Source of the DNA: Leptolyngbyaceae cyanobacterium
GTDB lineage: Bacteria; Cyanobacteriota; Cyanobacteriia; Phormidesmidales; Phormidesmidaceae
Reading direction: 5' to 3'
Assembly (NCBI GenBank): GCA_965263355.1
Contig: CBDHHL010000056.1
Span: 1,024,001-1,088,000, forward strand
DNA: 64,000 bases
Shown: positions 1 to 64,000 of the stretch, piece by piece
How the letters are laid out: each line of letters starts with the position of its first letter
Numbering within the stretch: the first letter of the stretch is position 1
The notes under the pieces: generated by a model
Told to the model about the DNA's origin: nothing
Database searches by the model: none
The model's input: the letters and a program-made list of their open reading frames with translations, nothing else
Position numbers and translations under genes: made by a program

Positions 1-1230
1 ATTCCATTCAGACCAGAGTAAGGGGAAATTGCCCACCTGATAGCCACCTTCCCCCAGATCCCAGGGTTCTGCAATCAGTTTGGTTGTCGATAGTACTGGA
101 TCTTGATGAATAATATGAAAAAAGGCAGCGAGACTATTCACCTCGTATAGTTCACGGGCCAGGGCTGACGCTAAATCAAACCGGAAACCGTCCACATGCA
201 TTTCCTGTACCCAGTAACGCAGGCTGTCCATAATTAACTTGAGCACTTGGGGATGGCATACATTTAGAGAATTACCACAGCCGGTAAAGTCCATATAGTA
301 GCGGGGAGTACGCTCCACCAGCCGATAGTAAGCTTCATTGTCGATACCCCGTAGGGACAGGGTAGGGCCAAAGTGATTACCTTCCCCCGTGTGGTTATAC
401 ACCACATCTAAAATGACCTCGATACCTTCCTGGTGTAGCGCCTTGACCATGGCCTTAAACTCATTTACCTGACCGCCCTCATCCCCAGCGGCACTGTAGC
501 CGGCAAAGGGAGAAAAATAGTTAATTGAGTCATAGCCCCAGTAATTATGCAGACCAACACTGACTAAATGCCCAGGGTAAGCATTGTAATGGTGGACGGG
601 TAGCAGCTCGACAGCGGTCACACCCAAGGCTTTGAGATGCTCAATGGCGGCAGGATGGCTCAGACCAGCATAGGTGCCCTGGAGTTCAGGTGGAATATTG
701 GGATGCTGGCGGGTAAATCCCTTGACATGGACTTCGTAGATGATCGTTTCATGCCAGGGGGTATCGGGATGACGGTCATCGCCCCAATCAAAGTGCTGAT
801 CGATAACGATGCCCTTGGGTACGTATGGCCGATTATCCAGGGTGGACTTTTCTAGGTCGCGATCGCTATCAGCAAAGCGGTCCATGGGATAGCCAAAAAT
901 AGCCGGGCCAAATTTCATATCACCGCTAATGGCTAGGGCATAGGGGTCTAACAGTAACTTATTAGGGTTAAATCGTTTACCCTCTTTGGGTTTGTAGGGA
1001 CCATAGGCACGGTATCCGTAGCGTTGCCCTGGTCCTACCTCCGGTAAATAACCATGCCATACATGGTTAGTCACCTCCGGTAGGGTAAACCGTTGTTCGT
1101 TACCCTGCGGATCAAACAGGCATAGCTCTATCGCCGTGGCATTTTCTGAGAAAACCGCAAAATTTGTACCCTGACCGTCCCAGGTAGCGCCCAAGGGATG
1201 GGAACGACCTGGCCATACTGCTAACGACAT
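1..1230 (-). CDS. glgX: Glycogen debranching enzyme (isoamylase), 5' part; runs off the window start
   Basis: Manual minus-strand translation from ATG at 1230: [40 protein letters not shown]...NYWGYDS...[10 protein letters not shown]...VDGFRFDLA...[10 protein letters not shown] (GH13 GlgX motifs). Absent from the ORF track because it is truncated by the edge. Confidence 0.95.
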
Positions 1231-1578
1231 GATGCAATACATCAAAACTGTCTTATATAGTAAGCCTCTGATTTTTTTCGCTGTTACCTGAAAACTAGAA
1301 GGCTGGCATTGAGAACAGCATAATCCCTAGACTCTGTCCGTATTCCAAGTTAATTTTGCGAAGAAAAAATGAAGGGCATCACCCCCTCTAAAAAGCTTTG
1401 GTGAGCTTTTTGCTTTATTAAACCTGGCTTAATTTAACATAATCTTTTCTTAATCTTATTTTTAATTTCCTTAACCTCCACTCGGTAGATTTTCATTAAG
1501 GGGAACCAGGCTAACCGCTAGTGGGTGGTCCTGAGTGGCAAAACAGAAATTTTTCCATAGAGAGCTTTAAGTATTAGT

Positions 1579-3495
1579 ATGAAACGGTTCGAATTATTAG
1601 GTCGCATGGCTGCTATGGCTGCGACCGTCAGTTTGGTGAGCTTGGCTGGAAATGAAGCGGCCCAGGCATTTAGTCTGACTATTTTGCATAATAATGACGG
1701 CGAATCTGACCTACTGATTGGAGATGACGGTTTTGGTGGCGTCGCTCAGTTTGTAGGTGAAGTCAATAACATTCGCAATAACGCAACGACAGATGATGTT
1801 TTAGTCCTTTCCTCTGGGGATAACTTTCTTCCAGGTAAGGAGTTTAATGCCAGCCTAGCTGACGGTGTTTTCTATGATGCCATTGGTCTACGTAATATTG
1901 GCTACGATGCCATTATTCTGGGGAACCACGACTTTGACTTTGGCCCCGAAATTCTGGCCGATTTCATCAGTGAATACAATGCTATCGGCGGGGGTGCGAC
2001 TTACCTGAGTGCTAACCTTGACTTCTCAGGCGAAGCAGGCCTTCAGGCACTTGTAGACAATGGCAGCATTGCTAAGAGCATCGTTGTTGAAAAAGCAGGC
2101 GAGCAAATTGGTATCGTTGGTGCAACTACGCCTAACTTGCCCTTTATTGCTAGCCCCGGCAACGTTGTTGTTAGTCAGGATGTACAAGCAGCTGTTCAAG
2201 CTGAGATTGATGCTCTAGACGCGGCTGGTGTAGAGAACATTATTTTTGTTAGCCACTTGCAAGGGGTAGCTGAAGATCAAGAACTGATCGCTCAGTTAAG
2301 TGGTGTGGATGTTGCGATCGCAGGTGGTGGTGACGAAATTCTCGACAGCGGCGACACTGGTAACCTGATTCCTGGTGATGAAGGTGAAGTAACAAATACT
2401 TACCCCATCACTGTTACCGATGCCGATGGCAATGATGTCCCCGTTGTCACCACAGCAGGTCAGTATCGCTACGTTGGTCAGCTAGTGGTTGAATTCGAAA
2501 ATGGTGTAGCTACCGTTATCGAGCCGGGTACAGTCAGTGACCCCGTTGCTGTTATTGGTGAAACAGATGCAGCCACTCAGAATGCTGTGTCTGCTCCAGT
2601 TGAAGCGGCTGTTGCTGTCATTGATAATAACGTTATTGCGACTTCTGACGTTGGTCTAGACGGTATTACCGACAATATCCGATCTCGTGAAACTAATCTG
2701 GGTAACCTGATTGCTGATTCCTTCCTATGGCAAGCCAATGAGGCTGCGGCTGACTTTGGCCTTGGCAGTGTGGATATTGCCCTTGCTAATGGTGGCGGTA
2801 TCCGTAACGATAACGTTCTGCCTGCTGGCGATTTGACTGAGGGTGACACGTTTGACATACTGCCCTTTACTAACTTCCTCAGTGTTTTTGAAGAGATTGA
2901 TGGTGTTACCCTCAAGAATCTGCTTGAGAATGCCGTCTCTCGTATTGTTCTAGATGCTAACGGTGAGCCCCAGCGTGAAGGTGACGGTACAGGCCGCTTT
3001 GCTCAAATAGCGGGTCTTAGCCTTGAGTACAATCCTGAGCTAACAGCGCTGGCAATTGATGTGGATGGGAACATTACTACATCTGGTGAGCGCGTCATCA
3101 ACGTGACTCTCGATGATGGTACAGCCATCATTCAGGATGGTCAGATTCTACCCGATGCGCCCAGTGTTTCCTTGGCCATTGTTGATTTCTTAGCTCGTGG
3201 CGGTGACCAGTATCCCTTTGGTGATGCATCCTTCACTAACTTGGGTGTGACCTATCAACAAGCATTGGTTAACTACATCACCGATGAACTCGGGGGTGTA
3301 GTTTCAGCCGCTGACTATCCTGAGGGTGGTGAAGGCCGTACGTTAGTGACCAGTGCCCTACCCGTTGCCCCCCCGGTAGTGATTCCCCCGGTGGTTGTTC
3401 CCCCAACGTCTGAGTCTGTACCTGAGCCTGGCATGGTTGCTGGTCTAGTTGGGTTGGGCTTGTTTGGTGTCCGTCGCCTAAAGCGTCAAGCCTAA
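1579..3495 (+). CDS. Secreted 5'-nucleotidase (metallophosphoesterase + 5'-NT C-terminal domain) with PEP-CTERM sorting signal
   Basis: Signal peptide; LTILHNND, SSGDNF, LGNHDFDFG, NGGGIR, GRFAQIAG motifs; C-terminal VPEP-TM-RRLKR. Confidence 0.9.
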   Translation: MKRFELLGRMAAMAATVSLVSLAGNEAAQAFSLTILHNNDGESDLLIGDDGFGGVAQFVGEVNNIRNNATTDDVLVLSSGDNFLPGKEFNASLADGVFYDAIGLRNIGYDAIILGNHDFDFGPEILADFISEYNAIGGGATYLSANLDFSGEAGLQALVDNGSIAKSIVVEKAGEQIGIVGATTPNLPFIASPGNVVVSQDVQAAVQAEIDALDAAGVENIIFVSHLQGVAEDQELIAQLSGVDVAIAGGGDEILDSGDTGNLIPGDEGEVTNTYPITVTDADGNDVPVVTTAGQYRYVGQLVVEFENGVATVIEPGTVSDPVAVIGETDAATQNAVSAPVEAAVAVIDNNVIATSDVGLDGITDNIRSRETNLGNLIADSFLWQANEAAADFGLGSVDIALANGGGIRNDNVLPAGDLTEGDTFDILPFTNFLSVFEEIDGVTLKNLLENAVSRIVLDANGEPQREGDGTGRFAQIAGLSLEYNPELTALAIDVDGNITTSGERVINVTLDDGTAIIQDGQILPDAPSVSLAIVDFLARGGDQYPFGDASFTNLGVTYQQALVNYITDELGGVVSAADYPEGGEGRTLVTSALPVAPPVVIPPVVVPPTSESVPEPGMVAGLVGLGLFGVRRLKRQA

Positions 3496-3562
3496 AAGTA
3501 AGTAGGAAATTAAGCGGGGTGACGGTGTAGATTGACGCCTTAACCATCTTGACAAACCAGTT

Positions 3563-3602
3563 AAAAAGCAGAGAAACCACCAGCGGATTTCTCTGCTTTT
3601 TT
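3563..3602 (+). terminator. Intrinsic terminator after the 5'-nucleotidase gene
   Basis: AAAAAGCAGAGAAA / TTTCTCTGCTTTTT inverted repeat with T-run. Confidence 0.8.
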
Positions 3603-3711
3603 GTGATAAAAATCACATGAGCCTTAACAATCGATCACTCAAATTTTTGTGGAAATCGAGCCACAATAAATGAATTCGTAAATATATAGAGTTGTGAAAA
3701 TCGCTAAATCA

Positions 3712-3834
3712 ATGCCCAAAGTTTGTACTAAACCTTTGAAGCAGCAGCCATTTCATACCTATCGTGATCCCAAAACTGGGCGTTGGTATGTGATCCGTAA
3801 ACCGGCTCCTATGAAACTCGCTGCTGTAAAGTAG
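3712..3834 (+). CDS. Small 40-aa hypothetical protein
   Basis: Manual translation MPKVCTKPLKQQPFHTYRDPKTGRWYVIRKPAPMKLAAVK; fills the gap upstream of pip; below the ORF-track size cutoff. Confidence 0.55.
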   Translation: MPKVCTKPLKQQPFHTYRDPKTGRWYVIRKPAPMKLAAVK

Positions 3835-3906
3835 TTTTTGTAAAATCAACATAGGAATATGCTGTTTGGGTGCGACAATAGCGAGGAAAATCGTCGCTAG
3901 TCCCTG

Positions 3907-4854
3907 ATGCCCCAAGCCTATCCCCCCATTGCCCCCTACCGACAGGGGCACCTGTCAGTTTCTTCGCTTCATACGCTCTATTTTGAAGAGGTCGGGAACC
4001 CAACGGGTAAACCTGTTGTGTTTTTACACGGTGGCCCTGGGGGAGGAACGGTGCCATTTTATCGCCAGTTTTTTGATCCAGAACGGTGGCGTATCATTCT
4101 CTTTGACCAAAGGGGATGTGGGCAAAGCACTCCCCGTGCTGAGCTGGTTGATAACACCACCTGGGACTTGGTGGATGATATTGAACGATTGCGATCTCAC
4201 CTCGCCATTGATCGATGGACTGTCTTTGGTGGCAGCTGGGGGAGTACCCTTGCTCTGGCCTATGCCCAGCGCTATCCGCAACAATGTACAGGGCTGATTT
4301 TGCGGGGTATTTTTATGCTGCGGCCCAAGGAGATTCGTTGGTTTTACCAAGAAGGTGCCAGCTATATTTTTCCGGATGCTTGGGAGCATTATTTGGCACC
4401 CATTCCTGAAACAGAGCGCCACGATTTAGTGACGGCTTACTACCAACGCTTAACCAGTCCTGAGCCACAGATTCGCCAGCAAGCAGCTCGGGCCTGGGCT
4501 ATGTGGGAAGCTAGTACCAGCTATCTGATTCAAAACCCCCAAATCATTGAGCGATTTAGCCAGGATGAGTTTGCTGATGCCTTTGCCCGGATTGAATGCC
4601 ACTACTTTATCAATGGTGGCTTCTTTAATCCGGCTGATCAGCTCCTAAAACATATCGCTAAAATTCGCCATATTCCAGCTGTGATTGTTCAGGGGCGCTA
4701 TGACATGGTGTGCCCCATGGCATCCGCCTGGGAATTACATTGTACCTGGCCCGAAGCAGAGCTAGTTGTTATTCCCGATGCCGGACATTCAGCAACGGAA
4801 CCCGGTATTTTGAGCGCCTTAGTGGAGGCAACCAATCGGTTTGCCCTCATGTAA
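3907..4854 (+). CDS. pip: Proline iminopeptidase (alpha/beta hydrolase S33)
   Basis: FLHGGPGGG, FDQRGCG, GGSWGSTL nucleophile motif, QGRYD, DAGHS. Confidence 0.95.
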   Translation: MPQAYPPIAPYRQGHLSVSSLHTLYFEEVGNPTGKPVVFLHGGPGGGTVPFYRQFFDPERWRIILFDQRGCGQSTPRAELVDNTTWDLVDDIERLRSHLAIDRWTVFGGSWGSTLALAYAQRYPQQCTGLILRGIFMLRPKEIRWFYQEGASYIFPDAWEHYLAPIPETERHDLVTAYYQRLTSPEPQIRQQAARAWAMWEASTSYLIQNPQIIERFSQDEFADAFARIECHYFINGGFFNPADQLLKHIAKIRHIPAVIVQGRYDMVCPMASAWELHCTWPEAELVVIPDAGHSATEPGILSALVEATNRFALM

Positions 4855-4868
4855 AAATGCTGGTGCAA

Positions 4869-5342
4869 TCAGCCCAACACTACCACAGCTATTGAAACAA
4901 ACGCGATCACCAAGGTCAGGCTCACAATGCGTTTTAGTGCCATGGTCCGGCGGTATTGATGGAGCGTGGGCAGTGGGGTCTCCCTATGGTTTAAACGGTT
5001 GTGAGGAGGGCAGCCTTGGTAGTCAAGCTGATTATTGTGGATAGCTTGATTCGCCCAAGGATCGATGGTGTATAAACAGGGCTTGAGTAAGGAATCAAGT
5101 TCTTTATCCCGCCAACCGGCAGAGGCTAGGAGCTGTCGGGCTCGATGAAGTGTGGTGGGCGTAATGGTTGTAGCTTTTATTACATCCCCATCGTTTTTTT
5201 GGTGAGTTTGGTTGCCTAGCTGATGAAATGCGGCTTGAGGCAGAGGGAATACAAGTACACCGTTAATTTCACCAGGAAACCAGCCCTCAGTTAGCAATAA
5301 CTCTGCGACATCCAGTTCTGTTTTCAGCGAGAGAGCGCTCAT
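4869..5342 (-). CDS. Hypothetical protein with C-terminal transmembrane helix
   Basis: 157-aa ORF convergent with pip; hydrophobic C-terminus. Confidence 0.6.
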   Translation of the reverse strand: MSALSLKTELDVAELLLTEGWFPGEINGVLVFPLPQAAFHQLGNQTHQKNDGDVIKATTITPTTLHRARQLLASAGWRDKELDSLLKPCLYTIDPWANQAIHNNQLDYQGCPPHNRLNHRETPLPTLHQYRRTMALKRIVSLTLVIAFVSIAVVVLG

Positions 5343-5743
5343 CGATCACGCTATATAAGTGTTCTCACTGAAACTAACATAGCCTTCTTGACTATCCTTA
5401 AGGCGGTCTGAGGCTATTACATAGGTTTCATCGAAGTGGCTGCGTAGCTGAACTATCCTTCATCAGGATTTCATGGCGGTGGCTGACTGGAACTTCTATT
5501 TAAGCCAGTTGTCGTAGGACAGTAGGCATGATCCGACAGGTGTATTTATTTGAGAAAAGAATTTCTACGTTGGAAAATCTATGAGGAAACAAGCAAAATT
5601 GTTGTGAAGGATTGGTTATTCGCCATGAGCCCCAGTGCTTGTTTCTGTAACTGTAAACACTGATTAAATTATTAATTTCATGTCTAAGCTACCGCTATCG
5701 CACTGATCTGGTTTTGCCCTGAGATGATTAGGCTAAGGGTAGC

Positions 5744-6913
5744 TTGGGCATTAATAACGACAGGAATACTGATTTATTTATTATGGATATGTATAGTTGG
5801 TACGCACGACAACGAGCACGTTTGGCCTACCGGCGTGGTTGCACATTGGCAAGACAGGGAAATCATCAGAGTGCGATCGCAATTCTATCCAAAGCATTAG
5901 CCTATTCTTCTGATCCGGCATCCGTATATGTGACCCGTGGCTTAAGCTATCGTGCTTTGGGCCAACTAGACAGCGCCCGTCAAGATTTTATAGCGGCCAT
6001 TAACAGTGCAGAAAATCCAGCAGTTGCCTACTTTCAGCGTGGTCGCCTGGCCTGTGAACAAGGAGATATAGCTGCCGCCCTAAGTGACTGGCAACAGGCA
6101 ATTCATGTGAGTCCTAACTATGCAGAGGCTCACTACCAGCTTGGTGTGGTTCAAAGTCAACACCATGACTGGACAGCGGCACTAGCCAGTTTTGACTGCG
6201 TCCTAACGATCAATCCCAACTGGGCTGAGGCCTATTTAAAGCGTGGTAATGTCCGTCATCAGCTAGAAGATTTAGACGGGGCCAGAGCCGATTGGCAACT
6301 GGCGGTGCTCAATGATGCATCATTAGCGCAGTTGGTACCCCCTGTTGCCCAACCAGATGGGTTAACCCCGATTAGAGAGCTACTGCAAGCAGCACTTCAG
6401 CCCATTAAGGTAGATGTTAAACAACGGGGCAAACACCTGGAAATTTCGCTTAAGCGTCAAGTGGGTGAAGGGGTAAGTTATTTCACGCTGCCCAATCAAA
6501 TCCGTGATTTGCTATTGCCCCTAGAATTGTCAGAAATCACTAAGTTTACGCTGATTGGCTATGTGGGGAATGTACGTGGCTCCGAATGGGACAAAAGCTA
6601 TGACCTATATAAAGATCAACCCTGTCCACCTAGCCATTGGTCAACCGCACTTGCCGCACTAGTCACGTTTCCACCCTTAGGAGTAACTGCCTTACTCTAT
6701 GCCAGTCAGGTACAACGATTTTATCGTCGTGGTCAGTACCCTGATGCTCGTCGGGCGTCCAAAGCGGTTAGACATTTATCATTGGTTGGCACTGGTGCAA
6801 TGTGCCTACTGGCATCCTTACCCCTAGCTTACACAGCAGTCAAATCAATTCAAAATGAGCCTGCCCCCCCCGTTAGAACAGCACGGGCGATTGATTATGA
6901 CTTTATTCAATAG
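5744..6913 (+). CDS. TPR-repeat protein with C-terminal CD225/dispanin-like membrane domain (start may be ATG 5783)
   Basis: Repeated AY..RG TPR units; PPSHW...FPPLGVTALLYASQV...GQYPDARRASKAV resembles dispanin. Confidence 0.75.
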   Translation: MGINNDRNTDLFIMDMYSWYARQRARLAYRRGCTLARQGNHQSAIAILSKALAYSSDPASVYVTRGLSYRALGQLDSARQDFIAAINSAENPAVAYFQRGRLACEQGDIAAALSDWQQAIHVSPNYAEAHYQLGVVQSQHHDWTAALASFDCVLTINPNWAEAYLKRGNVRHQLEDLDGARADWQLAVLNDASLAQLVPPVAQPDGLTPIRELLQAALQPIKVDVKQRGKHLEISLKRQVGEGVSYFTLPNQIRDLLLPLELSEITKFTLIGYVGNVRGSEWDKSYDLYKDQPCPPSHWSTALAALVTFPPLGVTALLYASQVQRFYRRGQYPDARRASKAVRHLSLVGTGAMCLLASLPLAYTAVKSIQNEPAPPVRTARAIDYDFIQ

Positions 6914-7142
6914 GTGTCGTATTGCTTTACTAGACAACGTTCGCCCTCGGGTACTGCTGTCATAGAGGAATGGCGGCCCTGGCGATCAGTCGCGGCCAGG
7001 CTACTGTGGCATTTTTATCTGAGTGAACGGCGACAGGTTTATCCCACTCTAAATTAGGATTTTTTTAGCTACATCCGGAATCATCAATTCTCAACGTGTT
7101 ACTGACTATAGCTCTCTAAGAGAATGTAGCTCTAACAGCGAA

Positions 7143-7180
7143 TTTATGGTTTTAATGCTATCCAGCATTAAAACCATAAA
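7143..7180. repeat. 17-bp perfect inverted repeat (hairpin/terminator-like)
   Basis: TTTATGGTTTTAATGCT-atcc-AGCATTAAAACCATAAA. Confidence 0.7.
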
Positions 7181-7195
7181 GTTCTTCAAAATGGG

Positions 7196-7224
7196 TGGAC
7201 ATTATCATGCTACACGTGTAGCAT
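7196..7224 (+). promoter_or_regulatory. Sigma70-type promoter overlapped by a perfect 18-bp palindromic operator
   Basis: TGGACA-17nt-TAGCAT; ATGCTACACGTGTAGCAT at 7207-7224; further GCTACA/TGTAGC half-sites near 7068 and 7123. Confidence 0.6.
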
Positions 7225-7324
7225 AGTGAGTGACATAGAAAAAGCGACCCGGTCGAGTTGCTTTGGTTTGGCGTAATCTGCGTCCTTATTTATCAATTAT
7301 TCTGACACCAAAGGTATAGGTCCC

Positions 7325-7591
7325 ATGAAGTTCTCTATAGAATTCAGCGTCATGCATAGATATTTAAATCTGTTTGGCCGTTTGACACGGGTGGTGCGGT
7401 GTCTAGGGATGGGATTTAGTTATCCGACCATTGGTGACCTTTGGACCAACGTAATTGATCACGCTGAATCAGAGCGTTGTGACGCGAGTAAATTATTCCA
7501 TGGCTCGATTATAGGTTATCTCAACCAACCAAAACTCAACCGACATAAACGAAGCGGGGAACCCAGGCGCTTAGCCACGTTACCCATCTAA
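7325..7591 (+). CDS. Putative leader peptide / small hypothetical protein upstream of the HNH gene
   Basis: ORF ending KRSGEPRRLATLPI immediately before a terminator hairpin; its 3' end contains a sequence complementary to the terminator's 5' arm. Confidence 0.5.
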   Translation: MKFSIEFSVMHRYLNLFGRLTRVVRCLGMGFSYPTIGDLWTNVIDHAESERCDASKLFHGSIIGYLNQPKLNRHKRSGEPRRLATLPI

Positions 7592-7616
7592 CCCCAAGAC
7601 CAACGCAGGTTTTTGG

Positions 7617-7657
7617 CCCCCGCTTCCCGGACCCGGAAGCGGGGGTTGATTATTTTT
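7617..7657 (+). terminator. Attenuator-type terminator hairpin before the HNH gene
   Basis: CCCCCGCTTCC (7617-7627) / GGAAGCGGGGG (7635-7645) followed by TTGATTATTTTT. Confidence 0.7.
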
Positions 7658-7667
7658 AGACATTTTT

Positions 7668-8207
7668 TTGGACTCCGAGGGCTTAGCCATGACATTACAA
7701 CCGTATAAGCACGTATTGCCCAAACATCGACCCATCGTCCTCTTTTCCAAAAATTACCTTCCCATGGCGCGAATTAATTTGAAGCGAGCAACGGTTCTTT
7801 TAGTAACAGGTCGGGCAGAACCTGTAGATCTAATCGGGAAAACCTGGCAGATGCGATCGCCCAGCCTAACCCTTGAGATTCCTGAGCATATTCGTCTGCG
7901 GGCTGGGGATAGCGATCGCATCTGGAAGACGCCACCGGTTAATCGTCGCGAAGTCCTGCGGCGCGATGGCCATACTTGTCAATATTGCGGTAGCAAGCGG
8001 CAGCTCACGCTGGATCATGTGGTGCCGCGATCGCAAAGTGGCTCTCACACGTGGGATAACGTGGTTACCGCGTGCGCCCCCTGCAATGCCCGCAAAGGGG
8101 CCTTTACCCCTGAGGTTGCCAATATGCAGCTCAGGCGACGCCCCAAAGCGCCTATGCATCCAGTTGTCGCTTTTGCAAAAAATTTCTGGAAAGAGCAGAA
8201 GATTTAA
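7668..8207 (+). CDS. HNH endonuclease (McrA-like; start probably ATG 7689)
   Basis: RREVLRRDGHTCQYCG...LTLDHVVPRSQSG..TWDNVVTACAPCNARKG. Confidence 0.9.
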   Translation: MDSEGLAMTLQPYKHVLPKHRPIVLFSKNYLPMARINLKRATVLLVTGRAEPVDLIGKTWQMRSPSLTLEIPEHIRLRAGDSDRIWKTPPVNRREVLRRDGHTCQYCGSKRQLTLDHVVPRSQSGSHTWDNVVTACAPCNARKGAFTPEVANMQLRRRPKAPMHPVVAFAKNFWKEQKI

Positions 8208-8263
8208 TAGTTTGTGCCGCCGTCGGCATGTGATTGCCCTACTATCCATGGAGATTGTCAGCC

Positions 8264-8650
8264 GTGTTAAAGCTGAACTATAACGATTTCGGCTTATTCC
8301 TTGAACGGGTACCTATATCGTGGGAAACAGTTGCTAATCAGCGAGTCATATTAGCGATGCGCTCTGGTGAGCCCTTGCATCTAGACCCTAGCTGGGCTTC
8401 CTTTTTGTTACCTGTTGAATTATCTGGTGTTACTCGGCTTAAGTGCTTGCTACGGAAATATTCAGCAGATGCGATCGCACTAACCAAAGTTGACGATGAA
8501 TTTGTTGAAGTCAGCCTGAAAGGGATTTGGATGGCGAGTAGCGTTAACGCTGAATCTGGCACCTTTATTACTGCCCTTGCCTCTGAAAGCGAAATGTTAA
8601 TCTATGAACTGTGGCAAGCGACCCAACGACAGAATGCATATTTTGTATAA
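8264..8650 (+). CDS. Conserved cyanobacterial protein, alr0857-like family
   Basis: From GTG 8264: LKLNYND.G.FLER...RVILAMRSGE.LHLDPSWASFLLP...GIWMAS...ESGTFI; recalled resemblance to the family that follows HNH genes in cyanobacteria. Confidence 0.65.
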   Translation: MLKLNYNDFGLFLERVPISWETVANQRVILAMRSGEPLHLDPSWASFLLPVELSGVTRLKCLLRKYSADAIALTKVDDEFVEVSLKGIWMASSVNAESGTFITALASESEMLIYELWQATQRQNAYFV

Positions 8651-8939
8651 CTGTTGAAGGTGAACTTAAAACGTTTTTTACTGTAGTTTTACAGTAGAGG
8701 TTGTGTCTTTAGTCAACATCTCCAGTTCCCTCTTTTGATCAGGGGGAACTAGGGGGACGTTGCGATCGCTAATATAAGTTTCCCCCTCCTGAAGTGCTCT
8801 TCTATGGGGGGAAACGTTAAGCTGGACAAATCTTGTCTATGTTAAGCATGTAAACATGTGAAACAATTGCCCATATTAAGTAGATGATCCTAATTAGTTA
8901 TCATCCCAACTCTGAATTCGTTAAACCCGATTAAAAATG

Positions 8940-9008
8940 GACAATCCTGTAGGGGCACTCCCTTGTGGATGCCCTGCGATATCGGCTGCTACTAACCAGG
9001 ATTTCGTA
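8940..9008 (+). repeat. REP-like dispersed repeat, copy 1 (long copy also at 16633-16701; core also at 60202-60228)
   Basis: GACAATCC.GTAGGGGCACTCCCTTGTGGATGCCCT.CGATA....TGCTACTA...AGG.TTTCGTA. Confidence 0.7.
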
Positions 9009-9524
9009 TAAAACAAACGCTAAACGGTTTGTTTATATCTTACAAAAGATTAAATACACTTACTTACTAGAGGAGAATCAATACCTCCTCTTCTATCTCT
9101 TGCTGAAAAATACTGCATCTGCAACAGACTCCATAAACATAAGCAGCCTATTACATAAGCCGCAAAAACTTCTTTCCTAACAGGAGAATTACCATGCATT
9201 TTGCTGCACCGATTTTTCTTACCTTGAGCCATAAGCTCTTTAAGCATTTACAACTTCCAAGACAACAACGATCGCCCAACCTAAGTTCACCCAACGAGAG
9301 AAATTCAACAACATCCATTGACAGACATCATGCTGACACTGGAAACAAAGCACAAAAGGTAAAGCGACTTTATCCCCTTGAACGCAACCCCTTTACATAA
9401 GGACTGGGAAGATCCAGAAAGATTCTCTATGTCTATTTTGTTTTTACCCGAGATCCAAGACCACCCACAAAAACCCCTTACAAGCATAGACTCGAGAATC
9501 TCTCAAAAAATCTCCCAAAACCTC

Positions 9525-9553
9525 TTGACACCTTGTAGCGCATTTTGTATTAT
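9525..9553 (+). promoter_or_regulatory. Sigma70 promoter of the tRNA array
   Basis: TTGACA (9525-9530)-17nt-TATTAT (9548-9553), about 100 nt before the first tRNA; TGTAGC in the spacer. Confidence 0.75.
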
Positions 9554-9627
9554 AGAAATAACGCAAGGCGCACTACGAACTTAAGTTTCGAAGATAAGTA
9601 TTAAGCAAATCATCAAGACTCAATCAA

Positions 9628-9641
9628 GAACCTTGAAAACT
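9628..9641 (+). promoter_or_regulatory. boxA-like antitermination element
   Basis: GAACCTTGAAAACT matches the boxA of cyanobacterial rrn spacers and sits just before the first tRNA. Confidence 0.65.
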
Positions 9642-9656
9642 AAATAGTTCTCTTTT

Positions 9657-9730
9657 GGGGGTGTAACTCAGTGGTCTAGAGTGCCTGTCTGTCGAACAGG
9701 AAGTCGCGAGTTCAAATCTCGTCACCCCCG
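9657..9730 (+). tRNA. trnD: tRNA-Asp(GTC)
   Basis: GGGGGTG/CACCCCC acceptor; CCTGT-CT GTC GA-ACAGG; T-loop TTCAAAT. Confidence 0.9.
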
Positions 9731-9736
9731 CCTTAT

Positions 9737-9813
9737 AGCCTTGTGGGCGATTAGATAAGCCGCTATGGTTCTCAGCCATAGAGAAGCGGGTGCAACTCCC
9801 GTCAGGGCTCCCA
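9737..9813 (+). tRNA. trnE: Non-canonical tRNA, anticodon CTC (Glu), CCA encoded
   Basis: AGCCTTG/CAGGGCT acceptor; TATGG-TT CTC AG-CCATA; T-loop TGCAACT; atypical D arm. Confidence 0.55.
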
Positions 9814-9885
9814 AAGTTAACTCATGTCGAAGCTGTAGACGCTCTGGAGAAGAAACTTCAGGTTTGTAGCTTGGACATGGTTTAA

Positions 9886-9963
9886 GTCCAGGTAGCCAAG
9901 TTGGTTTAAGGCGTCGGTCTGCAAAACCGAAAATCGTGGGTTCAACTCCCACCCTGGATTCCA
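9886..9963 (+). tRNA. trnC: tRNA-Cys(GCA), CCA encoded
   Basis: GTCCAGG/CCTGGAT; TCGGT-CT GCA AA-ACCGA; U discriminator. Confidence 0.9.
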
Positions 9964-9965
9964 TT

Positions 9966-10037
9966 GCAGAGATGGTGTAACGGTTAGCACCTCGGTCTCC
10001 AAAACCGATGATCTGGGTTCGAATCCTAGTCTCTGTG
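9966..10037 (+). tRNA. trnW: tRNA-Trp(CCA)
   Basis: GCAGAGA/TCTCTGT; TCGGT-CT CCA AA-ACCGA; TTCGAAT. Confidence 0.9.
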
Positions 10038-10097
10038 TTCTGTTGTAGGTCTTCTGCAACAGAAACTTGTCTGTACCGTATCCCCATAGAAAAAGCT

Positions 10098-10170
10098 TAC
10101 ATACTAGCTCAGTTGGTAGAGCATCTGTTTGCAGAACAGACTGTCGCAGGTTCAATTCCTGTCGTATCAC
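10098..10170 (+). pseudogene. Degenerate tRNA (anticodon loop TT GCA GA) with broken acceptor stem
   Basis: D arm (TAGCTCAGTTGGTAGAGC), anticodon arm and T arm intact; acceptor strands do not pair. Confidence 0.7.
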
Positions 10171-10274
10171 GCTTATCCACATCCAGAACTGATGTGTTTT
10201 CCAAAGAAAGCGCTAGGTTTTAACTTGGATGTGGTTGGCACAACGCTTTTTCAACTTATACGGCACAGGCTTTT

Positions 10275-10313
10275 GGTGGCGTAGGCAAATTGGTAAAGCC
10301 ACACGGCTTTCAA
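10275..10313 (+). pseudogene. 5' half of a tRNA-Glu(TTC)
   Basis: GGTGGCG-TA-GGCAAATTGGTAAAGCC-A-CACGG-CT TTC AA, then no 3' half. Confidence 0.6.
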
Positions 10314-10332
10314 TTCTCACCCGACCCTCCTT

Positions 10333-10423
10333 GGAGAGATCGCCATTGGTAAAGCAAACTGCCTGCTAAGCAGTCGTGAGATAGCAAATCTCACTATGGG
10401 TTCGACTCCCATTCTCTCCTCCA
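10333..10423 (+). tRNA. trnS: tRNA-Ser(GCT), long variable arm, unusual short D arm, CCA encoded
   Basis: GGAGAGA/TCTCTCC; ACTGC-CT GCT AA-GCAGT; variable stem GTGAGA/TCTCAC. Confidence 0.85.
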
Positions 10424-10518
10424 GAGAACATGGTATAACCGAATAACACAGTTGAAACCTGTAGTTTTCTCGACGGTCAAAAATAGTTCTAGACGTGGAA
10501 ATGGTTTACACAGAAAAT

Positions 10519-10593
10519 CCCCTGGTAGCTCAGTCAGGTAAGAGCGCTTGTCTGAAAAACAAGAGGTCATCCGTTCAAATCGGATCTGGGGGA
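10519..10593 (+). tRNA. trnF: tRNA-Phe(GAA)
   Basis: CCCCTGG/CTGGGGG; CTTGT-CT GAA AA-ACAAG; TTCAAAT. Confidence 0.9.
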
Positions 10594-10618
10594 CTTGCAC
10601 TCACTGATGAGTGCTCAA

Positions 10619-10694
10619 TGGGGTGTAGTTCAATTGGCAGAGCGCCTGGTTGTTACCCAGGAAGTTAGAGGTTCGACTCCTCTCGCCCCAGCCA
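10619..10694 (+). tRNA. trnN: tRNA-Asn(GTT), CCA encoded
   Basis: TGGGGTG/CGCCCCA; CCTGG-TT GTT AC-CCAGG. Confidence 0.9.
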
Positions 10695-10699
10695 TTTAT

Positions 10700-10775
10700 T
10701 GCCGAGTGGACGAATTAGCAAGTCGCCTGACTCTGAATCAGGAGATTGTAGGTGCAAATCCTACCTCGGCATCCA
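10700..10775 (+). tRNA. trnQ: tRNA-Gln(CTG), CCA encoded
   Basis: TGCCGAG/CTCGGCA; CCTGA-CT CTG AA-TCAGG; T-loop TGCAAAT. Confidence 0.85.
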
Positions 10776-10776
10776 A

Positions 10777-10850
10777 TCCCCTGTGGTGCAATTGGCAGTT
10801 CACGTCCGATTTTGGATCGGAAAATCTAGGTTCAAATCCTAGCGGGGGAG
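10777..10850 (+). tRNA. trnQ: tRNA-Gln(TTG)
   Basis: TCCCCTG/CGGGGGA; TCCGA-TT TTG GA-TCGGA. Confidence 0.85.
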
Positions 10851-10864
10851 TTGGAGTACCAAAT

Positions 10865-10941
<77 letters not shown>

Positions 10942-10944
10942 AAT

Positions 10945-11068
10945 CGGGATGTAATTCAGTGGTCAGAGGCCTTGTTTGCAATTGGTAGACATGCCGTGCT
11001 CAGAACGCGGTTGCTGTGGGTAACTCCTAGCGGAGACGCTTCGCGAACGAATCTCTGGCGACCCACCA
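10945..11068 (+). pseudogene. Chimeric pseudo-tRNA: 5' part of a tRNA-Pro fused to a tRNA-Leu(CAG) remnant whose T-loop carries a small repeat insertion
   Basis: CGGGATGTAATTCAGTGGTCAGAG (Pro-like) joined to GCAATTGGTAGACATG-CCGTG CT CAG AA CGCGG-...GTGGGT[26 nt]CGAAT...ACCA. Confidence 0.7.
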
Positions 11069-11108
11069 AATACCTCACCTATACAACCCATGGACTTTTA
11101 AGTCCCTT

Positions 11109-11182
11109 GCCCCTGTGATGCAATTGGTAGACATGATCCGCTTAAAACGGATTTGTTGCAGGTTCGACTCCTGTCAGGGGTA
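11109..11182 (+). tRNA. trnL: tRNA-Leu(TAA), intronless, short variable loop
   Basis: GCCCCTG/CAGGGGT; ATCCG-CT TAA AA-CGGAT; 5-nt variable region. Confidence 0.85.
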
Positions 11183-11229
11183 TGGCAGTAATGCCAATAA
11201 AAACAAATTTGCAAAAGGAGGTGAATCCG

Positions 11230-11688
11230 ATGAAACTTGCAGAGGCCCTAATGCAACGGGCAGATTGTCAGAAGAGAATCGCTCAGTTGCGTCAGCGATT
11301 GACGCGCAGCGCCAAGGTCCAGGAGGGCGAACAGCCTCCCGAGAATCCTCAAGAGCTGTTGTCAGAGGTGGATACTGCAGTTGCTGAACTTACGCATTTG
11401 GTGCAGCGGATTAATCAGACTAATGCTAGTACAGCATTGGCTGATGGTTCTTTATCAGATGCCCTGGCTCAGCGGGATACTCTATTCACTAAGCGAAGTG
11501 TTTTGGAAAACTTAATCCAAGCTGCATCCATTACCCATGATCGGTACAGCCGTTCGGAGGTAAGATTTGTAAGTACGGTGGATATTGGCAGTCTACAGCG
11601 TCAGTTAGACGATATCTCACGAGACTATCGTTTGCTAGATGCACAGATTCAATCGCTAAACTGGCAGATTGACCTAATAGGTAGTTAA
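11230..11688 (+). CDS. DIP1984-family coiled-coil protein
   Basis: RBS AGGAGG; MKLAEAL.QRAD.QKRI.QLRQRL...AKVQEGE.PPENP.ELL...RYSRSEV.FVSTVD...IQSLNW.IDL. Confidence 0.85.
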   Translation: MKLAEALMQRADCQKRIAQLRQRLTRSAKVQEGEQPPENPQELLSEVDTAVAELTHLVQRINQTNASTALADGSLSDALAQRDTLFTKRSVLENLIQAASITHDRYSRSEVRFVSTVDIGSLQRQLDDISRDYRLLDAQIQSLNWQIDLIGS

Positions 11689-11692
11689 AACA

Positions 11693-11918
11693 AATAGTCG
11701 GTAGCTAAATTCAACAGAAGCGAACACAACCCGCCAACTGGGCAAGTTGGGAAATGTCGTATACTAAACGACCCTTGGATGCGCTGGGGCAGGGCAAATG
11801 GGTTCGACTCCCGTTTATAAATTACGCCCAGCATTGTGACAGGTGCACATCATACTGTGATTGCTTACTACCCTGTGTTGATCGGTTGAATTTAGTGAGG
11901 GTGGGTTCGGGGACTATT
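11693..11918 (+). ncRNA. Putative structured RNA directly downstream of the DIP1984 gene
   Basis: Nested stems AATAGTC/GACTATT, CTAAATTCAAC/GTTGAATTTAG, AACAC/GTGTT, GCTGGG/CCCAGC; internal T-arm-like hairpin AAATGGG-TTCGACT-CCCGTTT. Confidence 0.6.
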
Positions 11919-11965
11919 GCTGGTGTAGCTCAATTGGCAGAACAACTGTCTTGTTAGGACTACCA
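11919..11965 (+). pseudogene. Internally deleted tRNA-Thr(TGT)
   Basis: GCTGGTGTAGCTCAATTGGCAGAACA-ACTGT CT TGT TA, then jumps to CTACCA. Confidence 0.65.
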
Positions 11966-11968
11966 CTT

Positions 11969-12043
11969 GCCTCTATAGCTCAACGGACTCAGAGCAGCGC
12001 CCTTCGAAGGCGACGGTTCCAGGTTCGAATCCTGGTAGAGGTG
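11969..12043 (+). tRNA. trnR: tRNA-Arg(TCG)
   Basis: GCCTCTA/TAGAGGT; CGCC-CT TCG AA-GGCG; TTCGAAT. Confidence 0.85.
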
Positions 12044-12101
12044 CTTGTTATTAATCAGTAAGGAGGTTGTTTTCATTGAAGCTTATGTTATTTAGTTTTA
12101 A

Positions 12102-12423
12102 GCCAGGATCGTAATGCGTGCCCTCACGGTTAGAGCCTACATACTTTAAGTACGAGAGGAACAGTAACACCAAAACGGTGTGCGTTTGCAAACAGGGATC
12201 GCGAAGAATCTGAAAGGTTGGCTTTAAAGTAGCCATCCTCTAAGGAGTGTGTTAAAACTCATCATTGGAGCCCCCTTAGTAGCTGAGAAAACGCTATGCT
12301 CTAAATACTTGCACGACATTGGGAATCCTGGTCATTGGCCTTGATGTATACAGAGAGAACAACATCGGGGAGCCTAGGCAGGACTTCGGCGTAAGCTCAG
12401 TCGAACGCACGAGGCGATTACCC
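12102..12423 (+). ncRNA. Large structured RNA carrying 23S rRNA sarcin-ricin-loop and L11-binding (H43-H44) mimics
   Basis: AGTACGAGAGGAAC at 12149-12162; GGTTGGCTTTAAAGTAGCCATCCTCTAAGGAGTGTGTTAAAACTCA at 12216-12261; closing helices CCAGGAT/ATCCTGG, AATGCGTGC/GCACG-A-CATT, TAGAGC/GCTCTA; 3' boundary approximate. Confidence 0.7.
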
Positions 12424-12455
12424 TACAAGAATTGTCCAGATAAAATGGAGGTTTT

Positions 12456-12905
12456 ATGACGATTTATTTTTATAGCGATCGCAAAAAACCTTATGGGTGT
12501 TTCTCCAATTTTTCGAAGCATGGGGTATTGTTGAATGGTCGATGGTGGCCGACAACAGAACATTATTTCCAGGCTCAGAAATTTATAGACACCGATCCTG
12601 ATTGGGCTGACAAAATTGGTAATGCGAAAGCACCCAAGACTGCTGCAGTAATGGGTAGAGACCGAAGCCACCCTCTCCGTTCTGATTGGGAACAAGTCAA
12701 AGACGACATCATGCATCGAGCCGTGCTCACTAAGTTCCAAACCCATGCAGATATCCAAGCTATTTTGCTAGGGACTGGTGCCGAGCCAATCGTTGAAAAT
12801 GCCCCTGGAGATTACTATTGGGGCTGTGGTAAAGACGGTAGTGGTCTAAATAAATTAGGCCGAATTCTAGAAGCTGTGAGGGCAACAATTCGCGAAACAA
12901 TTTAA
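12456..12905 (+). CDS. NADAR (YbiA-like) N-glycosidase family protein
   Basis: YGCFSNFS, WPTTEHYFQAQKF, RSDWEQVKDDIM, KFQTH, D.YWGCGKDGSGLNKLGRIL. Confidence 0.9.
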   Translation: MTIYFYSDRKKPYGCFSNFSKHGVLLNGRWWPTTEHYFQAQKFIDTDPDWADKIGNAKAPKTAAVMGRDRSHPLRSDWEQVKDDIMHRAVLTKFQTHADIQAILLGTGAEPIVENAPGDYYWGCGKDGSGLNKLGRILEAVRATIRETI

Positions 12906-12908
12906 CAA

Positions 12909-12983
12909 GGGAGTGTCGCCTAAAGGATGGGCATCGATCTTCTAAATCGATCTGTGTAGGTTCAAATCCTACCACTCCTGCCA
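12909..12983 (+). tRNA. trnR: tRNA-Arg(TCT), CCA encoded
   Basis: GGGAGTG/CACTCCT; TCGAT-CT TCT AA-ATCGA. Confidence 0.9.
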
Positions 12984-12993
12984 ATCAAAAAAT

Positions 12994-13094
12994 GGGCCTG
13001 TAGCTTAACTGCGAAAGCATCTGCCTTGCAAGCAGAAAGATGTCGGTACTCTAGCGAGAAGGCTAACGCCTACGAAGCCGACCAGTGGCCACCA
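12994..13094 (+). pseudogene. tRNA-Ala(TGC) with a 25-nt small-repeat insertion in the T-loop and a distorted acceptor stem
   Basis: GGGCCTG...TCTGC-CT TGC AA-GCAGA...GTCGGT[ACTCTAGCGAGAAGGCTAACGCCTA]CGAAG-CCGAC-CAGTGGCC-ACCA. Confidence 0.75.
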
Positions 13095-13113
13095 AATAAT
13101 TTCTTTAACGCAT

Positions 13114-13191
13114 GTTGGCCGAATCCGAAGTGGACGAGGAGCTGGTCTGTGAAACCAGTGTTAGCGGGTTCAAGCCCCGTCGGTCAACCCA
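13114..13191 (+). tRNA. trnH: tRNA-His(GTG) with G-1, CCA encoded
   Basis: G-TTGGCCG/CGGTCAA-C; CTGGT-CT GTG AA-ACCAG. Confidence 0.9.
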
Positions 13192-13194
13192 ATT

Positions 13195-13581
<387 letters not shown>

Positions 13582-13606
13582 AGATTGCTAGATTTTTTCT
13601 CTTTTT

Positions 13607-13750
13607 TCCTGCGCCCTAACCTGTAAAGCATACACACTTTCGGCTTAAAAACCGGGAAAGTGCAAGTTCGAATCTCGCGAGACCGCCATCGGTCTGTAGC
13701 CCAATTGGTAGAGGCACCATGTAACTAAGGCTTTTCAAACTTGCGTGGGA
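13607..13750 (+). ncRNA. YrlA-type Y RNA (circularly permuted tRNA-like domain on a long closing stem)
   Basis: T arm GCAAG-TTCGAAT-CTCGC, acceptor hairpin AGACCG-CCAT-CGGTCT, then D arm TAGCCCAATTGGTAGAGGC; closed by TCCTGCGC/GCGTGGGA; TROVE gene about 1 kb downstream. Confidence 0.75.
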
Positions 13751-13768
13751 TTTTTATTAAGTTTGTAT

Positions 13769-14494
13769 ATGAGCGAACATCGACTGAGTGAAATTGTGAT
13801 TGAACGTCCCCGTGGTGGGATGCGTGTGAGTTCTAGAAAGCTGAAGGGACATCGAAAAGAACTGGAGCAGATTACGCGGGTAGCAACCGAAGATGGGTTG
13901 CTGAGTCCCTATTTGATTAAGCCCAGACGGAAGTCAAAGTGGTTATCAGATCATCTAGGGCCATTGCGTAAGTTGTTGCAGTCTCAAGTGGGTCAGCCCT
14001 GGGATCAGGTCTATAGTCGCCTGTGTCGCGATCTAAATCCTCGTACCATGGCTGGCCAGCATGTGATCGATCATCTCTGGGGTTATGTAGAACAGCATGT
14101 GGAGATCATTGATGGTTTACCCTATACCAAACAGAATCACTGGTATTGGCAAGGTGAACGACGTTCTTTATCGGACTACTATGGAACAAAGTTCTATGTG
14201 AATCCTGAGACAGGTTTACTGTGTGTGGCTCCTAACGTGTGTCGCAGACGAGAACCTGCCCCTCCTGAAGAGGTGATTCAGGTGAACACCTATGAACAGT
14301 ATCGTTGCATAGATCAGATTTGGTATTGCATCACTTTTGAGATATTACATTCACCATTTGCATGGGATGTGCTGTTCAAAGACACTCTTGATGCTAAAAA
14401 GGCTTTACAGTCCTATCGCCGTAAGATCTATGCTGCGAAGAAGCGTCAATGTGGAAAGCGAGACCTTAAAAAGATTCGTAGAATGTTGAAGTAA
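13769..14494 (+). CDS. Basic conserved hypothetical protein
   Basis: ATG 13769; IVIERPRGG...KWLSDHLGPLRKLLQSQVGQPWDQVYS...FYVNPETGLLC...YAAKKRQ; the track's upstream GTG start overlaps the Y RNA. Confidence 0.75.
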   Translation: MSEHRLSEIVIERPRGGMRVSSRKLKGHRKELEQITRVATEDGLLSPYLIKPRRKSKWLSDHLGPLRKLLQSQVGQPWDQVYSRLCRDLNPRTMAGQHVIDHLWGYVEQHVEIIDGLPYTKQNHWYWQGERRSLSDYYGTKFYVNPETGLLCVAPNVCRRREPAPPEEVIQVNTYEQYRCIDQIWYCITFEILHSPFAWDVLFKDTLDAKKALQSYRRKIYAAKKRQCGKRDLKKIRRMLK

Positions 14495-14496
14495 TT

Positions 14497-14674
14497 GGCA
14501 GTTGTTGCTGTGACCTAACTTAAAGAGCTTACATTCTCTACCAACCAAACAGGTGGTGTGCTGATTGGAGAGTCAGCACTGCAAACCCGGACCTTAGCGG
14601 GCGAAGTTATCTTATTGTCTTTTAGCAAACGATGACTTCATGCTCTTTTAACTCATGCAGCGGCAACATCTGCC
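14497..14674 (+). ncRNA. Second Y-RNA-like structured RNA immediately upstream of the TROVE gene
   Basis: GGCAGTTGTTGCTG/CAGCGGCAAC..TGCC and TAAAGAGC/GCTCTTTTA stems; three internal hairpins; shares CCTAAC, TACA and AACT internal-loop motifs with the 13607 RNA. Confidence 0.65.
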
Positions 14675-14684
14675 TCCTGATTAA

Positions 14685-16142
<1,458 letters not shown>

Positions 16143-16146
16143 GGTT

Positions 16147-16185
16147 AGCCACGGATAATTTTCACAATAAAAATTATCCGTGGCT
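16147..16185 (+). terminator. 16-bp inverted repeat after the TROVE gene
   Basis: AGCCACGGATAATTTT/AAAATTATCCGTGGCT followed by CTTTAT. Confidence 0.65.
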
Positions 16186-16226
16186 CTTTATACCTTGCTC
16201 CTATCCGAAAGCTACGAGGTAATGCC

Positions 16227-16595
16227 ATGAATACTGCACGGCGAGTTCTAACATCTTCTAGGGATAAAATCAAGTACTCTTTCCTCGATCGCCTTTTTCA
16301 ACGTCTAGAAGAGGCTCTCCAGGAAGGAACAGAGGTAAAATTTCGTCTGGCCTGGGGGAATATCACTGGGATTCCCATTTATTTGGATCCTACCTGTGTC
16401 GAAATCGTCTCTGTTAATGTATATATGGAAGACGATGACGCCCCTTCTGAGGAGATCTCCTGGCGAACGGTTTGGCTGATTCGTTTGGAGGAGGTTAATG
16501 CGATCGCATACCTCAGCGAAAGTTGGTCAAAAAAACGACTTGAACAACTGTTGCCAGAAGAAGAGCAGCCATCTGAGAAGCAGGAAGACAGATAG
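16227..16595 (+). CDS. Hypothetical protein
   Basis: 122-aa ORF with GAGG RBS; beta-rich core. Confidence 0.7.
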   Translation: MNTARRVLTSSRDKIKYSFLDRLFQRLEEALQEGTEVKFRLAWGNITGIPIYLDPTCVEIVSVNVYMEDDDAPSEEISWRTVWLIRLEEVNAIAYLSESWSKKRLEQLLPEEEQPSEKQEDR

Positions 16596-16632
16596 AAAAA
16601 ATAAAGAGGGTTTATCAGACCTAATTGAAGGT

Positions 16633-16701
16633 GACAATCCCTTAGGGGAACTCCCTTGTGGATGCCCTTCGATACCAAGTGCTACTAGTTAGGCTTTCGT
16701 A
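16633..16701 (+). repeat. REP-like dispersed repeat, copy 2 (direct repeat of 8940-9008)
   Basis: GACAATCCCTTAGGGGAACTCCCTTGTGGATGCCCTTCGATACCAAGTGCTACTAGTTAGGCTTTCGTA. Confidence 0.7.
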
Positions 16702-16755
16702 AAGCAGGTAATCCCAATTAGCTATCAAATATCGAGGACCCGTTCGATAGATAAC

Positions 16756-19700
16756 TTATGAGCAATCTCGGCTCATTACCAAGCGACCATCGGACAATAG
16801 ATAAACAGCTTGAGGTTCCGTAAGGAAATCGTCATCATTATTGTTCTGAGTTGTTGCGGCTTCGTCAGGCAAAGAACGTACAGTGCCTGTGGAAAGTGTT
16901 GATAGGTATACTGCAGTTGGCTGTTGTGGCAAACCATCTCTACCTGTTACCACAAATCGTCCACTACCCTGGGCGACAGGAGCAATACAACTACTGGCCA
17001 CCAGTGTGTCAGTATTCACCAGAACGTCCGACAACTCCGTTAGATTGTTTTCGATAAAACTCACGTCTGGAAAGGTAATCGTACCTGACGAGAGCTGGCC
17101 ACTGGCATTAATATCCACCCGACCATTCATATCTAGGTCAGCTAGCTCTGTACCCGATGGAGATGGTACAAAGCCTTGGCCAAAGAAAATCGGTAAGGTG
17201 ATATTTCCGCCAGCACCATCCTGGGCAAAGGCCAAAATATCGCTATCATCTAAGGCAACCAAATAACCAGCAGCAATGACGATATCACCACCATTATCGG
17301 CCCCACTCGCCACATTGGTCAGAATATCCCCATCACCTGACAAAACAATATTACCTGCACTAATGTTGATTGCTCCACCCGCCGACTGCCTGGCGTCTGT
17401 GCGAATATCTCCATCAGTCACTGTTAGTTGAGCGCCAATGTCAATGATAATACTACCTGCGTTTCCTTGTCCAAAGGCCTGAGCACTTACGGTTCCTCCA
17501 TCCTGAATAATTAGCCCTAAGGAACCGCCAGAGTCTCGAATATTAATTTGTCCTGCGTCACCACTGCCCTCTGTCACTGTAAAAATTCCACTTGAAGGTG
17601 GGGTGTCACCGACGTCTTCAGCGGCAGTTCCTGAAATAGGAGCTGCTGCTGCGACTGTGATACTGTCGGCTTCAGAGACAGGTCTTGAGTTAAGAACCTC
17701 ATCTGATTCAGAGGCAAATCTTGAGTCAGGAATCTCATCTGAGGCGGTTGTGATATTGTCATCTTCAGGAGCCGTTCCTGAAATAAGAATTTCATCTGAG
17801 GCGGTGACATTAATATTACCGGCCTGTCCCTCAGCCGATGTGGATGCCACCAGTTGACCTCCATTTAGGAGTTCTACTTGACCAGCCGTAATGTTAACAT
17901 CACCCCCACGGGCATTTCTGGCAGTACTGCTATCAACAGTGGCACCGTTGTTTAACTGCACTAAACGACCCTGAAGGGTAATATCGCCACCGGCTCCAGC
18001 CATTGCCCCCGCTTCGCTAGCGTCCTGTGCGCGTGCCTCTGCGTTAACAGTCCCCTCATTCTGAATCACAATATCCAGATGGCCATTGCCAGCATCCTGA
18101 ATCTTGATCTCACCTGCAGCCCCCATGCCTTCTGTAAAGGCAAACACTCCACTTTGGGCAGGTTCGTCTTCACTTACGGTAGGATCAATACCCGAAATTA
18201 GGACTTCTTCCGATGCGGTGACATTAATACTACCGGCCTGTCCCTCAGCTGATGTGGACGCCACCAGTTGACCTCCATTTAGGAGTTCTACTTGCTCAGC
18301 GGTGATATTAACATCACCCCCACGGGCATTTCGGGCCGTACTGCTATCAACAGTTGCATTGTTGGTTAGCTGCACTGAACGACCCTGAAGGGTAATATCA
18401 CCACCAGTACCAGCCATTGCGCCTGCTTCTTCGCTAGTACCCTGTGCGCGTGCCTCTGCGTTAACAGTTCCCTCATTCTGAATCACGATATCCAGATGGC
18501 CATTGCCATCATCTTGAATAGTGATCTGGCCCGCAGCCCCCATCCCTTCTGTAAAGGTGAATACTCCACTTTGGATAGTGTCGTCTTCACTCACAATAAA
18601 GTTATTATCATCAGCCTTATTCTCAATGAACCCGTCATCTCTAGGATCAATACCCGAAATCAGCAATTCATCTGATGCGGTGATAATAATACTACCCGCC
18701 TGACCACCTGCCGATGTGGACGCTATGAGCTGTGCCCCATCCAGTATCTCTATGTGTTCAGCCGTAATCTCAATATCACCACCTTGAAAATCTCCGTCGC
18801 TACTACTATCAATAATGCCGCCAGTTCCTATCCGTAACGAACGAACATGGAGAACAATGTCACCACCTGCTCCAGAACTATCACCATCATTGCTGACTTC
18901 ACTGTTACTAAAAAATCCACTGGGTGAGTTTCGTAAGTCGTCTGGATCAAATGAACCAAATGTTCCGATTTCAATCGAGTCAGCAGTCACCTCGATCTGT
19001 CCGGCATCGCCTGCTCCTTCAATAGCAAAGACTTTAATCTGACCATTGTCCGAGAGTCTCACAGCATGGGCATTGACAATAACATTACCCGTATTAATAT
19101 TGTTTTCAACGCCTGCATTTGGCCCTTCCACAGAAGCATTGATATCGCTATTCCCGTCAATGATCAAATCCCCTGTGAGAGTAATCTCAATGTTGCCCGG
19201 TTCTCCATTGGCTTTATTAAAAACTTTAATCGCACTGACCTCAATCAAGGTAAGGGAATGGGCATTAATGATTACATCTCCACCAGTTCCTACAGAACCG
19301 CCCTTGACAATAGATTCGATTTTGCCACGGTCGGTCATAAGCATGTCACCGTTGACAGTAATAAAGACAGATCCGGCATCACCAAGGGCATTATCAGAGG
19401 AACTGGACGTAATGCCACTAGATCCAGATTCAACCGGACCATTCATAGTAAATTCATTGACCGTAATGTAAATATCCCCAGCATCACCAGTATCTTCAGT
19501 CGTCGTGGAAATCAAGGCCTGATCACCATTGTCATCATCTACCGGTGTTTCAAATCGTAACGAGTCAGCCACAATTCGAATATCGCCGGAGTCTCCTTGG
19601 CCACCATTATCGTCGACACGATTAGTGATTTGCCCCCCATCTAAAAACAGCTCCCCACCAGCTGTTATAACGGTATCGCCTGTCCCTCCAATGCCCTTAA

Positions 19701-21594
19701 GTTCATTCTCAATTTGAGAGTTTCTGAAATAAATGTCACCATCCACAGTTATATCAATACTGCCACTAAAGCCGCCTACGGCATTCCTGGCTAGAGTGTT
19801 GATAATTTTACTTTTATTAAATGCTTCGAGATCACCGGTCAATACAATGATGACATCCCCAGACTGCCTACCCAAGGTGCCTCTTCTACTATCATAACCA
19901 CCCCCTACATTGGACTTGTTCATCAGGATCAAGTTATGGGCATAGATCCGGACATCGCCATTTTCTCCAGTGTCCCCCTTTAGCTCACTTTCGATGTCAC
20001 TCCTGTCTAGCTCAATATCACCCGCCACGGTCACAAGAACACCGCCACTATCACCGATGGCTCCCCTCGATAACTCAGTGGAAATGTCGCTGTCAAAGGC
20101 ATCGAGATTACCGGTTAACTCGATAATGACATCCCCTGATTGAATGTCCGGTAGGGTGCCATCAAAATCATCATCAACCTCGCTATCATTCTCCGCTTGA
20201 ATCGCACTACCGTTCAGGTTCAAATTATGGGCAGAGATTTGAATATCACCACTACTGCCAATGCCTTCATCGATCAGATTTTTAATTTCGGTATCCTCTA
20301 GATCAATATCACCAGCCACAGTCACAACAATATCGCCAATGCTCCCTTGAGCATCTTCAGATAGTTGGTTAATAATTTCACTGTCGCTAAACGTCTGAAG
20401 ATTTCCAGTTAGGTCGATAATAATATCTCCTGACTGGCTGTTGGGTGAGCCTGCTTCGTCATCAAAACCACTGGTAATTTTACTCTCATTCATTAGGGTT
20501 AGATTACGAGCAGAGATTTGAATATCACCACTACTGCCAATGCCCTCGATCTCGCTGTTGATTTCGGTATTATCTAGGGTAATATCGCCGACAACGGTCA
20601 AAACAATATTGCCGATGGTGCCTTGGGCATCGTCGTCTAGTTTATTAGAAATCTCGCTGTTAGTCGCTTGGAGATTACCCGTTAGGTCAATAATAATATC
20701 CCCTGACTCACTGTTGGGTGTGTCTCCCTGGTCTCGTAACCCTGCGTCAAGTTCACTATCGTTTAGGGTTAAATCATGGGCATAAATTCGAATACTACCG
20801 CCATCATTACCGTCTACTTGAAGTTCGACATCATTTACGATGTCAACATCTGCACGCACAGCATTCTCGGGAAATTGGAGCATGCCTTCGGGCGAAAACT
20901 CCACCCGTCCAGGGGCAGCCAAGCCACCAAGTTCAATTAATCCTTCACGGGCTCGAACCCTGGTGTCTTCATTTTCTAAGATGACCTTTCCACCTACAAG
21001 TTGAAATGCTTCACCTCGCTCCATTTCTAATCGCCCCTGGCTACTGATTTCATTGGGGACCAACTGATTAAAGATCAGGGCAGACGGTTGGATGACGAGT
21101 AAACTATCGGGAGGTGCGATCGGGTCTTGAGTACCAAAGAGAAACTCCTCTCCAAATTCGATACCATCGGCAGTGGAGGCCAGAAATGAGCCCTCCATAT
21201 CGAGTTCGGCATTAGGACCGATAAAAATACCGTTGGGGTTAATTAGGAAAAAGTCTGCATCTTCAGAGATACTCAACGTACCTAAGATGTCAGACATGTT
21301 AGCGCCTGTGACACGGGTAAAGATAGTTGCAATACTGTCATCGAGAGAGAACTCTACTGTCTGGCCCTCATCGATACTAAATTCTGAAAAACTGTGGAAC
21401 AGGTTGGAACCTCGGGCTGCGCCACCTTCTACCAGGTCGGCATTAAACTGGGAGTTCTCGAGCCCGAGGGTATTATCAGGGATAATGTCTGCGCGAAGGA
21501 TGGGACAAAGTACTACTTGACTCAAGAAACTGATGAATACAGCGATACTGGTTCGTGTAGTACCTTTTTTCCAGTTTTGCCAGTTCGTAATCAT
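16756..21594 (-). CDS. Filamentous haemagglutinin-family (TpsA-like) exoprotein with internal repeats
   Basis: Signal peptide; GSNLFHSFSEFSI...IFTRVTG...FFLINPNGI secretion domain; G.GG.I.I.A beta-helix repeats; C-terminal FVVTGRDGLP. Confidence 0.9.
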   Translation of the reverse strand: MITNWQNWKKGTTRTSIAVFISFLSQVVLCPILRADIIPDNTLGLENSQFNADLVEGGAARGSNLFHSFSEFSIDEGQTVEFSLDDSIATIFTRVTGANMSDILGTLSISEDADFFLINPNGIFIGPNAELDMEGSFLASTADGIEFGEEFLFGTQDPIAPPDSLLVIQPSALIFNQLVPNEISSQGRLEMERGEAFQLVGGKVILENEDTRVRAREGLIELGGLAAPGRVEFSPEGMLQFPENAVRADVDIVNDVELQVDGNDGGSIRIYAHDLTLNDSELDAGLRDQGDTPNSESGDIIIDLTGNLQATNSEISNKLDDDAQGTIGNIVLTVVGDITLDNTEINSEIEGIGSSGDIQISARNLTLMNESKITSGFDDEAGSPNSQSGDIIIDLTGNLQTFSDSEIINQLSEDAQGSIGDIVVTVAGDIDLEDTEIKNLIDEGIGSSGDIQISAHNLNLNGSAIQAENDSEVDDDFDGTLPDIQSGDVIIELTGNLDAFDSDISTELSRGAIGDSGGVLVTVAGDIELDRSDIESELKGDTGENGDVRIYAHNLILMNKSNVGGGYDSRRGTLGRQSGDVIIVLTGDLEAFNKSKIINTLARNAVGGFSGSIDITVDGDIYFRNSQIENELKGIGGTGDTVITAGGELFLDGGQITNRVDDNGGQGDSGDIRIVADSLRFETPVDDDNGDQALISTTTEDTGDAGDIYITVNEFTMNGPVESGSSGITSSSSDNALGDAGSVFITVNGDMLMTDRGKIESIVKGGSVGTGGDVIINAHSLTLIEVSAIKVFNKANGEPGNIEITLTGDLIIDGNSDINASVEGPNAGVENNINTGNVIVNAHAVRLSDNGQIKVFAIEGAGDAGQIEVTADSIEIGTFGSFDPDDLRNSPSGFFSNSEVSNDGDSSGAGGDIVLHVRSLRIGTGGIIDSSSDGDFQGGDIEITAEHIEILDGAQLIASTSAGGQAGSIIITASDELLISGIDPRDDGFIENKADDNNFIVSEDDTIQSGVFTFTEGMGAAGQITIQDDGNGHLDIVIQNEGTVNAEARAQGTSEEAGAMAGTGGDITLQGRSVQLTNNATVDSSTARNARGGDVNITAEQVELLNGGQLVASTSAEGQAGSINVTASEEVLISGIDPTVSEDEPAQSGVFAFTEGMGAAGEIKIQDAGNGHLDIVIQNEGTVNAEARAQDASEAGAMAGAGGDITLQGRLVQLNNGATVDSSTARNARGGDVNITAGQVELLNGGQLVASTSAEGQAGNINVTASDEILISGTAPEDDNITTASDEIPDSRFASESDEVLNSRPVSEADSITVAAAAPISGTAAEDVGDTPPSSGIFTVTEGSGDAGQINIRDSGGSLGLIIQDGGTVSAQAFGQGNAGSIIIDIGAQLTVTDGDIRTDARQSAGGAINISAGNIVLSGDGDILTNVASGADNGGDIVIAAGYLVALDDSDILAFAQDGAGGNITLPIFFGQGFVPSPSGTELADLDMNGRVDINASGQLSSGTITFPDVSFIENNLTELSDVLVNTDTLVASSCIAPVAQGSGRFVVTGRDGLPQQPTAVYLSTLSTGTVRSLPDEAATTQNNNDDDFLTEPQAVYLLSDGRLVMSRDCS

Positions 21595-21993
21595 CAGTTT
21601 CTCCTCCTTACTCAGGATTTAGCATGAAAAAATGGCATGCCAAAAGCATATCAGTGACTTGGAGGTGTTGATCATGGGTTAATGAAAATAATTAAATTTT
21701 TCTACGAAGTAGACCAGTTCAATCCTTGGCATGCCCCACCTACACAACCTGAATATATTCAGCTCAACTGGGAACCGCTGGCTATAGTTAGGGTGCTGGA
21801 TTTAATCCTGACGGCTGGCTCAATTGCTGGAGGAAGTGAAGGAATTCATGACATTAGCAAAAACCTCAGTCACCTTTTTCCGGACATACCGCCAAAATTA
21901 TTGATTTTGTCCAATCTATTAGGCAAGATCTCGTATAGTTTTCGCTAAGCATTAGGAATTAACACCGGGGTTGCTGTTAAAGACATTCAGGAG

Positions 21994-22836
21994 GTGATCC
22001 CCATGGTTAATATCCATCAGCTACTAAATCATTTTATTGATACTGAGCAGGAACTCTGCCAGTCCGACTTTTTGGCTCCCTGTGTACGGCAGGGCTGTCT
22101 ACGTACCCGTGTGAATGGGTTGGTGTATACCTTTAATTTAAAGGGATGGCCGTTTGAAGGTTGGGGGGTGTTTCGTCCGGCAACGTTTGAGACGGCAACG
22201 TTGGTGATGGAAGCTAATTTGCCCCAGGTGGAGCAGTACTTGACACCACTGCCTGCTTTTCGACTGCGTCTGTTGTATCGGCTGCAACATTGTAGCTGGT
22301 TGGCCTATCCCACCAATGAATCGGATGCTCGACAGCGGTTAGGGCAGGTAAAGCCTGTAGTAGTACACCTTGTGTCTGAGGGGGGTGCCTTTGATCAGGT
22401 CATTGCTCGCTGGGATGGGAATGCGTTTTGGTTTGATCAGGTGGATCGCCGAGCGGATGTGGCAATTGCGCCCTATCTCCGTCAATCTCTCACTGACGAA
22501 ACCTGGCCTGATGATCTTCGCATCAAGGGCCTCACCCCAGAGGATCGGACAGCCTATGACCTGGCTATCCAGCATATACCTGGATTTTTTCCGGAAAAGC
22601 AAGATGAACAACGGTTACGTCGGGCACTCAAAACTGGTGGTGGTAATCTGCAACAGTTTCAGGATCAGGGAGACTTTTGGACGGTCCATTGGACGACGGC
22701 AGATGGTGAATATCACACGAGTGCCATTGCTAAGGATGATCTGACGGTGATTAGCGCAGGAATTTGTTTGAGCGATCGCGATCGCGACTTTGATCTGCAA
22801 TCCCTGGTCGGTGTAGTAGAGAAGAGTGATCTGTAG
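21994..22836 (+). CDS. Conserved hypothetical protein adjacent to the ThiF gene
   Basis: RBS AGGAGG; 280 aa; C-terminal DLTVISAGICLSDRDRDFDLQSLVGVV. Confidence 0.75.
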   Translation: MIPMVNIHQLLNHFIDTEQELCQSDFLAPCVRQGCLRTRVNGLVYTFNLKGWPFEGWGVFRPATFETATLVMEANLPQVEQYLTPLPAFRLRLLYRLQHCSWLAYPTNESDARQRLGQVKPVVVHLVSEGGAFDQVIARWDGNAFWFDQVDRRADVAIAPYLRQSLTDETWPDDLRIKGLTPEDRTAYDLAIQHIPGFFPEKQDEQRLRRALKTGGGNLQQFQDQGDFWTVHWTTADGEYHTSAIAKDDLTVISAGICLSDRDRDFDLQSLVGVVEKSDL

Positions 22837-22877
22837 GCTTCAACTTCGCTCAGCCTACAGAGACGGAGGAGATAACG

Positions 22878-23510
22878 ATGACATATTTGTTTCATGAGCG
22901 ACTGGCTCGATCGACTAAGGCGATGGAGCAGCTAAGGCAGTCTGCTGTGACGATCTGTGGTGCCGGTGCCTTGGGTGGAAATATTGCTGAGACACTGGTG
23001 CGATCTGGGGTAGGGCAGTTGAAGGTGATTGATTGCGATCGCATCGAAGAACGCAACCTGTCCACCCAGCCCTACACTCGTGCGGATGTAGGAGGCTTTA
23101 AGGCCAAGGTGTTAGCCAATAGCTTGTATCGAGCTGTGGGGACCCTGGCCGAGGCAGAAACCAAGCGATTCACCGCAGCCAATGGTCATAAGCTGTTAGG
23201 TAGCCCTAATTTGGTGATCGATGCTTTTGACAACAGCGGTTCTCGTCAAGCTGTTAAAGATAGCTGTAACAAAATTCACGTACCTTGTCTGCATGCAGGG
23301 TTGAGCGAAGACTACGCTGAAGTGATTTGGAATCCTTTATATAAAGTCCCTTCACCTGCCAATGATGATATGTGCGATTATCCTTTGAGTCGGACTTTGG
23401 TCATGCTCACGGCTACTGTGACTGCAGAAGTCGCTATCCGTTTCTTGATTGATGGAACGACTCAGAGTTTCACAATGACTCAAAAAGACTTTTCCATTAC
23501 GCCTTTTTAG
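22878..23510 (+). CDS. ThiF/MoeB/E1-family adenylyltransferase
   Basis: ICGAGALGG, LKVIDCDRIEERNLSTQ, VIDAFDN. Confidence 0.9.
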   Translation: MTYLFHERLARSTKAMEQLRQSAVTICGAGALGGNIAETLVRSGVGQLKVIDCDRIEERNLSTQPYTRADVGGFKAKVLANSLYRAVGTLAEAETKRFTAANGHKLLGSPNLVIDAFDNSGSRQAVKDSCNKIHVPCLHAGLSEDYAEVIWNPLYKVPSPANDDMCDYPLSRTLVMLTATVTAEVAIRFLIDGTTQSFTMTQKDFSITPF

Positions 23511-23569
23511 ATCAAGGAATTGCAATGATTACTTAGGGAGTGTCATGATAAATGATGCTTTATAACTGG

Positions 23570-24241
23570 TCACAACAGCCGACCATCTTCCATTTTGATA
23601 ATACGATCAGCAACATCAAAAAAACGATGGTCATGGGTTACCATCAAAATCGTTGTGCCGTCCCCCTTGGCCAAGTGCTGAAATAGGTCTATGACTGTTC
23701 GACCTGTTTTACTATCCAGGGCAGCGGTAGGTTCATCTGCCAAAATTAGGGGTGGGCAGCTGACCAGGGCACGGGCAATGGCGACCCGCTGCTTTTGGCC
23801 ACCGGAGAGATTTTGGGGATAGTAATTTGCTCGGTTGCCCAGCCCTACGGACTGGAGCATGGCCTTGGCGCGATCGCAAGCCGCACGGGAAGATACATTT
23901 TCATGAAGTTCCACCGACATTTGAACATTTTGTCGAGCCGTCATAAAGGGCAATAAATTGTGCCCTTGGAAAATATAGCCAATGTGTCGTCGCACCTGGA
24001 TTAGTTGCTTCTCAGAGGCACCGTAGAGTTCTTTACCGACGGATAGTAGTCGCCCCGTTTGCACCGAGCGTAAGCCCCCAATCAGTGATAACAACGTGGT
24101 TTTTCCTGATCCTGAAGCCCCAGTGAGAATAACCATCTCCCCTCGAGAGAGATTTAAATTAATATCAAATAAAACTTGCTGACGCAGTTCCTGTTGACCG
24201 TAAAAATGATTGAGATTGCCAATGTGAACGGTTGTTTCCAT
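23570..24241 (-). CDS. devA: DevA-family ABC exporter ATP-binding protein
   Basis: [44 protein letters not shown] typical of DevA. Confidence 0.88.
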
Positions 24242-24282
24242 TGTCTTGTTCTCGCTGCTGTGTTTAGGTTATAGACACATTA

Positions 24283-25455
24283 CTAAAACACATCTGCCGG
24301 ATCCGCATCTTGGAGTTTTTGCATGGCGATGGCTCCAGCCATAAAGCACATCATGCCGGTTAGGAGCAACACGGCAAAGGCTTTGGGTAGGGTCATGACG
24401 ATGGGCAAAGAGGTGGCATCCCTAGAAATTTTGTAGGAGATGAGGGCAATGATCACGCCTTGGACATAGCCCAATACGGCCAAAATAACAGATTGCTGGA
24501 ACACCAGGGACAAAAGATAGGGATGGGTATATCCCATAGCCTTTAAGGTGGCATATTCTGGAAGATAGTTGGTGACATTGGTATATAGGATTTGATACAC
24601 CACCACAATGCCAACAATGATGGCCAAAGCAACACTCAGATTAAATACAAAGCCGATGGCGGTGCTGCTTTGCCAATAGGTTTTCTCAAATTGGATAAAT
24701 TCTTTTTTAGACAAAACGTTCACATCATCGGGCAGTGCTTGTCTGATTTTATCCACCAGGTGGTCCACGTCAGTGCCTGGTTTAAGTTTAATCAGGCCCA
24801 CTTCAATCAGTCCTTGAGGGCGATGACTAAAGATTCTGAAAAAGTTTAAATGGCTGGTGATTAGATTCCCATCGGCCCCAAAGGATGTGCCGAGTTTAAA
24901 TAATCCGGTAACGGTAACACCCCGGTTAGCTTGGCCTCGGCTGCCCAGTTCGGTGGTAATGGTATGGCCTGCTTTAAAAGTCTCCGCTACGGGGCCAAAT
25001 TCAGACCGTGAGGCTTGATCAAACAACACCCGATCCGGCAGCTGGAGAGTTCTTAAGTTGTTTTCAACCCCAGGGAGGTTAAAGACTCCGCTCCTGAGTT
25101 TAAAACCGATGACATAAATAGGACGCCAATAGTTACGGGTCTCTGGATGTCGCCATTGGGCAAAGGCTAGATAAATGGGAGTAACAAAATCAACTTCTTC
25201 AAAGGCTAAGGTTTGATCCAGTCGCCGTTCAGAAAAACTTTCCATGGCAGTGAGCGATGTTGAGCGAGGGCTAACCAGAAAAATATCGCCTTGCCAACTT
25301 TTATGGAGATGAACAGCACTGTCAAATAGGGCTTCGCGAAATCCCAGTTGCATAAAGATCATAACCACGGCAAACACGATGCCGGATACGGCAACAGTTG
25401 TGCGGCGATAGTCGTGTTTTAGCTGTAGCCAGGCCACCGGTAATTTGGTGTTCAT
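24283..25455 (-). CDS. devC: DevC-family ABC exporter permease
   Basis: PVAWLQL...FMQLGF...GTSFGADGNLITS...VYQILYT...EYATLKAMGY...ADPADVF. Confidence 0.9.
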   Translation of the reverse strand: MNTKLPVAWLQLKHDYRRTTVAVSGIVFAVVMIFMQLGFREALFDSAVHLHKSWQGDIFLVSPRSTSLTAMESFSERRLDQTLAFEEVDFVTPIYLAFAQWRHPETRNYWRPIYVIGFKLRSGVFNLPGVENNLRTLQLPDRVLFDQASRSEFGPVAETFKAGHTITTELGSRGQANRGVTVTGLFKLGTSFGADGNLITSHLNFFRIFSHRPQGLIEVGLIKLKPGTDVDHLVDKIRQALPDDVNVLSKKEFIQFEKTYWQSSTAIGFVFNLSVALAIIVGIVVVYQILYTNVTNYLPEYATLKAMGYTHPYLLSLVFQQSVILAVLGYVQGVIIALISYKISRDATSLPIVMTLPKAFAVLLLTGMMCFMAGAIAMQKLQDADPADVF

Positions 25456-26837
25456 GGGTTTGCACCAGAGACATCGATCACGGCATGAATTTCTAAGTTG
25501 GTTAGCCCAGACACGCGTTGACTCTCCTGGAGACGAATTTTGACTTCCACTACCCGAGCATCGGCGTCAGCGGCGGGATCCGTTCCCAGCACATCCCGTT
25601 TAGCGATTTGAATACCCAGGTCTTCCACCACCCCCTGTAATGTGCCAGGAAAGCCATCGCTGGTAATGGTGGCGGTTTGGCCCACTCTGACCTGATGGAT
25701 GTCCGTTTCGTATACTTCTGCGATCGCATACATTTGGTCAGTTGCTCCCAACTCCAAGATGCCATCGCGACCAATGATTTCCCCCGGCCAGGTTTGGATC
25801 TTGAGGATTTGACCCGCCTGGGGGGCTTTGACGTAGGCTAAGTCCAAATGGGTTTGGGCCTCTTCCACCGCTGCAATCGCCCGAGATAACTCAGCTTCTG
25901 CCAGGGTGACATCCACCGTACGCACTTCAGCAATCGCCCCTAACCTGGCGTCGGATTCGACAATTTGTTGTTCTAAGGTGGTGACTGTTCGATTTAAATT
26001 GGCCTTTGCTTCGCCAATGTCCTTGGTTAAGGTGTCCACCGTCTGCACTAACCTGGCATTGGCTTCCTGTAACTGTTCTCCCACAGCAGTAGCCTCTAGA
26101 CAAACACTTTCATACAGAGACGTAGAAACAGCGCCATCTGCATGTAACGACTGGTAGCGGCGACATTCTTTTTCTGCAGTTATTAATTCAGCATTCAATC
26201 GCTCAATCGTTTCCGCTTGGGTATTTTGTTCGCCCCTGAGACGTGCCTGCAAACTATCAATAGTGGCTTCTTGGGTGGAAATTTGGCCTTGCAGTTCAGC
26301 GGCTAACCGTTCAGTCGTAGCGGCTTGGGCGTTGATACTGCCTGACTTTGCACCGGCTTTGACTTGAGCAACATTAGCCCTAGCAATACTAACCTGTTGC
26401 TGGGCCAAGTTAACTGCAGCAGCTAAGCGATCGCGACTATCTAAAATCGCAACTACATCCCCTGATTGGACCCTGTCACCTCTCTTCACCAGTAGTTGCT
26501 CAACCCTGGCTCCCTCTCTAAATGCTGGGGCAGACATCTGAATAACTTCTCCCTTGGGTTCCAGGTAACCCGACGCGGAGATGGCCTCCATGGGATAACC
26601 GTCAGTGACATCAAGCGTTGCCGTCTCTGGTTGCGTAGTCGTCTTTGCGCCTGAAGATTCGTTTGATCGAGGCAGCCCAAACCACAGGGTAACCATGGTC
26701 GAAACGACGGCTGTCACAACGCTTAAGGCTACCATTGTCGATGCCAGAAGCCACCGATTGGCATCAAGCTTTTGCAATGGAATTCCTAATTCAGTCAGGC
26801 TAGCCCCAGGGTGAGTAATCCACTGGCGAATGTTCAT
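25452..26837 (-). CDS. devB: DevB-family membrane fusion protein
   Basis: N-terminal TM, GYLEPKGEVI, coiled coil, AEVYETDI, DARVVEVKIRL. Confidence 0.88.
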   Translation of the reverse strand: MNIRQWITHPGASLTELGIPLQKLDANRWLLASTMVALSVVTAVVSTMVTLWFGLPRSNESSGAKTTTQPETATLDVTDGYPMEAISASGYLEPKGEVIQMSAPAFREGARVEQLLVKRGDRVQSGDVVAILDSRDRLAAAVNLAQQQVSIARANVAQVKAGAKSGSINAQAATTERLAAELQGQISTQEATIDSLQARLRGEQNTQAETIERLNAELITAEKECRRYQSLHADGAVSTSLYESVCLEATAVGEQLQEANARLVQTVDTLTKDIGEAKANLNRTVTTLEQQIVESDARLGAIAEVRTVDVTLAEAELSRAIAAVEEAQTHLDLAYVKAPQAGQILKIQTWPGEIIGRDGILELGATDQMYAIAEVYETDIHQVRVGQTATITSDGFPGTLQGVVEDLGIQIAKRDVLGTDPAADADARVVEVKIRLQESQRVSGLTNLEIHAVIDVSGANP

Positions 26838-26959
26838 GGAAGTTCAGTATTCCTATATTCAGTCACTAGCAGCAATAGGTGGAATTAATGATTAACCAAA
26901 CTAAATGACTCGTCCGCTAATATACCCACAGCTTGGGAAGCATCATCATCCTTTAAAGT

Positions 26960-29900
26960 CTATTGCTGAGGATGAACCACTAGCGCAATCATGCGAGTTT
27001 GACCACGCGTGAGCTGAATCGGGAAAGAAATTATCTTTTGAGATAAGTTATCCCCACTAAAAAGAATACTGTCGCCAATGCGGGCGTCAATTCTCAGATC
27101 CAGATTCTGGATTGCATGTTGTGCCTTAACCAAGGCTTCCAGGGCTGTCCAAATGCGAGCACCCGCTAAGGCCGCCCCATCCATATCCATAAGCTGTTGT
27201 AATAAGGGGCGTCTGGACTCTCCCAAAAGGGCAATCCAGTCTGACACAGTCCGGGGCTTAACTGGTTCAATATCACACCCCTGTACTCCATAATCAGCTA
27301 CACAGAGACATACTCGATCATCGTGGGCTAGGGAAATATCAAGGTTGTCGGGCACGCAATTCTGAACAACTGGCTTCCCTGACTCCAGCCAGATAAATTC
27401 TGGCTCTAGAGACTCAAAAGGTTGGGATTGGATGGCCAGAGTTTGTTTTAATTCACCATTCCCCCTATGTCGCAGTTTGCTCATCACTGTTTGGATGAGC
27501 GGTAATTCCAGTTGGTGACGATCGCTGGCTTCCCGTTGATGTAACCCCAGAATATTCATTACGGCGGCTGCAGGCATTGGCATACCAAATTTCTTGGAAA
27601 TCTCCGCCAGCTTGGCCTGAAGAATTTCCCCATCTCTTTGGTCAGGATGGGCCAACTGTTGCGCAGTTGGATTGTCCGGTCGATGCTCTAAGCGTCGCAG
27701 GCGATAACCAGTCAGTCTTTCAATCAGGTTGCCTTCTCCATCGACCACGGCAATCGAAAGGGTGTAGCCTTGCTCGTCCTGGGCATTTAATGTGGCCACA
27801 CCCGTGAGCGATCGCACCCCCCGGTGGGTGGGTGGGTAAATCTCCCAGCTATCGATGCCAATGGGCAAACACACGTCTTGGGGCATCGCCGCTTGGCCCG
27901 ATTGGAGCAGCGCATCTCGGAAAAAGGGATCCCCCAACAATCCAGTTTCATTCAAGTTGTCTGGATTATCCGATTCGCCCGTGGCAATCTGCTGGGCGGT
28001 GAAGAGATAGCGATCGCCGGTAATGCTGTAGAACTGCTCTAACCGCTGAAAGCAGGGACCCTGAAACAGGAGAGAACCGTACAAATCCTCATCTGGCCTA
28101 ATATCCAATGGGGTATCGGGTAACTCAACCGGCTCGCGAGGGGGTACTGCATCGATATCTAAAACGAACGTCGCCGAAAAGTGATCCTTGGCAAATCCTG
28201 ATAGCTCTGTGCGAATAGCCGCTTTCACCTTTCGAGATTCATCCTTCGTTTGCCGTTCGATCACATGGGCCTGGATTTCAATCTCAGTCCCTTTTTCTGG
28301 ATCGACCACAATCCCTCGTTCTAATTGGATATCTTCAATCCTGACAACCCTAAAATCATCATCTCCTATTACCAGTGCAGCGGCTTGGGCCATCGCCTCC
28401 AAGCCAAACACCGTTGGGAACAGATAGGAGCCTTTATAATGGTGATCCTTAAGATAAGGGTGATTTTCTAAGGAAAGTTGAGTTCGTGTAACAATCTCTA
28501 CCCGAGGTTCATGAGTAGCCATTCCAGATACAGTCAGGAATTTTGAGGCCCGCGCACAGGGTTTGGGCTGAGACCTCCACGTGTCATAGCCAGCAGTTGA
28601 CGCTGCCATCGTTCTCATTGGCCCAGTGACTAAGATACGGTTCTGTCCAGGGTCATTGTGTACAAGGTTGAGGAATCGGCGGACCCCCTCGTCTTTACTA
28701 ATTGCTCCAATGCCCATTTGACGTAGAAAACGTACTGCTCCCATCTCGAAGCCCATACCCACTTCGTCCCACACTCCATACGCGGGACAAAGCACCTCAG
28801 TTTGAGGATGCTGGGCACCAAATGCTTGCAATAGTAATTCCATGGCTTCATTGGAGAACCCATACCAGCCGTTGCGCTGCATACCGGTAAAGCCAATGAT
28901 GGAAGAGAGCCCGACAAATAGTTTGAGTGGAACGTCGTTTAGTGCAGTGCATAGATTGATAACGCCGTTCAGCTTAGGCGCAATTTCCGTCAATGCCTCT
29001 GCGGTAGAAATGCTATCAAGACTCCGAGGTCGATTAATGGCTGCGCCGTGGATCACTCCAGTAATAGCACCCATTTCACGTTGAACCTGGGCGACTAAAT
29101 TTTGGACCGCTTCAAAATCCGTCACATCGCATGGGTAGTATCGGCAGGTCAATGACTTTTCTTCAAAGCGTTTCAGAGTGGTTAAAATTGCTTGGCTGCG
29201 GGGATTGTCGTCAGCTTCATTGGGCTGGGGAGAGCTGCCGACCAGGGCCATTTTCACCCCGGTTGATTCTGCAAGTGCGATCGCGCATTCTGCCGTAATT
29301 CCCTTTGCTCCCCCAGTTACCAGCATCACATCTTCACCGGTCCAGGTAATCGAACGGGGTTGATAATCAGCCGCTTCTTGCACTACCGGGCGTGGCATCA
29401 GACGCTGTAGCTCTGCGTTATACCCGACCGCCGCATAGGGCTCTGGGGTAGCGAGTTCAGCCATCACTCGCTCAGCTAACTGGGGGGGAGACACAGTGGG
29501 AGAAAAATCAAGCGACCTCACCTTAAGATCGGGACGTTCTAGATGTAAGCTAGCTGCCAATGCCTGGGTGCAGGTTTGATCAATAGCCGCCCCTGGATAA
29601 TTGGTGCCAAAGACGCCGCCACCGAATTGCACATAGCCCACGGTTAAATTGGCATGCTGTCTGCTGTCTGCAGCAGGGGGAGCCGTGAAGGGCTGCAGAC
29701 GATCCACGATAGCCCTAAGGCTGTTGGGGGATATCGTGGTCGCTTTAGACTGTCGGGGCAAAATGGCAATTAGATGAGAAAATGCTGTCATCTCGATCTG
29801 AAGGGGATGACAAACCTGTTCAAAGGAGACTACCTGCACTTGAGCACCTTGAGCCTGCATCGCTTCTCGTAAGCAACTGGCAAACTCTACCTCTGCAGAT

Positions 29901-32900
29901 TCGCAAGCGATCAGGCAGTTAGTCGCAGTCCAATCTATGTTTTCAGGTACGTCTGCTTGAACCGATGTTACTAAAGGTAAGTCTTCCGGTAGGTACTCCA
30001 CTGTGAAGTTTCTTACCCAGGTCTTCCCTTGTTCCTTAGTCTCAGACGACACCCTACCTGTAGCAACTGCATGGCGAATCACCTCAGCAATTTCAGTCAG
30101 GGTGCTGTTGGCTAACTCAGGTGGCTCAACCACACCAGCCACACCATATTTTGCCGCCGTAGCACCAATAATTTCTCCTGCCTTAATGGACTCCAACCTA
30201 AGATCTTCCAGCAACCTCGCCGATAGGGGAATACTCTCTTTGGTGAACCCTGTTTCCTGGATAATCTTTTCCAACAGGGCATCTTCAATCGATTGCTCAC
30301 CTTCCCCGGTTTCAGTTTGCGACTGTCCATCCGGATTAGCTGAGTCTGCATCCGTAAGAGCTTGGTCCTTTAAGGTATCACCGAAGGTCGCCTCTGAATC
30401 CGACGGCCAATGTTGCACATCGGCTTTAATCATCTCGGCGACAAACGGTGCTCGCACATTCAAATAGTTTGAAAATGCCTGGGGCGATAGCTCCGTCAGC
30501 TGGCTCAATTGGTTGGAAATGCCAAAACCTACTGCTTCTGACGGGAGTTCAATCTCCTCAAAGGGTGTCTCACAAGGATTCGCAATAAACTGCTTGGGCC
30601 ACACCCAAGCACGCACCAAACGATTTTCATAAAGGACATTCCAATGAATGTCGCCGCCGTTGGCGTACGTGGCTGCCACTACTGTGTTGATATCTCGATC
30701 GGCACCACCTTTAGATTCAACCGGCAAGCAGGATGGCCCCTCCGTCCCCTGAATACTAAAAGTCAGCCCCGATAGTACTTTTCCAGGCCCCACCTCCACT
30801 AGCACATCACAGTGGGTAGAAAGAGACTCCACCAAGGCCATAAAATCTACCTGGGCAGTGATTTGGCGACTAAAATGTTCTCGCAGATCGAGTCCCGTCT
30901 CCATGGGCTGACCGTTGATACTAGAGAACAACGGTATCCTTGTTATGCCCAACGTATCAGGAATTTGGGCAGACTGGCGGAGTTTGGTGGCAGCGGCGGC
31001 CACAAACGGAGAGTGGAAGGCATTAGATACCGACAACAGACGTGTTTGGAAACCTGCATCTGTCGCCAGGTCAATCAAAACGTCCACATCGTCGCTTGAT
31101 CCAGAAACAATCGTCTGTGTTGGGCCATTGATATTGGCAATCACCACATTACGAGTGGTATTTTCACTCACCATCGCTAACAATGCCTCGGCTTGCTGCT
31201 TAGAGCATGCCAAACTAGCCATTGTGCCTGCATTATTTGTAGTAGACGCCATGGCCTGTCCCCTAAGGGCGGCTAACTGTAACAGCACTTTTTCATCAAA
31301 AGCACCAGCGGCATAAAAAGCGCTCAGTTCCCCCAAGCTATGTCCGCCAACGGCGACAGCTTCAATGCCAAGCTTTTGGAGATAATGCATCCAAATTAAC
31401 GAGGCCAAGCAAATGGCGGGTTGGGCTATGTCGGTTTGTGCAAGTTCTTTTTTCCAGGTACGAATCTGTTCTTTATCGTCTGCTCTATCTAGGGAGCGAT
31501 AGATGTAAGGGCCTACGGGAGAAATTTCCATGTCTTGCAGCCAGTCGTCCGCTTGACGCACCATGTCCTTGGCCCAGTCAAAACGCTCCATCAGCATGCG
31601 GGCCATGTTCAGCTGCTGCGAACCCTGGCCAGGGAATAGCAGGCCGATGCGACATTGGGACTTAGCATTAGATAGCCAAACAGTTTTTATAGCATTGACC
31701 TTGACTTCGCCAACGGATGGCGGCATCTCAATGAGAGTTTGTTCTAGCCATTGGAGGTGATCCGTAAGTTCGTCGGCAGTACTGGCCAATACTGCGGCGC
31801 GAATGGGGTGCTTTGGGTCTAGTTTGTGGGTGAGATCGGCGGCGAAATCAACTAATTCGCCGACACTAAGATGGCGTGCGATCGCAGCAACATCCTTAAC
31901 CTGTCGTTGTAATGAGTCAATAGACTCGGCGCTGAAGGCAAATAGCTCACTCTCCTGACTAGAGACAAGTAACTTATCTTCCGGTAAGTCTGGCTGCAGT
32001 CGTGGGGATGGCGCATCGCCAGACTCTAGGGTGACATGGCAATTACTACCACCAAAGCCCATGGCAGATACACCAGCTCTAAGGGGGGTATCAACGGAGC
32101 GACATTCTCCTTGCAAGATAGGATAGAGATGGGTCGCTGTGGCTTCAAACATCTCATTCGGTTCTTTGCAGCCTGCTGTAGGGGGCATTACTCTGCGGTT
32201 GACGGCCATGGCGGCTTTAATAAACCCACCGATGCCGGCTGCCGCCTTAGTATGGCCGATAATGGATTTGAGGGACGTCACACCGCAGATGCGTTTTTTC
32301 TCTGAATCCCCCATCGCTAGGGCAATAGCGTTGAGTTCGGTACGATCTCCCACGGGGGTGCCTGTTCCGTGTCCTTCAATAAAATCAAGGGTTTTGGGAT
32401 CGTATCCCGCCTTGTCATAGGCGCGATTCAAGGCCAGCGCTTGGCCTGTCGCACTAGGTGCAGTAATACCCACACCGGCACCATCCGATGAAATGCCCCA
32501 TCCGCGCAAAACAGCGTAAACATAATTGCCATCCCGGCGGGCATCTTCTAAGCGCTTTAAAACAACAAAACCGCACCCTTCTCCAGGAATAAACCCACTC
32601 GCTTTAAGATCATAAACAGACATGTCCTTGTTCGTCAGTGCTTTGGTTTTGGCGAAACCAACCATTTCAAAGGGGTCAAGACTAATATCTACTCCCCCTG
32701 CCAAAGCAAGGTTTAGCTCGCCATTGTTAAGCCTTTCAGCCGCTGTTGCTATAGCAATAAGAGATGAAGAGCAGGCACCATCGACCGTGTACCCACCACC
32801 ATGGAGATCGAGATAATTACAGATCCGACCGGCAATGGTATTGGAGAGAAAACCGGCAAGACTATCTTGAGTAGTCGGTGAGAAAGGTTGTTTGTAATAG

Positions 32901-33412
32901 CGCTCTAGCGTCTTTTCTAATGCATGTATGGAGCTGGCGTCCAGGCCTAAAGAGTTGCCCGCTGCCCGCAGCGCTTTTGCAACATAGGGCCAGCGTAGCC
33001 GTGAGGAGTTGGAGCGGCTGACTTCACCTGTTAATGTATTGCCAATCACTACTCCAGTTTGGGCAGAAGGGATTGAACCATGGGAATACCCCGCGTCGGT
33101 AAACGCTTTCATAGCCGTATCCAGAGCCAGCCAATGAACAATATCTGTTGCCTCAAAGGTGGGTTTTGGAATCCGTTTGTCGATCCAATCAAATTCGAAC
33201 CCATCCAGAACGGCCACTTGCCGACCGTAGGTTTTGTCAGGTGTCAATGGGTTTGGATCAAAATAATCAGTGATCGGCAGGCGTGAATCTGGTGTGCGCC
33301 GAAACTGGCGACGTCTCGTTAAAATATTTTCCCAAAGCAGCTTCGGATCGGAGGCACCTGGATAATAACAAGCGATGCCTGTGACTGCAATTGCCGAAGA
33401 GTTATTCTGCAT
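26960..33412 (-). CDS. pksE: Enediyne-type iterative type I polyketide synthase (KS-AT-ACP-KR-DH-PPTase)
   Basis: LWENILTRRRQFRR.PDSRLP..DYFDP PksE-type N-terminus; DGACSSS (KS), GHSLG (AT), DLRLESIK (ACP), VTGGAKGIT (KR), YLKDH...LFP (DH), GCDIE...WTALEALVK (PPTase). Confidence 0.85.
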   Translation of the reverse strand: MQNNSSAIAVTGIACYYPGASDPKLLWENILTRRRQFRRTPDSRLPITDYFDPNPLTPDKTYGRQVAVLDGFEFDWIDKRIPKPTFEATDIVHWLALDTAMKAFTDAGYSHGSIPSAQTGVVIGNTLTGEVSRSNSSRLRWPYVAKALRAAGNSLGLDASSIHALEKTLERYYKQPFSPTTQDSLAGFLSNTIAGRICNYLDLHGGGYTVDGACSSSLIAIATAAERLNNGELNLALAGGVDISLDPFEMVGFAKTKALTNKDMSVYDLKASGFIPGEGCGFVVLKRLEDARRDGNYVYAVLRGWGISSDGAGVGITAPSATGQALALNRAYDKAGYDPKTLDFIEGHGTGTPVGDRTELNAIALAMGDSEKKRICGVTSLKSIIGHTKAAAGIGGFIKAAMAVNRRVMPPTAGCKEPNEMFEATATHLYPILQGECRSVDTPLRAGVSAMGFGGSNCHVTLESGDAPSPRLQPDLPEDKLLVSSQESELFAFSAESIDSLQRQVKDVAAIARHLSVGELVDFAADLTHKLDPKHPIRAAVLASTADELTDHLQWLEQTLIEMPPSVGEVKVNAIKTVWLSNAKSQCRIGLLFPGQGSQQLNMARMLMERFDWAKDMVRQADDWLQDMEISPVGPYIYRSLDRADDKEQIRTWKKELAQTDIAQPAICLASLIWMHYLQKLGIEAVAVGGHSLGELSAFYAAGAFDEKVLLQLAALRGQAMASTTNNAGTMASLACSKQQAEALLAMVSENTTRNVVIANINGPTQTIVSGSSDDVDVLIDLATDAGFQTRLLSVSNAFHSPFVAAAATKLRQSAQIPDTLGITRIPLFSSINGQPMETGLDLREHFSRQITAQVDFMALVESLSTHCDVLVEVGPGKVLSGLTFSIQGTEGPSCLPVESKGGADRDINTVVAATYANGGDIHWNVLYENRLVRAWVWPKQFIANPCETPFEEIELPSEAVGFGISNQLSQLTELSPQAFSNYLNVRAPFVAEMIKADVQHWPSDSEATFGDTLKDQALTDADSANPDGQSQTETGEGEQSIEDALLEKIIQETGFTKESIPLSARLLEDLRLESIKAGEIIGATAAKYGVAGVVEPPELANSTLTEIAEVIRHAVATGRVSSETKEQGKTWVRNFTVEYLPEDLPLVTSVQADVPENIDWTATNCLIACESAEVEFASCLREAMQAQGAQVQVVSFEQVCHPLQIEMTAFSHLIAILPRQSKATTISPNSLRAIVDRLQPFTAPPAADSRQHANLTVGYVQFGGGVFGTNYPGAAIDQTCTQALAASLHLERPDLKVRSLDFSPTVSPPQLAERVMAELATPEPYAAVGYNAELQRLMPRPVVQEAADYQPRSITWTGEDVMLVTGGAKGITAECAIALAESTGVKMALVGSSPQPNEADDNPRSQAILTTLKRFEEKSLTCRYYPCDVTDFEAVQNLVAQVQREMGAITGVIHGAAINRPRSLDSISTAEALTEIAPKLNGVINLCTALNDVPLKLFVGLSSIIGFTGMQRNGWYGFSNEAMELLLQAFGAQHPQTEVLCPAYGVWDEVGMGFEMGAVRFLRQMGIGAISKDEGVRRFLNLVHNDPGQNRILVTGPMRTMAASTAGYDTWRSQPKPCARASKFLTVSGMATHEPRVEIVTRTQLSLENHPYLKDHHYKGSYLFPTVFGLEAMAQAAALVIGDDDFRVVRIEDIQLERGIVVDPEKGTEIEIQAHVIERQTKDESRKVKAAIRTELSGFAKDHFSATFVLDIDAVPPREPVELPDTPLDIRPDEDLYGSLLFQGPCFQRLEQFYSITGDRYLFTAQQIATGESDNPDNLNETGLLGDPFFRDALLQSGQAAMPQDVCLPIGIDSWEIYPPTHRGVRSLTGVATLNAQDEQGYTLSIAVVDGEGNLIERLTGYRLRRLEHRPDNPTAQQLAHPDQRDGEILQAKLAEISKKFGMPMPAAAVMNILGLHQREASDRHQLELPLIQTVMSKLRHRGNGELKQTLAIQSQPFESLEPEFIWLESGKPVVQNCVPDNLDISLAHDDRVCLCVADYGVQGCDIEPVKPRTVSDWIALLGESRRPLLQQLMDMDGAALAGARIWTALEALVKAQHAIQNLDLRIDARIGDSILFSGDNLSQKIISFPIQLTRGQTRMIALVVHPQQ

Positions 33413-33863
33413 AGGTCAATAAGAAGATTCCAATGTTTTGATAGAAAATTAGATGAAGCACTTAAACATACCTTCACCAATGGATTGAATCTAATTGATT
33501 AAAAACAGTCTTATTTCTTAGATTCAATAATTTTCCTATGCTATTATTCCCAAACGTCAGTATTCTTTTGGTCTGCTTATTATTACCTAGATTAAATATA
33601 GATCTAAAATTAAATAGCCCCCTTTTTATGAGGTTTTGCCAAGATTCTTTAGACATCATCTTGGTCCGATAGTTCTGGATCTACACATATTATTTTCGAT
33701 GTATTTACATTGGGCTAATTTGGGGAAATCTTGGATTGAAATAGCCTCAGTTTTAGTTGGGGAAATCGACTGTGACTGTTATATCTAGATATCTAATTTA
33801 TTAGCTTAATGCTTTGGCGAATATACACCTAGCTAAACAGTCATTTATTTTGGAGATGGTTTT

Positions 33864-34292
33864 ATGCCAGAGCAGTATTCTGAGAAACAAGTAAAGGAGA
33901 TCTTGTTTGAGGCCATGAATGGCTCAGAACAAAAAGTATTTTCTCGTACACAGTTGGAAGAAATGGCTGTAGAACTCGGTATTAGTCCAACCGCCTTAGA
34001 CCAAGCAATTACATCTGCTACGGCGAAACAACCATTCCCTCCAACTCAAGCCTATACTTCAAATCCATTCTCCCAGCTATCTGTGCCAAATCGGTTAGCA
34101 TCTGTTCCGCCAGTAAACCAGGTTGGATTTAATATCCACTTGAAAGTTTATTGCGCTGTGAATATCTTTTTGCTGCTGCTGAATTTTACCCTAGCGGGGA
34201 CAATTACTTGGGCTGTCTTTCCCCTGCTAGGCTGGGGCCTAGGTGTTTCATTACATTCAATCAGCGGAATTTCTAAGCGTTCAAGGCGCTAA
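33864..34292 (+). CDS. 2TM-domain membrane protein
   Basis: YSEKQVKEIL...LEEMAVELGISP N-terminus; FNIHLKVYCAVN...WAVFPLLGWGLGV.LH. Confidence 0.75.
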   Translation: MPEQYSEKQVKEILFEAMNGSEQKVFSRTQLEEMAVELGISPTALDQAITSATAKQPFPPTQAYTSNPFSQLSVPNRLASVPPVNQVGFNIHLKVYCAVNIFLLLLNFTLAGTITWAVFPLLGWGLGVSLHSISGISKRSRR

Positions 34293-34355
34293 TTTAAAGC
34301 TGTATTTATTTAGGCTTAGTCTGCGGCATAACGCTTTCAAAAACAAGGAAAATCA

Positions 34356-36164
34356 ATGTTAAACACTCCAGAAAAGGCAGCTGACAATTTGGTTTATGAT
34401 GTCGTAATTATGGGGGCAGGTTTTGCCGGTAATTGCCAAGCGCGACATTTACTGTTGAACATTCCAGGAATTAAAATTGCGTTAATAGATCCCCGTCCTC
34501 CAGAGCGCTCTGAAAAAGACTTAAAGGTGGGAGAGGCGACGGTAGAAATCGCTTCAATGTTTCTTACAACTTCATTGAAACTGCACCAGTACTTGATTGA
34601 AAATCATTTCCCAAAATATGGGCTTACTTTTCATTGGGCGAAAGATCCAGCAAAAACAACAAATGTGGAAGATTATCACAACATTTGGGTGAATGGCTTA
34701 CCTGCAATCGAAGCCTTTCACTTAAATCGCGCTACATTTGAGCAAGATGTCTTAAAAATGAATCAGGATATGGGAGCGACATTTTACAATGGTCGTGTTA
34801 CCCAGTTTGATTTAGCTTCAGACAATAGCTTGCACACCATTACTGTCAAGTTAAATGAAGGATATACTACCTTAAAATCATCACACTTAGTGGATGCAGC
34901 TGGTCGACGGTTTCTCATTGGGAAGAAAACCGACAATTTAATTTCCAATAACGAGAAGTTACTCAATATTAATACGGGAGCAGCTTGGCTACGAGTCAAA
35001 AATTTCAAGCCTAATCTTTACGATGGCGTTGAAGATCCGTCCTTTGGTAATGTGAATCGACACTATACAACACATCACTGGATGGGACATGGGCATTGGG
35101 TATGGACAATACCTATTAGCAATGCACCCAATGAGCTATCCATTGGTATTGCACACCATAAGGACGCAATTGCATCCAAAGATATTAATACGCTTTCCAA
35201 GTTCAAAGATTTTTTGAAGGCCAACCACACCTTTCTTTTTAAATTTGTTGAAAGTGGAGAGATTGTTGATTTTCATTATTTGCCTAAGGTTGCTCATATG
35301 AGCAAACAGCTCGTATCAAAAAATAATTGGTATGTGCTAGGCGATGCTGCTTACATGTTTGACCCATTTTACTCGTCAGGACACAGCATAACTGCCATAG
35401 CAGTTGAAAGTGTGACGGAAGTAATTCGAGCCAAACTTGCTAAGGAAGCAGATGCTGACAAAAAACAGGAACTATACAATCAATTCTTGGTACAGCACGA
35501 AAAGATGTATCGTCAGTTCTACCAAAAACATGAAGCCCATCTAGGCCATGCAAGCATAATGAGCTGGCGAATATATCTGGAAAATATGCTTTGGTTTGGA
35601 ATGCTGGTTCCCATGTTTGCTGGCAAATGGTTCCTCGATCCTCAATTCCTTAAAAGCAGTGAGAAGCTCAGTGAATACCTTGTTTGGGGGAAGGACTATA
35701 ATCTTTGTCAAGATATTTACGACCAGTTTGATGAATTAATCAAACGCGACATCAACATTGGTTTTATGGACTATACCAGAGCCGATCAACTGGCATTTGG
35801 ATATGGTCCACACAAATCTATTTTTACAGGAGATTGGACACACAACTGTAAAGTAGAACCTTTACGCTTAAATATTTTTAATAGTATGAAACAGGCCTTA
35901 TTTTATCTCGCCATTTTCTATTTTAAATTGCGATTAAAAGGGTTTGGCCTTAAGGGTGTTTTTAATCTTCAAACGTTGTGGCAAGTCTCTCGAATACTTT
36001 CATGGGCAATTTACTGTGCAATGGGGGAACAGATTTATCTAGTAAAAACGCGTAATCTTGCTAGCAACTCTATTATCGAAAAAAACAGAAAAGAATTTAC
36101 TACGTATCACTATCAACCCCAACTACAACCCTGGATTTCCCAGGATTCCAGCAAAACAGCATAA
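34356..36164 (+). CDS. Flavin-dependent halogenase-like oxidoreductase
   Basis: GAGFAG FAD motif, KVGEAT, WVWTIP halogenase motif, GDAAYMFDPFYSSG. Confidence 0.8.
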   Translation: MLNTPEKAADNLVYDVVIMGAGFAGNCQARHLLLNIPGIKIALIDPRPPERSEKDLKVGEATVEIASMFLTTSLKLHQYLIENHFPKYGLTFHWAKDPAKTTNVEDYHNIWVNGLPAIEAFHLNRATFEQDVLKMNQDMGATFYNGRVTQFDLASDNSLHTITVKLNEGYTTLKSSHLVDAAGRRFLIGKKTDNLISNNEKLLNINTGAAWLRVKNFKPNLYDGVEDPSFGNVNRHYTTHHWMGHGHWVWTIPISNAPNELSIGIAHHKDAIASKDINTLSKFKDFLKANHTFLFKFVESGEIVDFHYLPKVAHMSKQLVSKNNWYVLGDAAYMFDPFYSSGHSITAIAVESVTEVIRAKLAKEADADKKQELYNQFLVQHEKMYRQFYQKHEAHLGHASIMSWRIYLENMLWFGMLVPMFAGKWFLDPQFLKSSEKLSEYLVWGKDYNLCQDIYDQFDELIKRDINIGFMDYTRADQLAFGYGPHKSIFTGDWTHNCKVEPLRLNIFNSMKQALFYLAIFYFKLRLKGFGLKGVFNLQTLWQVSRILSWAIYCAMGEQIYLVKTRNLASNSIIEKNRKEFTTYHYQPQLQPWISQDSSKTA

Positions 36165-36338
36165 GTTTTAGGGGTAAGATGTTTGATAAAATAATGCCTG
36201 GTTCCTCCCTTGGCGTTGCATTACATCCTGTCCAATTCAAAGTCTCCACACTCAAGGGGATAGGCATGTATCAGGCTATCTAGAGGTTAAACAGCTGTCT
36301 TCGAATACGGACAGTCATCGCGAGAAAAAGGCAACACC

Positions 36339-37301
36339 ATGGTTTTAAAGATAGGGTCCTTGCGGCAACGTTTGTTTGGTCGGCCCCTGGTGGACATTAA
36401 TGACATATGGCAAGATTCTGATGTTGAAACTAGGCTACGTCAACAGCTGATCGCAGGTATTAACTCATTTATTACGGGGTATAATACCGCCCTTGAAGTA
36501 GGGCTAACCCCATCTCTATATGGTCAGTTGCAATCAACAGCACCTGATTTTCGCACCTTTGCCTATGAAGGGGCCGGCATGGGCATGGCCATGATAGACT
36601 GCACCACCCCCGGCAAGGGTAAACGCCTACTGACATTTGCAGAACAAGCTTCTAATTACACAAACCTGGCCTATATTGGCGCGGGCTTTACCATGGCCGT
36701 ACTGAATCGGAGTTTGAAAAGTACCCTAGGGCCAATCGATCCTATGTATCGCTGGTGGGTCGTGGATGGGTGTGGGTTTTATCATGGTCTTTTCCATTGG
36801 GAAAAAGCGGTTGTCAATCAGTGGGTTCCTCCAAAGATAAATGGATATGGACAACGAGCCTTCGACCGGGGAATTGGTCGCAGTTTATGGTTTAAAATCA
36901 ACGACAATATTGACAAACTTATTCATATAGTCCAAGCGTTTCCCGAACATCGCCGGGCGGATCTTTGGAGTGGTATTGGGGTGATGAGCACCTATTTGGG
37001 AGACTGCGATAAGGATAACCTGCTTGCTGTCAAAACTGCGGCTGGCACTTATGCATCCTACGTAGCCTTAGGGGCAGCCCTGTCCGCTACAGCACGACAC
37101 TTTGCCAACAATATTAGCGAACATCATAATGTAGCCTGTGCTGTCTATTGTGGAATGTCAGCAGAAACAGCTGCTAAGCTTGCTATTGAACTGGAACAGA
37201 CGTTGACGATTGACCCTGACGAATCTGTTTTTGAGTCTCATCCAATTTTTGAGACCCATCGCGAGAAAATTCGATCATGTTTTGTTTCACTTGAATCATG
37301 A
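36339..37301 (+). CDS. DUF1702 family protein (enediyne cassette E3/UnbL-like)
   Basis: FAYEGAGMG, YIGAG, VDGCGFYHGLF, AFDRGIGRSLWF, RRADLWSGIG. Confidence 0.8.
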   Translation: MVLKIGSLRQRLFGRPLVDINDIWQDSDVETRLRQQLIAGINSFITGYNTALEVGLTPSLYGQLQSTAPDFRTFAYEGAGMGMAMIDCTTPGKGKRLLTFAEQASNYTNLAYIGAGFTMAVLNRSLKSTLGPIDPMYRWWVVDGCGFYHGLFHWEKAVVNQWVPPKINGYGQRAFDRGIGRSLWFKINDNIDKLIHIVQAFPEHRRADLWSGIGVMSTYLGDCDKDNLLAVKTAAGTYASYVALGAALSATARHFANNISEHHNVACAVYCGMSAETAAKLAIELEQTLTIDPDESVFESHPIFETHREKIRSCFVSLES

Positions 37302-37402
37302 TTATGACTGATGAAAACCCTACAGAGCATACGCCAGGAAACCATCGAGCGAGCTGCCTGATGATTACGGGCTAAGCTCTACGTTTTTAGGGTATCAACT
37401 CT

Positions 37403-37438
37403 CCAAAGCCCCGGTGAACTAGTTCACCGGGGCTTTGG
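37403..37438. terminator. Perfect 36-bp palindrome between convergent genes (bidirectional terminator or REP-like)
   Basis: CCAAAGCCCCGGTGAACT|AGTTCACCGGGGCTTTGG. Confidence 0.65.
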
Positions 37439-37489
37439 GGCTCTGATTAAGAATCGAATAGCCATAGCGGCTATGGCAGGGCACGCTTG

Positions 37490-38332
37490 TTAGCTTGCTG
37501 ACCGACGTAGTTTACGACTTGCCAAGAGAGCAACTGCACCAAAGCTCAGTACAGCAGACGGTTCAGGTACATCCTGAGGATTCTCATTTTGAGGTTTCAA
37601 GTTGCTAATAAGGGCAATGCCGTCATTAGCGCATTCCATTAGGAGTGTGGCAATAAACTCTCCCCCTGGTAATAGAGAACGGTTGAAACGAAAGGTGTGA
37701 GTATCGTTACCAACAGCATCAAAATGCTCAAAATCCAGACCTTCAGTAGCTGCATCCTGTTTTGATAGGAAGTCAATACCGCCGATCAATGTGCCATCGG
37801 CAATAGAGTTCAATACAGGAGCGGTCTCACCCATATAGTCATAGGCCTCTTGCTTAGTGGCCAGGTCACCCATCGTATTTTGACGTTCATAAGAGCGGTA
37901 ATATTTCTTCAGGTGCCTATAACCTACATTGCTTAAGGCAACCGCTTGAGCGGTTACATCACTAAAAACACCTACTTGATCGACACCAGCATCATTGGTC
38001 TCCGCAAAGCGTACGCCAAACAGAGAACCGTTAGCCGTATTGATATCGTTACCAGTGAAATTGAAGAAAAGATCTCCCCAGCCCACATTGCCATCAGCTG
38101 CGCCACCATGGCTTTTACCGGTCAGAGGACTACCACCACTAATGGAAACATAAACGTGGTCTTGGGTCTCTTTCATTGCTAAGCCTTTAATTTCGTAGGG
38201 ACTGCCACCAGACGCATCGTCAAATGCATCGATACTGTAGTTCCAACCTTGGTGAAAGGTACCGGCATGGGCCGCATGGGCAACAGTAAAGCTGCATACA
38301 GCAGAGCCAATGAGTAAAGCTAAACGTTTCAT
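37490..38332 (-). CDS. PEP-CTERM surface protein
   Basis: Signal peptide; WNYSIDAFDD, WGDLFFNF, ECANDG; C-terminal VPEPS-TM-RKLRR. Confidence 0.85.
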   Translation of the reverse strand: MKRLALLIGSAVCSFTVAHAAHAGTFHQGWNYSIDAFDDASGGSPYEIKGLAMKETQDHVYVSISGGSPLTGKSHGGAADGNVGWGDLFFNFTGNDINTANGSLFGVRFAETNDAGVDQVGVFSDVTAQAVALSNVGYRHLKKYYRSYERQNTMGDLATKQEAYDYMGETAPVLNSIADGTLIGGIDFLSKQDAATEGLDFEHFDAVGNDTHTFRFNRSLLPGGEFIATLLMECANDGIALISNLKPQNENPQDVPEPSAVLSFGAVALLASRKLRRSAS

Positions 38333-38611
38333 AGTGGTGTGGTTCAGGAAATACTGAAGGGTTTTGTGTTTAGGTCACACTATAGGTATAACCGCTCCAT
38401 AAGAGTGTTGCCTTCCGCAATATGACTTTACTGTTATCCAGATGTCAGAGTAACGTCTCTCGCAAAATTACTGGCTTAATAGGTAAAATTTTACCCAAAT
38501 TGCAAAGGGTCTTTCAAGCTACTTAAAGTCATTATGTCTTTGAAGGGAATATTTTGTTCTGTTGATGTAAATACTTATTTTTGACCGTGTATTTACTTGT
38601 TGAGCACGCAA

Positions 38612-39598
38612 TTACACCCTTCTAGTTGATGGGATAACTAAGTCTACAACAATCGGTGCATGGTCAGAGCCTGTATCAGTACCGGTGTGAATGTCTGTGA
38701 CCTTAATCTCTGGGCTGACTAAACAATGATCGATGGGAATCTGTAGCGGCATCACTAACCATTGGAACCAGGCCGGTAAGCCATAGTAGCTGCTTAGCCT
38801 GGGCCAAGTGGGTTGAATACCAAACCCCTTACGTGCATTCTTTAGATGGGTTTGCCGAATCAGGGACTGATAATAAGGGGACCACATTGTGATATTCAAA
38901 TCACCCAGTAGTAAAACTGGATCGGTTTGGGTTTTAATGTAATTCCCGACATCGGCTAACAGCGTATTGCGAGATTGGAACATTTTATGTTCTATAGGTG
39001 GTAGAGGATGGACGGCAGCAAGAGAAAGTTGCTGTCCGGCTACTGTCAAATTTACCACCAACGATTTCCGGGCATGAAGACCAAATTGTTGGAGTTGTAT
39101 ATTGGATAGGGGAAACTTGCTGTATAGGATAATTCCCTCCTCTGAAGCAATATGGGTACTGTAAGGGAACTCCGTTTTCAGCGCATCTAGCTGATTCTCC
39201 ATCGCTTGACTGACTTCTATAAATAGGGCCAAATCGGGACGTTCAGTGGCCATAAGTGACAATGTTCGGGTGGCATCGTGATTGCTGAAATTTAGATTAG
39301 CTACAAGCACTCGATAATTGGCAGGCTGATTTCCCAAGTGCAATGGTAGATACCAGGGGATAACCTGGGCCGATAGAATAGCTGTACAGAAAAGGATGAT
39401 TAATACGTGACGTGTATGCCTTAAGAATAGGGCAATGGTTGCCAGTAGGAGTGTAGCTGTAAAATATTGGACTTGGAAATGAGAGAACACCTCTAAATAT
39501 AGGGACCAACCAAACCGATTTGTCAGTAAGGCAAAGCCTGTGATAACGACAACAATAATTGGACAGATGTATCTAAGGGTGCGAGAGACTTGTTTCAT
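38612..39598 (-). CDS. Membrane-anchored endonuclease/exonuclease/phosphatase (YafD-like)
   Basis: Three N-terminal TMs; VLVANL, FIEV, VHPLPP, GDLN.T.WS, PIDH, GSDH.P. Confidence 0.88.
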   Translation of the reverse strand: MKQVSRTLRYICPIIVVVITGFALLTNRFGWSLYLEVFSHFQVQYFTATLLLATIALFLRHTRHVLIILFCTAILSAQVIPWYLPLHLGNQPANYRVLVANLNFSNHDATRTLSLMATERPDLALFIEVSQAMENQLDALKTEFPYSTHIASEEGIILYSKFPLSNIQLQQFGLHARKSLVVNLTVAGQQLSLAAVHPLPPIEHKMFQSRNTLLADVGNYIKTQTDPVLLLGDLNITMWSPYYQSLIRQTHLKNARKGFGIQPTWPRLSSYYGLPAWFQWLVMPLQIPIDHCLVSPEIKVTDIHTGTDTGSDHAPIVVDLVIPSTRRV

Positions 39599-39809
39599 CG
39601 GCTTTGAGCAGAAAACATTGCATTACATAACAGCAGGCTCGTAAACCACGCCCCAATTACAATCTGTTTCTGCGGTTACAGAAAAACTAACGTTTTTAAC
39701 CTGGACAAGGTTTAATCAGTCTGGGCTACAGCATTGGGCTATCAATTCCAGAGTAACAGCAGGCAATTTGCAAACTCTTGACTATTGTGGGATATCTGCT
39801 CTGTATACT

Positions 39810-42608
39810 CTACGACCAATTTCCGACTAACACATAGGGGGCCCAATAAAAGGGACCTTGATAGCCAGGGGTATGGAGTAGGTCAAGCTGAGCCTGTCGT
39901 AAAGCTTCAGCACGGGTCAGTGGCTCGGTGGGGTTACCTAAAATTTCATACAATCGCGTCATCAATACTGCCGTTGATTGATCGTCTACAAACCAGAGAG
40001 AGGCAATGGTACTGCGTGCTCCGGCCTGGATAGCTACACCAGCTAAGCCCAGGGTGGCACGATTATCACCGCTAGCGGTTTTACAAGCACTGAGAATCAA
40101 GAGTTCAATATCAGTGGCATCTGACGTAGTCTGGCGCTGAAGAATTTGGCTGAAATCGTTAAGGGTAATGCGCTGATCCCAGGCCAGCAGGAATGTTTCA
40201 CTAGGGTCAGAGCTAAACTGACCGTGGGTAGCCAGGTGAACTACGGGAGAACCGCTGCTATCGCCTAGGGTTTGTAGGTTGGGCGTAGTAAAGTCTTGGT
40301 TCAAAAACTGACGGCTGGATACCTGGGTTTGAATGGCGGCTAGTTCGGTCTCAACATTAACCAAAGGGGCAAACCCTTGGTGGGGTTCAAAGTCTGGTCG
40401 AATATCTGATAGACCAAATGCGATCGCATCTAACTGAATCTGACTCAATGGTTTAGACTCCGGCAACTGCAGTCCGGGACTCAGGGCAAGACTGTAGTCT
40501 TCGATCAGAAACCGTTCGCCATTGTACAGTACCGCCATGGGCACATTGCGTAGGGCTCCATCGGAGACAAACACCAGTGTGTGAATTTGCTGCTGTGTTA
40601 AAACAGCCTCAAAAGGACGAATCAGCCAGTCGTAAACTTGTTCAGCCCTTTCTAAAAAAATAGGAGAACGAAAACGCTTTTCAGTCTGTTGCCGTAGCTG
40701 TGTGAGCGCCTGATTAACCTCGCCTTCAGCGATAGCCACACTATGAAACTGTAACTCATTTGACTGAGGCAAACGCACAATCACAGCCACCTGATCTGCC
40801 AAAATGATGGGGTAGATTATGGCGGTGGACATATCAACCTGGGGTTCGCTGAGAGTAAAGGTTTGGGCCAGGTTACAGCTCAAAAAGTTTTCTAATTCTG
40901 TCAGTTGTAGTGCATCCACATCTTGAATCGCCTGTAGCAGGCTCTCTTGGGATGGAGTAGCAGTCTGTTTAAGTCGCAGTGCTACTAGTTCTCGGTAAAG
41001 GGGTTCTACCGTATCCCGAAATGAAAACTGTGCATCGGATTCAATGGCAACTAGATCTTGTCGTAACGTCCGCAATGTGTCAGTAGCAGCTTGGTAATAG
41101 GTGATAGCCTGATCGGTGGACTGCTGAGCTGCATAAATACGGCCCAACTGCCATTGCCATTGATAGGCAATGTGGTCATCCTGGTGGGTAAGGTCTAGGG
41201 CTTTACTAGTCAGGGTTTGCGCCTGTTGTAGAAGTCTAGTGTCATTGTGAGATTGTTGCGCTACTTGTTCGTAGAGTTCACCTAATGTACCCAGGGCATA
41301 GGACTCAACGTCAGGATCATTGATGGTAATGGCCTGTTGCTGCACCTGACTCAGCAGGTCAAAAATTTCTGTAGTGGCTGGTCTAATAGACATCTGGGGA
41401 GATTGTCGGAGGGCAATGTAGGCTTTGGCTAAATTTATCTGGGTGTAGAGATTGGTGCGGTTAGGGGATGGAGACGGTAGACGTTTTACTGTTGATAGCT
41501 GTTTTTTTAGTTGGGGTAGGAGTTCCGGAAACAGCTCCTGGGAAAATGGTTCCAAATGCAGATTTACTAGCAGGGCAAACCGCTGAACGTCAGTTTGACT
41601 AACTAAGTCTGGAGTCTCTTGGACGAGGGTTTGGGCAATGGTCTGCGCACTTGTATATTGGGTTAATGCTTGTTCGGCATGGGTTTTAAGGGTTGTTTTA
41701 TCTGCCAACAAACTAGTTTGACCGTAGCGATAGGCGGCTTGTTCATAGAGGGCCTGTTCTGTTTTACCCAAGCTCAATAGCGATAACAGTTTGTGCTGTG
41801 GGTTCTCCTGATGATTGGCCCAGGCTACACTTTGTTTTAGTAACTGTTGTGCTTCAGAGAGCCGTCCTGTTAAACGTAGAACATTGCCTAAACTGCGTAA
41901 ACCGAGAATTTTGAGGGTGGTGTCAGACGTTTGTTCAAAGGCGTGGATAACCTTATCTAGGTCTAAGTTGTTGTGGCTAAAGTCGCAGCTTGGTTCTGTG
42001 AGGTCAATGGCATTTAGGAGACGTTGGCAAGCCCGACGATAGTGGCCGATGGTTTCCAGGGCTCTTGCTTGATTGATCAGGCTGCCGGTAATCCCTGGTT
42101 GATGGCCTAGGTCTTGATAGATTTGGGTGGTCTGTTGCCAGATTTGGAGGGCGGTTTCGGTGTGCCCCTGGGCAAAGGCTAACTGGCCTTGGGCATTTAG
42201 GGTTTGAGCCATCAGACGAGCCCGCTCACTGATTTGGGGTAAACGGTCTAAGCTGGCAAAGCTATTGGCGATCGCACGCTCGCCTGCTTCCCATTGTCCT
42301 GTTTTTTGATAGGCCAGGGCTAAATAGGTCCAGAGGGCTGCTTGCTCAGAGTCACTAATAGTCGGGTTGTCCAGGGCGGTTTGCCAGGTTGCGATCGCGC
42401 GCCCATACTGCCTTTGTTGATATAAATCTTTTCCCTGCTCCAGTAGTAACGCTGGGGTAGCCGCAACGGATATTTCTGGTGACTGAATTACTGGCAGTGT
42501 CTGTGACAGAGCAGGCACACCCATAAGGACTAAACACAGGCTTAGGGCGAAGATGCACAGGTTACGGAGTGGATGTCGCATAATTAATCGACCAGGGCAA
42601 GGGGGCAT
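39810..42608 (-). CDS. Secreted TPR + CHAT (caspase/HetF-like protease) domain protein
   Basis: TPRs; VHLATHGQFSS, LLILSACKTA.GD.RA.LGLAG, ASLWFVDD, PFYWAPYVLVGNW. Confidence 0.9.
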   Translation of the reverse strand: MPPCPGRLIMRHPLRNLCIFALSLCLVLMGVPALSQTLPVIQSPEISVAATPALLLEQGKDLYQQRQYGRAIATWQTALDNPTISDSEQAALWTYLALAYQKTGQWEAGERAIANSFASLDRLPQISERARLMAQTLNAQGQLAFAQGHTETALQIWQQTTQIYQDLGHQPGITGSLINQARALETIGHYRRACQRLLNAIDLTEPSCDFSHNNLDLDKVIHAFEQTSDTTLKILGLRSLGNVLRLTGRLSEAQQLLKQSVAWANHQENPQHKLLSLLSLGKTEQALYEQAAYRYGQTSLLADKTTLKTHAEQALTQYTSAQTIAQTLVQETPDLVSQTDVQRFALLVNLHLEPFSQELFPELLPQLKKQLSTVKRLPSPSPNRTNLYTQINLAKAYIALRQSPQMSIRPATTEIFDLLSQVQQQAITINDPDVESYALGTLGELYEQVAQQSHNDTRLLQQAQTLTSKALDLTHQDDHIAYQWQWQLGRIYAAQQSTDQAITYYQAATDTLRTLRQDLVAIESDAQFSFRDTVEPLYRELVALRLKQTATPSQESLLQAIQDVDALQLTELENFLSCNLAQTFTLSEPQVDMSTAIIYPIILADQVAVIVRLPQSNELQFHSVAIAEGEVNQALTQLRQQTEKRFRSPIFLERAEQVYDWLIRPFEAVLTQQQIHTLVFVSDGALRNVPMAVLYNGERFLIEDYSLALSPGLQLPESKPLSQIQLDAIAFGLSDIRPDFEPHQGFAPLVNVETELAAIQTQVSSRQFLNQDFTTPNLQTLGDSSGSPVVHLATHGQFSSDPSETFLLAWDQRITLNDFSQILQRQTTSDATDIELLILSACKTASGDNRATLGLAGVAIQAGARSTIASLWFVDDQSTAVLMTRLYEILGNPTEPLTRAEALRQAQLDLLHTPGYQGPFYWAPYVLVGNWS

Positions 42609-42713
42609 TTGAGCTGAGGCTCATTTGAATAACTAGTCTGAAAGGCTATTCAATCCTAGTCAGAATCATAATAGGATCATGGCGGCTGATTCAGTTTCTT
42701 AACAGACCGATAA

Positions 42714-42779
42714 CCAGACATTTTCGATAACAGGAATTAACGTAACCGATCCAGACTCCAGACATTTCCTGTAACGACA
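42714..42779 (+). promoter_or_regulatory. Two copies of the CCAGACATTTTCTGTAACGACA intergenic motif
   Basis: Copies at 42714 and 42758. Confidence 0.6.
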
Positions 42780-43243
42780 ACGATGGGAAAACTATCTATC
42801 GTTATAGTTAGTTGCTTGAGAGAATTGTGTTCTAGAGCAATTGATTGTAACCATCTCATGGTTTAGCTTACTTATGAATCGCGGTTCTGCTTAATGGGCC
42901 AATGCCGCGTTTTTTCTCTTTTGTGATCTGACAAAATTATTTTTGGGAGCCAAACAATGCTATTAACCGAGCAACTTTATGGCGCAGTCGCCCCACAGGA
43001 ACAAGACCATGCGCTTACGCGTATCACCCCTCACGACTCATTAGTTACTATCTTCAACTTAATTGTTAGCTGCAATGCTACGCTAATAATTTTTATTTTG
43101 GAAGTTAGTCAAAATGTCGTTGTTTTAACCTTTAGACATTATGGGAAAATCACGTCTCTATCGACTCTTTAAGGCTAGAAAGAAAATACCAACCCAAAGT
43201 AGGCTGTTCTCCCAAGGAAAATATTTGGGTATTCCTGACTATA

Positions 43244-43310
43244 CCAGACATTTTCTGTAACAGCGATTGGTTTTTACTGATGCACCCTTCAGACATTTTC
43301 TGTAATGACA
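43244..43310 (+). promoter_or_regulatory. Two further copies of the same motif
   Basis: Copies at 43244 and 43289. Confidence 0.6.
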
Positions 43311-43481
43311 ATATTTAAAGGTGTACCTATGATTTGAATATAAACCTTGTCCACGTCCAGAACTGTAGTTTTGCCGTAGAAGAAATTCCAGGTTTCAACT
43401 TGGACGTGGTTTAGGTGACCGCAATGGTTGTTGTTTAAGTCAATCATTTAATTAACCAATCAATTTGTTAGGATATTCGTT

Positions 43482-43718
43482 ATGTACAATTCTACATTTC
43501 ATACAATTTTGATTGCAGTAAGTATCACCACTGCCTTCACACTATTTCTCAATGGAGTTGAGGATACGTTTACTACGAGAAAACCCCTTCCAGTAAATGG
43601 TCCATCTTTGAGGGAACAAAACTATAAAGGAAATGATGTGAATAGACCCTTCCCTTATGGTTATGGATCTAAAGGAAGGTTAGACAATGGCACTTCCCTT
43701 GAGGGCCAAGTTCTTTAA
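43482..43718 (+). CDS. Small putatively secreted protein (78 aa)
   Basis: AGGA RBS; hydrophobic N-terminus; preceded by the repeated motif. Confidence 0.5.
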   Translation: MYNSTFHTILIAVSITTAFTLFLNGVEDTFTTRKPLPVNGPSLREQNYKGNDVNRPFPYGYGSKGRLDNGTSLEGQVL

Positions 43719-43752
43719 GAAAAGAGTATTGTGGTCAAAATGGTCTGTTAGA

Positions 43753-46700
43753 TTACCCCTGATGTGAACAAATTGCAGGTGTGGGTATTGACTCGGCAAG
43801 TCTCTCTGCTATAGCAAAAAGTTCTATATGGCCGTTAACGTTTCTTGCCCAATCGTTAGCTTCTGTTAATGCTGGCTCAGGGGTTATGGGCTGTGTGACT
43901 GGCTCAACAGCTGTGGTGGTTTCTGTACTTGGCGTATAGAGGTCTTCCCAGAGATCTTGGGATGAGATCGCATCCTCTGGCCCTAACGGTATTCCCCCGC
44001 GCCCGGTCGCTACAAAGCTAGAAATACCCTGACTGGGGTTACAACGCTGGCTAATGCGCGGTACACCCGTTTCATTCGGCAAGTCAGTCGTGTCCCTTGT
44101 GGGATCTAAGGCAAGGGTATCAATATCTACTTCGCCTGCAGCCCCAAAGGCAGAACTGGCAGTAATGTCATTGCGAACAGGTATCTCATCGGTCTGAAAC
44201 TCGATACCGTAGATTCCTGATGCTGTTATCTGTACATTTCCCCCCTGCCCCAAAAATGCATTGGCAGTAATGTTGCTATCTTCGTCTGGGACAGCAACCA
44301 AAAAATCTGTTGTGATATTGACATTCCCTCCGTCGCCTTCAGCTTCGGCAAGACCTGCTGTTGCCGAAAGATTACTGCCATTGCGTAACAACACCACATC
44401 GTCAATGACTAGGGTAATGATGCCACCCTGGTTGCTGGCTGTTTCAGTTGAGATCAGTGCATTATTCTTGAGGGTTAAAAAGTCTGCATTGAGTTCAATA
44501 TCGCCACCTCTGCCGGTCCCCTGACTATCCAGTGCAATCTTTGCCCCATCCTGGATAGTCACTGTGTTAGAGTCCACAAAGATGCTGCCACTATTGCCAG
44601 TAGATACTACCGTAGTATTCGCAAACAAACCACTATTCTCACCAGCAAGAATAATACTATTTGTATCCAGTACTCTGATATCACCTGCATTACCTGCACC
44701 TGATGTTGTGACAGTAATCTGTCCACCTTCTAAGATTTCTAAATTATTGGTGTTGAGCAAAATCTCACCAGCTATCCCATCGTTAGCGATACTGGCATTG
44801 AGCGCCCCCCCTTGACTGACCCTGAGTGTCTCTGCTGATATCTGGATATCGCTAGCGTTACCCCTCGCTCCAGGCTGTATGTCTGCGAGAATACCACTTT
44901 CCTCTACCACAGGGTTCACACCATCCACGATAATATCTTCTTGAACCGTGACTATAATCGGTGCGGCATTACCAATGCTATCAGTAATAACAGAGGTGGC
45001 TAATTTACCACCATTGGTCAGTGAAAGGCTATTGGCCGTAAGCATGATTGTGCCTCCATTACCAAAAGCTGGTACGGTTTGGTCTTTGTCCAAACGTTCA
45101 CCAACACTGCTAAAGAAGCCACTAGTTGCTGACACTAATGCGTCTGGCGTAGAGCCCGTAGTTAGACCGTCAACATTGGCTCCATCGATGCTAACGGCAC
45201 CTTGAACATTAACCGTAATATCGCCAGCGTCCCCTATGGAAAAGGTATTGGCTGTAAACTGCCCCCCATTTTTTAAGGTGAGAGTACCTGCCGTGACTTG
45301 AATATCACCCCCTTCACCAATACCGTCTGTATCAAGGTCGGTAAAAATGCCTGTAACAGCCCCGCTAGAATCAGAGCCATCTAAGAAAAATGCCTCTTCT
45401 ATCTCAATCGTGACATTGCCAGCGTTACCTAAACCTCGCGTACCGGTTTGAATTCTTCCTCCCCGCGTAATCGCTAGGGAATTAGCAGAAACAAACACAT
45501 CACCAGAAAAACCAACTGCGCCTGGCCGAGTTGTGGCAAATAGACCGCTGGAATATCCATCTACATCCACCCCATCGATAACAATATCATCACGCACCTT
45601 AAGCTGGATACCTTCTGCCTGCCCAACGGCCCCACCACGGACACTTGAAATCAACTCGGCACCATCTAACAACGCAAGAGAACCAGCTTGAATCGTAATT
45701 CCCCCAGCGTCAACATCATCTAGAGAACTGACGTTATTAAAAATGGTACTTGACTCAGTGAGCGTCACCTTATTCTGGACTTCCACGAAGGTCTCACCAG
45801 CATTGCCAGCACCAAATGTGTCAATGATAATAAAAGCGATATTTTGAGCCGTGAAGTTATTGGCTTCTATGATTGTGTTGCCACCATTACCGGTTGCTCC
45901 CGTTGCTACGACATTGTAGATTGTCACAAAAGGTCCTTCAATAGTAAGGTCGTCAGTTGCCCTCAGGATAATATCGCCACCCTGACTATCAACGGTACCT
46001 AAACCAGGGGCAATGCCAGCATAGAGTTCACTCCCACCTAAGATGCCAATATTTTGCCCTGTAATAGTAATGCTACCACGATCGCCTGCCGTTACATCCA
46101 ATATGGCTTCATTCTGAACAATTACATTGTTGCGGTTTAGGTCTGGGGAAGCATTGAGTGACAACGGTGCATCGGGTACTCCAGAATCTGGAATATTGTT
46201 ACTTAGACTATTACCATCTCTAATGATCTCGACTTGTCCTGGCCCTGCAATTCCGAGCAGATCAATATGACCGCCCAAGGCGTTGAGCCAACCACCGTCG
46301 ATCAGTACTTCTCCTCCAGCTAACAATAGACTCTCACCATCGGGTACTCTTAGCCCAAAGGTTGGTTCTCCAGATGCATTTATACCCGCAGGCGCGACAG
46401 ATTGGTTAATGATTGGTCCAGGGGCTGTATTATTAAAGAATAACGCTGAGGGAGCAACTGTTAGTAGAGCGGGTACCTGTGGGTTGGATGCGCTGAAAAG
46501 ACCCTGGTCTTCAAATTGAATGCCGTCTGCAGTTGTAGCTAGAAAAGAACCGCCAATATCTAGTTGGGAATCAGGACCAAACAGAATACCGTTGGGATTA
46601 ATCAAAAAGAAATCAGCTTCGCCAAGTACGCCAAGCGTGCCCAGAATGTTGGATGAGCCATTGCCAGTAACGCGAGTCAAAATTGTCTCGATGCCTGCTG

Positions 46701-46977
46701 GATTGGCAAAGTAAACCTCTTGCCCAGTTTCAATAGTAAAGTCTCGAAAACTGTGAAAGAGATTTGTATTATTGACAACCCCACCTTCAATGCGATCGCG
46801 AGTAGCACTTTCTGGTACCACTACCGAGGGGTTTGTCCCTAATGAGCTATCTGGAGTTACTTGGGCACTGGCTAGTTGGGGGAAGGGAGGTATAAGTATG
46901 GTTGAGATCGTAACCACACGTAATGCCAGTAGGGCATTTTTAGTTATAAACCATTTAGGTAGATGGAAGGCGTTCAT
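43753..46977 (-). CDS. Filamentous haemagglutinin-family exoprotein
   Basis: AQVTPDSSLG...NLFHSFRDF...ILTRVTG...FFLINPNGI; beta-helix repeats; SSFVATGRGGIP. Confidence 0.9.
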   Translation of the reverse strand: MNAFHLPKWFITKNALLALRVVTISTILIPPFPQLASAQVTPDSSLGTNPSVVVPESATRDRIEGGVVNNTNLFHSFRDFTIETGQEVYFANPAGIETILTRVTGNGSSNILGTLGVLGEADFFLINPNGILFGPDSQLDIGGSFLATTADGIQFEDQGLFSASNPQVPALLTVAPSALFFNNTAPGPIINQSVAPAGINASGEPTFGLRVPDGESLLLAGGEVLIDGGWLNALGGHIDLLGIAGPGQVEIIRDGNSLSNNIPDSGVPDAPLSLNASPDLNRNNVIVQNEAILDVTAGDRGSITITGQNIGILGGSELYAGIAPGLGTVDSQGGDIILRATDDLTIEGPFVTIYNVVATGATGNGGNTIIEANNFTAQNIAFIIIDTFGAGNAGETFVEVQNKVTLTESSTIFNNVSSLDDVDAGGITIQAGSLALLDGAELISSVRGGAVGQAEGIQLKVRDDIVIDGVDVDGYSSGLFATTRPGAVGFSGDVFVSANSLAITRGGRIQTGTRGLGNAGNVTIEIEEAFFLDGSDSSGAVTGIFTDLDTDGIGEGGDIQVTAGTLTLKNGGQFTANTFSIGDAGDITVNVQGAVSIDGANVDGLTTGSTPDALVSATSGFFSSVGERLDKDQTVPAFGNGGTIMLTANSLSLTNGGKLATSVITDSIGNAAPIIVTVQEDIIVDGVNPVVEESGILADIQPGARGNASDIQISAETLRVSQGGALNASIANDGIAGEILLNTNNLEILEGGQITVTTSGAGNAGDIRVLDTNSIILAGENSGLFANTTVVSTGNSGSIFVDSNTVTIQDGAKIALDSQGTGRGGDIELNADFLTLKNNALISTETASNQGGIITLVIDDVVLLRNGSNLSATAGLAEAEGDGGNVNITTDFLVAVPDEDSNITANAFLGQGGNVQITASGIYGIEFQTDEIPVRNDITASSAFGAAGEVDIDTLALDPTRDTTDLPNETGVPRISQRCNPSQGISSFVATGRGGIPLGPEDAISSQDLWEDLYTPSTETTTAVEPVTQPITPEPALTEANDWARNVNGHIELFAIAERLAESIPTPAICSHQG

Positions 46978-47099
46978 CTCATTGGGGCCTTAGAGGATCG
47001 GGGGCTACCGTAATGTACGGCTAAGTAATGACTTTCAACGCAGACTATTGCAAAAGTATAGCGATATCTTCAGGAATAACCGCATTAACGGATAAAATT

Positions 47100-48242
47100 C
47101 TAAACGTTTTCTAGATTGCTATACTGTTCTACTGCTGCTGTTGGAGGGAGACTGGCATGGGCAAAAAGTGAAAGAGAACTTGCGTTCGTCTGGCATAGGC
47201 AGGTGTGGGGGTGGTCGGGACCAACGGTAGCGTTAAGAATTGAGAGAGCACGCTCAAATAGTTTAGCCGCTTCGGCTAGGTGATTCGTCTGTTGTAGTAG
47301 AGATGCTAGATTATTTAAACTGATGGCTACTTCAGGATGGTTTAAACCTAATAGGGTTTCTTTAATGGTTAATGTCTGACGATAAGCCTGTTCGGATGGC
47401 TGAAGTTGTCCTTTGGCTTGTAATGATGCGGCCAGGTTGTTGAGGTTAAGGGCGACGTCGTAATGGGTAGGGCCATATTGTTGTTTGAAAAATGCGATCG
47501 CATTCTCAAAATAAACGATGGCCTCATCCCATTGTCCCAGACCGTGTAAAATTGCCCCCAGGGCAGCCCCGTCGGCAATTGTTTGGGCATGGTCTAAACC
47601 GAATAAGTCTAGATGAAGCTGATAGGATTTGCGAGCATAGGGTTCGGCTTCAGCATAGTGACGCCGGGCATGGTTTAGGCCAGCCAGGTTGTGATAAAGG
47701 GTGGCTACTTCCCGATGGTGTTCGCCATAGTGTTGAATCAGATCAGCTAAGGCAGTTTGATAAAGGTTTTCGGCAGTATCAAAACGCCCCCAATATTTAT
47801 ACACAATAGCCAAGTTGTTTATCAGGCCAATCCAAACGGGTTGATGGCGTAGGTCATGATTTTCAGCTAAGGCAATTGCCTGTTGAAATGTCTGTTTAGC
47901 CGGTAAATACTTACCTTGAATACGATATAGATTGCCCTGTTGCGGTAGAATTTTTAACTCCAGAGGAAGAAAGATTTTGGCAGGGTAGATGAGTTTGATG
48001 TTGTTATACAAAGCTGATTGGGCTGATTGCAGCTGAGTTTGGGCCTCATCGTAGCGGGCTTGGGCCTCCAGGCTAGTAATTAGGTGACTTTGCAATTTGA
48101 CTTGAATGACTAAGCCTGCAGGTGGGGGTGGAAGGAGGGGGAGAAGTTGGAGACAGCGTGTTATGGCTTTAGTGTGGTGATGATTTGCCTGATGGTAGAC
48201 GATGTCTTGCAGCTGGTGTTGCCAATTGATTAAGTTGCCCAT
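47100..48242 (-). CDS. Tetratricopeptide-repeat protein (kinesin-light-chain-like TPRs)
   Basis: Repeats LNNLA..Y...G.Y..AE..Y..AL....G..HP.VA. Confidence 0.85.
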   Translation of the reverse strand: MGNLINWQHQLQDIVYHQANHHHTKAITRCLQLLPLLPPPPAGLVIQVKLQSHLITSLEAQARYDEAQTQLQSAQSALYNNIKLIYPAKIFLPLELKILPQQGNLYRIQGKYLPAKQTFQQAIALAENHDLRHQPVWIGLINNLAIVYKYWGRFDTAENLYQTALADLIQHYGEHHREVATLYHNLAGLNHARRHYAEAEPYARKSYQLHLDLFGLDHAQTIADGAALGAILHGLGQWDEAIVYFENAIAFFKQQYGPTHYDVALNLNNLAASLQAKGQLQPSEQAYRQTLTIKETLLGLNHPEVAISLNNLASLLQQTNHLAEAAKLFERALSILNATVGPDHPHTCLCQTNASSLSLFAHASLPPTAAVEQYSNLENV

Positions 48243-48354
48243 GGTGCTGGCTATAAGTTTTGTTGGGGGTCCCCTTAGCTACAGTGTACACATATCTCAT
48301 TCTGAACACTTTTGTATACACCGTAGCCCAGAAAAAAGAAATTGTTATTCCGGC

Positions 48355-49077
48355 CTATGAAAGTTGTGCTGTTTCAGAAGTCACAAGTATTTCATTATGA
48401 TTCAGAAACATCTGTTCAACCGTAGGTGCATCATCAGGTATACCTTCATGATTACCACCGATGATCGTAGCTAACTCTTGCACACTTAACGGAACAACTA
48501 CTTTATGTCGATTAGTTAAAACAGGCTTCTCATGGGAAACAATTGTTTCATTATGGTTAAACTGAATAGCACTACCACTAATATCGTCCTCAGGTTTGCC
48601 GTCGCCATTACCACCTGCGATCTCCACTAAATCTTCTATACTTAGCAGAACAGCTTTGAGTGGGTGAGCTTGAGCTACATTTTTACGAGAAACTATAGTT
48701 TCATTGTGATTGGCAGAAAGAGCGTCATCCTCATACTCATTTTCGGGTTTGCCTGTACCATTGCCACCTGCGATCATGGCTAAATCAACTAAATTTAGCA
48801 GAACAATTGTGGGTGACTTAGGTTGAGTAGTATTTGGAGAGGAAACAATTATCTCATTATGGTTAAGCGTAATGCCATTATCCTCATACTCATCTTCGGG
48901 TTTGCCTGCGCCATTGCTACCTGCGATCATGGCTAAATCATCCATGCTAAATTCAACAAGATTAGGCTGTTCAACAATATGTGTCAGTAAAATACCCTGA
49001 TCGATTAGATGATTATTGGCTTGGAGCTTTTGACGTTGATTTGGTTTCATTAGTGAATCGGTGATTTGGTTTGTCAT
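48355..49077 (-). CDS. Four-unit repetitive precursor protein with double-glycine sites and NHNE motifs
   Basis: 4x (D/E)L..I.G(G/S)-N..G.P(E/D)..x8-NHNE.(I/L)V(S/T); no Cys. Confidence 0.8.
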   Translation of the reverse strand: MTNQITDSLMKPNQRQKLQANNHLIDQGILLTHIVEQPNLVEFSMDDLAMIAGSNGAGKPEDEYEDNGITLNHNEIIVSSPNTTQPKSPTIVLLNLVDLAMIAGGNGTGKPENEYEDDALSANHNETIVSRKNVAQAHPLKAVLLSIEDLVEIAGGNGDGKPEDDISGSAIQFNHNETIVSHEKPVLTNRHKVVVPLSVQELATIIGGNHEGIPDDAPTVEQMFLNHNEILVTSETAQLS

Positions 49078-49184
49078 AGTTGTAAATTCGTAAGAGGTCT
49101 GTTTCTAGTTGTCTGACATGAGATGATACATAGGTATCACCAATACTCACCCCATGTCTCTACCTTATAAAGTGTTGTTTGAGC

Positions 49185-49243
49185 AGTCATTACAGGAAAT
49201 GTCTGGTATGTTGAGGCAAGCGGTGTGTCAGCAAATGTCAGGA
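49185..49243 (-). promoter_or_regulatory. Composite conserved upstream motif before the NHNE precursor gene
   Basis: AGTCATTACAGGAAATGTCTGG + TGTCAGCAAATGTCAGGA on the + strand. Confidence 0.6.
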
Positions 49244-49390
49244 TTTAAGTCAGTTGATGGGTCCAATTAACTATCCGATATGAACCCCCTTCTCACAATT
49301 CTGGACGTTCGGCGAATGCGGCTCGACTAAGTACTCGCCGAAGTCTCGGTCGAGCTGGGGAAACTGGACTTAAAGCCCCCAGAACTGTAT

Positions 49391-52300
49391 TCACTTCCAA
49401 AGTAGTATAGAAGGCAGTTCATTATGGGCTAATCGCAGCAGCTGATAGCCGATGCCGGCGGTGCCTTGGAAAAATCCAGGGTTGAAAACAGAATTGGGTA
49501 AATTGGCAAATAGCTGATATGCGCCTGCCTGTTGAGCACGGGCAACAACAGCTGTAGCTATTTGCAGGGCTGTCTGCCGCCAGCGGTGGTTTTCTGGAGC
49601 GATGCTGTGATCATATCGTTGAGCGCCAGCTAACAGTACCTCAGCCACACCCAAGTTACCACAACAAAGATGATCAATCGCCTTGATGTCTTGTTTCTCA
49701 GTAGTTTGCAAAGCAATGTGTAAGTCTTGTTCTAGCTCTGCCGAGGCTATAGTCTCCATACTACCGATGCGTCCTAAGCCAATACCGGCAGCACCATGAC
49801 ACCATTGCACGAGAAATGTGGGATTATCGTCACGCAGGTCAGGCCAATTTGCCTGAGACTGAGAAAATACACTGCGCTCATAGGCTATACCTTCCAGAGC
49901 AGCCTCCCGATAACGATTATCATCGGTCACCGCATAAAGGCGCAACAGGGCATAGGCTATACCTGCCGCTCCATGGGAAAAGCCTGTCAAAGGCTTTTCA
50001 GCGACAGTTTTCCAAGCTTTGGGATCTGTCACCGAGGTAACCTGACAGCTAAGCAGGTGGTTACCACAGGCAATTGCCTGCTGTAGGACCATCGCATCAT
50101 CAGTGACCTGATACAGAGACAACAAACCAAGAATGCAGCCTGCTGCTCCGCTAATAATATCCAGGCTTTGGTCAGCCGCAATCAGTTCCGGTGTAATCCC
50201 TGTGGCCAGGGTCTGGGCATAGGCCAGCAATGTCTCATCCTCTAAGAACCGACTGATTTTGATAAAGCTATAGATCAACGAACCGACGCCACCAGCACCA
50301 CCCAGCCCCATTAGCCGCACATAGCGCTGTAGCGACAGTATATCCATGACCTGAAGTCGCTCATTTAAGGGGTGTATCACCCGCAGTGCCAAATCTCGGT
50401 AGTGAGAGTCCTCAGTGACCTGATACAGTGCGGCAAAAAACAGAGCTACTCCACAACGACCATCATACAGACTGTCATTGAGCATCTGTTGCTGAAAACG
50501 CTCTGCCTGGGCCACAAACCCCATGCCAATCCAGTTGAGACTGCCATTGTCATCCTGTAAGGCCCTTGCTTCCAGGTCTGTAGCAATGTCTCGGGCAGCT
50601 TGTATCAGCTGCTGATGGTCTAACACAGGCCCATCACTAGTGATATCAGACTGGTTGTCATGGCTGCCGGGTATCGTCATTGGTTGGGCTACTTTGGCAT
50701 AGAATGCCCCTTGAATAATGGCTACCTGTTGCGCCAGACTCGCCTCATTTAATGTCTGAATTTGTTCAGTAACGGCTTGATAACTGGACTGCTTAAAATA
50801 ATTGGCAATGGTCCGACCCTGATTGAGGGGGAGGACTGCATCACTGGTATTAGCAGTAAAGAAGGGAATATCTAACTGTTCCATTGCCTGCCGTTCAGCC
50901 TGTAGCAGAGGCCAGGCATCTGGTTTTTCATTGGCAAGAACAAAGGCTCGGCTGAGATGATCCAGCTCGATGCTATAGTCAACACCATGCTTGAGATAGC
51001 CTGGTGTACAGGCTTGACGCAACAGGGAAAAATAAATGCGAGTGGCTCGCAGAATAAATCGGACCCGCTGGTGTTGCAGATTGGCCAGGGGGCCATTGGT
51101 GGCCAGCAATTGTGATGTTTGTGACCTAAGGAAGCGATACATTTGCTCAAACCCGTCCACAATTTTAGCCTGATACTCATTGGAAGACAGGGGCATATCT
51201 TCGAGATGGGGGACATTTTTCTCGATGGGCAAGGTCACCATTTCGGAGCGCAGATGCATGTTGTCGGTATTAATCGCTTGCCAGCGCAGCAGTTTACGAA
51301 TATGTTGTCGCTGCTCAGTGTGGCCAAGACCACTGATATCATTGGCGATACGCTGATCGGCACTAAAATCCCAACGAGGCAGAAGACCAGTGCGCAGGAC
51401 TGAATTCTGAAAAAGTTGGGCCGACTCGGTATCCAGAACGTCCATTTCAGGGGAGTTTTCGATTAAGTTGGCATCATGATGCAACAGGGTTTCCATGTCA
51501 ATCAGCACCAGATGTTCGCCACTGGCAATTAAATTTTCATAGTGGCAGTCAGTGCCTCGCAGCACATAGATTAAACATGACAACATGCCTGCCCGTTGGT
51601 AAAACCGATCAACTGCATCAGCATCAGTACAGGGTAAATGCTCAACAAATTCTACCCAGCCGTAGTCCTCGCGGTTAAGCACCTGCAGCACTTTGAAATC
51701 TAGCAGCTGACTGTGGTGATTACACCAGGTGAGAAACTGGTTCCAGGCTACTTCCAGCCCCAGGTCTTTGGGTTTATACACCAGCTTGAGGCCCGAATCA
51801 AAGGCAAGTAAGAATACGGTGCGACCCTGATTGTGGGGATCAGACAGAGAGGTTTGAATGGTGGTGACTTTACCCAGGGGGGTAGAGGTGGAATTTTCCG
51901 ATAAAAACTGTTGTTGAATTTCTCCATAATCTTGGGTTAGCCGCTGAATAAATTCTGTTGTGGCATCTACCCATAGGTCGACGGCAACGGCAACGAGGCG
52001 TCCAAGGACTGGATAGTTTTGAAAGAAATGGATTAAGCCATCCTGTAATAGCTCCTGAACAAACTGTTGATATTGGCTATTGGATATGCCTGATTCAGGA
52101 TCTTCGATGCCCAAGAGGTTTAGTAGGTTTTGACCAAAGCTACGGTCTTTGGCGAATTCAAAGTTGAGGGTTTGGTTGCTTAATCCAGAGAGTCGTTGCA
52201 GTAATGCCCGCTCCAGGGGAATGTAAGCTTGATCTGAAAGGACAGAAATTGGTAATGCGGCTGGATTGAGCTGTGAGGCTCCTAATCGGGTGAGTAATCG

Positions 52301-52735
52301 TTGTCGAGCGACGTGGATAGCCGGTAGCCAAATGTCTTCAAAGGGAATAGGATGGTCTGGATCGGTGGGCCAGGGAAAGATGGGGGCTGATACGTCAGTG
52401 GAGGTGGTTTGGACGATGTGTCGTAGGGTATCTGTCCAGGGGGGTAGAGAGTGCTCTGGAGCAAGCTGAACGTCGCCTAGATAGGGACGTACAGTATCCA
52501 GGGTAAGTCCATCCCACTGGAGGCGTTTGTCTAAAATGTCTCGTTGATTTTCATGGGCTACGGTTTGACACCAGCGATCGCACCGTCGATCAATCTCTGT
52601 TTGGCTGTTTTGATCGGGGTTGGGGATATAGCGATCGCTATCCAGTCGTTCCCAAAGAAAGCTGGCATCGGCAACAATCCGAGCCAGCTCAGCATCGGTT
52701 AAGTGAGCCTTTTCCATGATCAATGTATGAGACAT
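49391..52735 (-). CDS. lanM: Class II lanthipeptide synthetase
   Basis: SDPHNQG, LVYKPK, TDCHYENLIA...LIDMETL, GFSHGAAG, WCHGAAG, HLCCGN. Confidence 0.93.
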   Translation of the reverse strand: MSHTLIMEKAHLTDAELARIVADASFLWERLDSDRYIPNPDQNSQTEIDRRCDRWCQTVAHENQRDILDKRLQWDGLTLDTVRPYLGDVQLAPEHSLPPWTDTLRHIVQTTSTDVSAPIFPWPTDPDHPIPFEDIWLPAIHVARQRLLTRLGASQLNPAALPISVLSDQAYIPLERALLQRLSGLSNQTLNFEFAKDRSFGQNLLNLLGIEDPESGISNSQYQQFVQELLQDGLIHFFQNYPVLGRLVAVAVDLWVDATTEFIQRLTQDYGEIQQQFLSENSTSTPLGKVTTIQTSLSDPHNQGRTVFLLAFDSGLKLVYKPKDLGLEVAWNQFLTWCNHHSQLLDFKVLQVLNREDYGWVEFVEHLPCTDADAVDRFYQRAGMLSCLIYVLRGTDCHYENLIASGEHLVLIDMETLLHHDANLIENSPEMDVLDTESAQLFQNSVLRTGLLPRWDFSADQRIANDISGLGHTEQRQHIRKLLRWQAINTDNMHLRSEMVTLPIEKNVPHLEDMPLSSNEYQAKIVDGFEQMYRFLRSQTSQLLATNGPLANLQHQRVRFILRATRIYFSLLRQACTPGYLKHGVDYSIELDHLSRAFVLANEKPDAWPLLQAERQAMEQLDIPFFTANTSDAVLPLNQGRTIANYFKQSSYQAVTEQIQTLNEASLAQQVAIIQGAFYAKVAQPMTIPGSHDNQSDITSDGPVLDHQQLIQAARDIATDLEARALQDDNGSLNWIGMGFVAQAERFQQQMLNDSLYDGRCGVALFFAALYQVTEDSHYRDLALRVIHPLNERLQVMDILSLQRYVRLMGLGGAGGVGSLIYSFIKISRFLEDETLLAYAQTLATGITPELIAADQSLDIISGAAGCILGLLSLYQVTDDAMVLQQAIACGNHLLSCQVTSVTDPKAWKTVAEKPLTGFSHGAAGIAYALLRLYAVTDDNRYREAALEGIAYERSVFSQSQANWPDLRDDNPTFLVQWCHGAAGIGLGRIGSMETIASAELEQDLHIALQTTEKQDIKAIDHLCCGNLGVAEVLLAGAQRYDHSIAPENHRWRQTALQIATAVVARAQQAGAYQLFANLPNSVFNPGFFQGTAGIGYQLLRLAHNELPSILLWK

Positions 52736-52932
52736 TTTAGCTGTCCTCTAAATGTACTTAAGTGGGATAAAAATTGAAGGATAGTAGTCAAGTATTAGAT
52801 GTCAGTGAGGTTCTGGATTCCGACACTTGATCCCCGACACCACACCTAGCCAGGGCTCCTGGCTTATGTTGATGCCTAAATTACTTTCTATGACAAACTT
52901 AGTTATTATTTTACTGAGAGGGGAGCACTGAC

Positions 52933-52987
52933 TGTCGTTACAGAAAATGTCTGGAAAACCAATAAAAATTGTCAGATAATGTCAGAA
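52933..52987 (-). promoter_or_regulatory. Composite conserved upstream motif before lanM
   Basis: TGTCGTTACAGAAAATGTCTGG + TGTCAGATAATGTCAGAA. Confidence 0.6.
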
Positions 52988-53076
52988 TAGTTGGAGAACA
53001 AAACGCGTAGGTTAGTCTGACATAGACGATGTTCTCTTGACTTAGATTGAGAAGACGATTTATTTCTTGGGAGGAT

Positions 53077-53102
53077 GTGTCACGCATCGCGATACGTGAC
53101 AC
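53077..53102 (-). terminator. Hairpin downstream of the precursor gene
   Basis: GTGTCACG/CGTGACAC. Confidence 0.45.
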
Positions 53103-53178
53103 ACCTAAATCATATCAGGTGGTGTATTAGGTTAACGCCTTAACACATTCTAAACCTGAGCTTATTAACTATACTTAC

Positions 53179-53460
53179 TTAGCAGACCGCCACGGCATTA
53201 GTTGGGAGACAGTTACTGCTTAGGTCAGCACTATTAATACAAATACGACCACCCGCAACGGCAAGCAAATCCTGCTCACCCAGTTCAGTGGGAGAGGTAA
53301 TCTGCTTTGTCATCATTTGAGAAATATTCTCAAGGGTGAAATCGTGTCCTTTATCTATGCCAGCATCCATGATTAGTGTAATCACCTCTGCTAGATTATT
53401 TGCTTCCTTGATTTGCTGAGACAATTGAGTATCGCCGAGCAATGTTTTGATTTGATTCAT
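53179..53460 (-). CDS. Nif11-leader lanthipeptide precursor (LanA)
   Basis: AAGGAG RBS; Nif11-like leader ending ELGEQDLLAVAGG; core RICINSADLSSNCLPTNAVAVC. Confidence 0.88.
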   Translation of the reverse strand: MNQIKTLLGDTQLSQQIKEANNLAEVITLIMDAGIDKGHDFTLENISQMMTKQITSPTELGEQDLLAVAGGRICINSADLSSNCLPTNAVAVC

Positions 53461-53614
53461 AACTTTTCTCCTTGTTTAATATTGTGAGAGTTTCTGAGTT
53501 CAAGATTTCTCTTTTGCTCACCACCATTATAGCCATGACCCAAGAGAACGAGAAGAGTAAAAAGAGTTTTTTGAGATTATTTTTGAGATTATTTTTATTC
53601 AGCCTCAAACATGA

Positions 53615-53650
53615 AAACTACTGCGCTAAAGCTATTTAGCGCAGTAGTTT
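53615..53650. repeat. 16-bp inverted repeat upstream of the precursor gene
   Basis: AAACTACTGCGCTAAA-gcta-TTTAGCGCAGTAGTTT. Confidence 0.65.
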
Positions 53651-53965
53651 GTTGTTGCAACAGAAGATAGATGGGGTCTACATAGATATAGTCACACTGT
53701 TTTAGAGGAATGTTTTAATGGAATGTTTTAATGGAGAAGCTAACTAGTGTAAGGTGACTCCTCGTCTAAGGTTTTTTCCATAACTTCTTTGAAAAGTGCA
53801 AATGCCTATGGAGAATTACTTGCAGAACAGATTGATGATTGCTTCCCGTAGGAGTTATTTCTAATATAATCAATATTTGGTTAAAGATCAGTTGGCTGAG
53901 ATATGTAAGAGTGCGTTCTGCTATTTATGCACCTTAGTAATCACTTTACCAAGCATGAGACTGAC

Positions 53966-54017
53966 TGTCGTTGCAGGAAATGTCTGGAAAGCGACAAAAA
54001 GTCAGACGATGTCAGGA
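53966..54017 (-). promoter_or_regulatory. Composite conserved upstream motif before the Nif11 precursor
   Basis: TGTCGTTGCAGGAAATGTCTGG + AGTCAGACGATGTCAGGA. Confidence 0.6.
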
Positions 54018-54254
54018 TGACTAGAAAATAAAGAAGGCTATGCAGACATTGCTCGCCTCACATAGCCTTCTCCAGGCTGGAATTGTTGGGATGATAGAAG
54101 GTTTGGTGGAGAGTGAGGGAGGTATGAGGAGGGTTGTCCCAAACTAACGAACCCTGAGCAGATCCGACATAATCCAACCAGTGTTGCAAGCGACTAAATT
54201 AGTCAGGAGAGTCCAACTGAATAACAATTCCCTGACTGAGGATATCCATAGAGT

Positions 54255-55700
54255 TTATATATCATGCTCCTGTTTCCATTGATTAACAATGGTCTGGAGA
54301 GTTTGTTGATTAAGTTTTCCCTGGGCATTTCTAGGCAGGCTATCAACGGGGACCCACAGCTTAGGGCACTTAAAACGAGCAATGGTGTCCTGCAGAGCGG
54401 CACAGATCTCTTGGGCTACCAGGGTAGAGGTATAAGGCACATAGACCGCTGTGACACATTGCCCCCAGTAAGGATGTGGCATCCCCAGGACCGCCACATC
54501 GGTCACCAGGCCAGTAGCCCGAATGGCTGCCTCAACTTCAGCTGGAAACACATTTTCGCCACCGGTAATAATTTTGTTACTAAGGCGACCTACTAGGGTG
54601 AGATAACCTTGCTCATCCAGGTATCCCGCATCATCAGTTTTGAAAACAGTTGGTAAGTGGGGATTCTCTATGGACGTTTGTCCACTCCATCCATGGGGAT
54701 AGTAGCCCAGGGCTAAGGAATCCGCTACAATCTGAACCTGCCCCAGAGTCCCGGCAGCAACAGGCTGTCCCTGATCATCCACAATGGTCACCTGGGCATG
54801 GGGCAGCACTTGCCCGACACTTTGGTTGCCCGCCAAAAAATCGGTTGGTTTCAAGGTGGCAATTTGGGCAGCGGTTTCTGTTGCACCATAGCAAGGGGCC
54901 AGGGGCAGACGATTTGAACGAGCCTGGGTAAGTAATTGTGGCCAACTGGGGGCACCACCCAGCAAAATGGTTTTGCATTGGCTTAACCATTGAGCCAATG
55001 CTGGCTGAGCCAGCAATGCTTGCAACTGAGTAGGGACCAGGGAAATAAACCACTCCGATGGGTCAACCGGTAATGCCTGCCCTGTCTTAAGGGCCTTAAA
55101 CGTCATGAGCTGTAGCCTTCCTCCGGAGAGAAAAGAACGCATAAATTGCATTAAGCCACTAACGTGATAAAGGGGTAGAACACATAGGGAATTGACGGTA
55201 TCTATTTGGAAATAGTGCTGAAAGCCATACGCTGCTGCTGCCAGTGTGTCCCAACGATGTATGACAAATCGAATGGTGCCTGAGGATCCCCCAGTTGGAA
55301 TCAAGATTAGATTTTCATCGTGACTTGATGGGTTGAGGGATAATGGCGTGACCCCCTCCGTAAGACCAACGTTTTGACCAGCAGATTGTTGCTTAAAATA
55401 ATCACAATTTCCCCATATCTGGTCTGGTTGGGCAATGGCCAGAGCCTGTTGCCATTCCATCATTCCCCATTGAGAATTACCGAGAAATACCTGAGGATAA
55501 GTGGCCTGAGCCGCCAGGAATCCAGCCAGAAAACGCGTAGGGTCTGGTTCTGCCAACAGGATAGATTGCCCATGGCCAGTTTTCTTGACTGTCGCAAATT
55601 CTTGGGCAAGCGTCTCAACTAGGGTCAGAAATGCTTGGGCATCCTGTCCCACTAGCCAGTTATCCCGAGTTCGTTTTTTCAATAGGTCTAATGTGTTCAC
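54255..55700 (-). CDS. menE: o-succinylbenzoate-CoA ligase
   Basis: IPTGGSSG, LPLYHVSGLMQ, SLVPTQL, YGATETA, IITGGENVFP.EVE; adjacent to menD. Confidence 0.88.
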   Translation of the reverse strand: MNTLDLLKKRTRDNWLVGQDAQAFLTLVETLAQEFATVKKTGHGQSILLAEPDPTRFLAGFLAAQATYPQVFLGNSQWGMMEWQQALAIAQPDQIWGNCDYFKQQSAGQNVGLTEGVTPLSLNPSSHDENLILIPTGGSSGTIRFVIHRWDTLAAAAYGFQHYFQIDTVNSLCVLPLYHVSGLMQFMRSFLSGGRLQLMTFKALKTGQALPVDPSEWFISLVPTQLQALLAQPALAQWLSQCKTILLGGAPSWPQLLTQARSNRLPLAPCYGATETAAQIATLKPTDFLAGNQSVGQVLPHAQVTIVDDQGQPVAAGTLGQVQIVADSLALGYYPHGWSGQTSIENPHLPTVFKTDDAGYLDEQGYLTLVGRLSNKIITGGENVFPAEVEAAIRATGLVTDVAVLGMPHPYWGQCVTAVYVPYTSTLVAQEICAALQDTIARFKCPKLWVPVDSLPRNAQGKLNQQTLQTIVNQWKQEHDI

Positions 55701-55774
55701 CGATTGATACCTGAGAGATTTACCCTAATCAGGGGACTTCATCGGCCCCCACAATATGTTGATCTATCTTGGAT

Positions 55775-57595
55775 TTAGATGGGGAAAGCAATAGGCTGTA
55801 GTGCTTTCACAATTTGCTGCTGTAATGTTTGGTGTAGGGCCAGATTCTCACGGCGATTGGTGGCCACCTCAATGACGGCAGAACATTGATGATCTAGGGC
55901 TGTTTTATAAACCTGGGTGAATTCTGTTACTGTTTGAGGACAATAATAGTCGAGATTAAACATCTGGCTGACCGCCTTAAATGTGAACCCATGGGGGGCA
56001 CCAAAATAGGATTCGAATACATCGTCACATTGGGCGACGGGTAAAAAGGAGAAGATGCCGCCACCATCGTTGTTAATGACGATAACAATCACTGGTTGGG
56101 CCAGGCCCTTTAGGATTGCCAGGGAATTCAGGTCATGTAATAGGGATAAGTCTCCCACTAACAGGGTTACCGGTGTTTGTCTTCCCATAGCAAATCCGGC
56201 AGCAGCGGCGATCGCACCTTCAATTCCACTGGTACCGCGATCGCAACCCACTATCCTGGTATTGCCGTCAGGAGCACCGTACATATCCATATCGCGGATT
56301 GGCATACTGTTGGCTAAATAAAGACCATGGTCAGGGGGAAGTTGGCGGGATACCAACCGAGCAATGGCCGGTTCATTGATAGTAGGTTGAGATTGGAGAA
56401 CTTGATCAATGATCTGGTGAATGCGTTGAGATGCGTTTATCAGTTCCGTTACCCAGGCTTCAACACTCCGGGTATGGATTTGAGGCAATAACAGCTTCGT
56501 TAGATAACTCAGATCAGCATCTAGCCGCAAGGAGACCGTGTGGGCAGGATCATGGCGCTCAGGGTTGTTGGCAATTACAATATGGTATTGTGGCTGGCCG
56601 GCTAACCATTGTAAAAAGCGTTTAGAAATCAGTCGCCCCCCAATCTGCAACACTGTGTCCACTGACCATTGTTGATAGTTTTCTAGCAACCAGAGCTGAT
56701 CAAAATAGGGAACAATTGTTGGCAATGTACTATTTAACCGTAGACCTGATTGAATATCAGCAAACACTGGCCAGTTCAAATGTTTAGCCAGGGTCAACAC
56801 CGCTTGTTGCTCGGTCTCATTCGCCAGTTGTCCCACCACCAGTAGTCCCCGTCGGGTCTGATTTAGGATCTCCGCCAGGTTAGCAACATCTGAGGCTAGG
56901 GGAACTGTGACCGATTGTCCATAGTGACTGTAAGCAGTGGACCGGGCCAGCCAGTTTTGTAAGGGCGCTAAATAGTCTCTCTCAAACAGCTCACCCATTT
57001 CAGTTTCAACCGTTTGAACTGTGGGAGCTAAGGGCTCTCGAAATTGGCAATTGAGATGGACAGGACCGCCGGGAGCACGGCAGGCACGATAGACAGCCTG
57101 GTCAACCGTGGTTAAGAGCATCTGGGGGGCGATTTGGAGATCTGGACAGGGTAGTTCAAACTCCCATCGAACATGGTGTCCGTACAAGTGTGTTTGCCGA
57201 ATGGTTTGATTGGCTCCAGTTTGCCTTAGCTCTGGGGGGCGGTCGGCGGACAGAATAATTAGAGGCACGGCATCTGTCGCTGCCTCAATTACTGCTGGGT
57301 AATAGTTGGCGGCAGCGGTACCTGAGGTACACACGAGCACCGCTGGCTGGCCCGTAGCCCGAGCATAGCCCAATGCATGGAAGGCGGCGGCCCGTTCATC
57401 GAAGCATACGATCGTTTGTGCCTGGGCATGGCGTGCGATCTCAATCGTCAGGGGTGTGGAACGAGATCCCAGTGAGATAACGAAATAAGCAATATTATTT
57501 CTGACCAGTTCTTCAATCAATAGAGAGCCCCAAAGACTATTGATGTTGGCAGTATTAATGGCCATAGTCGGTAATTTAGACAATTTTAGCTTCAA
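55775..57595 (-). CDS. menD: SEPHCHC synthase (start may be ATG 57565)
   Basis: GSRSTPL, DERAAAF.ALG, TSGTAAANY, ADRPPEL..GANQTI.Q, NSMPIRD, GDLSLLHD.N, NNDGGGIF. Confidence 0.93.
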   Translation of the reverse strand: MKLKLSKLPTMAINTANINSLWGSLLIEELVRNNIAYFVISLGSRSTPLTIEIARHAQAQTIVCFDERAAAFHALGYARATGQPAVLVCTSGTAAANYYPAVIEAATDAVPLIILSADRPPELRQTGANQTIRQTHLYGHHVRWEFELPCPDLQIAPQMLLTTVDQAVYRACRAPGGPVHLNCQFREPLAPTVQTVETEMGELFERDYLAPLQNWLARSTAYSHYGQSVTVPLASDVANLAEILNQTRRGLLVVGQLANETEQQAVLTLAKHLNWPVFADIQSGLRLNSTLPTIVPYFDQLWLLENYQQWSVDTVLQIGGRLISKRFLQWLAGQPQYHIVIANNPERHDPAHTVSLRLDADLSYLTKLLLPQIHTRSVEAWVTELINASQRIHQIIDQVLQSQPTINEPAIARLVSRQLPPDHGLYLANSMPIRDMDMYGAPDGNTRIVGCDRGTSGIEGAIAAAAGFAMGRQTPVTLLVGDLSLLHDLNSLAILKGLAQPVIVIVINNDGGGIFSFLPVAQCDDVFESYFGAPHGFTFKAVSQMFNLDYYCPQTVTEFTQVYKTALDHQCSAVIEVATNRRENLALHQTLQQQIVKALQPIAFPI

Positions 57596-57901
57596 TTTTA
57601 GAGTCGATTGTTAATGGTTTACTATTGTGTGTCTCGGAGTTCAATGTCGTTGACGACTAACCCTGAGCGAAGGCCACTGCAAATTCAGTGGTATCATTGC
57701 TAACCCAGCCCACAGGGACCACGTATCACCCCCGTTCAAATGGTTTCAGTTGCTCAATAGGCTGCCCATACCGGTTGTTTGGGATACCCCCCCACAGCGG
57801 GGGAAAGACTAGAATACTCTCCGAGAAACGCAAGGTTCTACAGAATATATGCCCTTTCTAGTTTCCGGTTGCTGTATTCTAACTTCTAGCTGTTGATATT
57901 C

Positions 57902-60103
57902 CTAAACGGCCTGAATCAATTGAGTGTAGATCCCATTGCGTTGCCATAAGGTGTCATGGGTGCCCTGCTCGGCTACTTTGCCATTGTCTAAAACAACAAT
58001 CTGATCACAATCTCGAATGGTACTCAGACGATGGGCCACTATCACATGGGTGCAGCCACGCTGTTGTAGATTATGGCTAATGCGCTGTTCAGTTTCAGCA
58101 TCCAGGGCACTGGTCGCTTCATCCATTACCAAAATTGAAGGATTATGAACCAATGCACGGGCAATTTCTAGGCGTTGGCGTTGTCCGCCGCTGAGATTGT
58201 GTCCCCCTTCCATTAACTCACCCTGAAATCCGCCAGGAATAGTGTGTACTGCTTCAGTGATCAAAGCATCGTCACAGGCTTGGATAAGTTGTGGTTCTGC
58301 CACGCGATGATCCCATAGGGTGAGGTTGTCACGAATGGTACCGCCAAATAAAAAGATATCCTGTTCCACCAGTGCCAGAGATCTGGCCAGAATCGGTCGA
58401 GGGATAGCCGTTATGGGCACACCATCCAGTAAAATTTCGCCGGACCAGGGCTGATAGAGACCACAGATAAGTTTAGCCAGCGTCGATTTACCCGAGCCGC
58501 TGCCCCCTACCAGAGCTAAACGTTCTCCAGGTTGCAGGGTGAGATTAAAATTTTCTAGTAAAGGTGGTGCAACCCGAGAATATCCAAAGGTAACCTGACG
58601 CAGTTCAAGATGACCGCTCAGCTGTTGCGTCTCTGACCATTGCTGAAGAGCTTTTGGTGAGGACTCGATCAATGGTGACTGTAGTTTGCGATCGCTAACA
58701 TCAACCATTGGATCTAACGGATGTTGCAAAACATCTTCTAAAGACGTTAGGTTACCATCTAGTTCCTGTAGACGACTGCCAAAATTAACTAAATCGGTAA
58801 CTGGCATTTGAAACTGTTGCATCAAATGTTGAAACGCCACCACCATACCAATGGTCATTTCACCATTCATAACCCGAAGTCCCCCTATTAGCAAGATTAA
58901 CAATGTTGTTAAAGCCGTTAAAAAAATAGGTAAAATTCCGAGGTTTTGGTTGGAGAGTTCAAGGTCCTGCTGGGTGTTAACTACCTTGGCATAATACCCA
59001 GCCCAGCGAGTAAAAAAGTCGGACTCCATGGCAGAGGCCTTAATGGTTTCTATATTCTTGAGTCCAGTAATGGCCACACTCTGGGCTTTGCCTCTATCCA
59101 ACTGTAACTTGAGGCTAGCATCAATGCGGTGGCGAGAAATCCATTGGAGTACCAACACATTGAGAACGGAAAATACAATCCCAATAATCGTTAGTAGACC
59201 ATCGTAAGCAAACATAATTCCGGCATAGAAAATCAGCATAACACTGCTGATAATGGTGGTGGCCAGTTGTCCAGAGAGGACATCGGCAACTCGATTGTTA
59301 ATCTGCAGACGATTGACCACTTCTCCGGCTAAGCGATGGGCATAAAAGTCCACAGGCAACCGTAGGCTTTGCCAGAGAAAATGACTGGACATGGTGGTGG
59401 CCAGTTTAATCTTGAGTTGTCGCAAAAAGCGTAGTTGTAGCAGCGACAGGATGATTTGGATTGTCAGCGTAAGGAGCATGGCCAGAATTAATGGCCGGAA
59501 CCACTCAGTACGATGGTCAATTAAAATCTGATCGACAAAAATTTGGCTAAAAACCGGTAAAATAATATTGGGAACCGTCAGGAGAAAGCCAGCAATAACA
59601 CAGTAGAGAATCGTCCCTCTAGAGGCCCGCAGACGATCGTTTAAGGCTTTTACTAAATTGGGTTTATGTCCCCCTGGCTGAAAATTGGGTCCTGGGTTTA
59701 AGGTGAGAAGCACTCCAGTAAAGGCTGCGTCAAACTCCTTGAAAGAAACACTGCGGGGACCTGTCGCTGGGTCGTTAATAAATACGCGATCGCGACCAAT
59801 CCCCTCAATTACAACAAAGTGGCCAAAATTCCAGAATACAATGTAGGGGGGCTTAAACTGACTGAGTTGTTCCAGTTCTGCTTTGTAACCATTGGCCTCC
59901 AGACCATAGCGCTGAGCTGCTTTAATAATGTTGCTAGCTTTACTCCCGTCCCGAGAAACCCCGCACTCCACCCGCAACTCGGTCAGGGGAACAATCCGTT
60001 TATAGTAGGCCAAAATAATGCCCAGGGTAGCTGCTCCACATTCCACCATTTCCATTTGAAGTAGGGTGGGAGTAGGTACTCGTTTTGGTTGTAAAAAAAG
60101 CAC
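57902..60103 (-). CDS. NHLM-type RiPP ABC exporter, C39 peptidase/ATP-binding subunit (track start 60211; GTG 60103 more likely)
   Basis: PTLLQMEMVECGAA, GVSRDGS.AS, WNFGHFVV, NDPATG; GGSGSGKST; LSGGQRQRLEIARAL. Confidence 0.9.
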   Translation of the reverse strand: MLFLQPKRVPTPTLLQMEMVECGAATLGIILAYYKRIVPLTELRVECGVSRDGSKASNIIKAAQRYGLEANGYKAELEQLSQFKPPYIVFWNFGHFVVIEGIGRDRVFINDPATGPRSVSFKEFDAAFTGVLLTLNPGPNFQPGGHKPNLVKALNDRLRASRGTILYCVIAGFLLTVPNIILPVFSQIFVDQILIDHRTEWFRPLILAMLLTLTIQIILSLLQLRFLRQLKIKLATTMSSHFLWQSLRLPVDFYAHRLAGEVVNRLQINNRVADVLSGQLATTIISSVMLIFYAGIMFAYDGLLTIIGIVFSVLNVLVLQWISRHRIDASLKLQLDRGKAQSVAITGLKNIETIKASAMESDFFTRWAGYYAKVVNTQQDLELSNQNLGILPIFLTALTTLLILLIGGLRVMNGEMTIGMVVAFQHLMQQFQMPVTDLVNFGSRLQELDGNLTSLEDVLQHPLDPMVDVSDRKLQSPLIESSPKALQQWSETQQLSGHLELRQVTFGYSRVAPPLLENFNLTLQPGERLALVGGSGSGKSTLAKLICGLYQPWSGEILLDGVPITAIPRPILARSLALVEQDIFLFGGTIRDNLTLWDHRVAEPQLIQACDDALITEAVHTIPGGFQGELMEGGHNLSGGQRQRLEIARALVHNPSILVMDEATSALDAETEQRISHNLQQRGCTHVIVAHRLSTIRDCDQIVVLDNGKVAEQGTHDTLWQRNGIYTQLIQAV

Positions 60104-60201
60104 AATGCTTGGTCTCCAAGAGAGTTTGCAAAAGATAGGTGTCAGAAAATGTCTAATACCAAACCCGAGTTCATTAACCCCGATAAAAAATACATCAGTC
60201 C

Positions 60202-60228
60202 GTAGGGGCAATCCCTTGTGGTTGCCCT
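60202..60228 (+). repeat. REP-like core repeat, copy 3
   Basis: GTAGGGGCAATCCCTTGTGGTTGCCCT. Confidence 0.6.
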
Positions 60229-60256
60229 GTAATATTGGGTGCAGGTAGAATAAACT

Positions 60257-61702
60257 TTATCCCCTAACCCATTCTCGTAAAATAGGCACTAAAAACGTAA
60301 TTGGAGCCCGTTCTTCCACTGTTACTCGCGCTGTCAATGTCGTGCCTAAGGTCAGCGACTCTTCAGGTCCCTGAGACGATGACCAGGCATACCCACTGGA
60401 TGTCTCAGCATCCGTTTGCAGTTCAACCGTCACCGCCAGATGCCCGGTTCCCCCCGTCATCAGGGTATCCACAATCTCTGGATTACCCACTGCCGCAATT
60501 GCCCCTTCACGGGACACTGGCAACGACGATACCCCCGTTACCGTTCCTCGAATACTGCCAAACCGTTCACGCTTTACCGTATCTGGCGCAATCATAATCT
60601 CCATCCCTGGTTGTACCCGTTTTCCCTGGGCGACAGTAAAGTAGATGACCCCGGTGTCTGGCTGTGTCTGCCCAGGTGCCATCGCTTGTAGACGCCCCAA
60701 TGACATGCCTGGAGCAACTACCTGCCCCACCGTTGCCGTCGTTTCCACAATACAGCCCGACTGAAGACTTCTAATTTCACTATTTTCAATAATCTGCCGT
60801 TTTAGCTGAGAAATTTGCTGCTCTAAAGCTTGTTTTTCTTGCTCATACCCTTGTAGAGCGTTTAAATTCTCCTGTTCTAGTTGCTTTCCTCTGGTTTCTA
60901 AAGCTTGCAAATTAGCCTGCACTTGGGAAATCTGATTCAGATTATTTAAATGCTGTTGCTGAGCTTCCACCATTTGTAAGTTTAATTGCTGTAGCTGGGT
61001 ACCCAGGTCTCCCAGACGGTGCAGATTTTGACGATGTTCTTGTTCTGCCTGTAATACCATATCTGGAGCAATGGCCCCTGCTTTAACCAGGGACTGACGA
61101 CTATGGAGGCGCTGTTCCAAAACAGGTGTCAGTTCTTGGGTATCTTTGAGTTGTTGTTGTAAATTAGTACGCTGTTGCTCTAGCATTAAGGTATTTTGAC
61201 GATTAAGCGCTGGCGTTAAGGATTCTGCATTACTTAGCTGTTGTTCCATCCCCAGACGCTGGGTGGCCATTTCTGCCTGGGCCAGTCCTGTTCGTTGCGT
61301 TCGAATTAACTCGGCCTGATAAAACTGTTGTTGCAGCTGAGCGTGCTTACTCTGTTGTTGCTGTAGCTGCTGATTTAGATCCGTTGGATTAATAGTGGCC
61401 AGCAGCTCTCCGTTTTTCACGCATTGCCCTGCAGTCATCGGTAAAGTCTCTAATTGCCCCGAAATAGGTGATTGGAGGGGGATAACCTGATGTGGGTCTA
61501 GCAAAATACCCTGGCCCGTGACCGTCATGGGCATTTTACCCAACAGACTCCAAGCGGCCCCAGCCCCCAAGAGTAGCGTCATCATGCCCAAGGGTAGCCA
61601 GTCTTTAGGCTTGACCAGTCGGATCGCCTGATCCAACTTTTCAGGTGATTGGAGTCGCTCCAGGGATTGTTTACGAAACAGGTGTGTGTTTTGTTCAAGC
61701 AT
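60257..61702 (-). CDS. NHLM bacteriocin-system secretion protein (HlyD family)
   Basis: LFRKQSLERLQSPEKLDQ, coiled coil, VKRERFGSI.G.V, SGYAWSSSQGP. Confidence 0.9.
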   Translation of the reverse strand: MLEQNTHLFRKQSLERLQSPEKLDQAIRLVKPKDWLPLGMMTLLLGAGAAWSLLGKMPMTVTGQGILLDPHQVIPLQSPISGQLETLPMTAGQCVKNGELLATINPTDLNQQLQQQQSKHAQLQQQFYQAELIRTQRTGLAQAEMATQRLGMEQQLSNAESLTPALNRQNTLMLEQQRTNLQQQLKDTQELTPVLEQRLHSRQSLVKAGAIAPDMVLQAEQEHRQNLHRLGDLGTQLQQLNLQMVEAQQQHLNNLNQISQVQANLQALETRGKQLEQENLNALQGYEQEKQALEQQISQLKRQIIENSEIRSLQSGCIVETTATVGQVVAPGMSLGRLQAMAPGQTQPDTGVIYFTVAQGKRVQPGMEIMIAPDTVKRERFGSIRGTVTGVSSLPVSREGAIAAVGNPEIVDTLMTGGTGHLAVTVELQTDAETSSGYAWSSSQGPEESLTLGTTLTARVTVEERAPITFLVPILREWVRG

Positions 61703-61731
61703 GCTTCCGCCTTTTGCCTTCCTACGTTGTT

Positions 61732-64000
61732 TTAGGTCAATTGTCGATTCATAAGCGTTTTAAACAATCCCGGCTGTTGGGATAATGCTTCAAAGCTGCC
61801 CTGTTGCACGATCTGACCTTGGTCTAATACGTAAATGCGATCGGCATGGCGGATGGTACTGAGACGATGTGCGATCGCAATTCGAGTGATTTTCAACCGT
61901 TCTAAGTTTTGACGCACCGTTGCCTGGGTACAATTGTCCAGCGCGCTGGTCGCTTCATCTAATAACAAAATCTTGGGTTTTAAGATCAGAGCACGGGCAA
62001 GCAGTAGCCGTTGCCGCTGCCCCCCTGAGAGATTTGCCCCCCCTTCAGATATATGGGTATGTAGCCCCATGGGCATGGCCTGAATGTCGTCTGCTAACCC
62101 TGCCATTTGGGCAGCTTGCCAGACATCTGACCGAGTGGTCAGAGACCCCGCTGCAATGTTGTCAAAGATAGAGCCACTATTAATATGACCATGTTGCAAC
62201 ACCACTCCCAACTGTCGCCGTACGGCTGCAACATCCAACCCAGATAGAGCCTGCTGATCGTAAAATACACCACCAGACTCAGGCCATTCGAACCCGAGGA
62301 TCAATCGTAGAAGAGTCGATTTGCCACTGCCAGAGGGGCCTACCAACGCGATAAATTCTCCAGGCTTGGCCTCTAACGTAACCCGATCTAACGTCAGGGG
62401 ACCATCCGCACAATAGCGAAAGGAGAGTCGGTCTAGTAATAAATGGCCAGTCAGGTCACCTGGATGGGCTTTTGTATTGTCTACCTCGGGTTGGGCCTGC
62501 ATAATGGGCTGTGTGCGCTCCCAGAAAACACCCGCTTCCCAGAGTTGCACGATGGCCTCACTTAGGTTTGTGGTGCCCCCAATAAAGATACCAAACGCGC
62601 TATTAAATGCCAGGAAAACCCCTGTAGACATAGGCTTTGCTGTAGCAATGTCTGTTTGTTGCAGACCAACCACGCCAATAAAGAAGAGTATCAAGCTCAG
62701 GGTTGGCAAGGCCTGATTAAATACCCGTAAATAATCAGCTAAACATTGACTGTCGAGGGTTATTTTTAACTGTTGGCGATAATAGCTGGCCCAGTAGGCA
62801 AAGGCTCGATGTTCGGCCCCGGCAACGCGAATTTTAGAGATGCCTTCCAGGATTTGGACCATGGTGCCAAACAGATTTCCCTGAACTAATAGTAAAGCCC
62901 GAAATTTTTGATTCATGGGCAATCGGATCAGGTTTGTAATCAAAAAAGAGACTAAGGCCAACACTATCGCTAATCGGGCTAATCGGGCACTGTAAACGAA
63001 TAAAATGCCACCATTGAGTAGGGCAAAGAGACTGGTTAGGAGGGTAGGCAGAGTTGCCCCTTCTAGGCGATAGCGGATTTGAGTAATGGCTAAAACCCGA
63101 TTCTTAAGATCACCACTGGTATAGTTACGAAAAAAGGATGGCTGTAATTTTAGTAGACGATCCCAAATAGCTGATTGGGTTACTACATCTAAATTGGTCT
63201 GCAGTCGCAGTAGGGCAACCCGTTGCACCCGTTGGAAGACAACAACGCCGAGACTGGCTAGGAGAAGGCCAATGCCAAGTTGGAATAATAAGGTGCGATC
63301 GCTATTGGGAATGGCCTGATCGATTAATATGCCGGTAGCTACCGGAGTCAACACCCCCAACAATGCAATGAGAATACCGCTGCCTGCAATTGTGAGTAGT
63401 GAAGATTGTTGTCCCTGCAGGGCAAATTGCAATACCTCCCAACCGCGCATCAGCTGATCCGGAAAGGACCGATAAAAGACATAGGCGATGGGATCAATCT
63501 GTTGGGCTTGGCTGGCGGTCAGAGGGATGTGCCGTTGCAGCCTTGGAGCAAATACCTGATAACGGCCAGGACGAATAGGTAACAAGGCCACTGGTTGCTG
63601 GTTGATGCTCCCCAGCAATGGGCCTAAATCGGCCTGCCACCAGCCAGGCTCTAACTGTACCTGACGAGTGTGGATCCGAGAGGCGGTTGCGATCGCTCGG
63701 ATCGCATCATTGATGGTTGGTTTGCCTAAGTTTATATCACCTGCAGCTTCATGGTGCTGTAGCGGTGATGCTAGCCAGTCCTGGGGGGGATGAATGTCGA
63801 TGCCCAATGCCTGGCCCACAGCCCCTGCCGCTGCTAGCCAGGGATTTTCTGTACCAGATAGCGAAAACCTGCCCCCTACCTCTGGCTGGGTTAAAACCGA
63901 AGCAAGATCATTGAGGGCCTGGGTTTGGATAGCAAGGTCATAAAGGTCAGCGGGAGTGGTGCAATCGTATTGCGAGTCTACAGAAGGCTGTGGTTTAGGA
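61732..64000 (-). CDS. NHLM-type ABC exporter permease/ATP-binding subunit, 3' part; runs off the window end
   Basis: Frame is open from 64000; WWQADLGPLLG, GISKIRVAGAE.RAF, GPSGSGKST, LSGGQRQRLLLARAL. Confidence 0.9.
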   Translation of the reverse strand, partial: PKPQPSVDSQYDCTTPADLYDLAIQTQALNDLASVLTQPEVGGRFSLSGTENPWLAAAGAVGQALGIDIHPPQDWLASPLQHHEAAGDINLGKPTINDAIRAIATASRIHTRQVQLEPGWWQADLGPLLGSINQQPVALLPIRPGRYQVFAPRLQRHIPLTASQAQQIDPIAYVFYRSFPDQLMRGWEVLQFALQGQQSSLLTIAGSGILIALLGVLTPVATGILIDQAIPNSDRTLLFQLGIGLLLASLGVVVFQRVQRVALLRLQTNLDVVTQSAIWDRLLKLQPSFFRNYTSGDLKNRVLAITQIRYRLEGATLPTLLTSLFALLNGGILFVYSARLARLAIVLALVSFLITNLIRLPMNQKFRALLLVQGNLFGTMVQILEGISKIRVAGAEHRAFAYWASYYRQQLKITLDSQCLADYLRVFNQALPTLSLILFFIGVVGLQQTDIATAKPMSTGVFLAFNSAFGIFIGGTTNLSEAIVQLWEAGVFWERTQPIMQAQPEVDNTKAHPGDLTGHLLLDRLSFRYCADGPLTLDRVTLEAKPGEFIALVGPSGSGKSTLLRLILGFEWPESGGVFYDQQALSGLDVAAVRRQLGVVLQHGHINSGSIFDNIAAGSLTTRSDVWQAAQMAGLADDIQAMPMGLHTHISEGGANLSGGQRQRLLLARALILKPKILLLDEATSALDNCTQATVRQNLERLKITRIAIAHRLSTIRHADRIYVLDQGQIVQQGSFEALSQQPGLFKTLMNRQLT

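Follow-up and report, generated by a model that had tools for sequence, protein, structure and literature searches.

Several described systems resemble parts of the locus reported here. The trn operon (L-array) of Anabaena PCC 7120 with its TrcR regulation (PMC8421152, PMC10272220) is built from tandem tRNA genes that begin with Asp(GUC), has an HNH gene upstream, an alr0857-family gene, tandem repeats over the promoter -10 and RNA-processing neighbours, and our locus is like it in these traits, with tandem repeats that are degenerate; the difference is that only about 15 intact tRNAs are present in the window, by which we mean the whole stretch of 64,000 nucleotides that was analysed. Ro60, Y RNA, Ubl and rRNA mimics are not mentioned in the sections consulted of the two papers. 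Induction by ribosome-targeting antibiotics is a further characteristic of such operons.

The Ro60 protein Rsr with the RNAs YrlA, YrlB, Yrn1 and Yrn2 (PMC4201824) and the Ro60 of phage phiLo (PMC12135203) share with our locus the fold of a HEAT ring and a vWA domain with a MIDAS, and the position of the RNAs beside the Ro60 gene on the same strand, with a bulged stem formed by their 5' and 3' ends. Also shared are bare-hairpin members and a tRNA domain permuted to T-acceptor-D. What sets the present system apart are its RNAs (handle RNAs in the following), which number up to nine per locus and carry full anticodon arms and 23S rRNA cargoes, and its fixed association with Ubl, E1 and orf277. 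The GOLLD and ROOL RNAs (PMC12286853) likewise lie alongside tRNA clusters, but they are RNA-only cages of 600-800+ nt, whereas the handle RNAs are mostly 74-154 nt long. A GOLLD/ROOL identity of our 23S-like RNA was rejected, with no Rfam match and a length below 600 nt.

RNA-repair platforms built on Rot/TROVE and band-7 proteins with tRNA-like RNAs were reportedly described by Burroughs and Aravind in 2016, a work cited in PMC7824862; they are said to resemble our locus in a TROVE scaffold with a tRNA-like partner and in the neighbours RtcB, KptA and NADAR. Bacterial relatives of ubiquitin-like proteins comprise the pairs ThiS-ThiF and MoaD-MoeB and the conjugation systems Cap2, Bil and Bub, which have in common with our locus the E1 motifs, a conserved Cys and a small partner with a terminal Gly. 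The Ubl/E1 pair of the window differs from these by its YG tail, by having no recognisable E2 or JAB and by its RNA context in place of CBASS.

The features discussed below lie between positions 7196 and 23510 of the window, all on the plus strand except for one gene. The original prediction portrayed this interval as a complete, co-oriented island and an integrated stress system, and took the whole combination to be undescribed. The tRNA array, the HNH gene and their regulation are published (PMC8421152, PMC10272220); what is undescribed is a core composed of the Ubl, the Y-like RNAs, a divergent Ro60, orf277 and the E1. This module was not found in the literature searched. The prediction overlooked the main feature of the locus, a single family of RNAs in which the handle is constant and the cargo can be exchanged. 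We tentatively favour, at a little short of an even chance, a translation-stress ribonucleoprotein within a known tRNA L-array that would display tRNA and rRNA mimics to lure toxins or factors; ADP-ribose enzymes and Ubl tagging would act downstream of this bait.

A partial, eroding tRNA L-array

The HNH gene, the alr0857-family gene, the tRNA array and its promoter with TrcR-like repeats together are the known cyanobacterial L-array/trn operon, here in a partial and eroding state. The HNH endonuclease (7689..8207; PF01844, E 4.5e-15), a known L-array neighbour (PMC8421152), is encoded upstream of the tRNA array, as is expected for an L-array; an alr0857-family protein (8234..8650; NF045647 above cut-off) is encoded next to it, and in Anabaena alr0857 is repressed by TrcR (Table 1 of PMC10272220). 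The array (9657..13281) comprises 14 tRNA genes called by ARAGORN, all on the plus strand, a further one at 13115-13188 that was detected by Rfam and missed by ARAGORN, broken remnants and other embedded parts. It falls short of the run of at least 20 tandem tRNA genes that defines an L-array in the abstract of PMC4758250. Intact ARAGORN tRNAs for Met, Gly, Ala, Lys, Thr, Val, Ile, Pro and Tyr are missing from the window array, tRNA fragments or insertion-disrupted tRNA genes are found near 10245, 10945, 12994 and 13283, and small repeats interrupt some of the tRNA genes. The window copy is eroding, as is seen in these broken tRNAs, in weak promoter repeats and in a degenerate first handle RNA. 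The interval is hence not a complete island, and no RNA ligase was found among the window ORFs scanned. The span of the array also includes the genes for a DIP1984/DUF6847 protein (11230..11688; NF038048, PF20935) and a NADAR protein (12456..12905; PF08719, E 8.9e-39); the domain matches bear out HNH, NADAR, DIP1984 and ThiF as they had been predicted.

Of the strong promoters originally proposed, the array promoter (9525..9553, TTGACA-17-TATTAT) holds up, being the best promoter match of the region (11/12 consensus) and carrying two degenerate tandem TrcR-like repeats at 9534 and 9546, with the TrcR box defined as in PMC10272220. The promoter-like site at 7196..7224, with one TrcR-box-like octamer over its -10, is weaker (9/12 consensus), and promoter-like sites across the region (20 observed, 22.5 expected) show no excess over chance. 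The degenerate pair at 9534/9546 misses the strict tandem pattern. Upstream of the Ubl gene of relatives, this pattern occurs in 29/64 promoters, against a shuffle mean of 0.42 and a maximum of 3, and the related promoters, judged by these motifs, share the trn/TrcR architecture. A motif at 9628..9640, which we take to be the predicted boxA, an antitermination motif of the rrn type, is identical to that in two rRNA operons (loci L187 and L189) of one Leptolyngbya genome.

RNAs with one handle and many cargoes

The four structured RNAs of the original prediction are all conserved (11695-11918, 12113-12320, 13604-13752 and 14497-14674), and a fifth, eroded one is present at about 10075-10180. 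Except for the RNA at 11695..11918, they belong to a single family that joins a constant bulged-helix handle (CCYRAC...UACAYAC / RACUU) to an exchangeable cargo; the window therefore carries four handle RNAs, one of them eroded, and other loci hold arrays of them. In the handle, 87% of cells are paired and 15/20 pairs show two-sided change; this pairing was reached by 0/500 shuffles, and slid controls gave 33-44%. Unselected pairs flanking the handle are paired in 75-87%, against shuffle maxima of 52-64%. A covariance model of the handle alone finds only the 5' halves in the window, and these weakly (E 0.04-6), because it cannot span the long cargo.

The predicted Y RNAs are not of the YrlA type by motif or by Rfam cut-off. 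In place of the YrlA motif GNCGAAN0-1G, which is found near the 5' end in 3/427 elements of our set (GGUCCGA in 0/427), they have the handle motif, and the best RF02553 match in five loci scanned reached 38 bits against a cut-off of 69, with none in the window. Local YrlA matches go down to E 6e-5, and the permuted class aligns with positions 24-84 only of the YrlA model.

The cargo types are a normal-order tRNA, a permuted tRNA, the sarcin-ricin loop (SRL) of 23S rRNA fused to helices 43-44, helix 69 of 23S rRNA, and a bare hairpin. Handle RNA 1 (about 10075..10180; core motif at 10094) has an eroded handle, and its normal-order tRNA lacks a full acceptor stem; its Rfam tRNA match (10105-10162), also missed by ARAGORN, covers only positions 8-63, and a weak covariance-model match lies at 10093-10130. 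Where the tRNA is in normal order, its 5' acceptor strand is at the same time the invariant motif of the handle, and one constant acceptor sequence is paired with many anticodons. The anticodon loops are varied, and UUA and CUA loops are present in 11 elements among those listed. Handle RNA 3 (13604..13752) contains a circularly permuted tRNA (anticodon arm, T arm, acceptor hairpin, D arm), a cargo seen in 87/427 elements, in which T and acceptor stems covary. Some tRNA calls within such arrays are handle-embedded mimics rather than tRNA genes.

The double use of the handle motif and the UUA/CUA loops invite the reading that the handles are processing or storage leaders that release extra, even stop-codon-reading, tRNAs, with Ubl and E1 relaying sulfur for tRNA thiolation in the manner of ThiS/ThiF; the cleavage of M. 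smegmatis YrlA by RNase P and its acquisition of CCA, and ThiF as the best match of the E1, would fit as well. We regard such a supply line as quite improbable, since permuted, rRNA-like and bare-hairpin cargoes are incompatible with tRNA, the acceptor sequence is constant across many anticodons, and no sulfurtransferase is found among the recurrent neighbours of the module.

The predicted rRNA mimic proved to be present in handle RNA 2 (12113..12320), in which a copy of the SRL (12149-12160) is fused to a copy of 23S H43-H44 (12211-12264; 42 bits, E 2.3e-9). The GAC copy of 56 nt exceeds shuffled nulls; an SRL match by itself (12-14 nt) is within the reach of the null (maximum 13), and the exact SRL 12-mer occurs in 10/10 GAC-defined RNAs, closed by a covarying helix. 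According to PMC8661411, the SRL and the H43-44 region form the factor-binding centre, and H44 is targeted by a bacterial rRNA ADP-ribosylating toxin. The gene downstream of the SRL-GAC RNA (n=17) codes for NADAR in 3, KptA in 5 and orf277 in 6 cases and has no identity in 3; this slot is taken by NADAR in the window and by KptA/Tpt1 or orf277 in relatives.

That the SRL and H43-44, 1.5 kb apart in 23S rRNA, are united in one RNA would also suit a sponge or store, in which the SRL-GAC RNA with L11 and an L7/L12 paralogue would make up a mini factor-binding centre sequestering EF-G/EF-Tu or stalk proteins, while H69 and tRNA mimics would hold recycling factors and synthetases, so that translation would be slowed or paused under stress. 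An L7/L12 paralogue is encoded within 8/85 loci; in the window none was seen, the SRL-GAC class is a minority (10/427 elements), and Ubl and E1 would be left unaccounted for, which makes this possibility distinctly unlikely in our view.

The H69 class has a copy of 28 nt with one mismatch in 18/18 members, which exceeds shuffled nulls. A circular permutation of the whole of H67-H71 was rejected, as its best-rotation scores were not clearly above an H69-keeping null, and the claim is confined to H69 and the next few bases. Handle RNA 4 (14497..14674) has a three-hairpin cargo without an assigned model; an rRNA model was discarded with best matches of 9.5-11, inside the null. Its class precedes the Ro60-like gene in 14/17 cases. 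Single-sequence folding gave z -6.0 for 14497-14674 and -2.6 for 12095-12420.

As one handle bears many cargoes, including free-standing ribosomal sites, handle and cargo are separable for testing in cultured cyanobacteria, among which Oscillatoria sp. PCC 10802 (L016) is a carrier. The handle is a natural scaffold for RNA domain display, and the family bears on the question why bacterial Y RNAs mimic tRNA, the interactors of such Y RNAs being unknown (PMC4201824).

The Ro60-like protein and its ubiquitin-like partners

The gene at 14706..16142 encodes a protein of 478 aa with a HEAT ring, a vWA domain and an intact MIDAS. In its structure model (pLDDT 86.7), this fold is matched across the whole chain, and the top 11 Foldseek matches are all Ro60/Rsr (E 3e-11 to 7e-9, TMq 0.60-0.71). 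A profile of 60 sequences finds human Ro60 (E 1.8e-17), the Xenopus protein (8e-13), phiLo (3e-12) and Rsr (5e-7). The Ro60 assignment of the original prediction is upheld by fold and deep profile, but not by Pfam: TROVE gave no match, and vWA_Ro60 scored 14.2 bits, below its gathering score of 27.7. Identity to solved Ro60s is 13-17%, and only five columns are invariant in the family (D301, S303, S305, T363 and D387). By these comparisons, the protein represents a divergent Ro60 clade that annotation has overlooked and that is linked to a ubiquitin-like pair and the TrcR translation-stress regulon.

The Ubl (13381..13581) is a ubiquitin-like protein of 66 aa ending in EAVYG, whose terminal Gly is kept in 92/92 homologues; domain searches gave no family match. 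The E1 (22878..23510; PF00899, E 9.3e-30) is a ThiF/E1-like adenylyltransferase with ThiF as its best matches, GxGxxG and DxxDN motifs and an invariant Cys166; PADLOC flags only a generic E1 domain. The modelled E1-Ubl pair scores 0.74 (best control 0.00) with the Ubl tail in the E1 active site, at a scoring mark reached by 116/157 solved and 2/215 mismatched pairs; at least 97% of contacts are common to the model runs, with a partner pLDDT of at least 90. The docking may echo solved complexes of the ThiS-ThiF type. The tail is YG, not GG, and the Ubl could have a sulfur-carrier role. The core protein orf277 (22003..22836), with an invariant Cys255 (GxCL), has no Pfam, PDB or Atlas match; that it acts as an E2-like carrier is a guess. 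An E2 fold found no support in its poor model (pLDDT 48.9), for which the matches listed, with a best Z of 6.0, include no E2, and we place no weight on weak OB-like matches of residues 81-150 (Z about 5).

Distribution and possible function of the module

The original prediction expected its components to co-occur, which is borne out for the core. Among 401 cyanobacterial genomes sampled, the Ro60-like gene was present in 46; gene and handle were both found in 41, the Ro60-like gene alone in 5, the handle alone in 1 and neither in 354. Ubl, E1 and orf277 (the last in 45/46 Ro60-like genomes) accompany the Ro60-like gene and the handle RNAs. Loci retrieved by RNA alone (n=32, at least 8 kb) contained Ubl in 25 and the Ro60-like gene in 23 cases, and 24/28 Ro60-like loci have at least one handle RNA within 4 kb on the same strand; in the window, RNAs 2-4 lie at most 2.6 kb from the gene and RNA 1 at 4.5 kb. 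The module also occurs in Acidobacteria and Bacteroidota, and its pattern in 2 plasmid records; viral contigs gave 1 exact-pattern match, which was without module genes. The other predicted components are optional, with at least 10 tRNA calls in 10/28 Ro60-like loci, so that the module also exists without arrays, DIP1984 in 5/28 and NADAR in 0/28 of this first set. As predicted, tRNA/rRNA mimics, the Ro60-type protein and Ubl/E1 travel together and in our reading belong to a translation-stress response; the whole combination, in contrast to the prediction, is not one undescribed system.

Repeated units with variable middles, and the small repeats inserted into tRNA genes in the window, could be taken for a selfish inverted repeat whose handle captured tRNA and rRNA scraps without any ribonucleoprotein function. 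This reading is scarcely credible and already strongly disfavoured: bar one genome, the handle is limited to those with the Ro60-like gene, it is on the same strand and clustered at the module, changes in it are compensatory, and the same cargo classes are retained across phyla.

Neighbours of the module in 85 loci include RtcB (4), KptA (9) and an RNase T-family exonuclease (3). Since NADAR was absent from the 28 loci and RtcB present in only 4/85, repair enzymes are optional. These enzymes, together with an EF-Tu domain 3 fusion of one Ro60-like protein and Y RNA tethering as the established mechanism of Ro60 (PMC4201824), would be in keeping with a quality-control tether as in the Deinococcus RYPER, in which the cargo would draw host nucleases, ligases and recycling factors to the Ro ring and the ring would feed damaged tRNA or rRNA to these enzymes. 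This is a somewhat unlikely alternative; the core has no dedicated nuclease, and the retention of many anticodon loops, including UUA and CUA, would go unexplained.

In the translation-stress ribonucleoprotein that we favour, stalled translation would lower TrcR and switch the operon on. Each handle is likely bound by the Ro60-like ring, by analogy with Y RNA and Ro60. The cargo would be bait for proteins that recognise the copied tRNA or rRNA sites, for the most part ribotoxins and toxins that modify RNA; NADAR or KptA beside the SRL-GAC RNA, and RtcB where present, would handle ADP-ribose or broken ends; and Ubl, activated by the E1, would be passed by orf277 to proteins caught on the ribonucleoprotein as a tag. 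The bait, end-handling and tagging steps are jointly the uncertain part of this mechanism; the decoy, tRNA-replacement and lesion-reversal functions of the original prediction are putative. The L7/L12 paralogue and the EF-Tu domain 3 fusion are equally in keeping with bait for toxins and with the recruitment of endogenous factors. An expandable, RNA-encoded mimic library, in which a single Ro60-like reader, through the constant handle, would catch attackers of anticodon arms, tRNA elbows, the SRL-GTPase centre and helix 69 for Ubl tagging, is an unlikely extension; if true, it would amount to a defence by RNA bait that changes its specificity through swaps of RNA cassettes.

Proteins of 241 aa (13769..14494; conserved, in 16/85 loci) and 122 aa (16227..16595; in 7/85 loci) are optional members without a family match in domain searches; an 'Sm-like' idea for the latter, an impression without any match, was dropped. 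The RNA downstream of DIP1984 genes (11695..11918), which matches no Rfam family, was compared in 7 sequences, Bacteroidota included, with two-sided change in 14/38 pairs; single-sequence folding gives no support for 11695-11905 (z -0.2), so its support rests on this comparison. The interval is not co-oriented throughout, as a gene on the minus strand (16756..21594, 4.8 kb, 30% of the interval) for a TPS-domain exoprotein of 1612 aa (PF05860, E 8.5e-40) splits it. It does not belong to the system, and in the relatives L190, L191, L194, L198 and L199 the module is uninterrupted by it. DNA contigs from two sequencing runs, possibly of the source sample, cover 30/30 bins, and a single contig from such runs bridges 10886-17875.

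Handle RNAs and their exchangeable cargoes

In relatives, the DNA between the gene for the 66-aa Ubl protein and that for the Ro60-like protein shows units that recur with constant ends but differ in the middle. The fixed part, the handle shared by the four handle RNAs of the window (10075-14674), runs from a 9-bp stem through a CCY bulge, two pairs and a small loop to a 9-bp stem, with UACAYAC next. Among 36 hand-picked minimal elements, whose kinship is only partly controlled, 87% of cells are paired and 15 of 20 pairs show two-sided change; none of 500 shuffles reaches this pairing and slid registers give 33-44%, while handle positions outside the selection pattern also pair well above shuffles. 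That these units are merely a selfish repeat is, in our view, highly improbable.

A pattern search of the window and 185 loci yielded 427 distinct elements, including a few false matches and misplaced 3' ends (e.g., window RNA 4). Their cargoes are normal-order tRNA (108), T-arm only (92), permuted tRNA (87), minimal (64), RNA-4 type (17), D-arm only (13), 23S helix 69 (H69; 11, or 18 after regrouping), the 23S sarcin-ricin loop (SRL; 10) and other (25). Across 50 permuted elements, covariation is strong in the T stem and in the acceptor stem. The likeness to the YrlA Y RNA lies in this permuted tRNA domain, which matches YrlA model positions 24-84, whereas the handle does not match and the YrlA motif, as given in PMC4201824, is present in only 3 of the 427 elements. 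Stop-codon-reading anticodon loops, UUA or CUA, are carried on differing stems by eleven listed normal-order tRNA cargoes (e.g., L165:406-523, L054:714-832, L011:2937-3053). Five long loci (L029, L031, L059, L090, L095) have one pattern match each and zero module genes; these are either chance matches or orphan RNAs. A stem-loop unit at 10170-10245, which ends in AACUUG plus a closing helix, is faintly handle-like and had no homologue by blastn.

Measured against Leptolyngbya 23S rRNA, one cargo class aligns with H43-44 over 56 nt at best (score 33.5; the maximum of 12 mononucleotide shuffles is 13) and agrees exactly with the SRL over 12-14 nt, and another matches H69 in 18/18 (best 28 nt, one mismatch); we assigned these helix names from positions. 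The H43-44 copy of the window (GAC) scores 21 versus a null maximum of 15 in 200 shuffles; on the Rfam LSU model it reaches 42 bits, and its equivalent in G001 passes the LSU cut-off. An exact SRL 12-mer, closed by a covarying helix, is found in 10/10 GAC-motif-defined elements; taken alone, the SRL match is not significant in length, and the 12-mer occurs twice in the reference 23S. In PMC8661411, H44 makes up the factor-binding centre with the SRL and is described as a toxin target. A role of these RNAs as a sponge appears improbable to us. The gene after the SRL-GAC RNA (n = 17) encodes orf277 in six cases, KptA in five and NADAR in three, and has no identity in three.

A Ro60-like protein with Ubl and E1 neighbours

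The 478-aa ORF has a weak vWA match, and Pfam gave no Ro60 call. A model built from 25 sequences (pLDDT 86.7) had Ro60/Rsr structures as all of its first 11 Foldseek matches, and a 60-sequence profile reached human Ro60 at E 1.8e-17 and aligned SLHIKP of the family with Xenopus LSHIKP, whose His we take to be a Y RNA contact. By fold model and deep profile, the 478-aa protein is a Ro60, and it would likely bind the handle. At 50% identity, the family comprises 506 representatives (E < 1e-30), and its invariant columns are MIDAS residues only. EF-Tu domain 3 is fused to the protein in one of 18 scanned; this fusion and an intein with LAGLIDADG domains were seen among the relatives P0138 and P0126. 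Tandem paralogues, two each, occur in L004, L008, L027 and L056, and a handle RNA precedes each of the two in L004 and L056. In 24/85 loci the Ro60-like gene is immediately preceded by the gene for a 160-aa protein without a Pfam match (L169:834-1313).

Gly is the last residue of each of the 92 distinct Ubl homologues, and 88 of them have the ending EAVYG. The modelled E1-Ubl complex scored 0.74 (best control 0.00), a value that may be driven by look-alike solved complexes; the mark was reached by 116/157 solved and 2/215 mismatched pairs. Contacts agree to at least 97%, partner pLDDT is at least 90, and the modelled Y65-G66 sits on the E1 nucleotide loop. For orf277 (1091 matches among 8000 candidates; Cys255 invariant), modelling gave no resolved fold, and its identity as an E2 is a guess. 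Beyond the anatomy, covariation, mimicry, co-occurrence and promoter architecture observed in relatives, we tentatively favour a bait-and-tag function of the module, with a chance somewhat short of even.

Co-occurrence of the module components

Among the 401 cyanobacterial genomes of one sample, in which shared ancestry inflates counts, the Ro60-like protein occurs in 46 and the exact handle pattern in 42 (both 41, neither 354; reversed-pattern control 0). orf277 is present in 45 of the 46, with two broken copies elsewhere. The protein was also found in 5/301 genomes of the phylum of an Acidobacteriota genome, and Bacteroidota are among the named loci. Metagenome loci of at least 8 kb found by RNA alone (n = 32, some overlapping) contain Ubl in 25, the Ro60-like gene in 23 and five or more tRNA calls in only six. 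The 28 protein-found loci, many cut by contig ends, contain handle RNA (24), Ubl (17), orf277 (12), ThiF (9), DIP1984 (5), HNH (5) and NADAR (0), with ten or more tRNA calls in 10. The neighbourhood expected by the original prediction recurs as Ro60-like protein, handle and Ubl, with NADAR, DIP1984 and the tRNA array as optional members.

Recurrent neighbours in 85 loci include KptA (9), a paralogue of ribosomal protein L7/L12 (8) and RtcB (4); tethering of host enzymes by the module is a reading that we regard as rather unlikely. The L7/L12 paralogue lies amid handle RNAs (L168:833-1222 and seven other loci). A second conserved RNA (11695-11918), not a handle RNA, has relatives in six other loci (three from Bacteroidota), each behind a DIP1984 gene; across seven sequences, several of them close kin, two-sided change is seen at 14 of 38 predicted pairs.

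The tRNA array and its setting

ARAGORN called 14 tRNA genes, all on the plus strand (9657-13281), and Rfam added a match at 13115-13188 and another, confined to model positions 8-63, at 10105-10162. The set is partial, with fragments and genes broken by insertions; that the island is "complete", as had been claimed, is not borne out. tRNA supply with a sulfur relay is, as an account of the module, quite improbable. The array promoter (9525-9553, TTGACA-17-TATTAT) has two degenerate repeats, a second promoter-like site occupies 7196-7224, and rRNA operons contain a motif identical to that at 9628; the predicted strong promoters and boxA are borne out to this extent, but taken together promoter-like sites show no enrichment (20 observed, 22.5 expected). 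Tandem TrcR-like repeats, nearly all directly behind TTGACA, precede the Ubl gene in 29/64 regions versus 0.42 in shuffles.

The L-arrays of PMC8421152 have an HNH gene upstream, are induced by antibiotics that target the ribosome and bear tandem repeats over the -10 of the promoter. PMC10272220 identifies the repressor TrcR and its box, and names alr0856 (HNH) and alr0857 among the targets of TrcR. Judged from sequence, the window has this layout, and the proposed spare tRNAs under translational stress are thus already published biology; stress would likely induce the operon. The module is a Ro60-Y RNA-related variant inside a known tRNA array. Full-text searches, which covered few subscription papers, found neither Y-like RNA arrays with rRNA cargo nor Ro60 paired with Ubl/E1; the combination was called undescribed, which may hold in these respects but not for the array layer. 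The clade may already stand in Burroughs and Aravind 2016, and could be listed in Fig. 6B of PMC8421152 or a supplement of PMC10272220.

The ORFs of the interval (7196-23510) encode HNH, an alr0857-family protein, DIP1984, NADAR, the 66-aa protein and ThiF, together with proteins of 241, 122 and 277 aa (orf277) without family. ORF content and relatives alike suggest a cyanobacterial origin. The run is not co-oriented, contrary to the original prediction: a minus-strand TPS exoprotein gene (1612 aa) occupies 30% of it, and five relatives with a contiguous module have no TPS gene. The window copy looks eroded and rearranged, and may therefore be only partly active.

Short hairpins inserted in tRNA T-loops disrupt tRNA genes and handle cargoes at 10945-11068 and 12993-13095, and similar ones occur in L036 (6926-7089), L130 and L131; they are like the small repeats dispersed in cyanobacteria. 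A dispersed repeat of ~70 bp (8940-9010, 16633-16702, about 60210), one copy of which adjoins the TPS gene, has a contig depth several times background. Neither ARAGORN nor Rfam calls the degenerate tRNA-like unit at 13283-13357, which has GAU in its loop and shows 78-92% conservation in seven further array loci. Unrelated to the module are a large type I polyketide synthase gene (26960-33412, minus strand), its function read from sequence, and the adjoining ABC exporter (23570-26837).

Follow-up and report, generated by a model that had tools for sequence, protein, structure and literature searches.

The stretch of DNA analyzed here (64,000 nucleotides of a Leptolyngbyaceae cyanobacterium, henceforth the window) carries a tRNA L-array in which we identified an RNA element, RNA-1, whose interior resembles two separate parts of 23S rRNA, namely, the sarcin-ricin loop (SRL; H95) and the uL10/uL11 stalk base (H42-H44), that is, the GTPase-associated center (GAC). 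It is followed on the same strand by an ORF for a NADAR domain, by two sibling RNAs (RNA-2 and RNA-3) that flank a conserved ORF, and by a gene for a protein predicted to be a divergent Ro60 (Table 1). An HNH/alr0857-type gene pair sits upstream of the tRNA array. According to PMC10272220 and PMC8421152, respectively, gene pairs of this type are part of the Anabaena TrcR stress regulon and tRNA L-arrays are induced by translation inhibitors.

Table 1. Features of the RNA-1 locus, in coordinates of the window
Feature	Position	Strand	Remarks
tRNA L-array enclosing RNA-1	9657..13281	+	RNA-1 lies between tRNA-Arg(tcg), 11969-12044, and NADAR/tRNA-Arg(tct), 12909-12983
RNA-1, whole conserved rRNA-mimic RNA	12112..12322	+	Roughly 205 nt, extended by a few paired bases on the flanks; model R1, 206.7 bits end to end
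Shared scaffold, 5' half	12117..12136	+	P1, 12117-12121; conserved loop, 12122-12127 (family CCCYAA); P2, 12130-12136
SRL (H95)-like hairpin	12142..12166	+	Stem TAC/GTA, 12142-12144 / 12164-12166; 13-mer AGTACGAGAGGAA at 12149-12161
Pv, variable hairpin after SRL	12168..12180	+	5/5 pairs with double changes; 100% of cells paired
P3, enclosing the stalk-base arm	12182..12294 (12182-12187 / 12289-12294)	+	2/6 pairs with double changes
H42-H43-H44-like arm, mimic of the uL10/uL11 stalk base (GAC)	12194..12276	+	Equivalent to E. coli 23S ~1036-1118; H42-like helices covary
Shared scaffold, 3' half	12298..12315	+	P2, 12298-12304; conserved loop, 12305-12310, ending ACUU; P1, 12311-12315
NADAR-domain ORF, directly 3' of RNA-1	12456..12905	+	Pfam PF08719, E=9e-39
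RNA-2, sibling with T-arm-like and D-arm-like interior (YrlA-like)	13605..13754	+	R1, 24.9 bits, E=2.5e-7 in 3.4 kb
Conserved 241-aa ORF between RNA-2 and RNA-3	13769..14494	+	432 homologs (E<=1e-5), every named one from cyanobacteria
RNA-3, sibling with weaker scaffold and non-tRNA, non-rRNA interior	14504..14666	+	R1, 22.4 bits, E=1.3e-6; MFE z score, -3.9
Predicted gene for divergent Ro60-like protein, 478 aa	14706..16142	+	Predicted helical TROVE-like ring and vWA with DxSxS motif

The homologs of RNA-1 retrieved by BLAST cover positions 4 to 204 of the query, and 34 of these sequences make up the alignment (A2) to which the counts below refer. A sequence-only reading of this DNA had drawn the 3' boundary of the element at 12423; this has to be revised, since positions 12323-12423 are not conserved among the homologs and the conserved unit ends at 12322. 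The MFE fold of the full earlier span (12102-12423), including its unconserved 3' 100 nt, reaches a z score of only -2.0. The placement of the element among tRNAs, noted in the same reading, is typical of part of the family: 19/34 copies lie inside tRNA arrays, 13/34 loci have RNA-1 in the same Arg(tcg)/Arg(tct) slot, and 15/34 copies lie outside arrays. The features 3' of RNA-1 vary among tRNA-Arg(tct), a NADAR ORF (on the same strand in 4/34 loci), and nothing conserved, and at no examined locus was RNA-1 found upstream of r-protein genes. Two contigs from one RNA run (4% of sampled words) cover only the tRNA-like parts 11916-11948 and 12909-12983, and none falls on 12112-12322. A promoter/terminator consensus scan found 3 promoter-like sites where shuffles would lead one to expect 10.2, and it is therefore not used as evidence.

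The SRL-like block that had caught the eye in the sequence, AGTACGAGAGGAAC, is indeed present at 12149-12162 of the + strand. It is the sole match in the 64 kb even when one mismatch is allowed, and 0/100 dinucleotide shuffles gave any match. Alignment to the annotated 23S gene of E. coli K-12 (L061:760-3663) equates the block with E. coli 2654-2667 and shows it to be identical to E. coli 2654-2665, with position 12155 equivalent to A2660 and position 12156 equivalent to G2661 (E. coli numbering). The 13-mer at its core is exact in all 36 full copies (34/34 aligned and 2/2 outside model building), and the bases targeted by SRL-attacking toxins are invariant across the family. As the stem of this hairpin never varies, covariation cannot test it. 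The SRL of the homologs also aligns to the 23S rRNA of Nostoc (L010) at 2586-2602.

The second module imitates H42-H44, the site at which the stalk proteins bind rRNA. The gapless alignment to H43-H44 noted earlier holds for the stretch then quoted, and the likeness extends to H42: positions 12195-12290 align with E. coli 23S 1036-1134 with two 1-nt gaps. The homologs share 75-80% identity with genuine Nostoc 23S (L010) 1057-1126 (E down to 2e-12), and the LSU model RF02541 scores the arm at 51-55 bits in three of them against a gathering score of 50; the same model finds no match in the window even at E<=10. Within the 58 nt of the GAC core, the consensus of the family agrees with E. coli 23S at 44/58 positions and with Nostoc 23S at 42/58, compared with 47/58 between the two rRNAs themselves. 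The pair 1054-1105, A-U in both rRNAs, is G-C in 34/34 RNA-1 copies, and the pair 1092-1099, C-G in both rRNAs, is U-A in 32/34, the combined states of 1072/1092/1099 being UUA in 30 copies, CUA in 2, CCG in 1, and UUG in 1. The consistent departures of RNA-1 from both 23S rRNAs are compensatory, and the comparison indicates that the rRNA mimicry is under selection. For H44, an rRNA-like pairing register adds one double change (L002) and a C-G pair in L009; the RNAalifold register has four unpaired cells and no double change, yet leaves more cells paired overall. The equivalents of A1067 and A1095, two nucleotides on which the thiopeptide idea of the sequence-only reading would depend, are not conserved. 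At the A1067 equivalent, 26 copies have A, 7 have G, and 1 has U, and in the window copy U occupies both equivalents, which argues against a decoy specific for thiopeptides. H43 of RNA-1 resembles that of E. coli and not that of Nostoc 23S, so RNA-1 is not a recent copy of host 23S.

The contention of the sequence-only reading that RNA-1 is not simply a fragment of rRNA is well founded. Only 23S 1057-1126 and 2586-2602 align, they do so in reversed order and within a non-rRNA frame, and the differences from rRNA are compensatory; together, these features indicate that RNA-1 is not an rRNA fragment. In 23S rRNA, the SRL and the GAC jointly make up the site at which translational GTPases dock. 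Whereas they lie ~1.5 kb apart there, in RNA-1 they are separated by ~30-50 nt with a non-rRNA junction, and the remainder of 23S is absent. One carrier of RNA-1 (G001) has, in addition, a separate, complete 23S that scores 2702.8 bits.

The non-rRNA helices that had been proposed to enclose both modules are real and covary. Three of them (P1, P2, and P3) do surround the H42-H44 arm, and only two (P1 and P2) surround the SRL hairpin, which had also been credited with three. P1 and P2 each include pairs with double changes, and P3 has U-A replaced by C-G (6 copies) and by G-C (9 copies). The unpaired bases of the terminal scaffold are conserved as well, with CGYGCCCYAA on the 5' side and ACUUGCRYG on the 3' side containing invariant loop positions. 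Across the alignment, 96-98% of cells are paired, a per-cell figure inflated by the many close relatives among the aligned copies, and 19-20/48 pairs have double changes; 500 shuffles gave 7.3±1.5 such pairs (0 reached the observed number), and slid controls gave 2-5. These comparative data show that RNA-1 represents a structured RNA family.

We searched for this family across several sequence collections. Both rRNA-like motifs are kept in the aligned copies, and a model was built from the homologs (R1). Near-full copies are present in 38/401 evenly sampled cyanobacterial genomes (37 detected by BLAST and one, G367, added by R1). A pattern scan of 185,579 species genomes yielded 9 loci, four of which are non-cyanobacterial (one Elusimicrobiaceae and three Trinickia/Paraburkholderia) and were dropped as chance matches, sharing only the pattern and having no R1 score. 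Among plasmids in PLSDB, two records, from Kovacikia minuta (CP083583) and Dolichospermum flos-aquae (CP051207), have near-full copies, and no other plasmid record matched. RNA-1 has no blastn match among 50,697 phage records, and one pattern scan of viral contigs gave 0 loci. The family is absent from Rfam: at gathering scores, only families of the tRNA clan reach the cutoff in the whole window, and at E<=10 nothing within 11150-13400 overlaps 12050-12460. The suggested kinship with GOLLD accordingly finds no support, since the Rfam search has no match on RNA-1 at the gathering score or at E<=10. RNA-1 shares with GOLLD and ROOL RNAs the property of being a structured noncoding RNA that can lie among tRNA genes, but it is much smaller, and GOLLD and ROOL are not known to mimic rRNA.

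The ORF at 14706-16142 provides a possible link between RNA-1 and a known class of ribonucleoproteins. Its AF2 model (pLDDT, 81; pTM, 0.69) consists of helices over residues 9-287 followed by an alpha/beta domain at 296-468, and its translation contains a DKSSS motif, of the MIDAS type. In a Foldseek search of the PDB, the best 12 matches are all Ro60/Rsr/TROVE proteins, including a phage Ro60, and are full-length, with E values of 7e-13 to 1e-9 and TM scores of 0.58-0.67. A profile of the family run against PDB sequences retrieved TROVE proteins only (E=0.031). Sequence models of the known family barely register it: Pfam TROVE does not list it even at E<=10, Pfam vWA_Ro60 scores below threshold (E=0.043, 14.2 bits against a cutoff of 27.7), and a single-sequence PDB search gave only a spurious row at E=1.7. 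On the basis of the structural model, this protein is predicted to fold as a divergent Ro60 with TROVE and vWA domains. The 241-aa ORF upstream of it has no Pfam or NCBIfam match, and its best Foldseek E value is 0.59; the best VIA-align result (Z=5.0) consists of weak winged-helix-type rows over residues ~58-158 that fall below the guidance of the tool.

The phyletic distributions of RNA-1 and the Ro60-like gene are closely matched. Of the 401 sampled genomes, 37/38 with RNA-1 have the Ro60-like gene, as against 10/363 others (Fisher p=2e-40, computed from the BLAST-only table 36/1/11/353 and uncorrected for shared ancestry). The exceptions are thus the 10 genomes that have a Ro60-like gene without RNA-1 and a single genome (G088) with RNA-1 in which no Ro60-like gene was detected. 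Where both lie on the same contig, they are co-oriented in 21/21 pairs, with gaps of 73 nt to 57 kb; in 11 of these, the Ro60-like gene is upstream at 73 nt to 3.2 kb, and the two are 2.4 kb apart in the window. They are on different contigs in 15/36 genomes in which both were located by BLAST, and in G002 the 185-kb contig with RNA-1 shows no Ro60-like match. Two genomes (G317 and G209) retain remnants of RNA-1 together with fragments of the Ro60-like gene, suggestive of joint decay. A matching cassette is found in Nostoc (L005), in the order sibling RNA, 241-aa ORF, sibling RNA, Ro60-like gene, and RNA-1; there, the 241-aa ORF keeps its position, and the positional counterpart of RNA-2 lies at 9237-9382.

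The terminal scaffold of RNA-1 is common to 19 siblings, which were recovered as short end-to-end R1 matches of 22-36 bits in the window and five other genomes, and 19/19 of them lie upstream of a Ro60-like gene on its strand. Eight have interiors that Rfam tRNA models score at 42-64 bits, and three are composed of the scaffold alone (74-85 nt). Most have only 4-5 bp at the place of the acceptor stem or have the T arm ahead of the D arm. At least one sibling, at L060 1579-1650, is an exception: its acceptor stem has all 7 bp, its anticodon arm is normal, and it may be a genuine tRNA that is cut from a precursor. Against the YrlA model, the siblings score 16.5-33.6 bits, all below the gathering score of 69, with RNA-2 at 16.5 bits (E=3.5) and two sibling loci reaching 31-34 bits.

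According to PMC4201824, known bacterial Y RNAs are encoded beside the Ro60 gene and mimic tRNA, and the published Ro-binding motif is GGUCCGA or, in YrlA, GNCGAAN0-1G. The supplements of PMC4201824 list YrlA loci, cyanobacterial ones among them, so that some of the siblings may already be on record. The arrangement described above resembles that of YrlA (RF02553), as described in the same paper, in that noncoding RNAs, frequently more than one at a locus, neighbor a gene of the Ro60 type. Both also have a conserved stem made by pairing of the 5' and 3' ends, and an interior modeled on one of the RNAs of the translation machinery; the siblings additionally share with YrlA a tRNA-like interior and the weak matches noted above. 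RNA-1 departs from this precedent in that its interior mimics 23S rRNA (SRL plus H42-H44) rather than tRNA, its length of ~205 nt exceeds the 80-130 nt of described Y RNAs, and its stem carries CGYGCCCYAA / ACUUGCRYG, a motif other than the one published for Ro binding. Moreover, the Rfam Y_RNA and YrlA models give RNA-1 nothing even at E<=10, and its putative partner is so divergent that Pfam TROVE misses it. Nevertheless, the linkage to the Ro60-like gene and the terminal stem held in common with tRNA-like siblings together point to a ribonucleoprotein of the Y RNA type. We accordingly favor, with a probability of about 0.6, the view that RNA-1 is akin to Y RNAs and that its effector module is a mimic of the site where factors bind the ribosome.

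This reading has to be set against several others. RNA-1 might be a free-standing decoy or sensor that by itself soaks up or reports agents of the GTPase center (SRL-cleaving or SRL-depurinating enzymes, H44-modifying toxins, thiopeptides, or free uL10/uL11), with no involvement of the Ro60-like protein. Its invariant toxin-targeted SRL bases would fit such a role, as would the 19/34 copies in L-arrays reportedly induced by translation inhibitors (PMC8421152) and the TrcR-type gene pair upstream of the array (PMC10272220). So would the NADAR ORF after RNA-1 in 4/34 loci, as a bacterial toxin is reported in PMC8661411 to ADP-ribosylate H44 of the GAC, and the binding of IF2 and EF-G by isolated SRL RNA reported in PMC3496166. 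A free-standing decoy nonetheless leaves unexplained why RNA-1 is found almost without exception together with the Ro60-like gene and in its orientation, and why the tRNA-like siblings have the same scaffold; 15/34 copies are not in arrays, and the bases at the A1067 and A1095 equivalents speak against its thiopeptide-specific form. We regard it as unlikely in isolation, and it can be combined with the Y-RNA-like reading in the form of a Ro60-bound decoy. Quite unlikely, too, is a precursor cassette, in which the scaffold would be a leader/trailer processing stem, like those of rRNA precursors, that is removed to release the inner RNA. The siblings would thereby yield a real tRNA and RNA-1 a piece resembling rRNA, and the mature products would not be Y-like. 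The eight tRNA-scored interiors, at least one of them combining a 7-bp acceptor stem with a normal anticodon arm, fit such a cassette, but the scaffold is not a plain duplex, having invariant unpaired bases in its internal loops (CCCYAA and ACUU), and the short acceptor place or inverted arm order of most siblings makes a normal tRNA impossible. Three siblings consist of the scaffold alone, the ordinary tRNAs of the arrays lack it, and the tight linkage to the Ro60-like gene is given no reason.

Ribosomal protein operon leaders, such as the L10 leader, are cis-acting 5' leaders that copy rRNA binding sites, and RNA-1 is likewise a nonribosomal RNA that copies a protein-binding site of rRNA. 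It could be a sponge or cis-regulator, whose H42-H44 mimic binds free uL10/bL12/uL11 and thereby regulates a downstream gene or buffers the stalk proteins. Although the mimicked region is the rRNA site of these very proteins and its helices are kept through compensatory changes, what lies downstream is not constant and never includes r-protein genes at the examined loci, no Rfam r-protein leader matches, and neither the invariant SRL nor the common scaffold is accounted for; we consider this improbable. Finally, decaying rRNA debris or a functionless chance resemblance would have in its favor the sequence similarity itself and nothing more. It is contradicted by the failure of all 100 shuffles to give the 14-mer, the restriction of the match to two 23S pieces in reversed order, the complete separate 23S of a carrier genome, the E. 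coli-like H43, which precludes recent copying from the host, and the lack of any model score for the four non-cyanobacterial pattern matches. With an invariant SRL and covarying helices over 36 full copies, the conservation and covariation data refute it, and we assign it next to no probability.

Under the favored Y-RNA-like reading, RNA-1 would be built like a modular Y RNA, with a scaffold and an interior composed of miniatures of the SRL (H95) and the uL10/uL11 stalk base (H42-H44). The scaffold would bind a Ro60-like ring, and the rRNA-mimic module would capture a protein that normally recognizes the SRL and GAC. Candidates for this protein are translational GTPases, the stalk proteins, and enzymes or toxins by which SRL/GAC sites are attacked or repaired. 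RNA-1 could then tether the captured protein to Ro60, or titrate it, under translational stress, when L-arrays are reportedly induced. On this reading, RNA-1 would be expressed, would bind Ro60, would have a ligand for its mimic module, and would be regulated by stress. In the 1997 "ribosome-in-pieces" work, isolated oligoribonucleotides of the SRL and of the thiostrepton region reportedly bound EF-G/IF2 in vitro. Because such pieces are said to keep factor binding off the ribosome, the mimic idea is physically plausible; those pieces, however, were laboratory constructs and separate molecules, whereas RNA-1 is a natural, conserved, single RNA. More tentatively, and with rather less confidence than the reading of RNA-1 itself, one may conceive of a Ro60-type ring with interchangeable "bait" RNAs (miniature tRNAs and a miniature GTPase center) as a translation surveillance or decoy particle. 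Such a particle might capture translational GTPases, stalk proteins, or toxins and repair enzymes of tRNA, SRL, and GAC, with capture coupled either to RNA turnover or to the stress response that switches on spare-tRNA arrays. RNA-1 would in that case be without precedent, both as a natural replica of the ribosomal factor-binding site on one molecule and as a Y RNA that mimics rRNA.

Our search of the main texts of open-access papers found neither a description of a small RNA mimicking the SRL and GAC nor a paper linking Ro60 or Y RNA to cyanobacterial tRNA arrays. The main text of PMC8421152 makes no mention of 23S, Ro60, TROVE, Y RNA, vWA, or Rsr, and PMC10272220 makes none of 23S, sarcin, L11, or mimic. 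If the proposed reading is correct, Y RNAs would be not tRNA mimics alone but a modular platform on which different components of the translation apparatus can be displayed, and a large cyanobacterial clade overlooked by sequence models would be added to the Ro60 family. RNA-1 also offers a ready-made minimal system for the recognition, off the ribosome, of the SRL and GAC by GTPases, stalk proteins, thiopeptides, and SRL/GAC toxins. In cyanobacteria, it would, if the reading holds, connect tRNA L-arrays with RNA repair or surveillance and with translational stress in a concrete way that experiments can test.

Alignment to 23S rRNA places two ribosomal functional sites within RNA-1, the rRNA-mimic RNA of the window. 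The SRL-type 14-mer AGTACGAGAGGAAC corresponds to positions 2654-2667 of E. coli 23S rRNA (numbered on the annotated K-12 gene, L061:760-3663), is unique in the 64-kb window with one mismatch tolerated, and finds no match in any of 100 dinucleotide shuffles. The similarity to H43-H44 of the GTPase-associated center (GAC) proved wider than the sequence-only reading had claimed; because the matching segment aligns with E. coli 1036-1134, it includes H42 as well. Against a genuine cyanobacterial 23S gene (Nostoc L010:136-2968; 2702.8 bits with the bacterial LSU model RF02541), RNA-1 homologs aligned over 1057-1126 at 75 to 80% identity (E values down to 2e-12) and over 2586-2602, and the rest of RNA-1 yielded no further convincing match to that gene. 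These E. coli and Nostoc alignments thus confirm the joint presence of SRL and GAC elements. In three homologs, the GAC-like portion exceeds the RF02541 cutoff of 50, scoring 51 to 55 bits, and Rfam searches with RNA-1 retrieved no match, neither at the gathering score nor at an E value of ≤10. An extent of 12102-12423 had been proposed from the sequence and was not borne out, the conserved part being narrower according to BLAST homologs, alignment, and the covariance model R1.

Coordinates of RNA-1, its neighbors, and related tRNA-like features (window positions unless a fetched locus, L, is named)
Feature	Position	Strand	Remark
HNH endonuclease ORF	7668-8207		Directly upstream of tRNA array
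alr0857-family ORF	8234-8650		Follows HNH ORF
Truncated tRNA-like sequences	10105-10162, 11754-11957, 12994-13051		Inside array
DUF6847/DIP1984-family ORF	11182-11688		Inside array, just upstream of RNA-1
RNA-1	12112-12322	+	Conserved part
SRL-type 14-mer	12149-12162	+	Within RNA-1
H42-H43-H44-like segment	12195-12290	+	Within RNA-1
NADAR-domain ORF	12456-12905	+	3' of RNA-1
RNA-2	13605-13754	+	Sibling RNA found with R1
241-aa ORF	13769-14494		Between RNA-2 and RNA-3
RNA-3	14504-14666	+	Sibling RNA found with R1
Ro60-like gene	14706-16142	+	478 aa
Remaining chromosome	16756-63999		
tRNA-like bodies in sibling scaffolds	L005 8246-8373, 9237-9382; L060 1553-1680		
Body called tRNA "Pyl cta"	L005 9744-9816		
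tRNA with four-base anticodon (cact)	L002 1615-1693		ARAGORN call

Prokaryotes were scanned for a two-motif pattern, each species being represented by a single genome, and nine loci emerged: five cyanobacterial ones homologous across ~200 nt and four fortuitous matches to unrelated DNA that gave no hit with R1. BLAST searches of 401 genomes sampled evenly across the phylum found RNA-1 matches in 41, near-full-length in 37, and R1, run on 12 of these genomes, added a full copy in genome G367 (127.9 bits). The alignment of 34 distinct sequences folds as a closed junction comprising helices P1 and P2, the SRL-like hairpin, a variable hairpin with covariation in all five of its pairs, and P3 around the H42-H43-H44-like arm. 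With this structure made explicit, 96 to 98% of the cells are paired, and double changes occur in 19 or 20 of the 48 pairs versus 7.3 ± 1.5 in 500 shuffles (none as high), falling to 2 to 5 when partners are slid by one to three columns; per-pair counts are safer here than per-cell counts because many rows are close relatives. The claim that homologs keep both motifs stands: the GAC-like helices are retained with compensatory changes, and the SRL 13-mer AGTACGAGAGGAA is invariant in all 34 rows and exact in both full copies outside model building. The 3-bp stem of that hairpin never varies, so covariation is uninformative for it. RNA-1 is a real, conserved, previously uncatalogued RNA, and there is strong evidence for selection on its two rRNA functional sites.

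The family consensus agrees with E. coli at 44 and with Nostoc 23S at 42 of the 58 positions of the GAC core (E. coli 1051-1108), the two rRNAs agreeing with each other at 47; within the family, 26 of these columns do not vary. Where the consensus departs consistently from both rRNAs, the changes compensate for each other: A1054-U1105 has become G-C in all 34 copies, and C1092-G1099 has become U-A, with C1072 changing to U in parallel. Position 1072 contacts the 1092-1099 pair as a base triple when the GAC adopts its tertiary fold, and genuine rRNAs show covariation between the C(C-G) and U(U-A) states; the copies of RNA-1 are UUA in 30 instances, CUA in 2, and CCG and UUG in 1 each at 1072/1092/1099. 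H43 bears E. coli-type G1062, U1065, and U1078, unlike Nostoc 23S, so recent copying from host rRNA cannot account for the arm. RNA-1 is an rRNA mimic rather than debris. A thiopeptide-specific reading is weakened because the A1067 equivalent varies (A in 26 copies, G in 7, U in 1) and the window copy has U at the equivalents of both A1067 and A1095.

The 478-aa protein encoded downstream of RNA-1 in the window gives only subthreshold Pfam matches (VWA_2, E = 0.022; vWA_Ro60, E = 0.043). Its family has more than 2,465 members, mostly cyanobacterial and annotated as hypothetical or vWA proteins, and the family profile retrieved just two TROVE-domain entries from PDB sequences (E = 0.031). In Foldseek searches, the first 12 rows for its AlphaFold model (pLDDT 81, pTM 0.69) were structures of Ro60, Rsr, or phage Ro60, matched over the full length (E values of 7e-13 to 1e-9, TM scores of 0.58 to 0.67), and all later rows matched the vWA domain alone. 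On the basis of these full-length matches of the predicted fold, we take this protein to be a divergent Ro60.

Of the same 401 genomes, 47 carry the Ro60-like gene (E value of ≤1e-10). By BLAST only, 36 genomes carry both it and RNA-1, 1 carries RNA-1 only, 11 the gene only, and 353 neither (Fisher P = 2e-40, uncorrected for shared ancestry); with the G367 copy, the counts become 37, 1, 10, and 353. The two lie on different contigs in 15 of the 36 genomes and on one contig in 21, co-oriented in every case. The gene is upstream of RNA-1 in 11 of the 21, separated by 73 nt to 3.2 kb, and downstream in 10, 5 to 57 kb off, mostly at array-type loci; in the window, which is of this type, 2.4 kb separate the two. 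Genomes G317 and G209 each hold a decayed RNA-1 remnant (in G317, a 3' half lacking the SRL) together with a fragmentary Ro60-like gene, which looks like joint loss.

In Ro60-like-positive genomes lacking RNA-1, R1 gives weak end-to-end matches (22 to 36 bits, 74 to 190 nt) that align both model ends and skip the interior, every one on the strand of the Ro60-like gene and just upstream of it; G281 has five, G295 and G375 four each, and G283 and G305 two each. Read directly, these sibling RNAs share 5' CGYGCCCYAAY...AAGCYUACAUAC and 3' ACAGCUUU...ACUUGCRYG, the scaffold of RNA-1. Their interiors are mostly tRNA-like, eight scoring 42 to 64 bits with the Rfam tRNA model, and two sibling-locus RNAs give subthreshold YrlA matches (31 to 34 bits; gathering score, 69). 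RNA-2 has T-arm-like and D-arm-like elements in the YrlA order; its YrlA match (16.5 bits, E = 3.5) is insignificant alone. Nostoc locus L005 repeats the cassette order of the window (sibling RNA, 241-aa ORF, sibling RNA, Ro60-like gene), with RNA-1 73 nt downstream of the gene. The 241-aa ORF, conserved in this position, has 432 homologs, belongs to no Pfam or NCBIfam family, and gave no convincing structural match in fold searches; it could encode a third component of the system. tRNA-like bodies occur within sibling scaffolds generally at L056 to L060; in one, the acceptor stem reaches its full 7 bp and the anticodon loop reads CUUAUAA. ARAGORN and Rfam call such bodies tRNAs with odd anticodons, including "SeC tca," and they would be mistaken for suppressor or rare tRNAs in genome annotation.

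Among the 34 RNA-1 copies, 19 reside in tRNA arrays, 13 of these, the window copy included, at one shared position flanked by tRNA-Arg(tcg) and tRNA-Arg(tct). The remaining 15 have no tRNA within the fetched DNA, and at array-free loci a homolog of the Ro60-like gene lies upstream on the same strand. Translation inhibitors are reported to induce L-arrays and neighboring genes (PMC8421152), and the TrcR translational-stress regulon of Anabaena includes alr0856/alr0857, the counterparts of the HNH/alr0857-family pair (PMC10272220, Table 1). This array setting suggests that RNA-1 may be expressed under translational stress. A NADAR-domain ORF follows RNA-1 on the same strand, 103 to 166 nt away, at 4 of the 34 loci (the window, L002, L031, and L043); an interbacterial toxin is reported to ADP-ribosylate 23S H44 (PMC8661411), and any tie between the two is speculative. 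The DUF6847/DIP1984-family ORF is absent from the DNA fetched around other RNA-1 copies. The truncated tRNA-like pieces, such as a tRNA-model match without a T arm, suggest that array members are still decaying and being rearranged. The four-base anticodon tRNA of L002 lies in a Spirulinaceae array with RNA-1. The remainder of the window is typical filamentous cyanobacterial chromosome, coding for two TPS-domain giant proteins, a PKS, a LanM-type lanthipeptide synthetase, a CHAT/TPR protein, and an ABC/HlyD exporter.

Known bacterial Y RNAs adjoin the Ro60 gene, hold the Ro60 site in a stem, and mimic tRNA, with few recorded from cyanobacteria in the survey describing them (PMC4201824). A Y-RNA-like molecule is the best-supported reading of RNA-1. 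Y-RNA sequence models gave no match to RNA-1 and subthreshold matches to siblings, and the scaffold motif differs from the published Ro motif. The main rival holds that the scaffold is the processing stem of a precursor cassette, and one sibling or more does resemble an intact tRNA; however, the scaffold loop bases are invariant, scaffold-only and permuted siblings exist, and the RNAs are linked to the Ro60-like gene, all of which argue against it. A search of open-access main texts retrieved no small RNA mimicking the SRL and GAC and no connection of Ro60 with tRNA arrays.

Under the Y-RNA-like reading, the scaffold is predicted to bind the Ro60-like ring, and, whereas YrlA carries a tRNA mimic, the effector module of RNA-1 would be a replica of the ribosomal factor-binding center. 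IF2 and EF-G reportedly bind SRL RNA in isolation (PMC3496166), and the GTPase-associated region and SRL have been described as collaborating parts of one such center (PMC2330231). By analogy with Y RNAs, which act as tethers and gates (PMC4201824, introduction), the module may recruit or titrate a putative ligand recognizing both elements; the decoy or sensor role first proposed for RNA-1 is compatible with this as a sub-case. Its genomic surroundings suggest that RNA-1 represents a new class of Y RNA.
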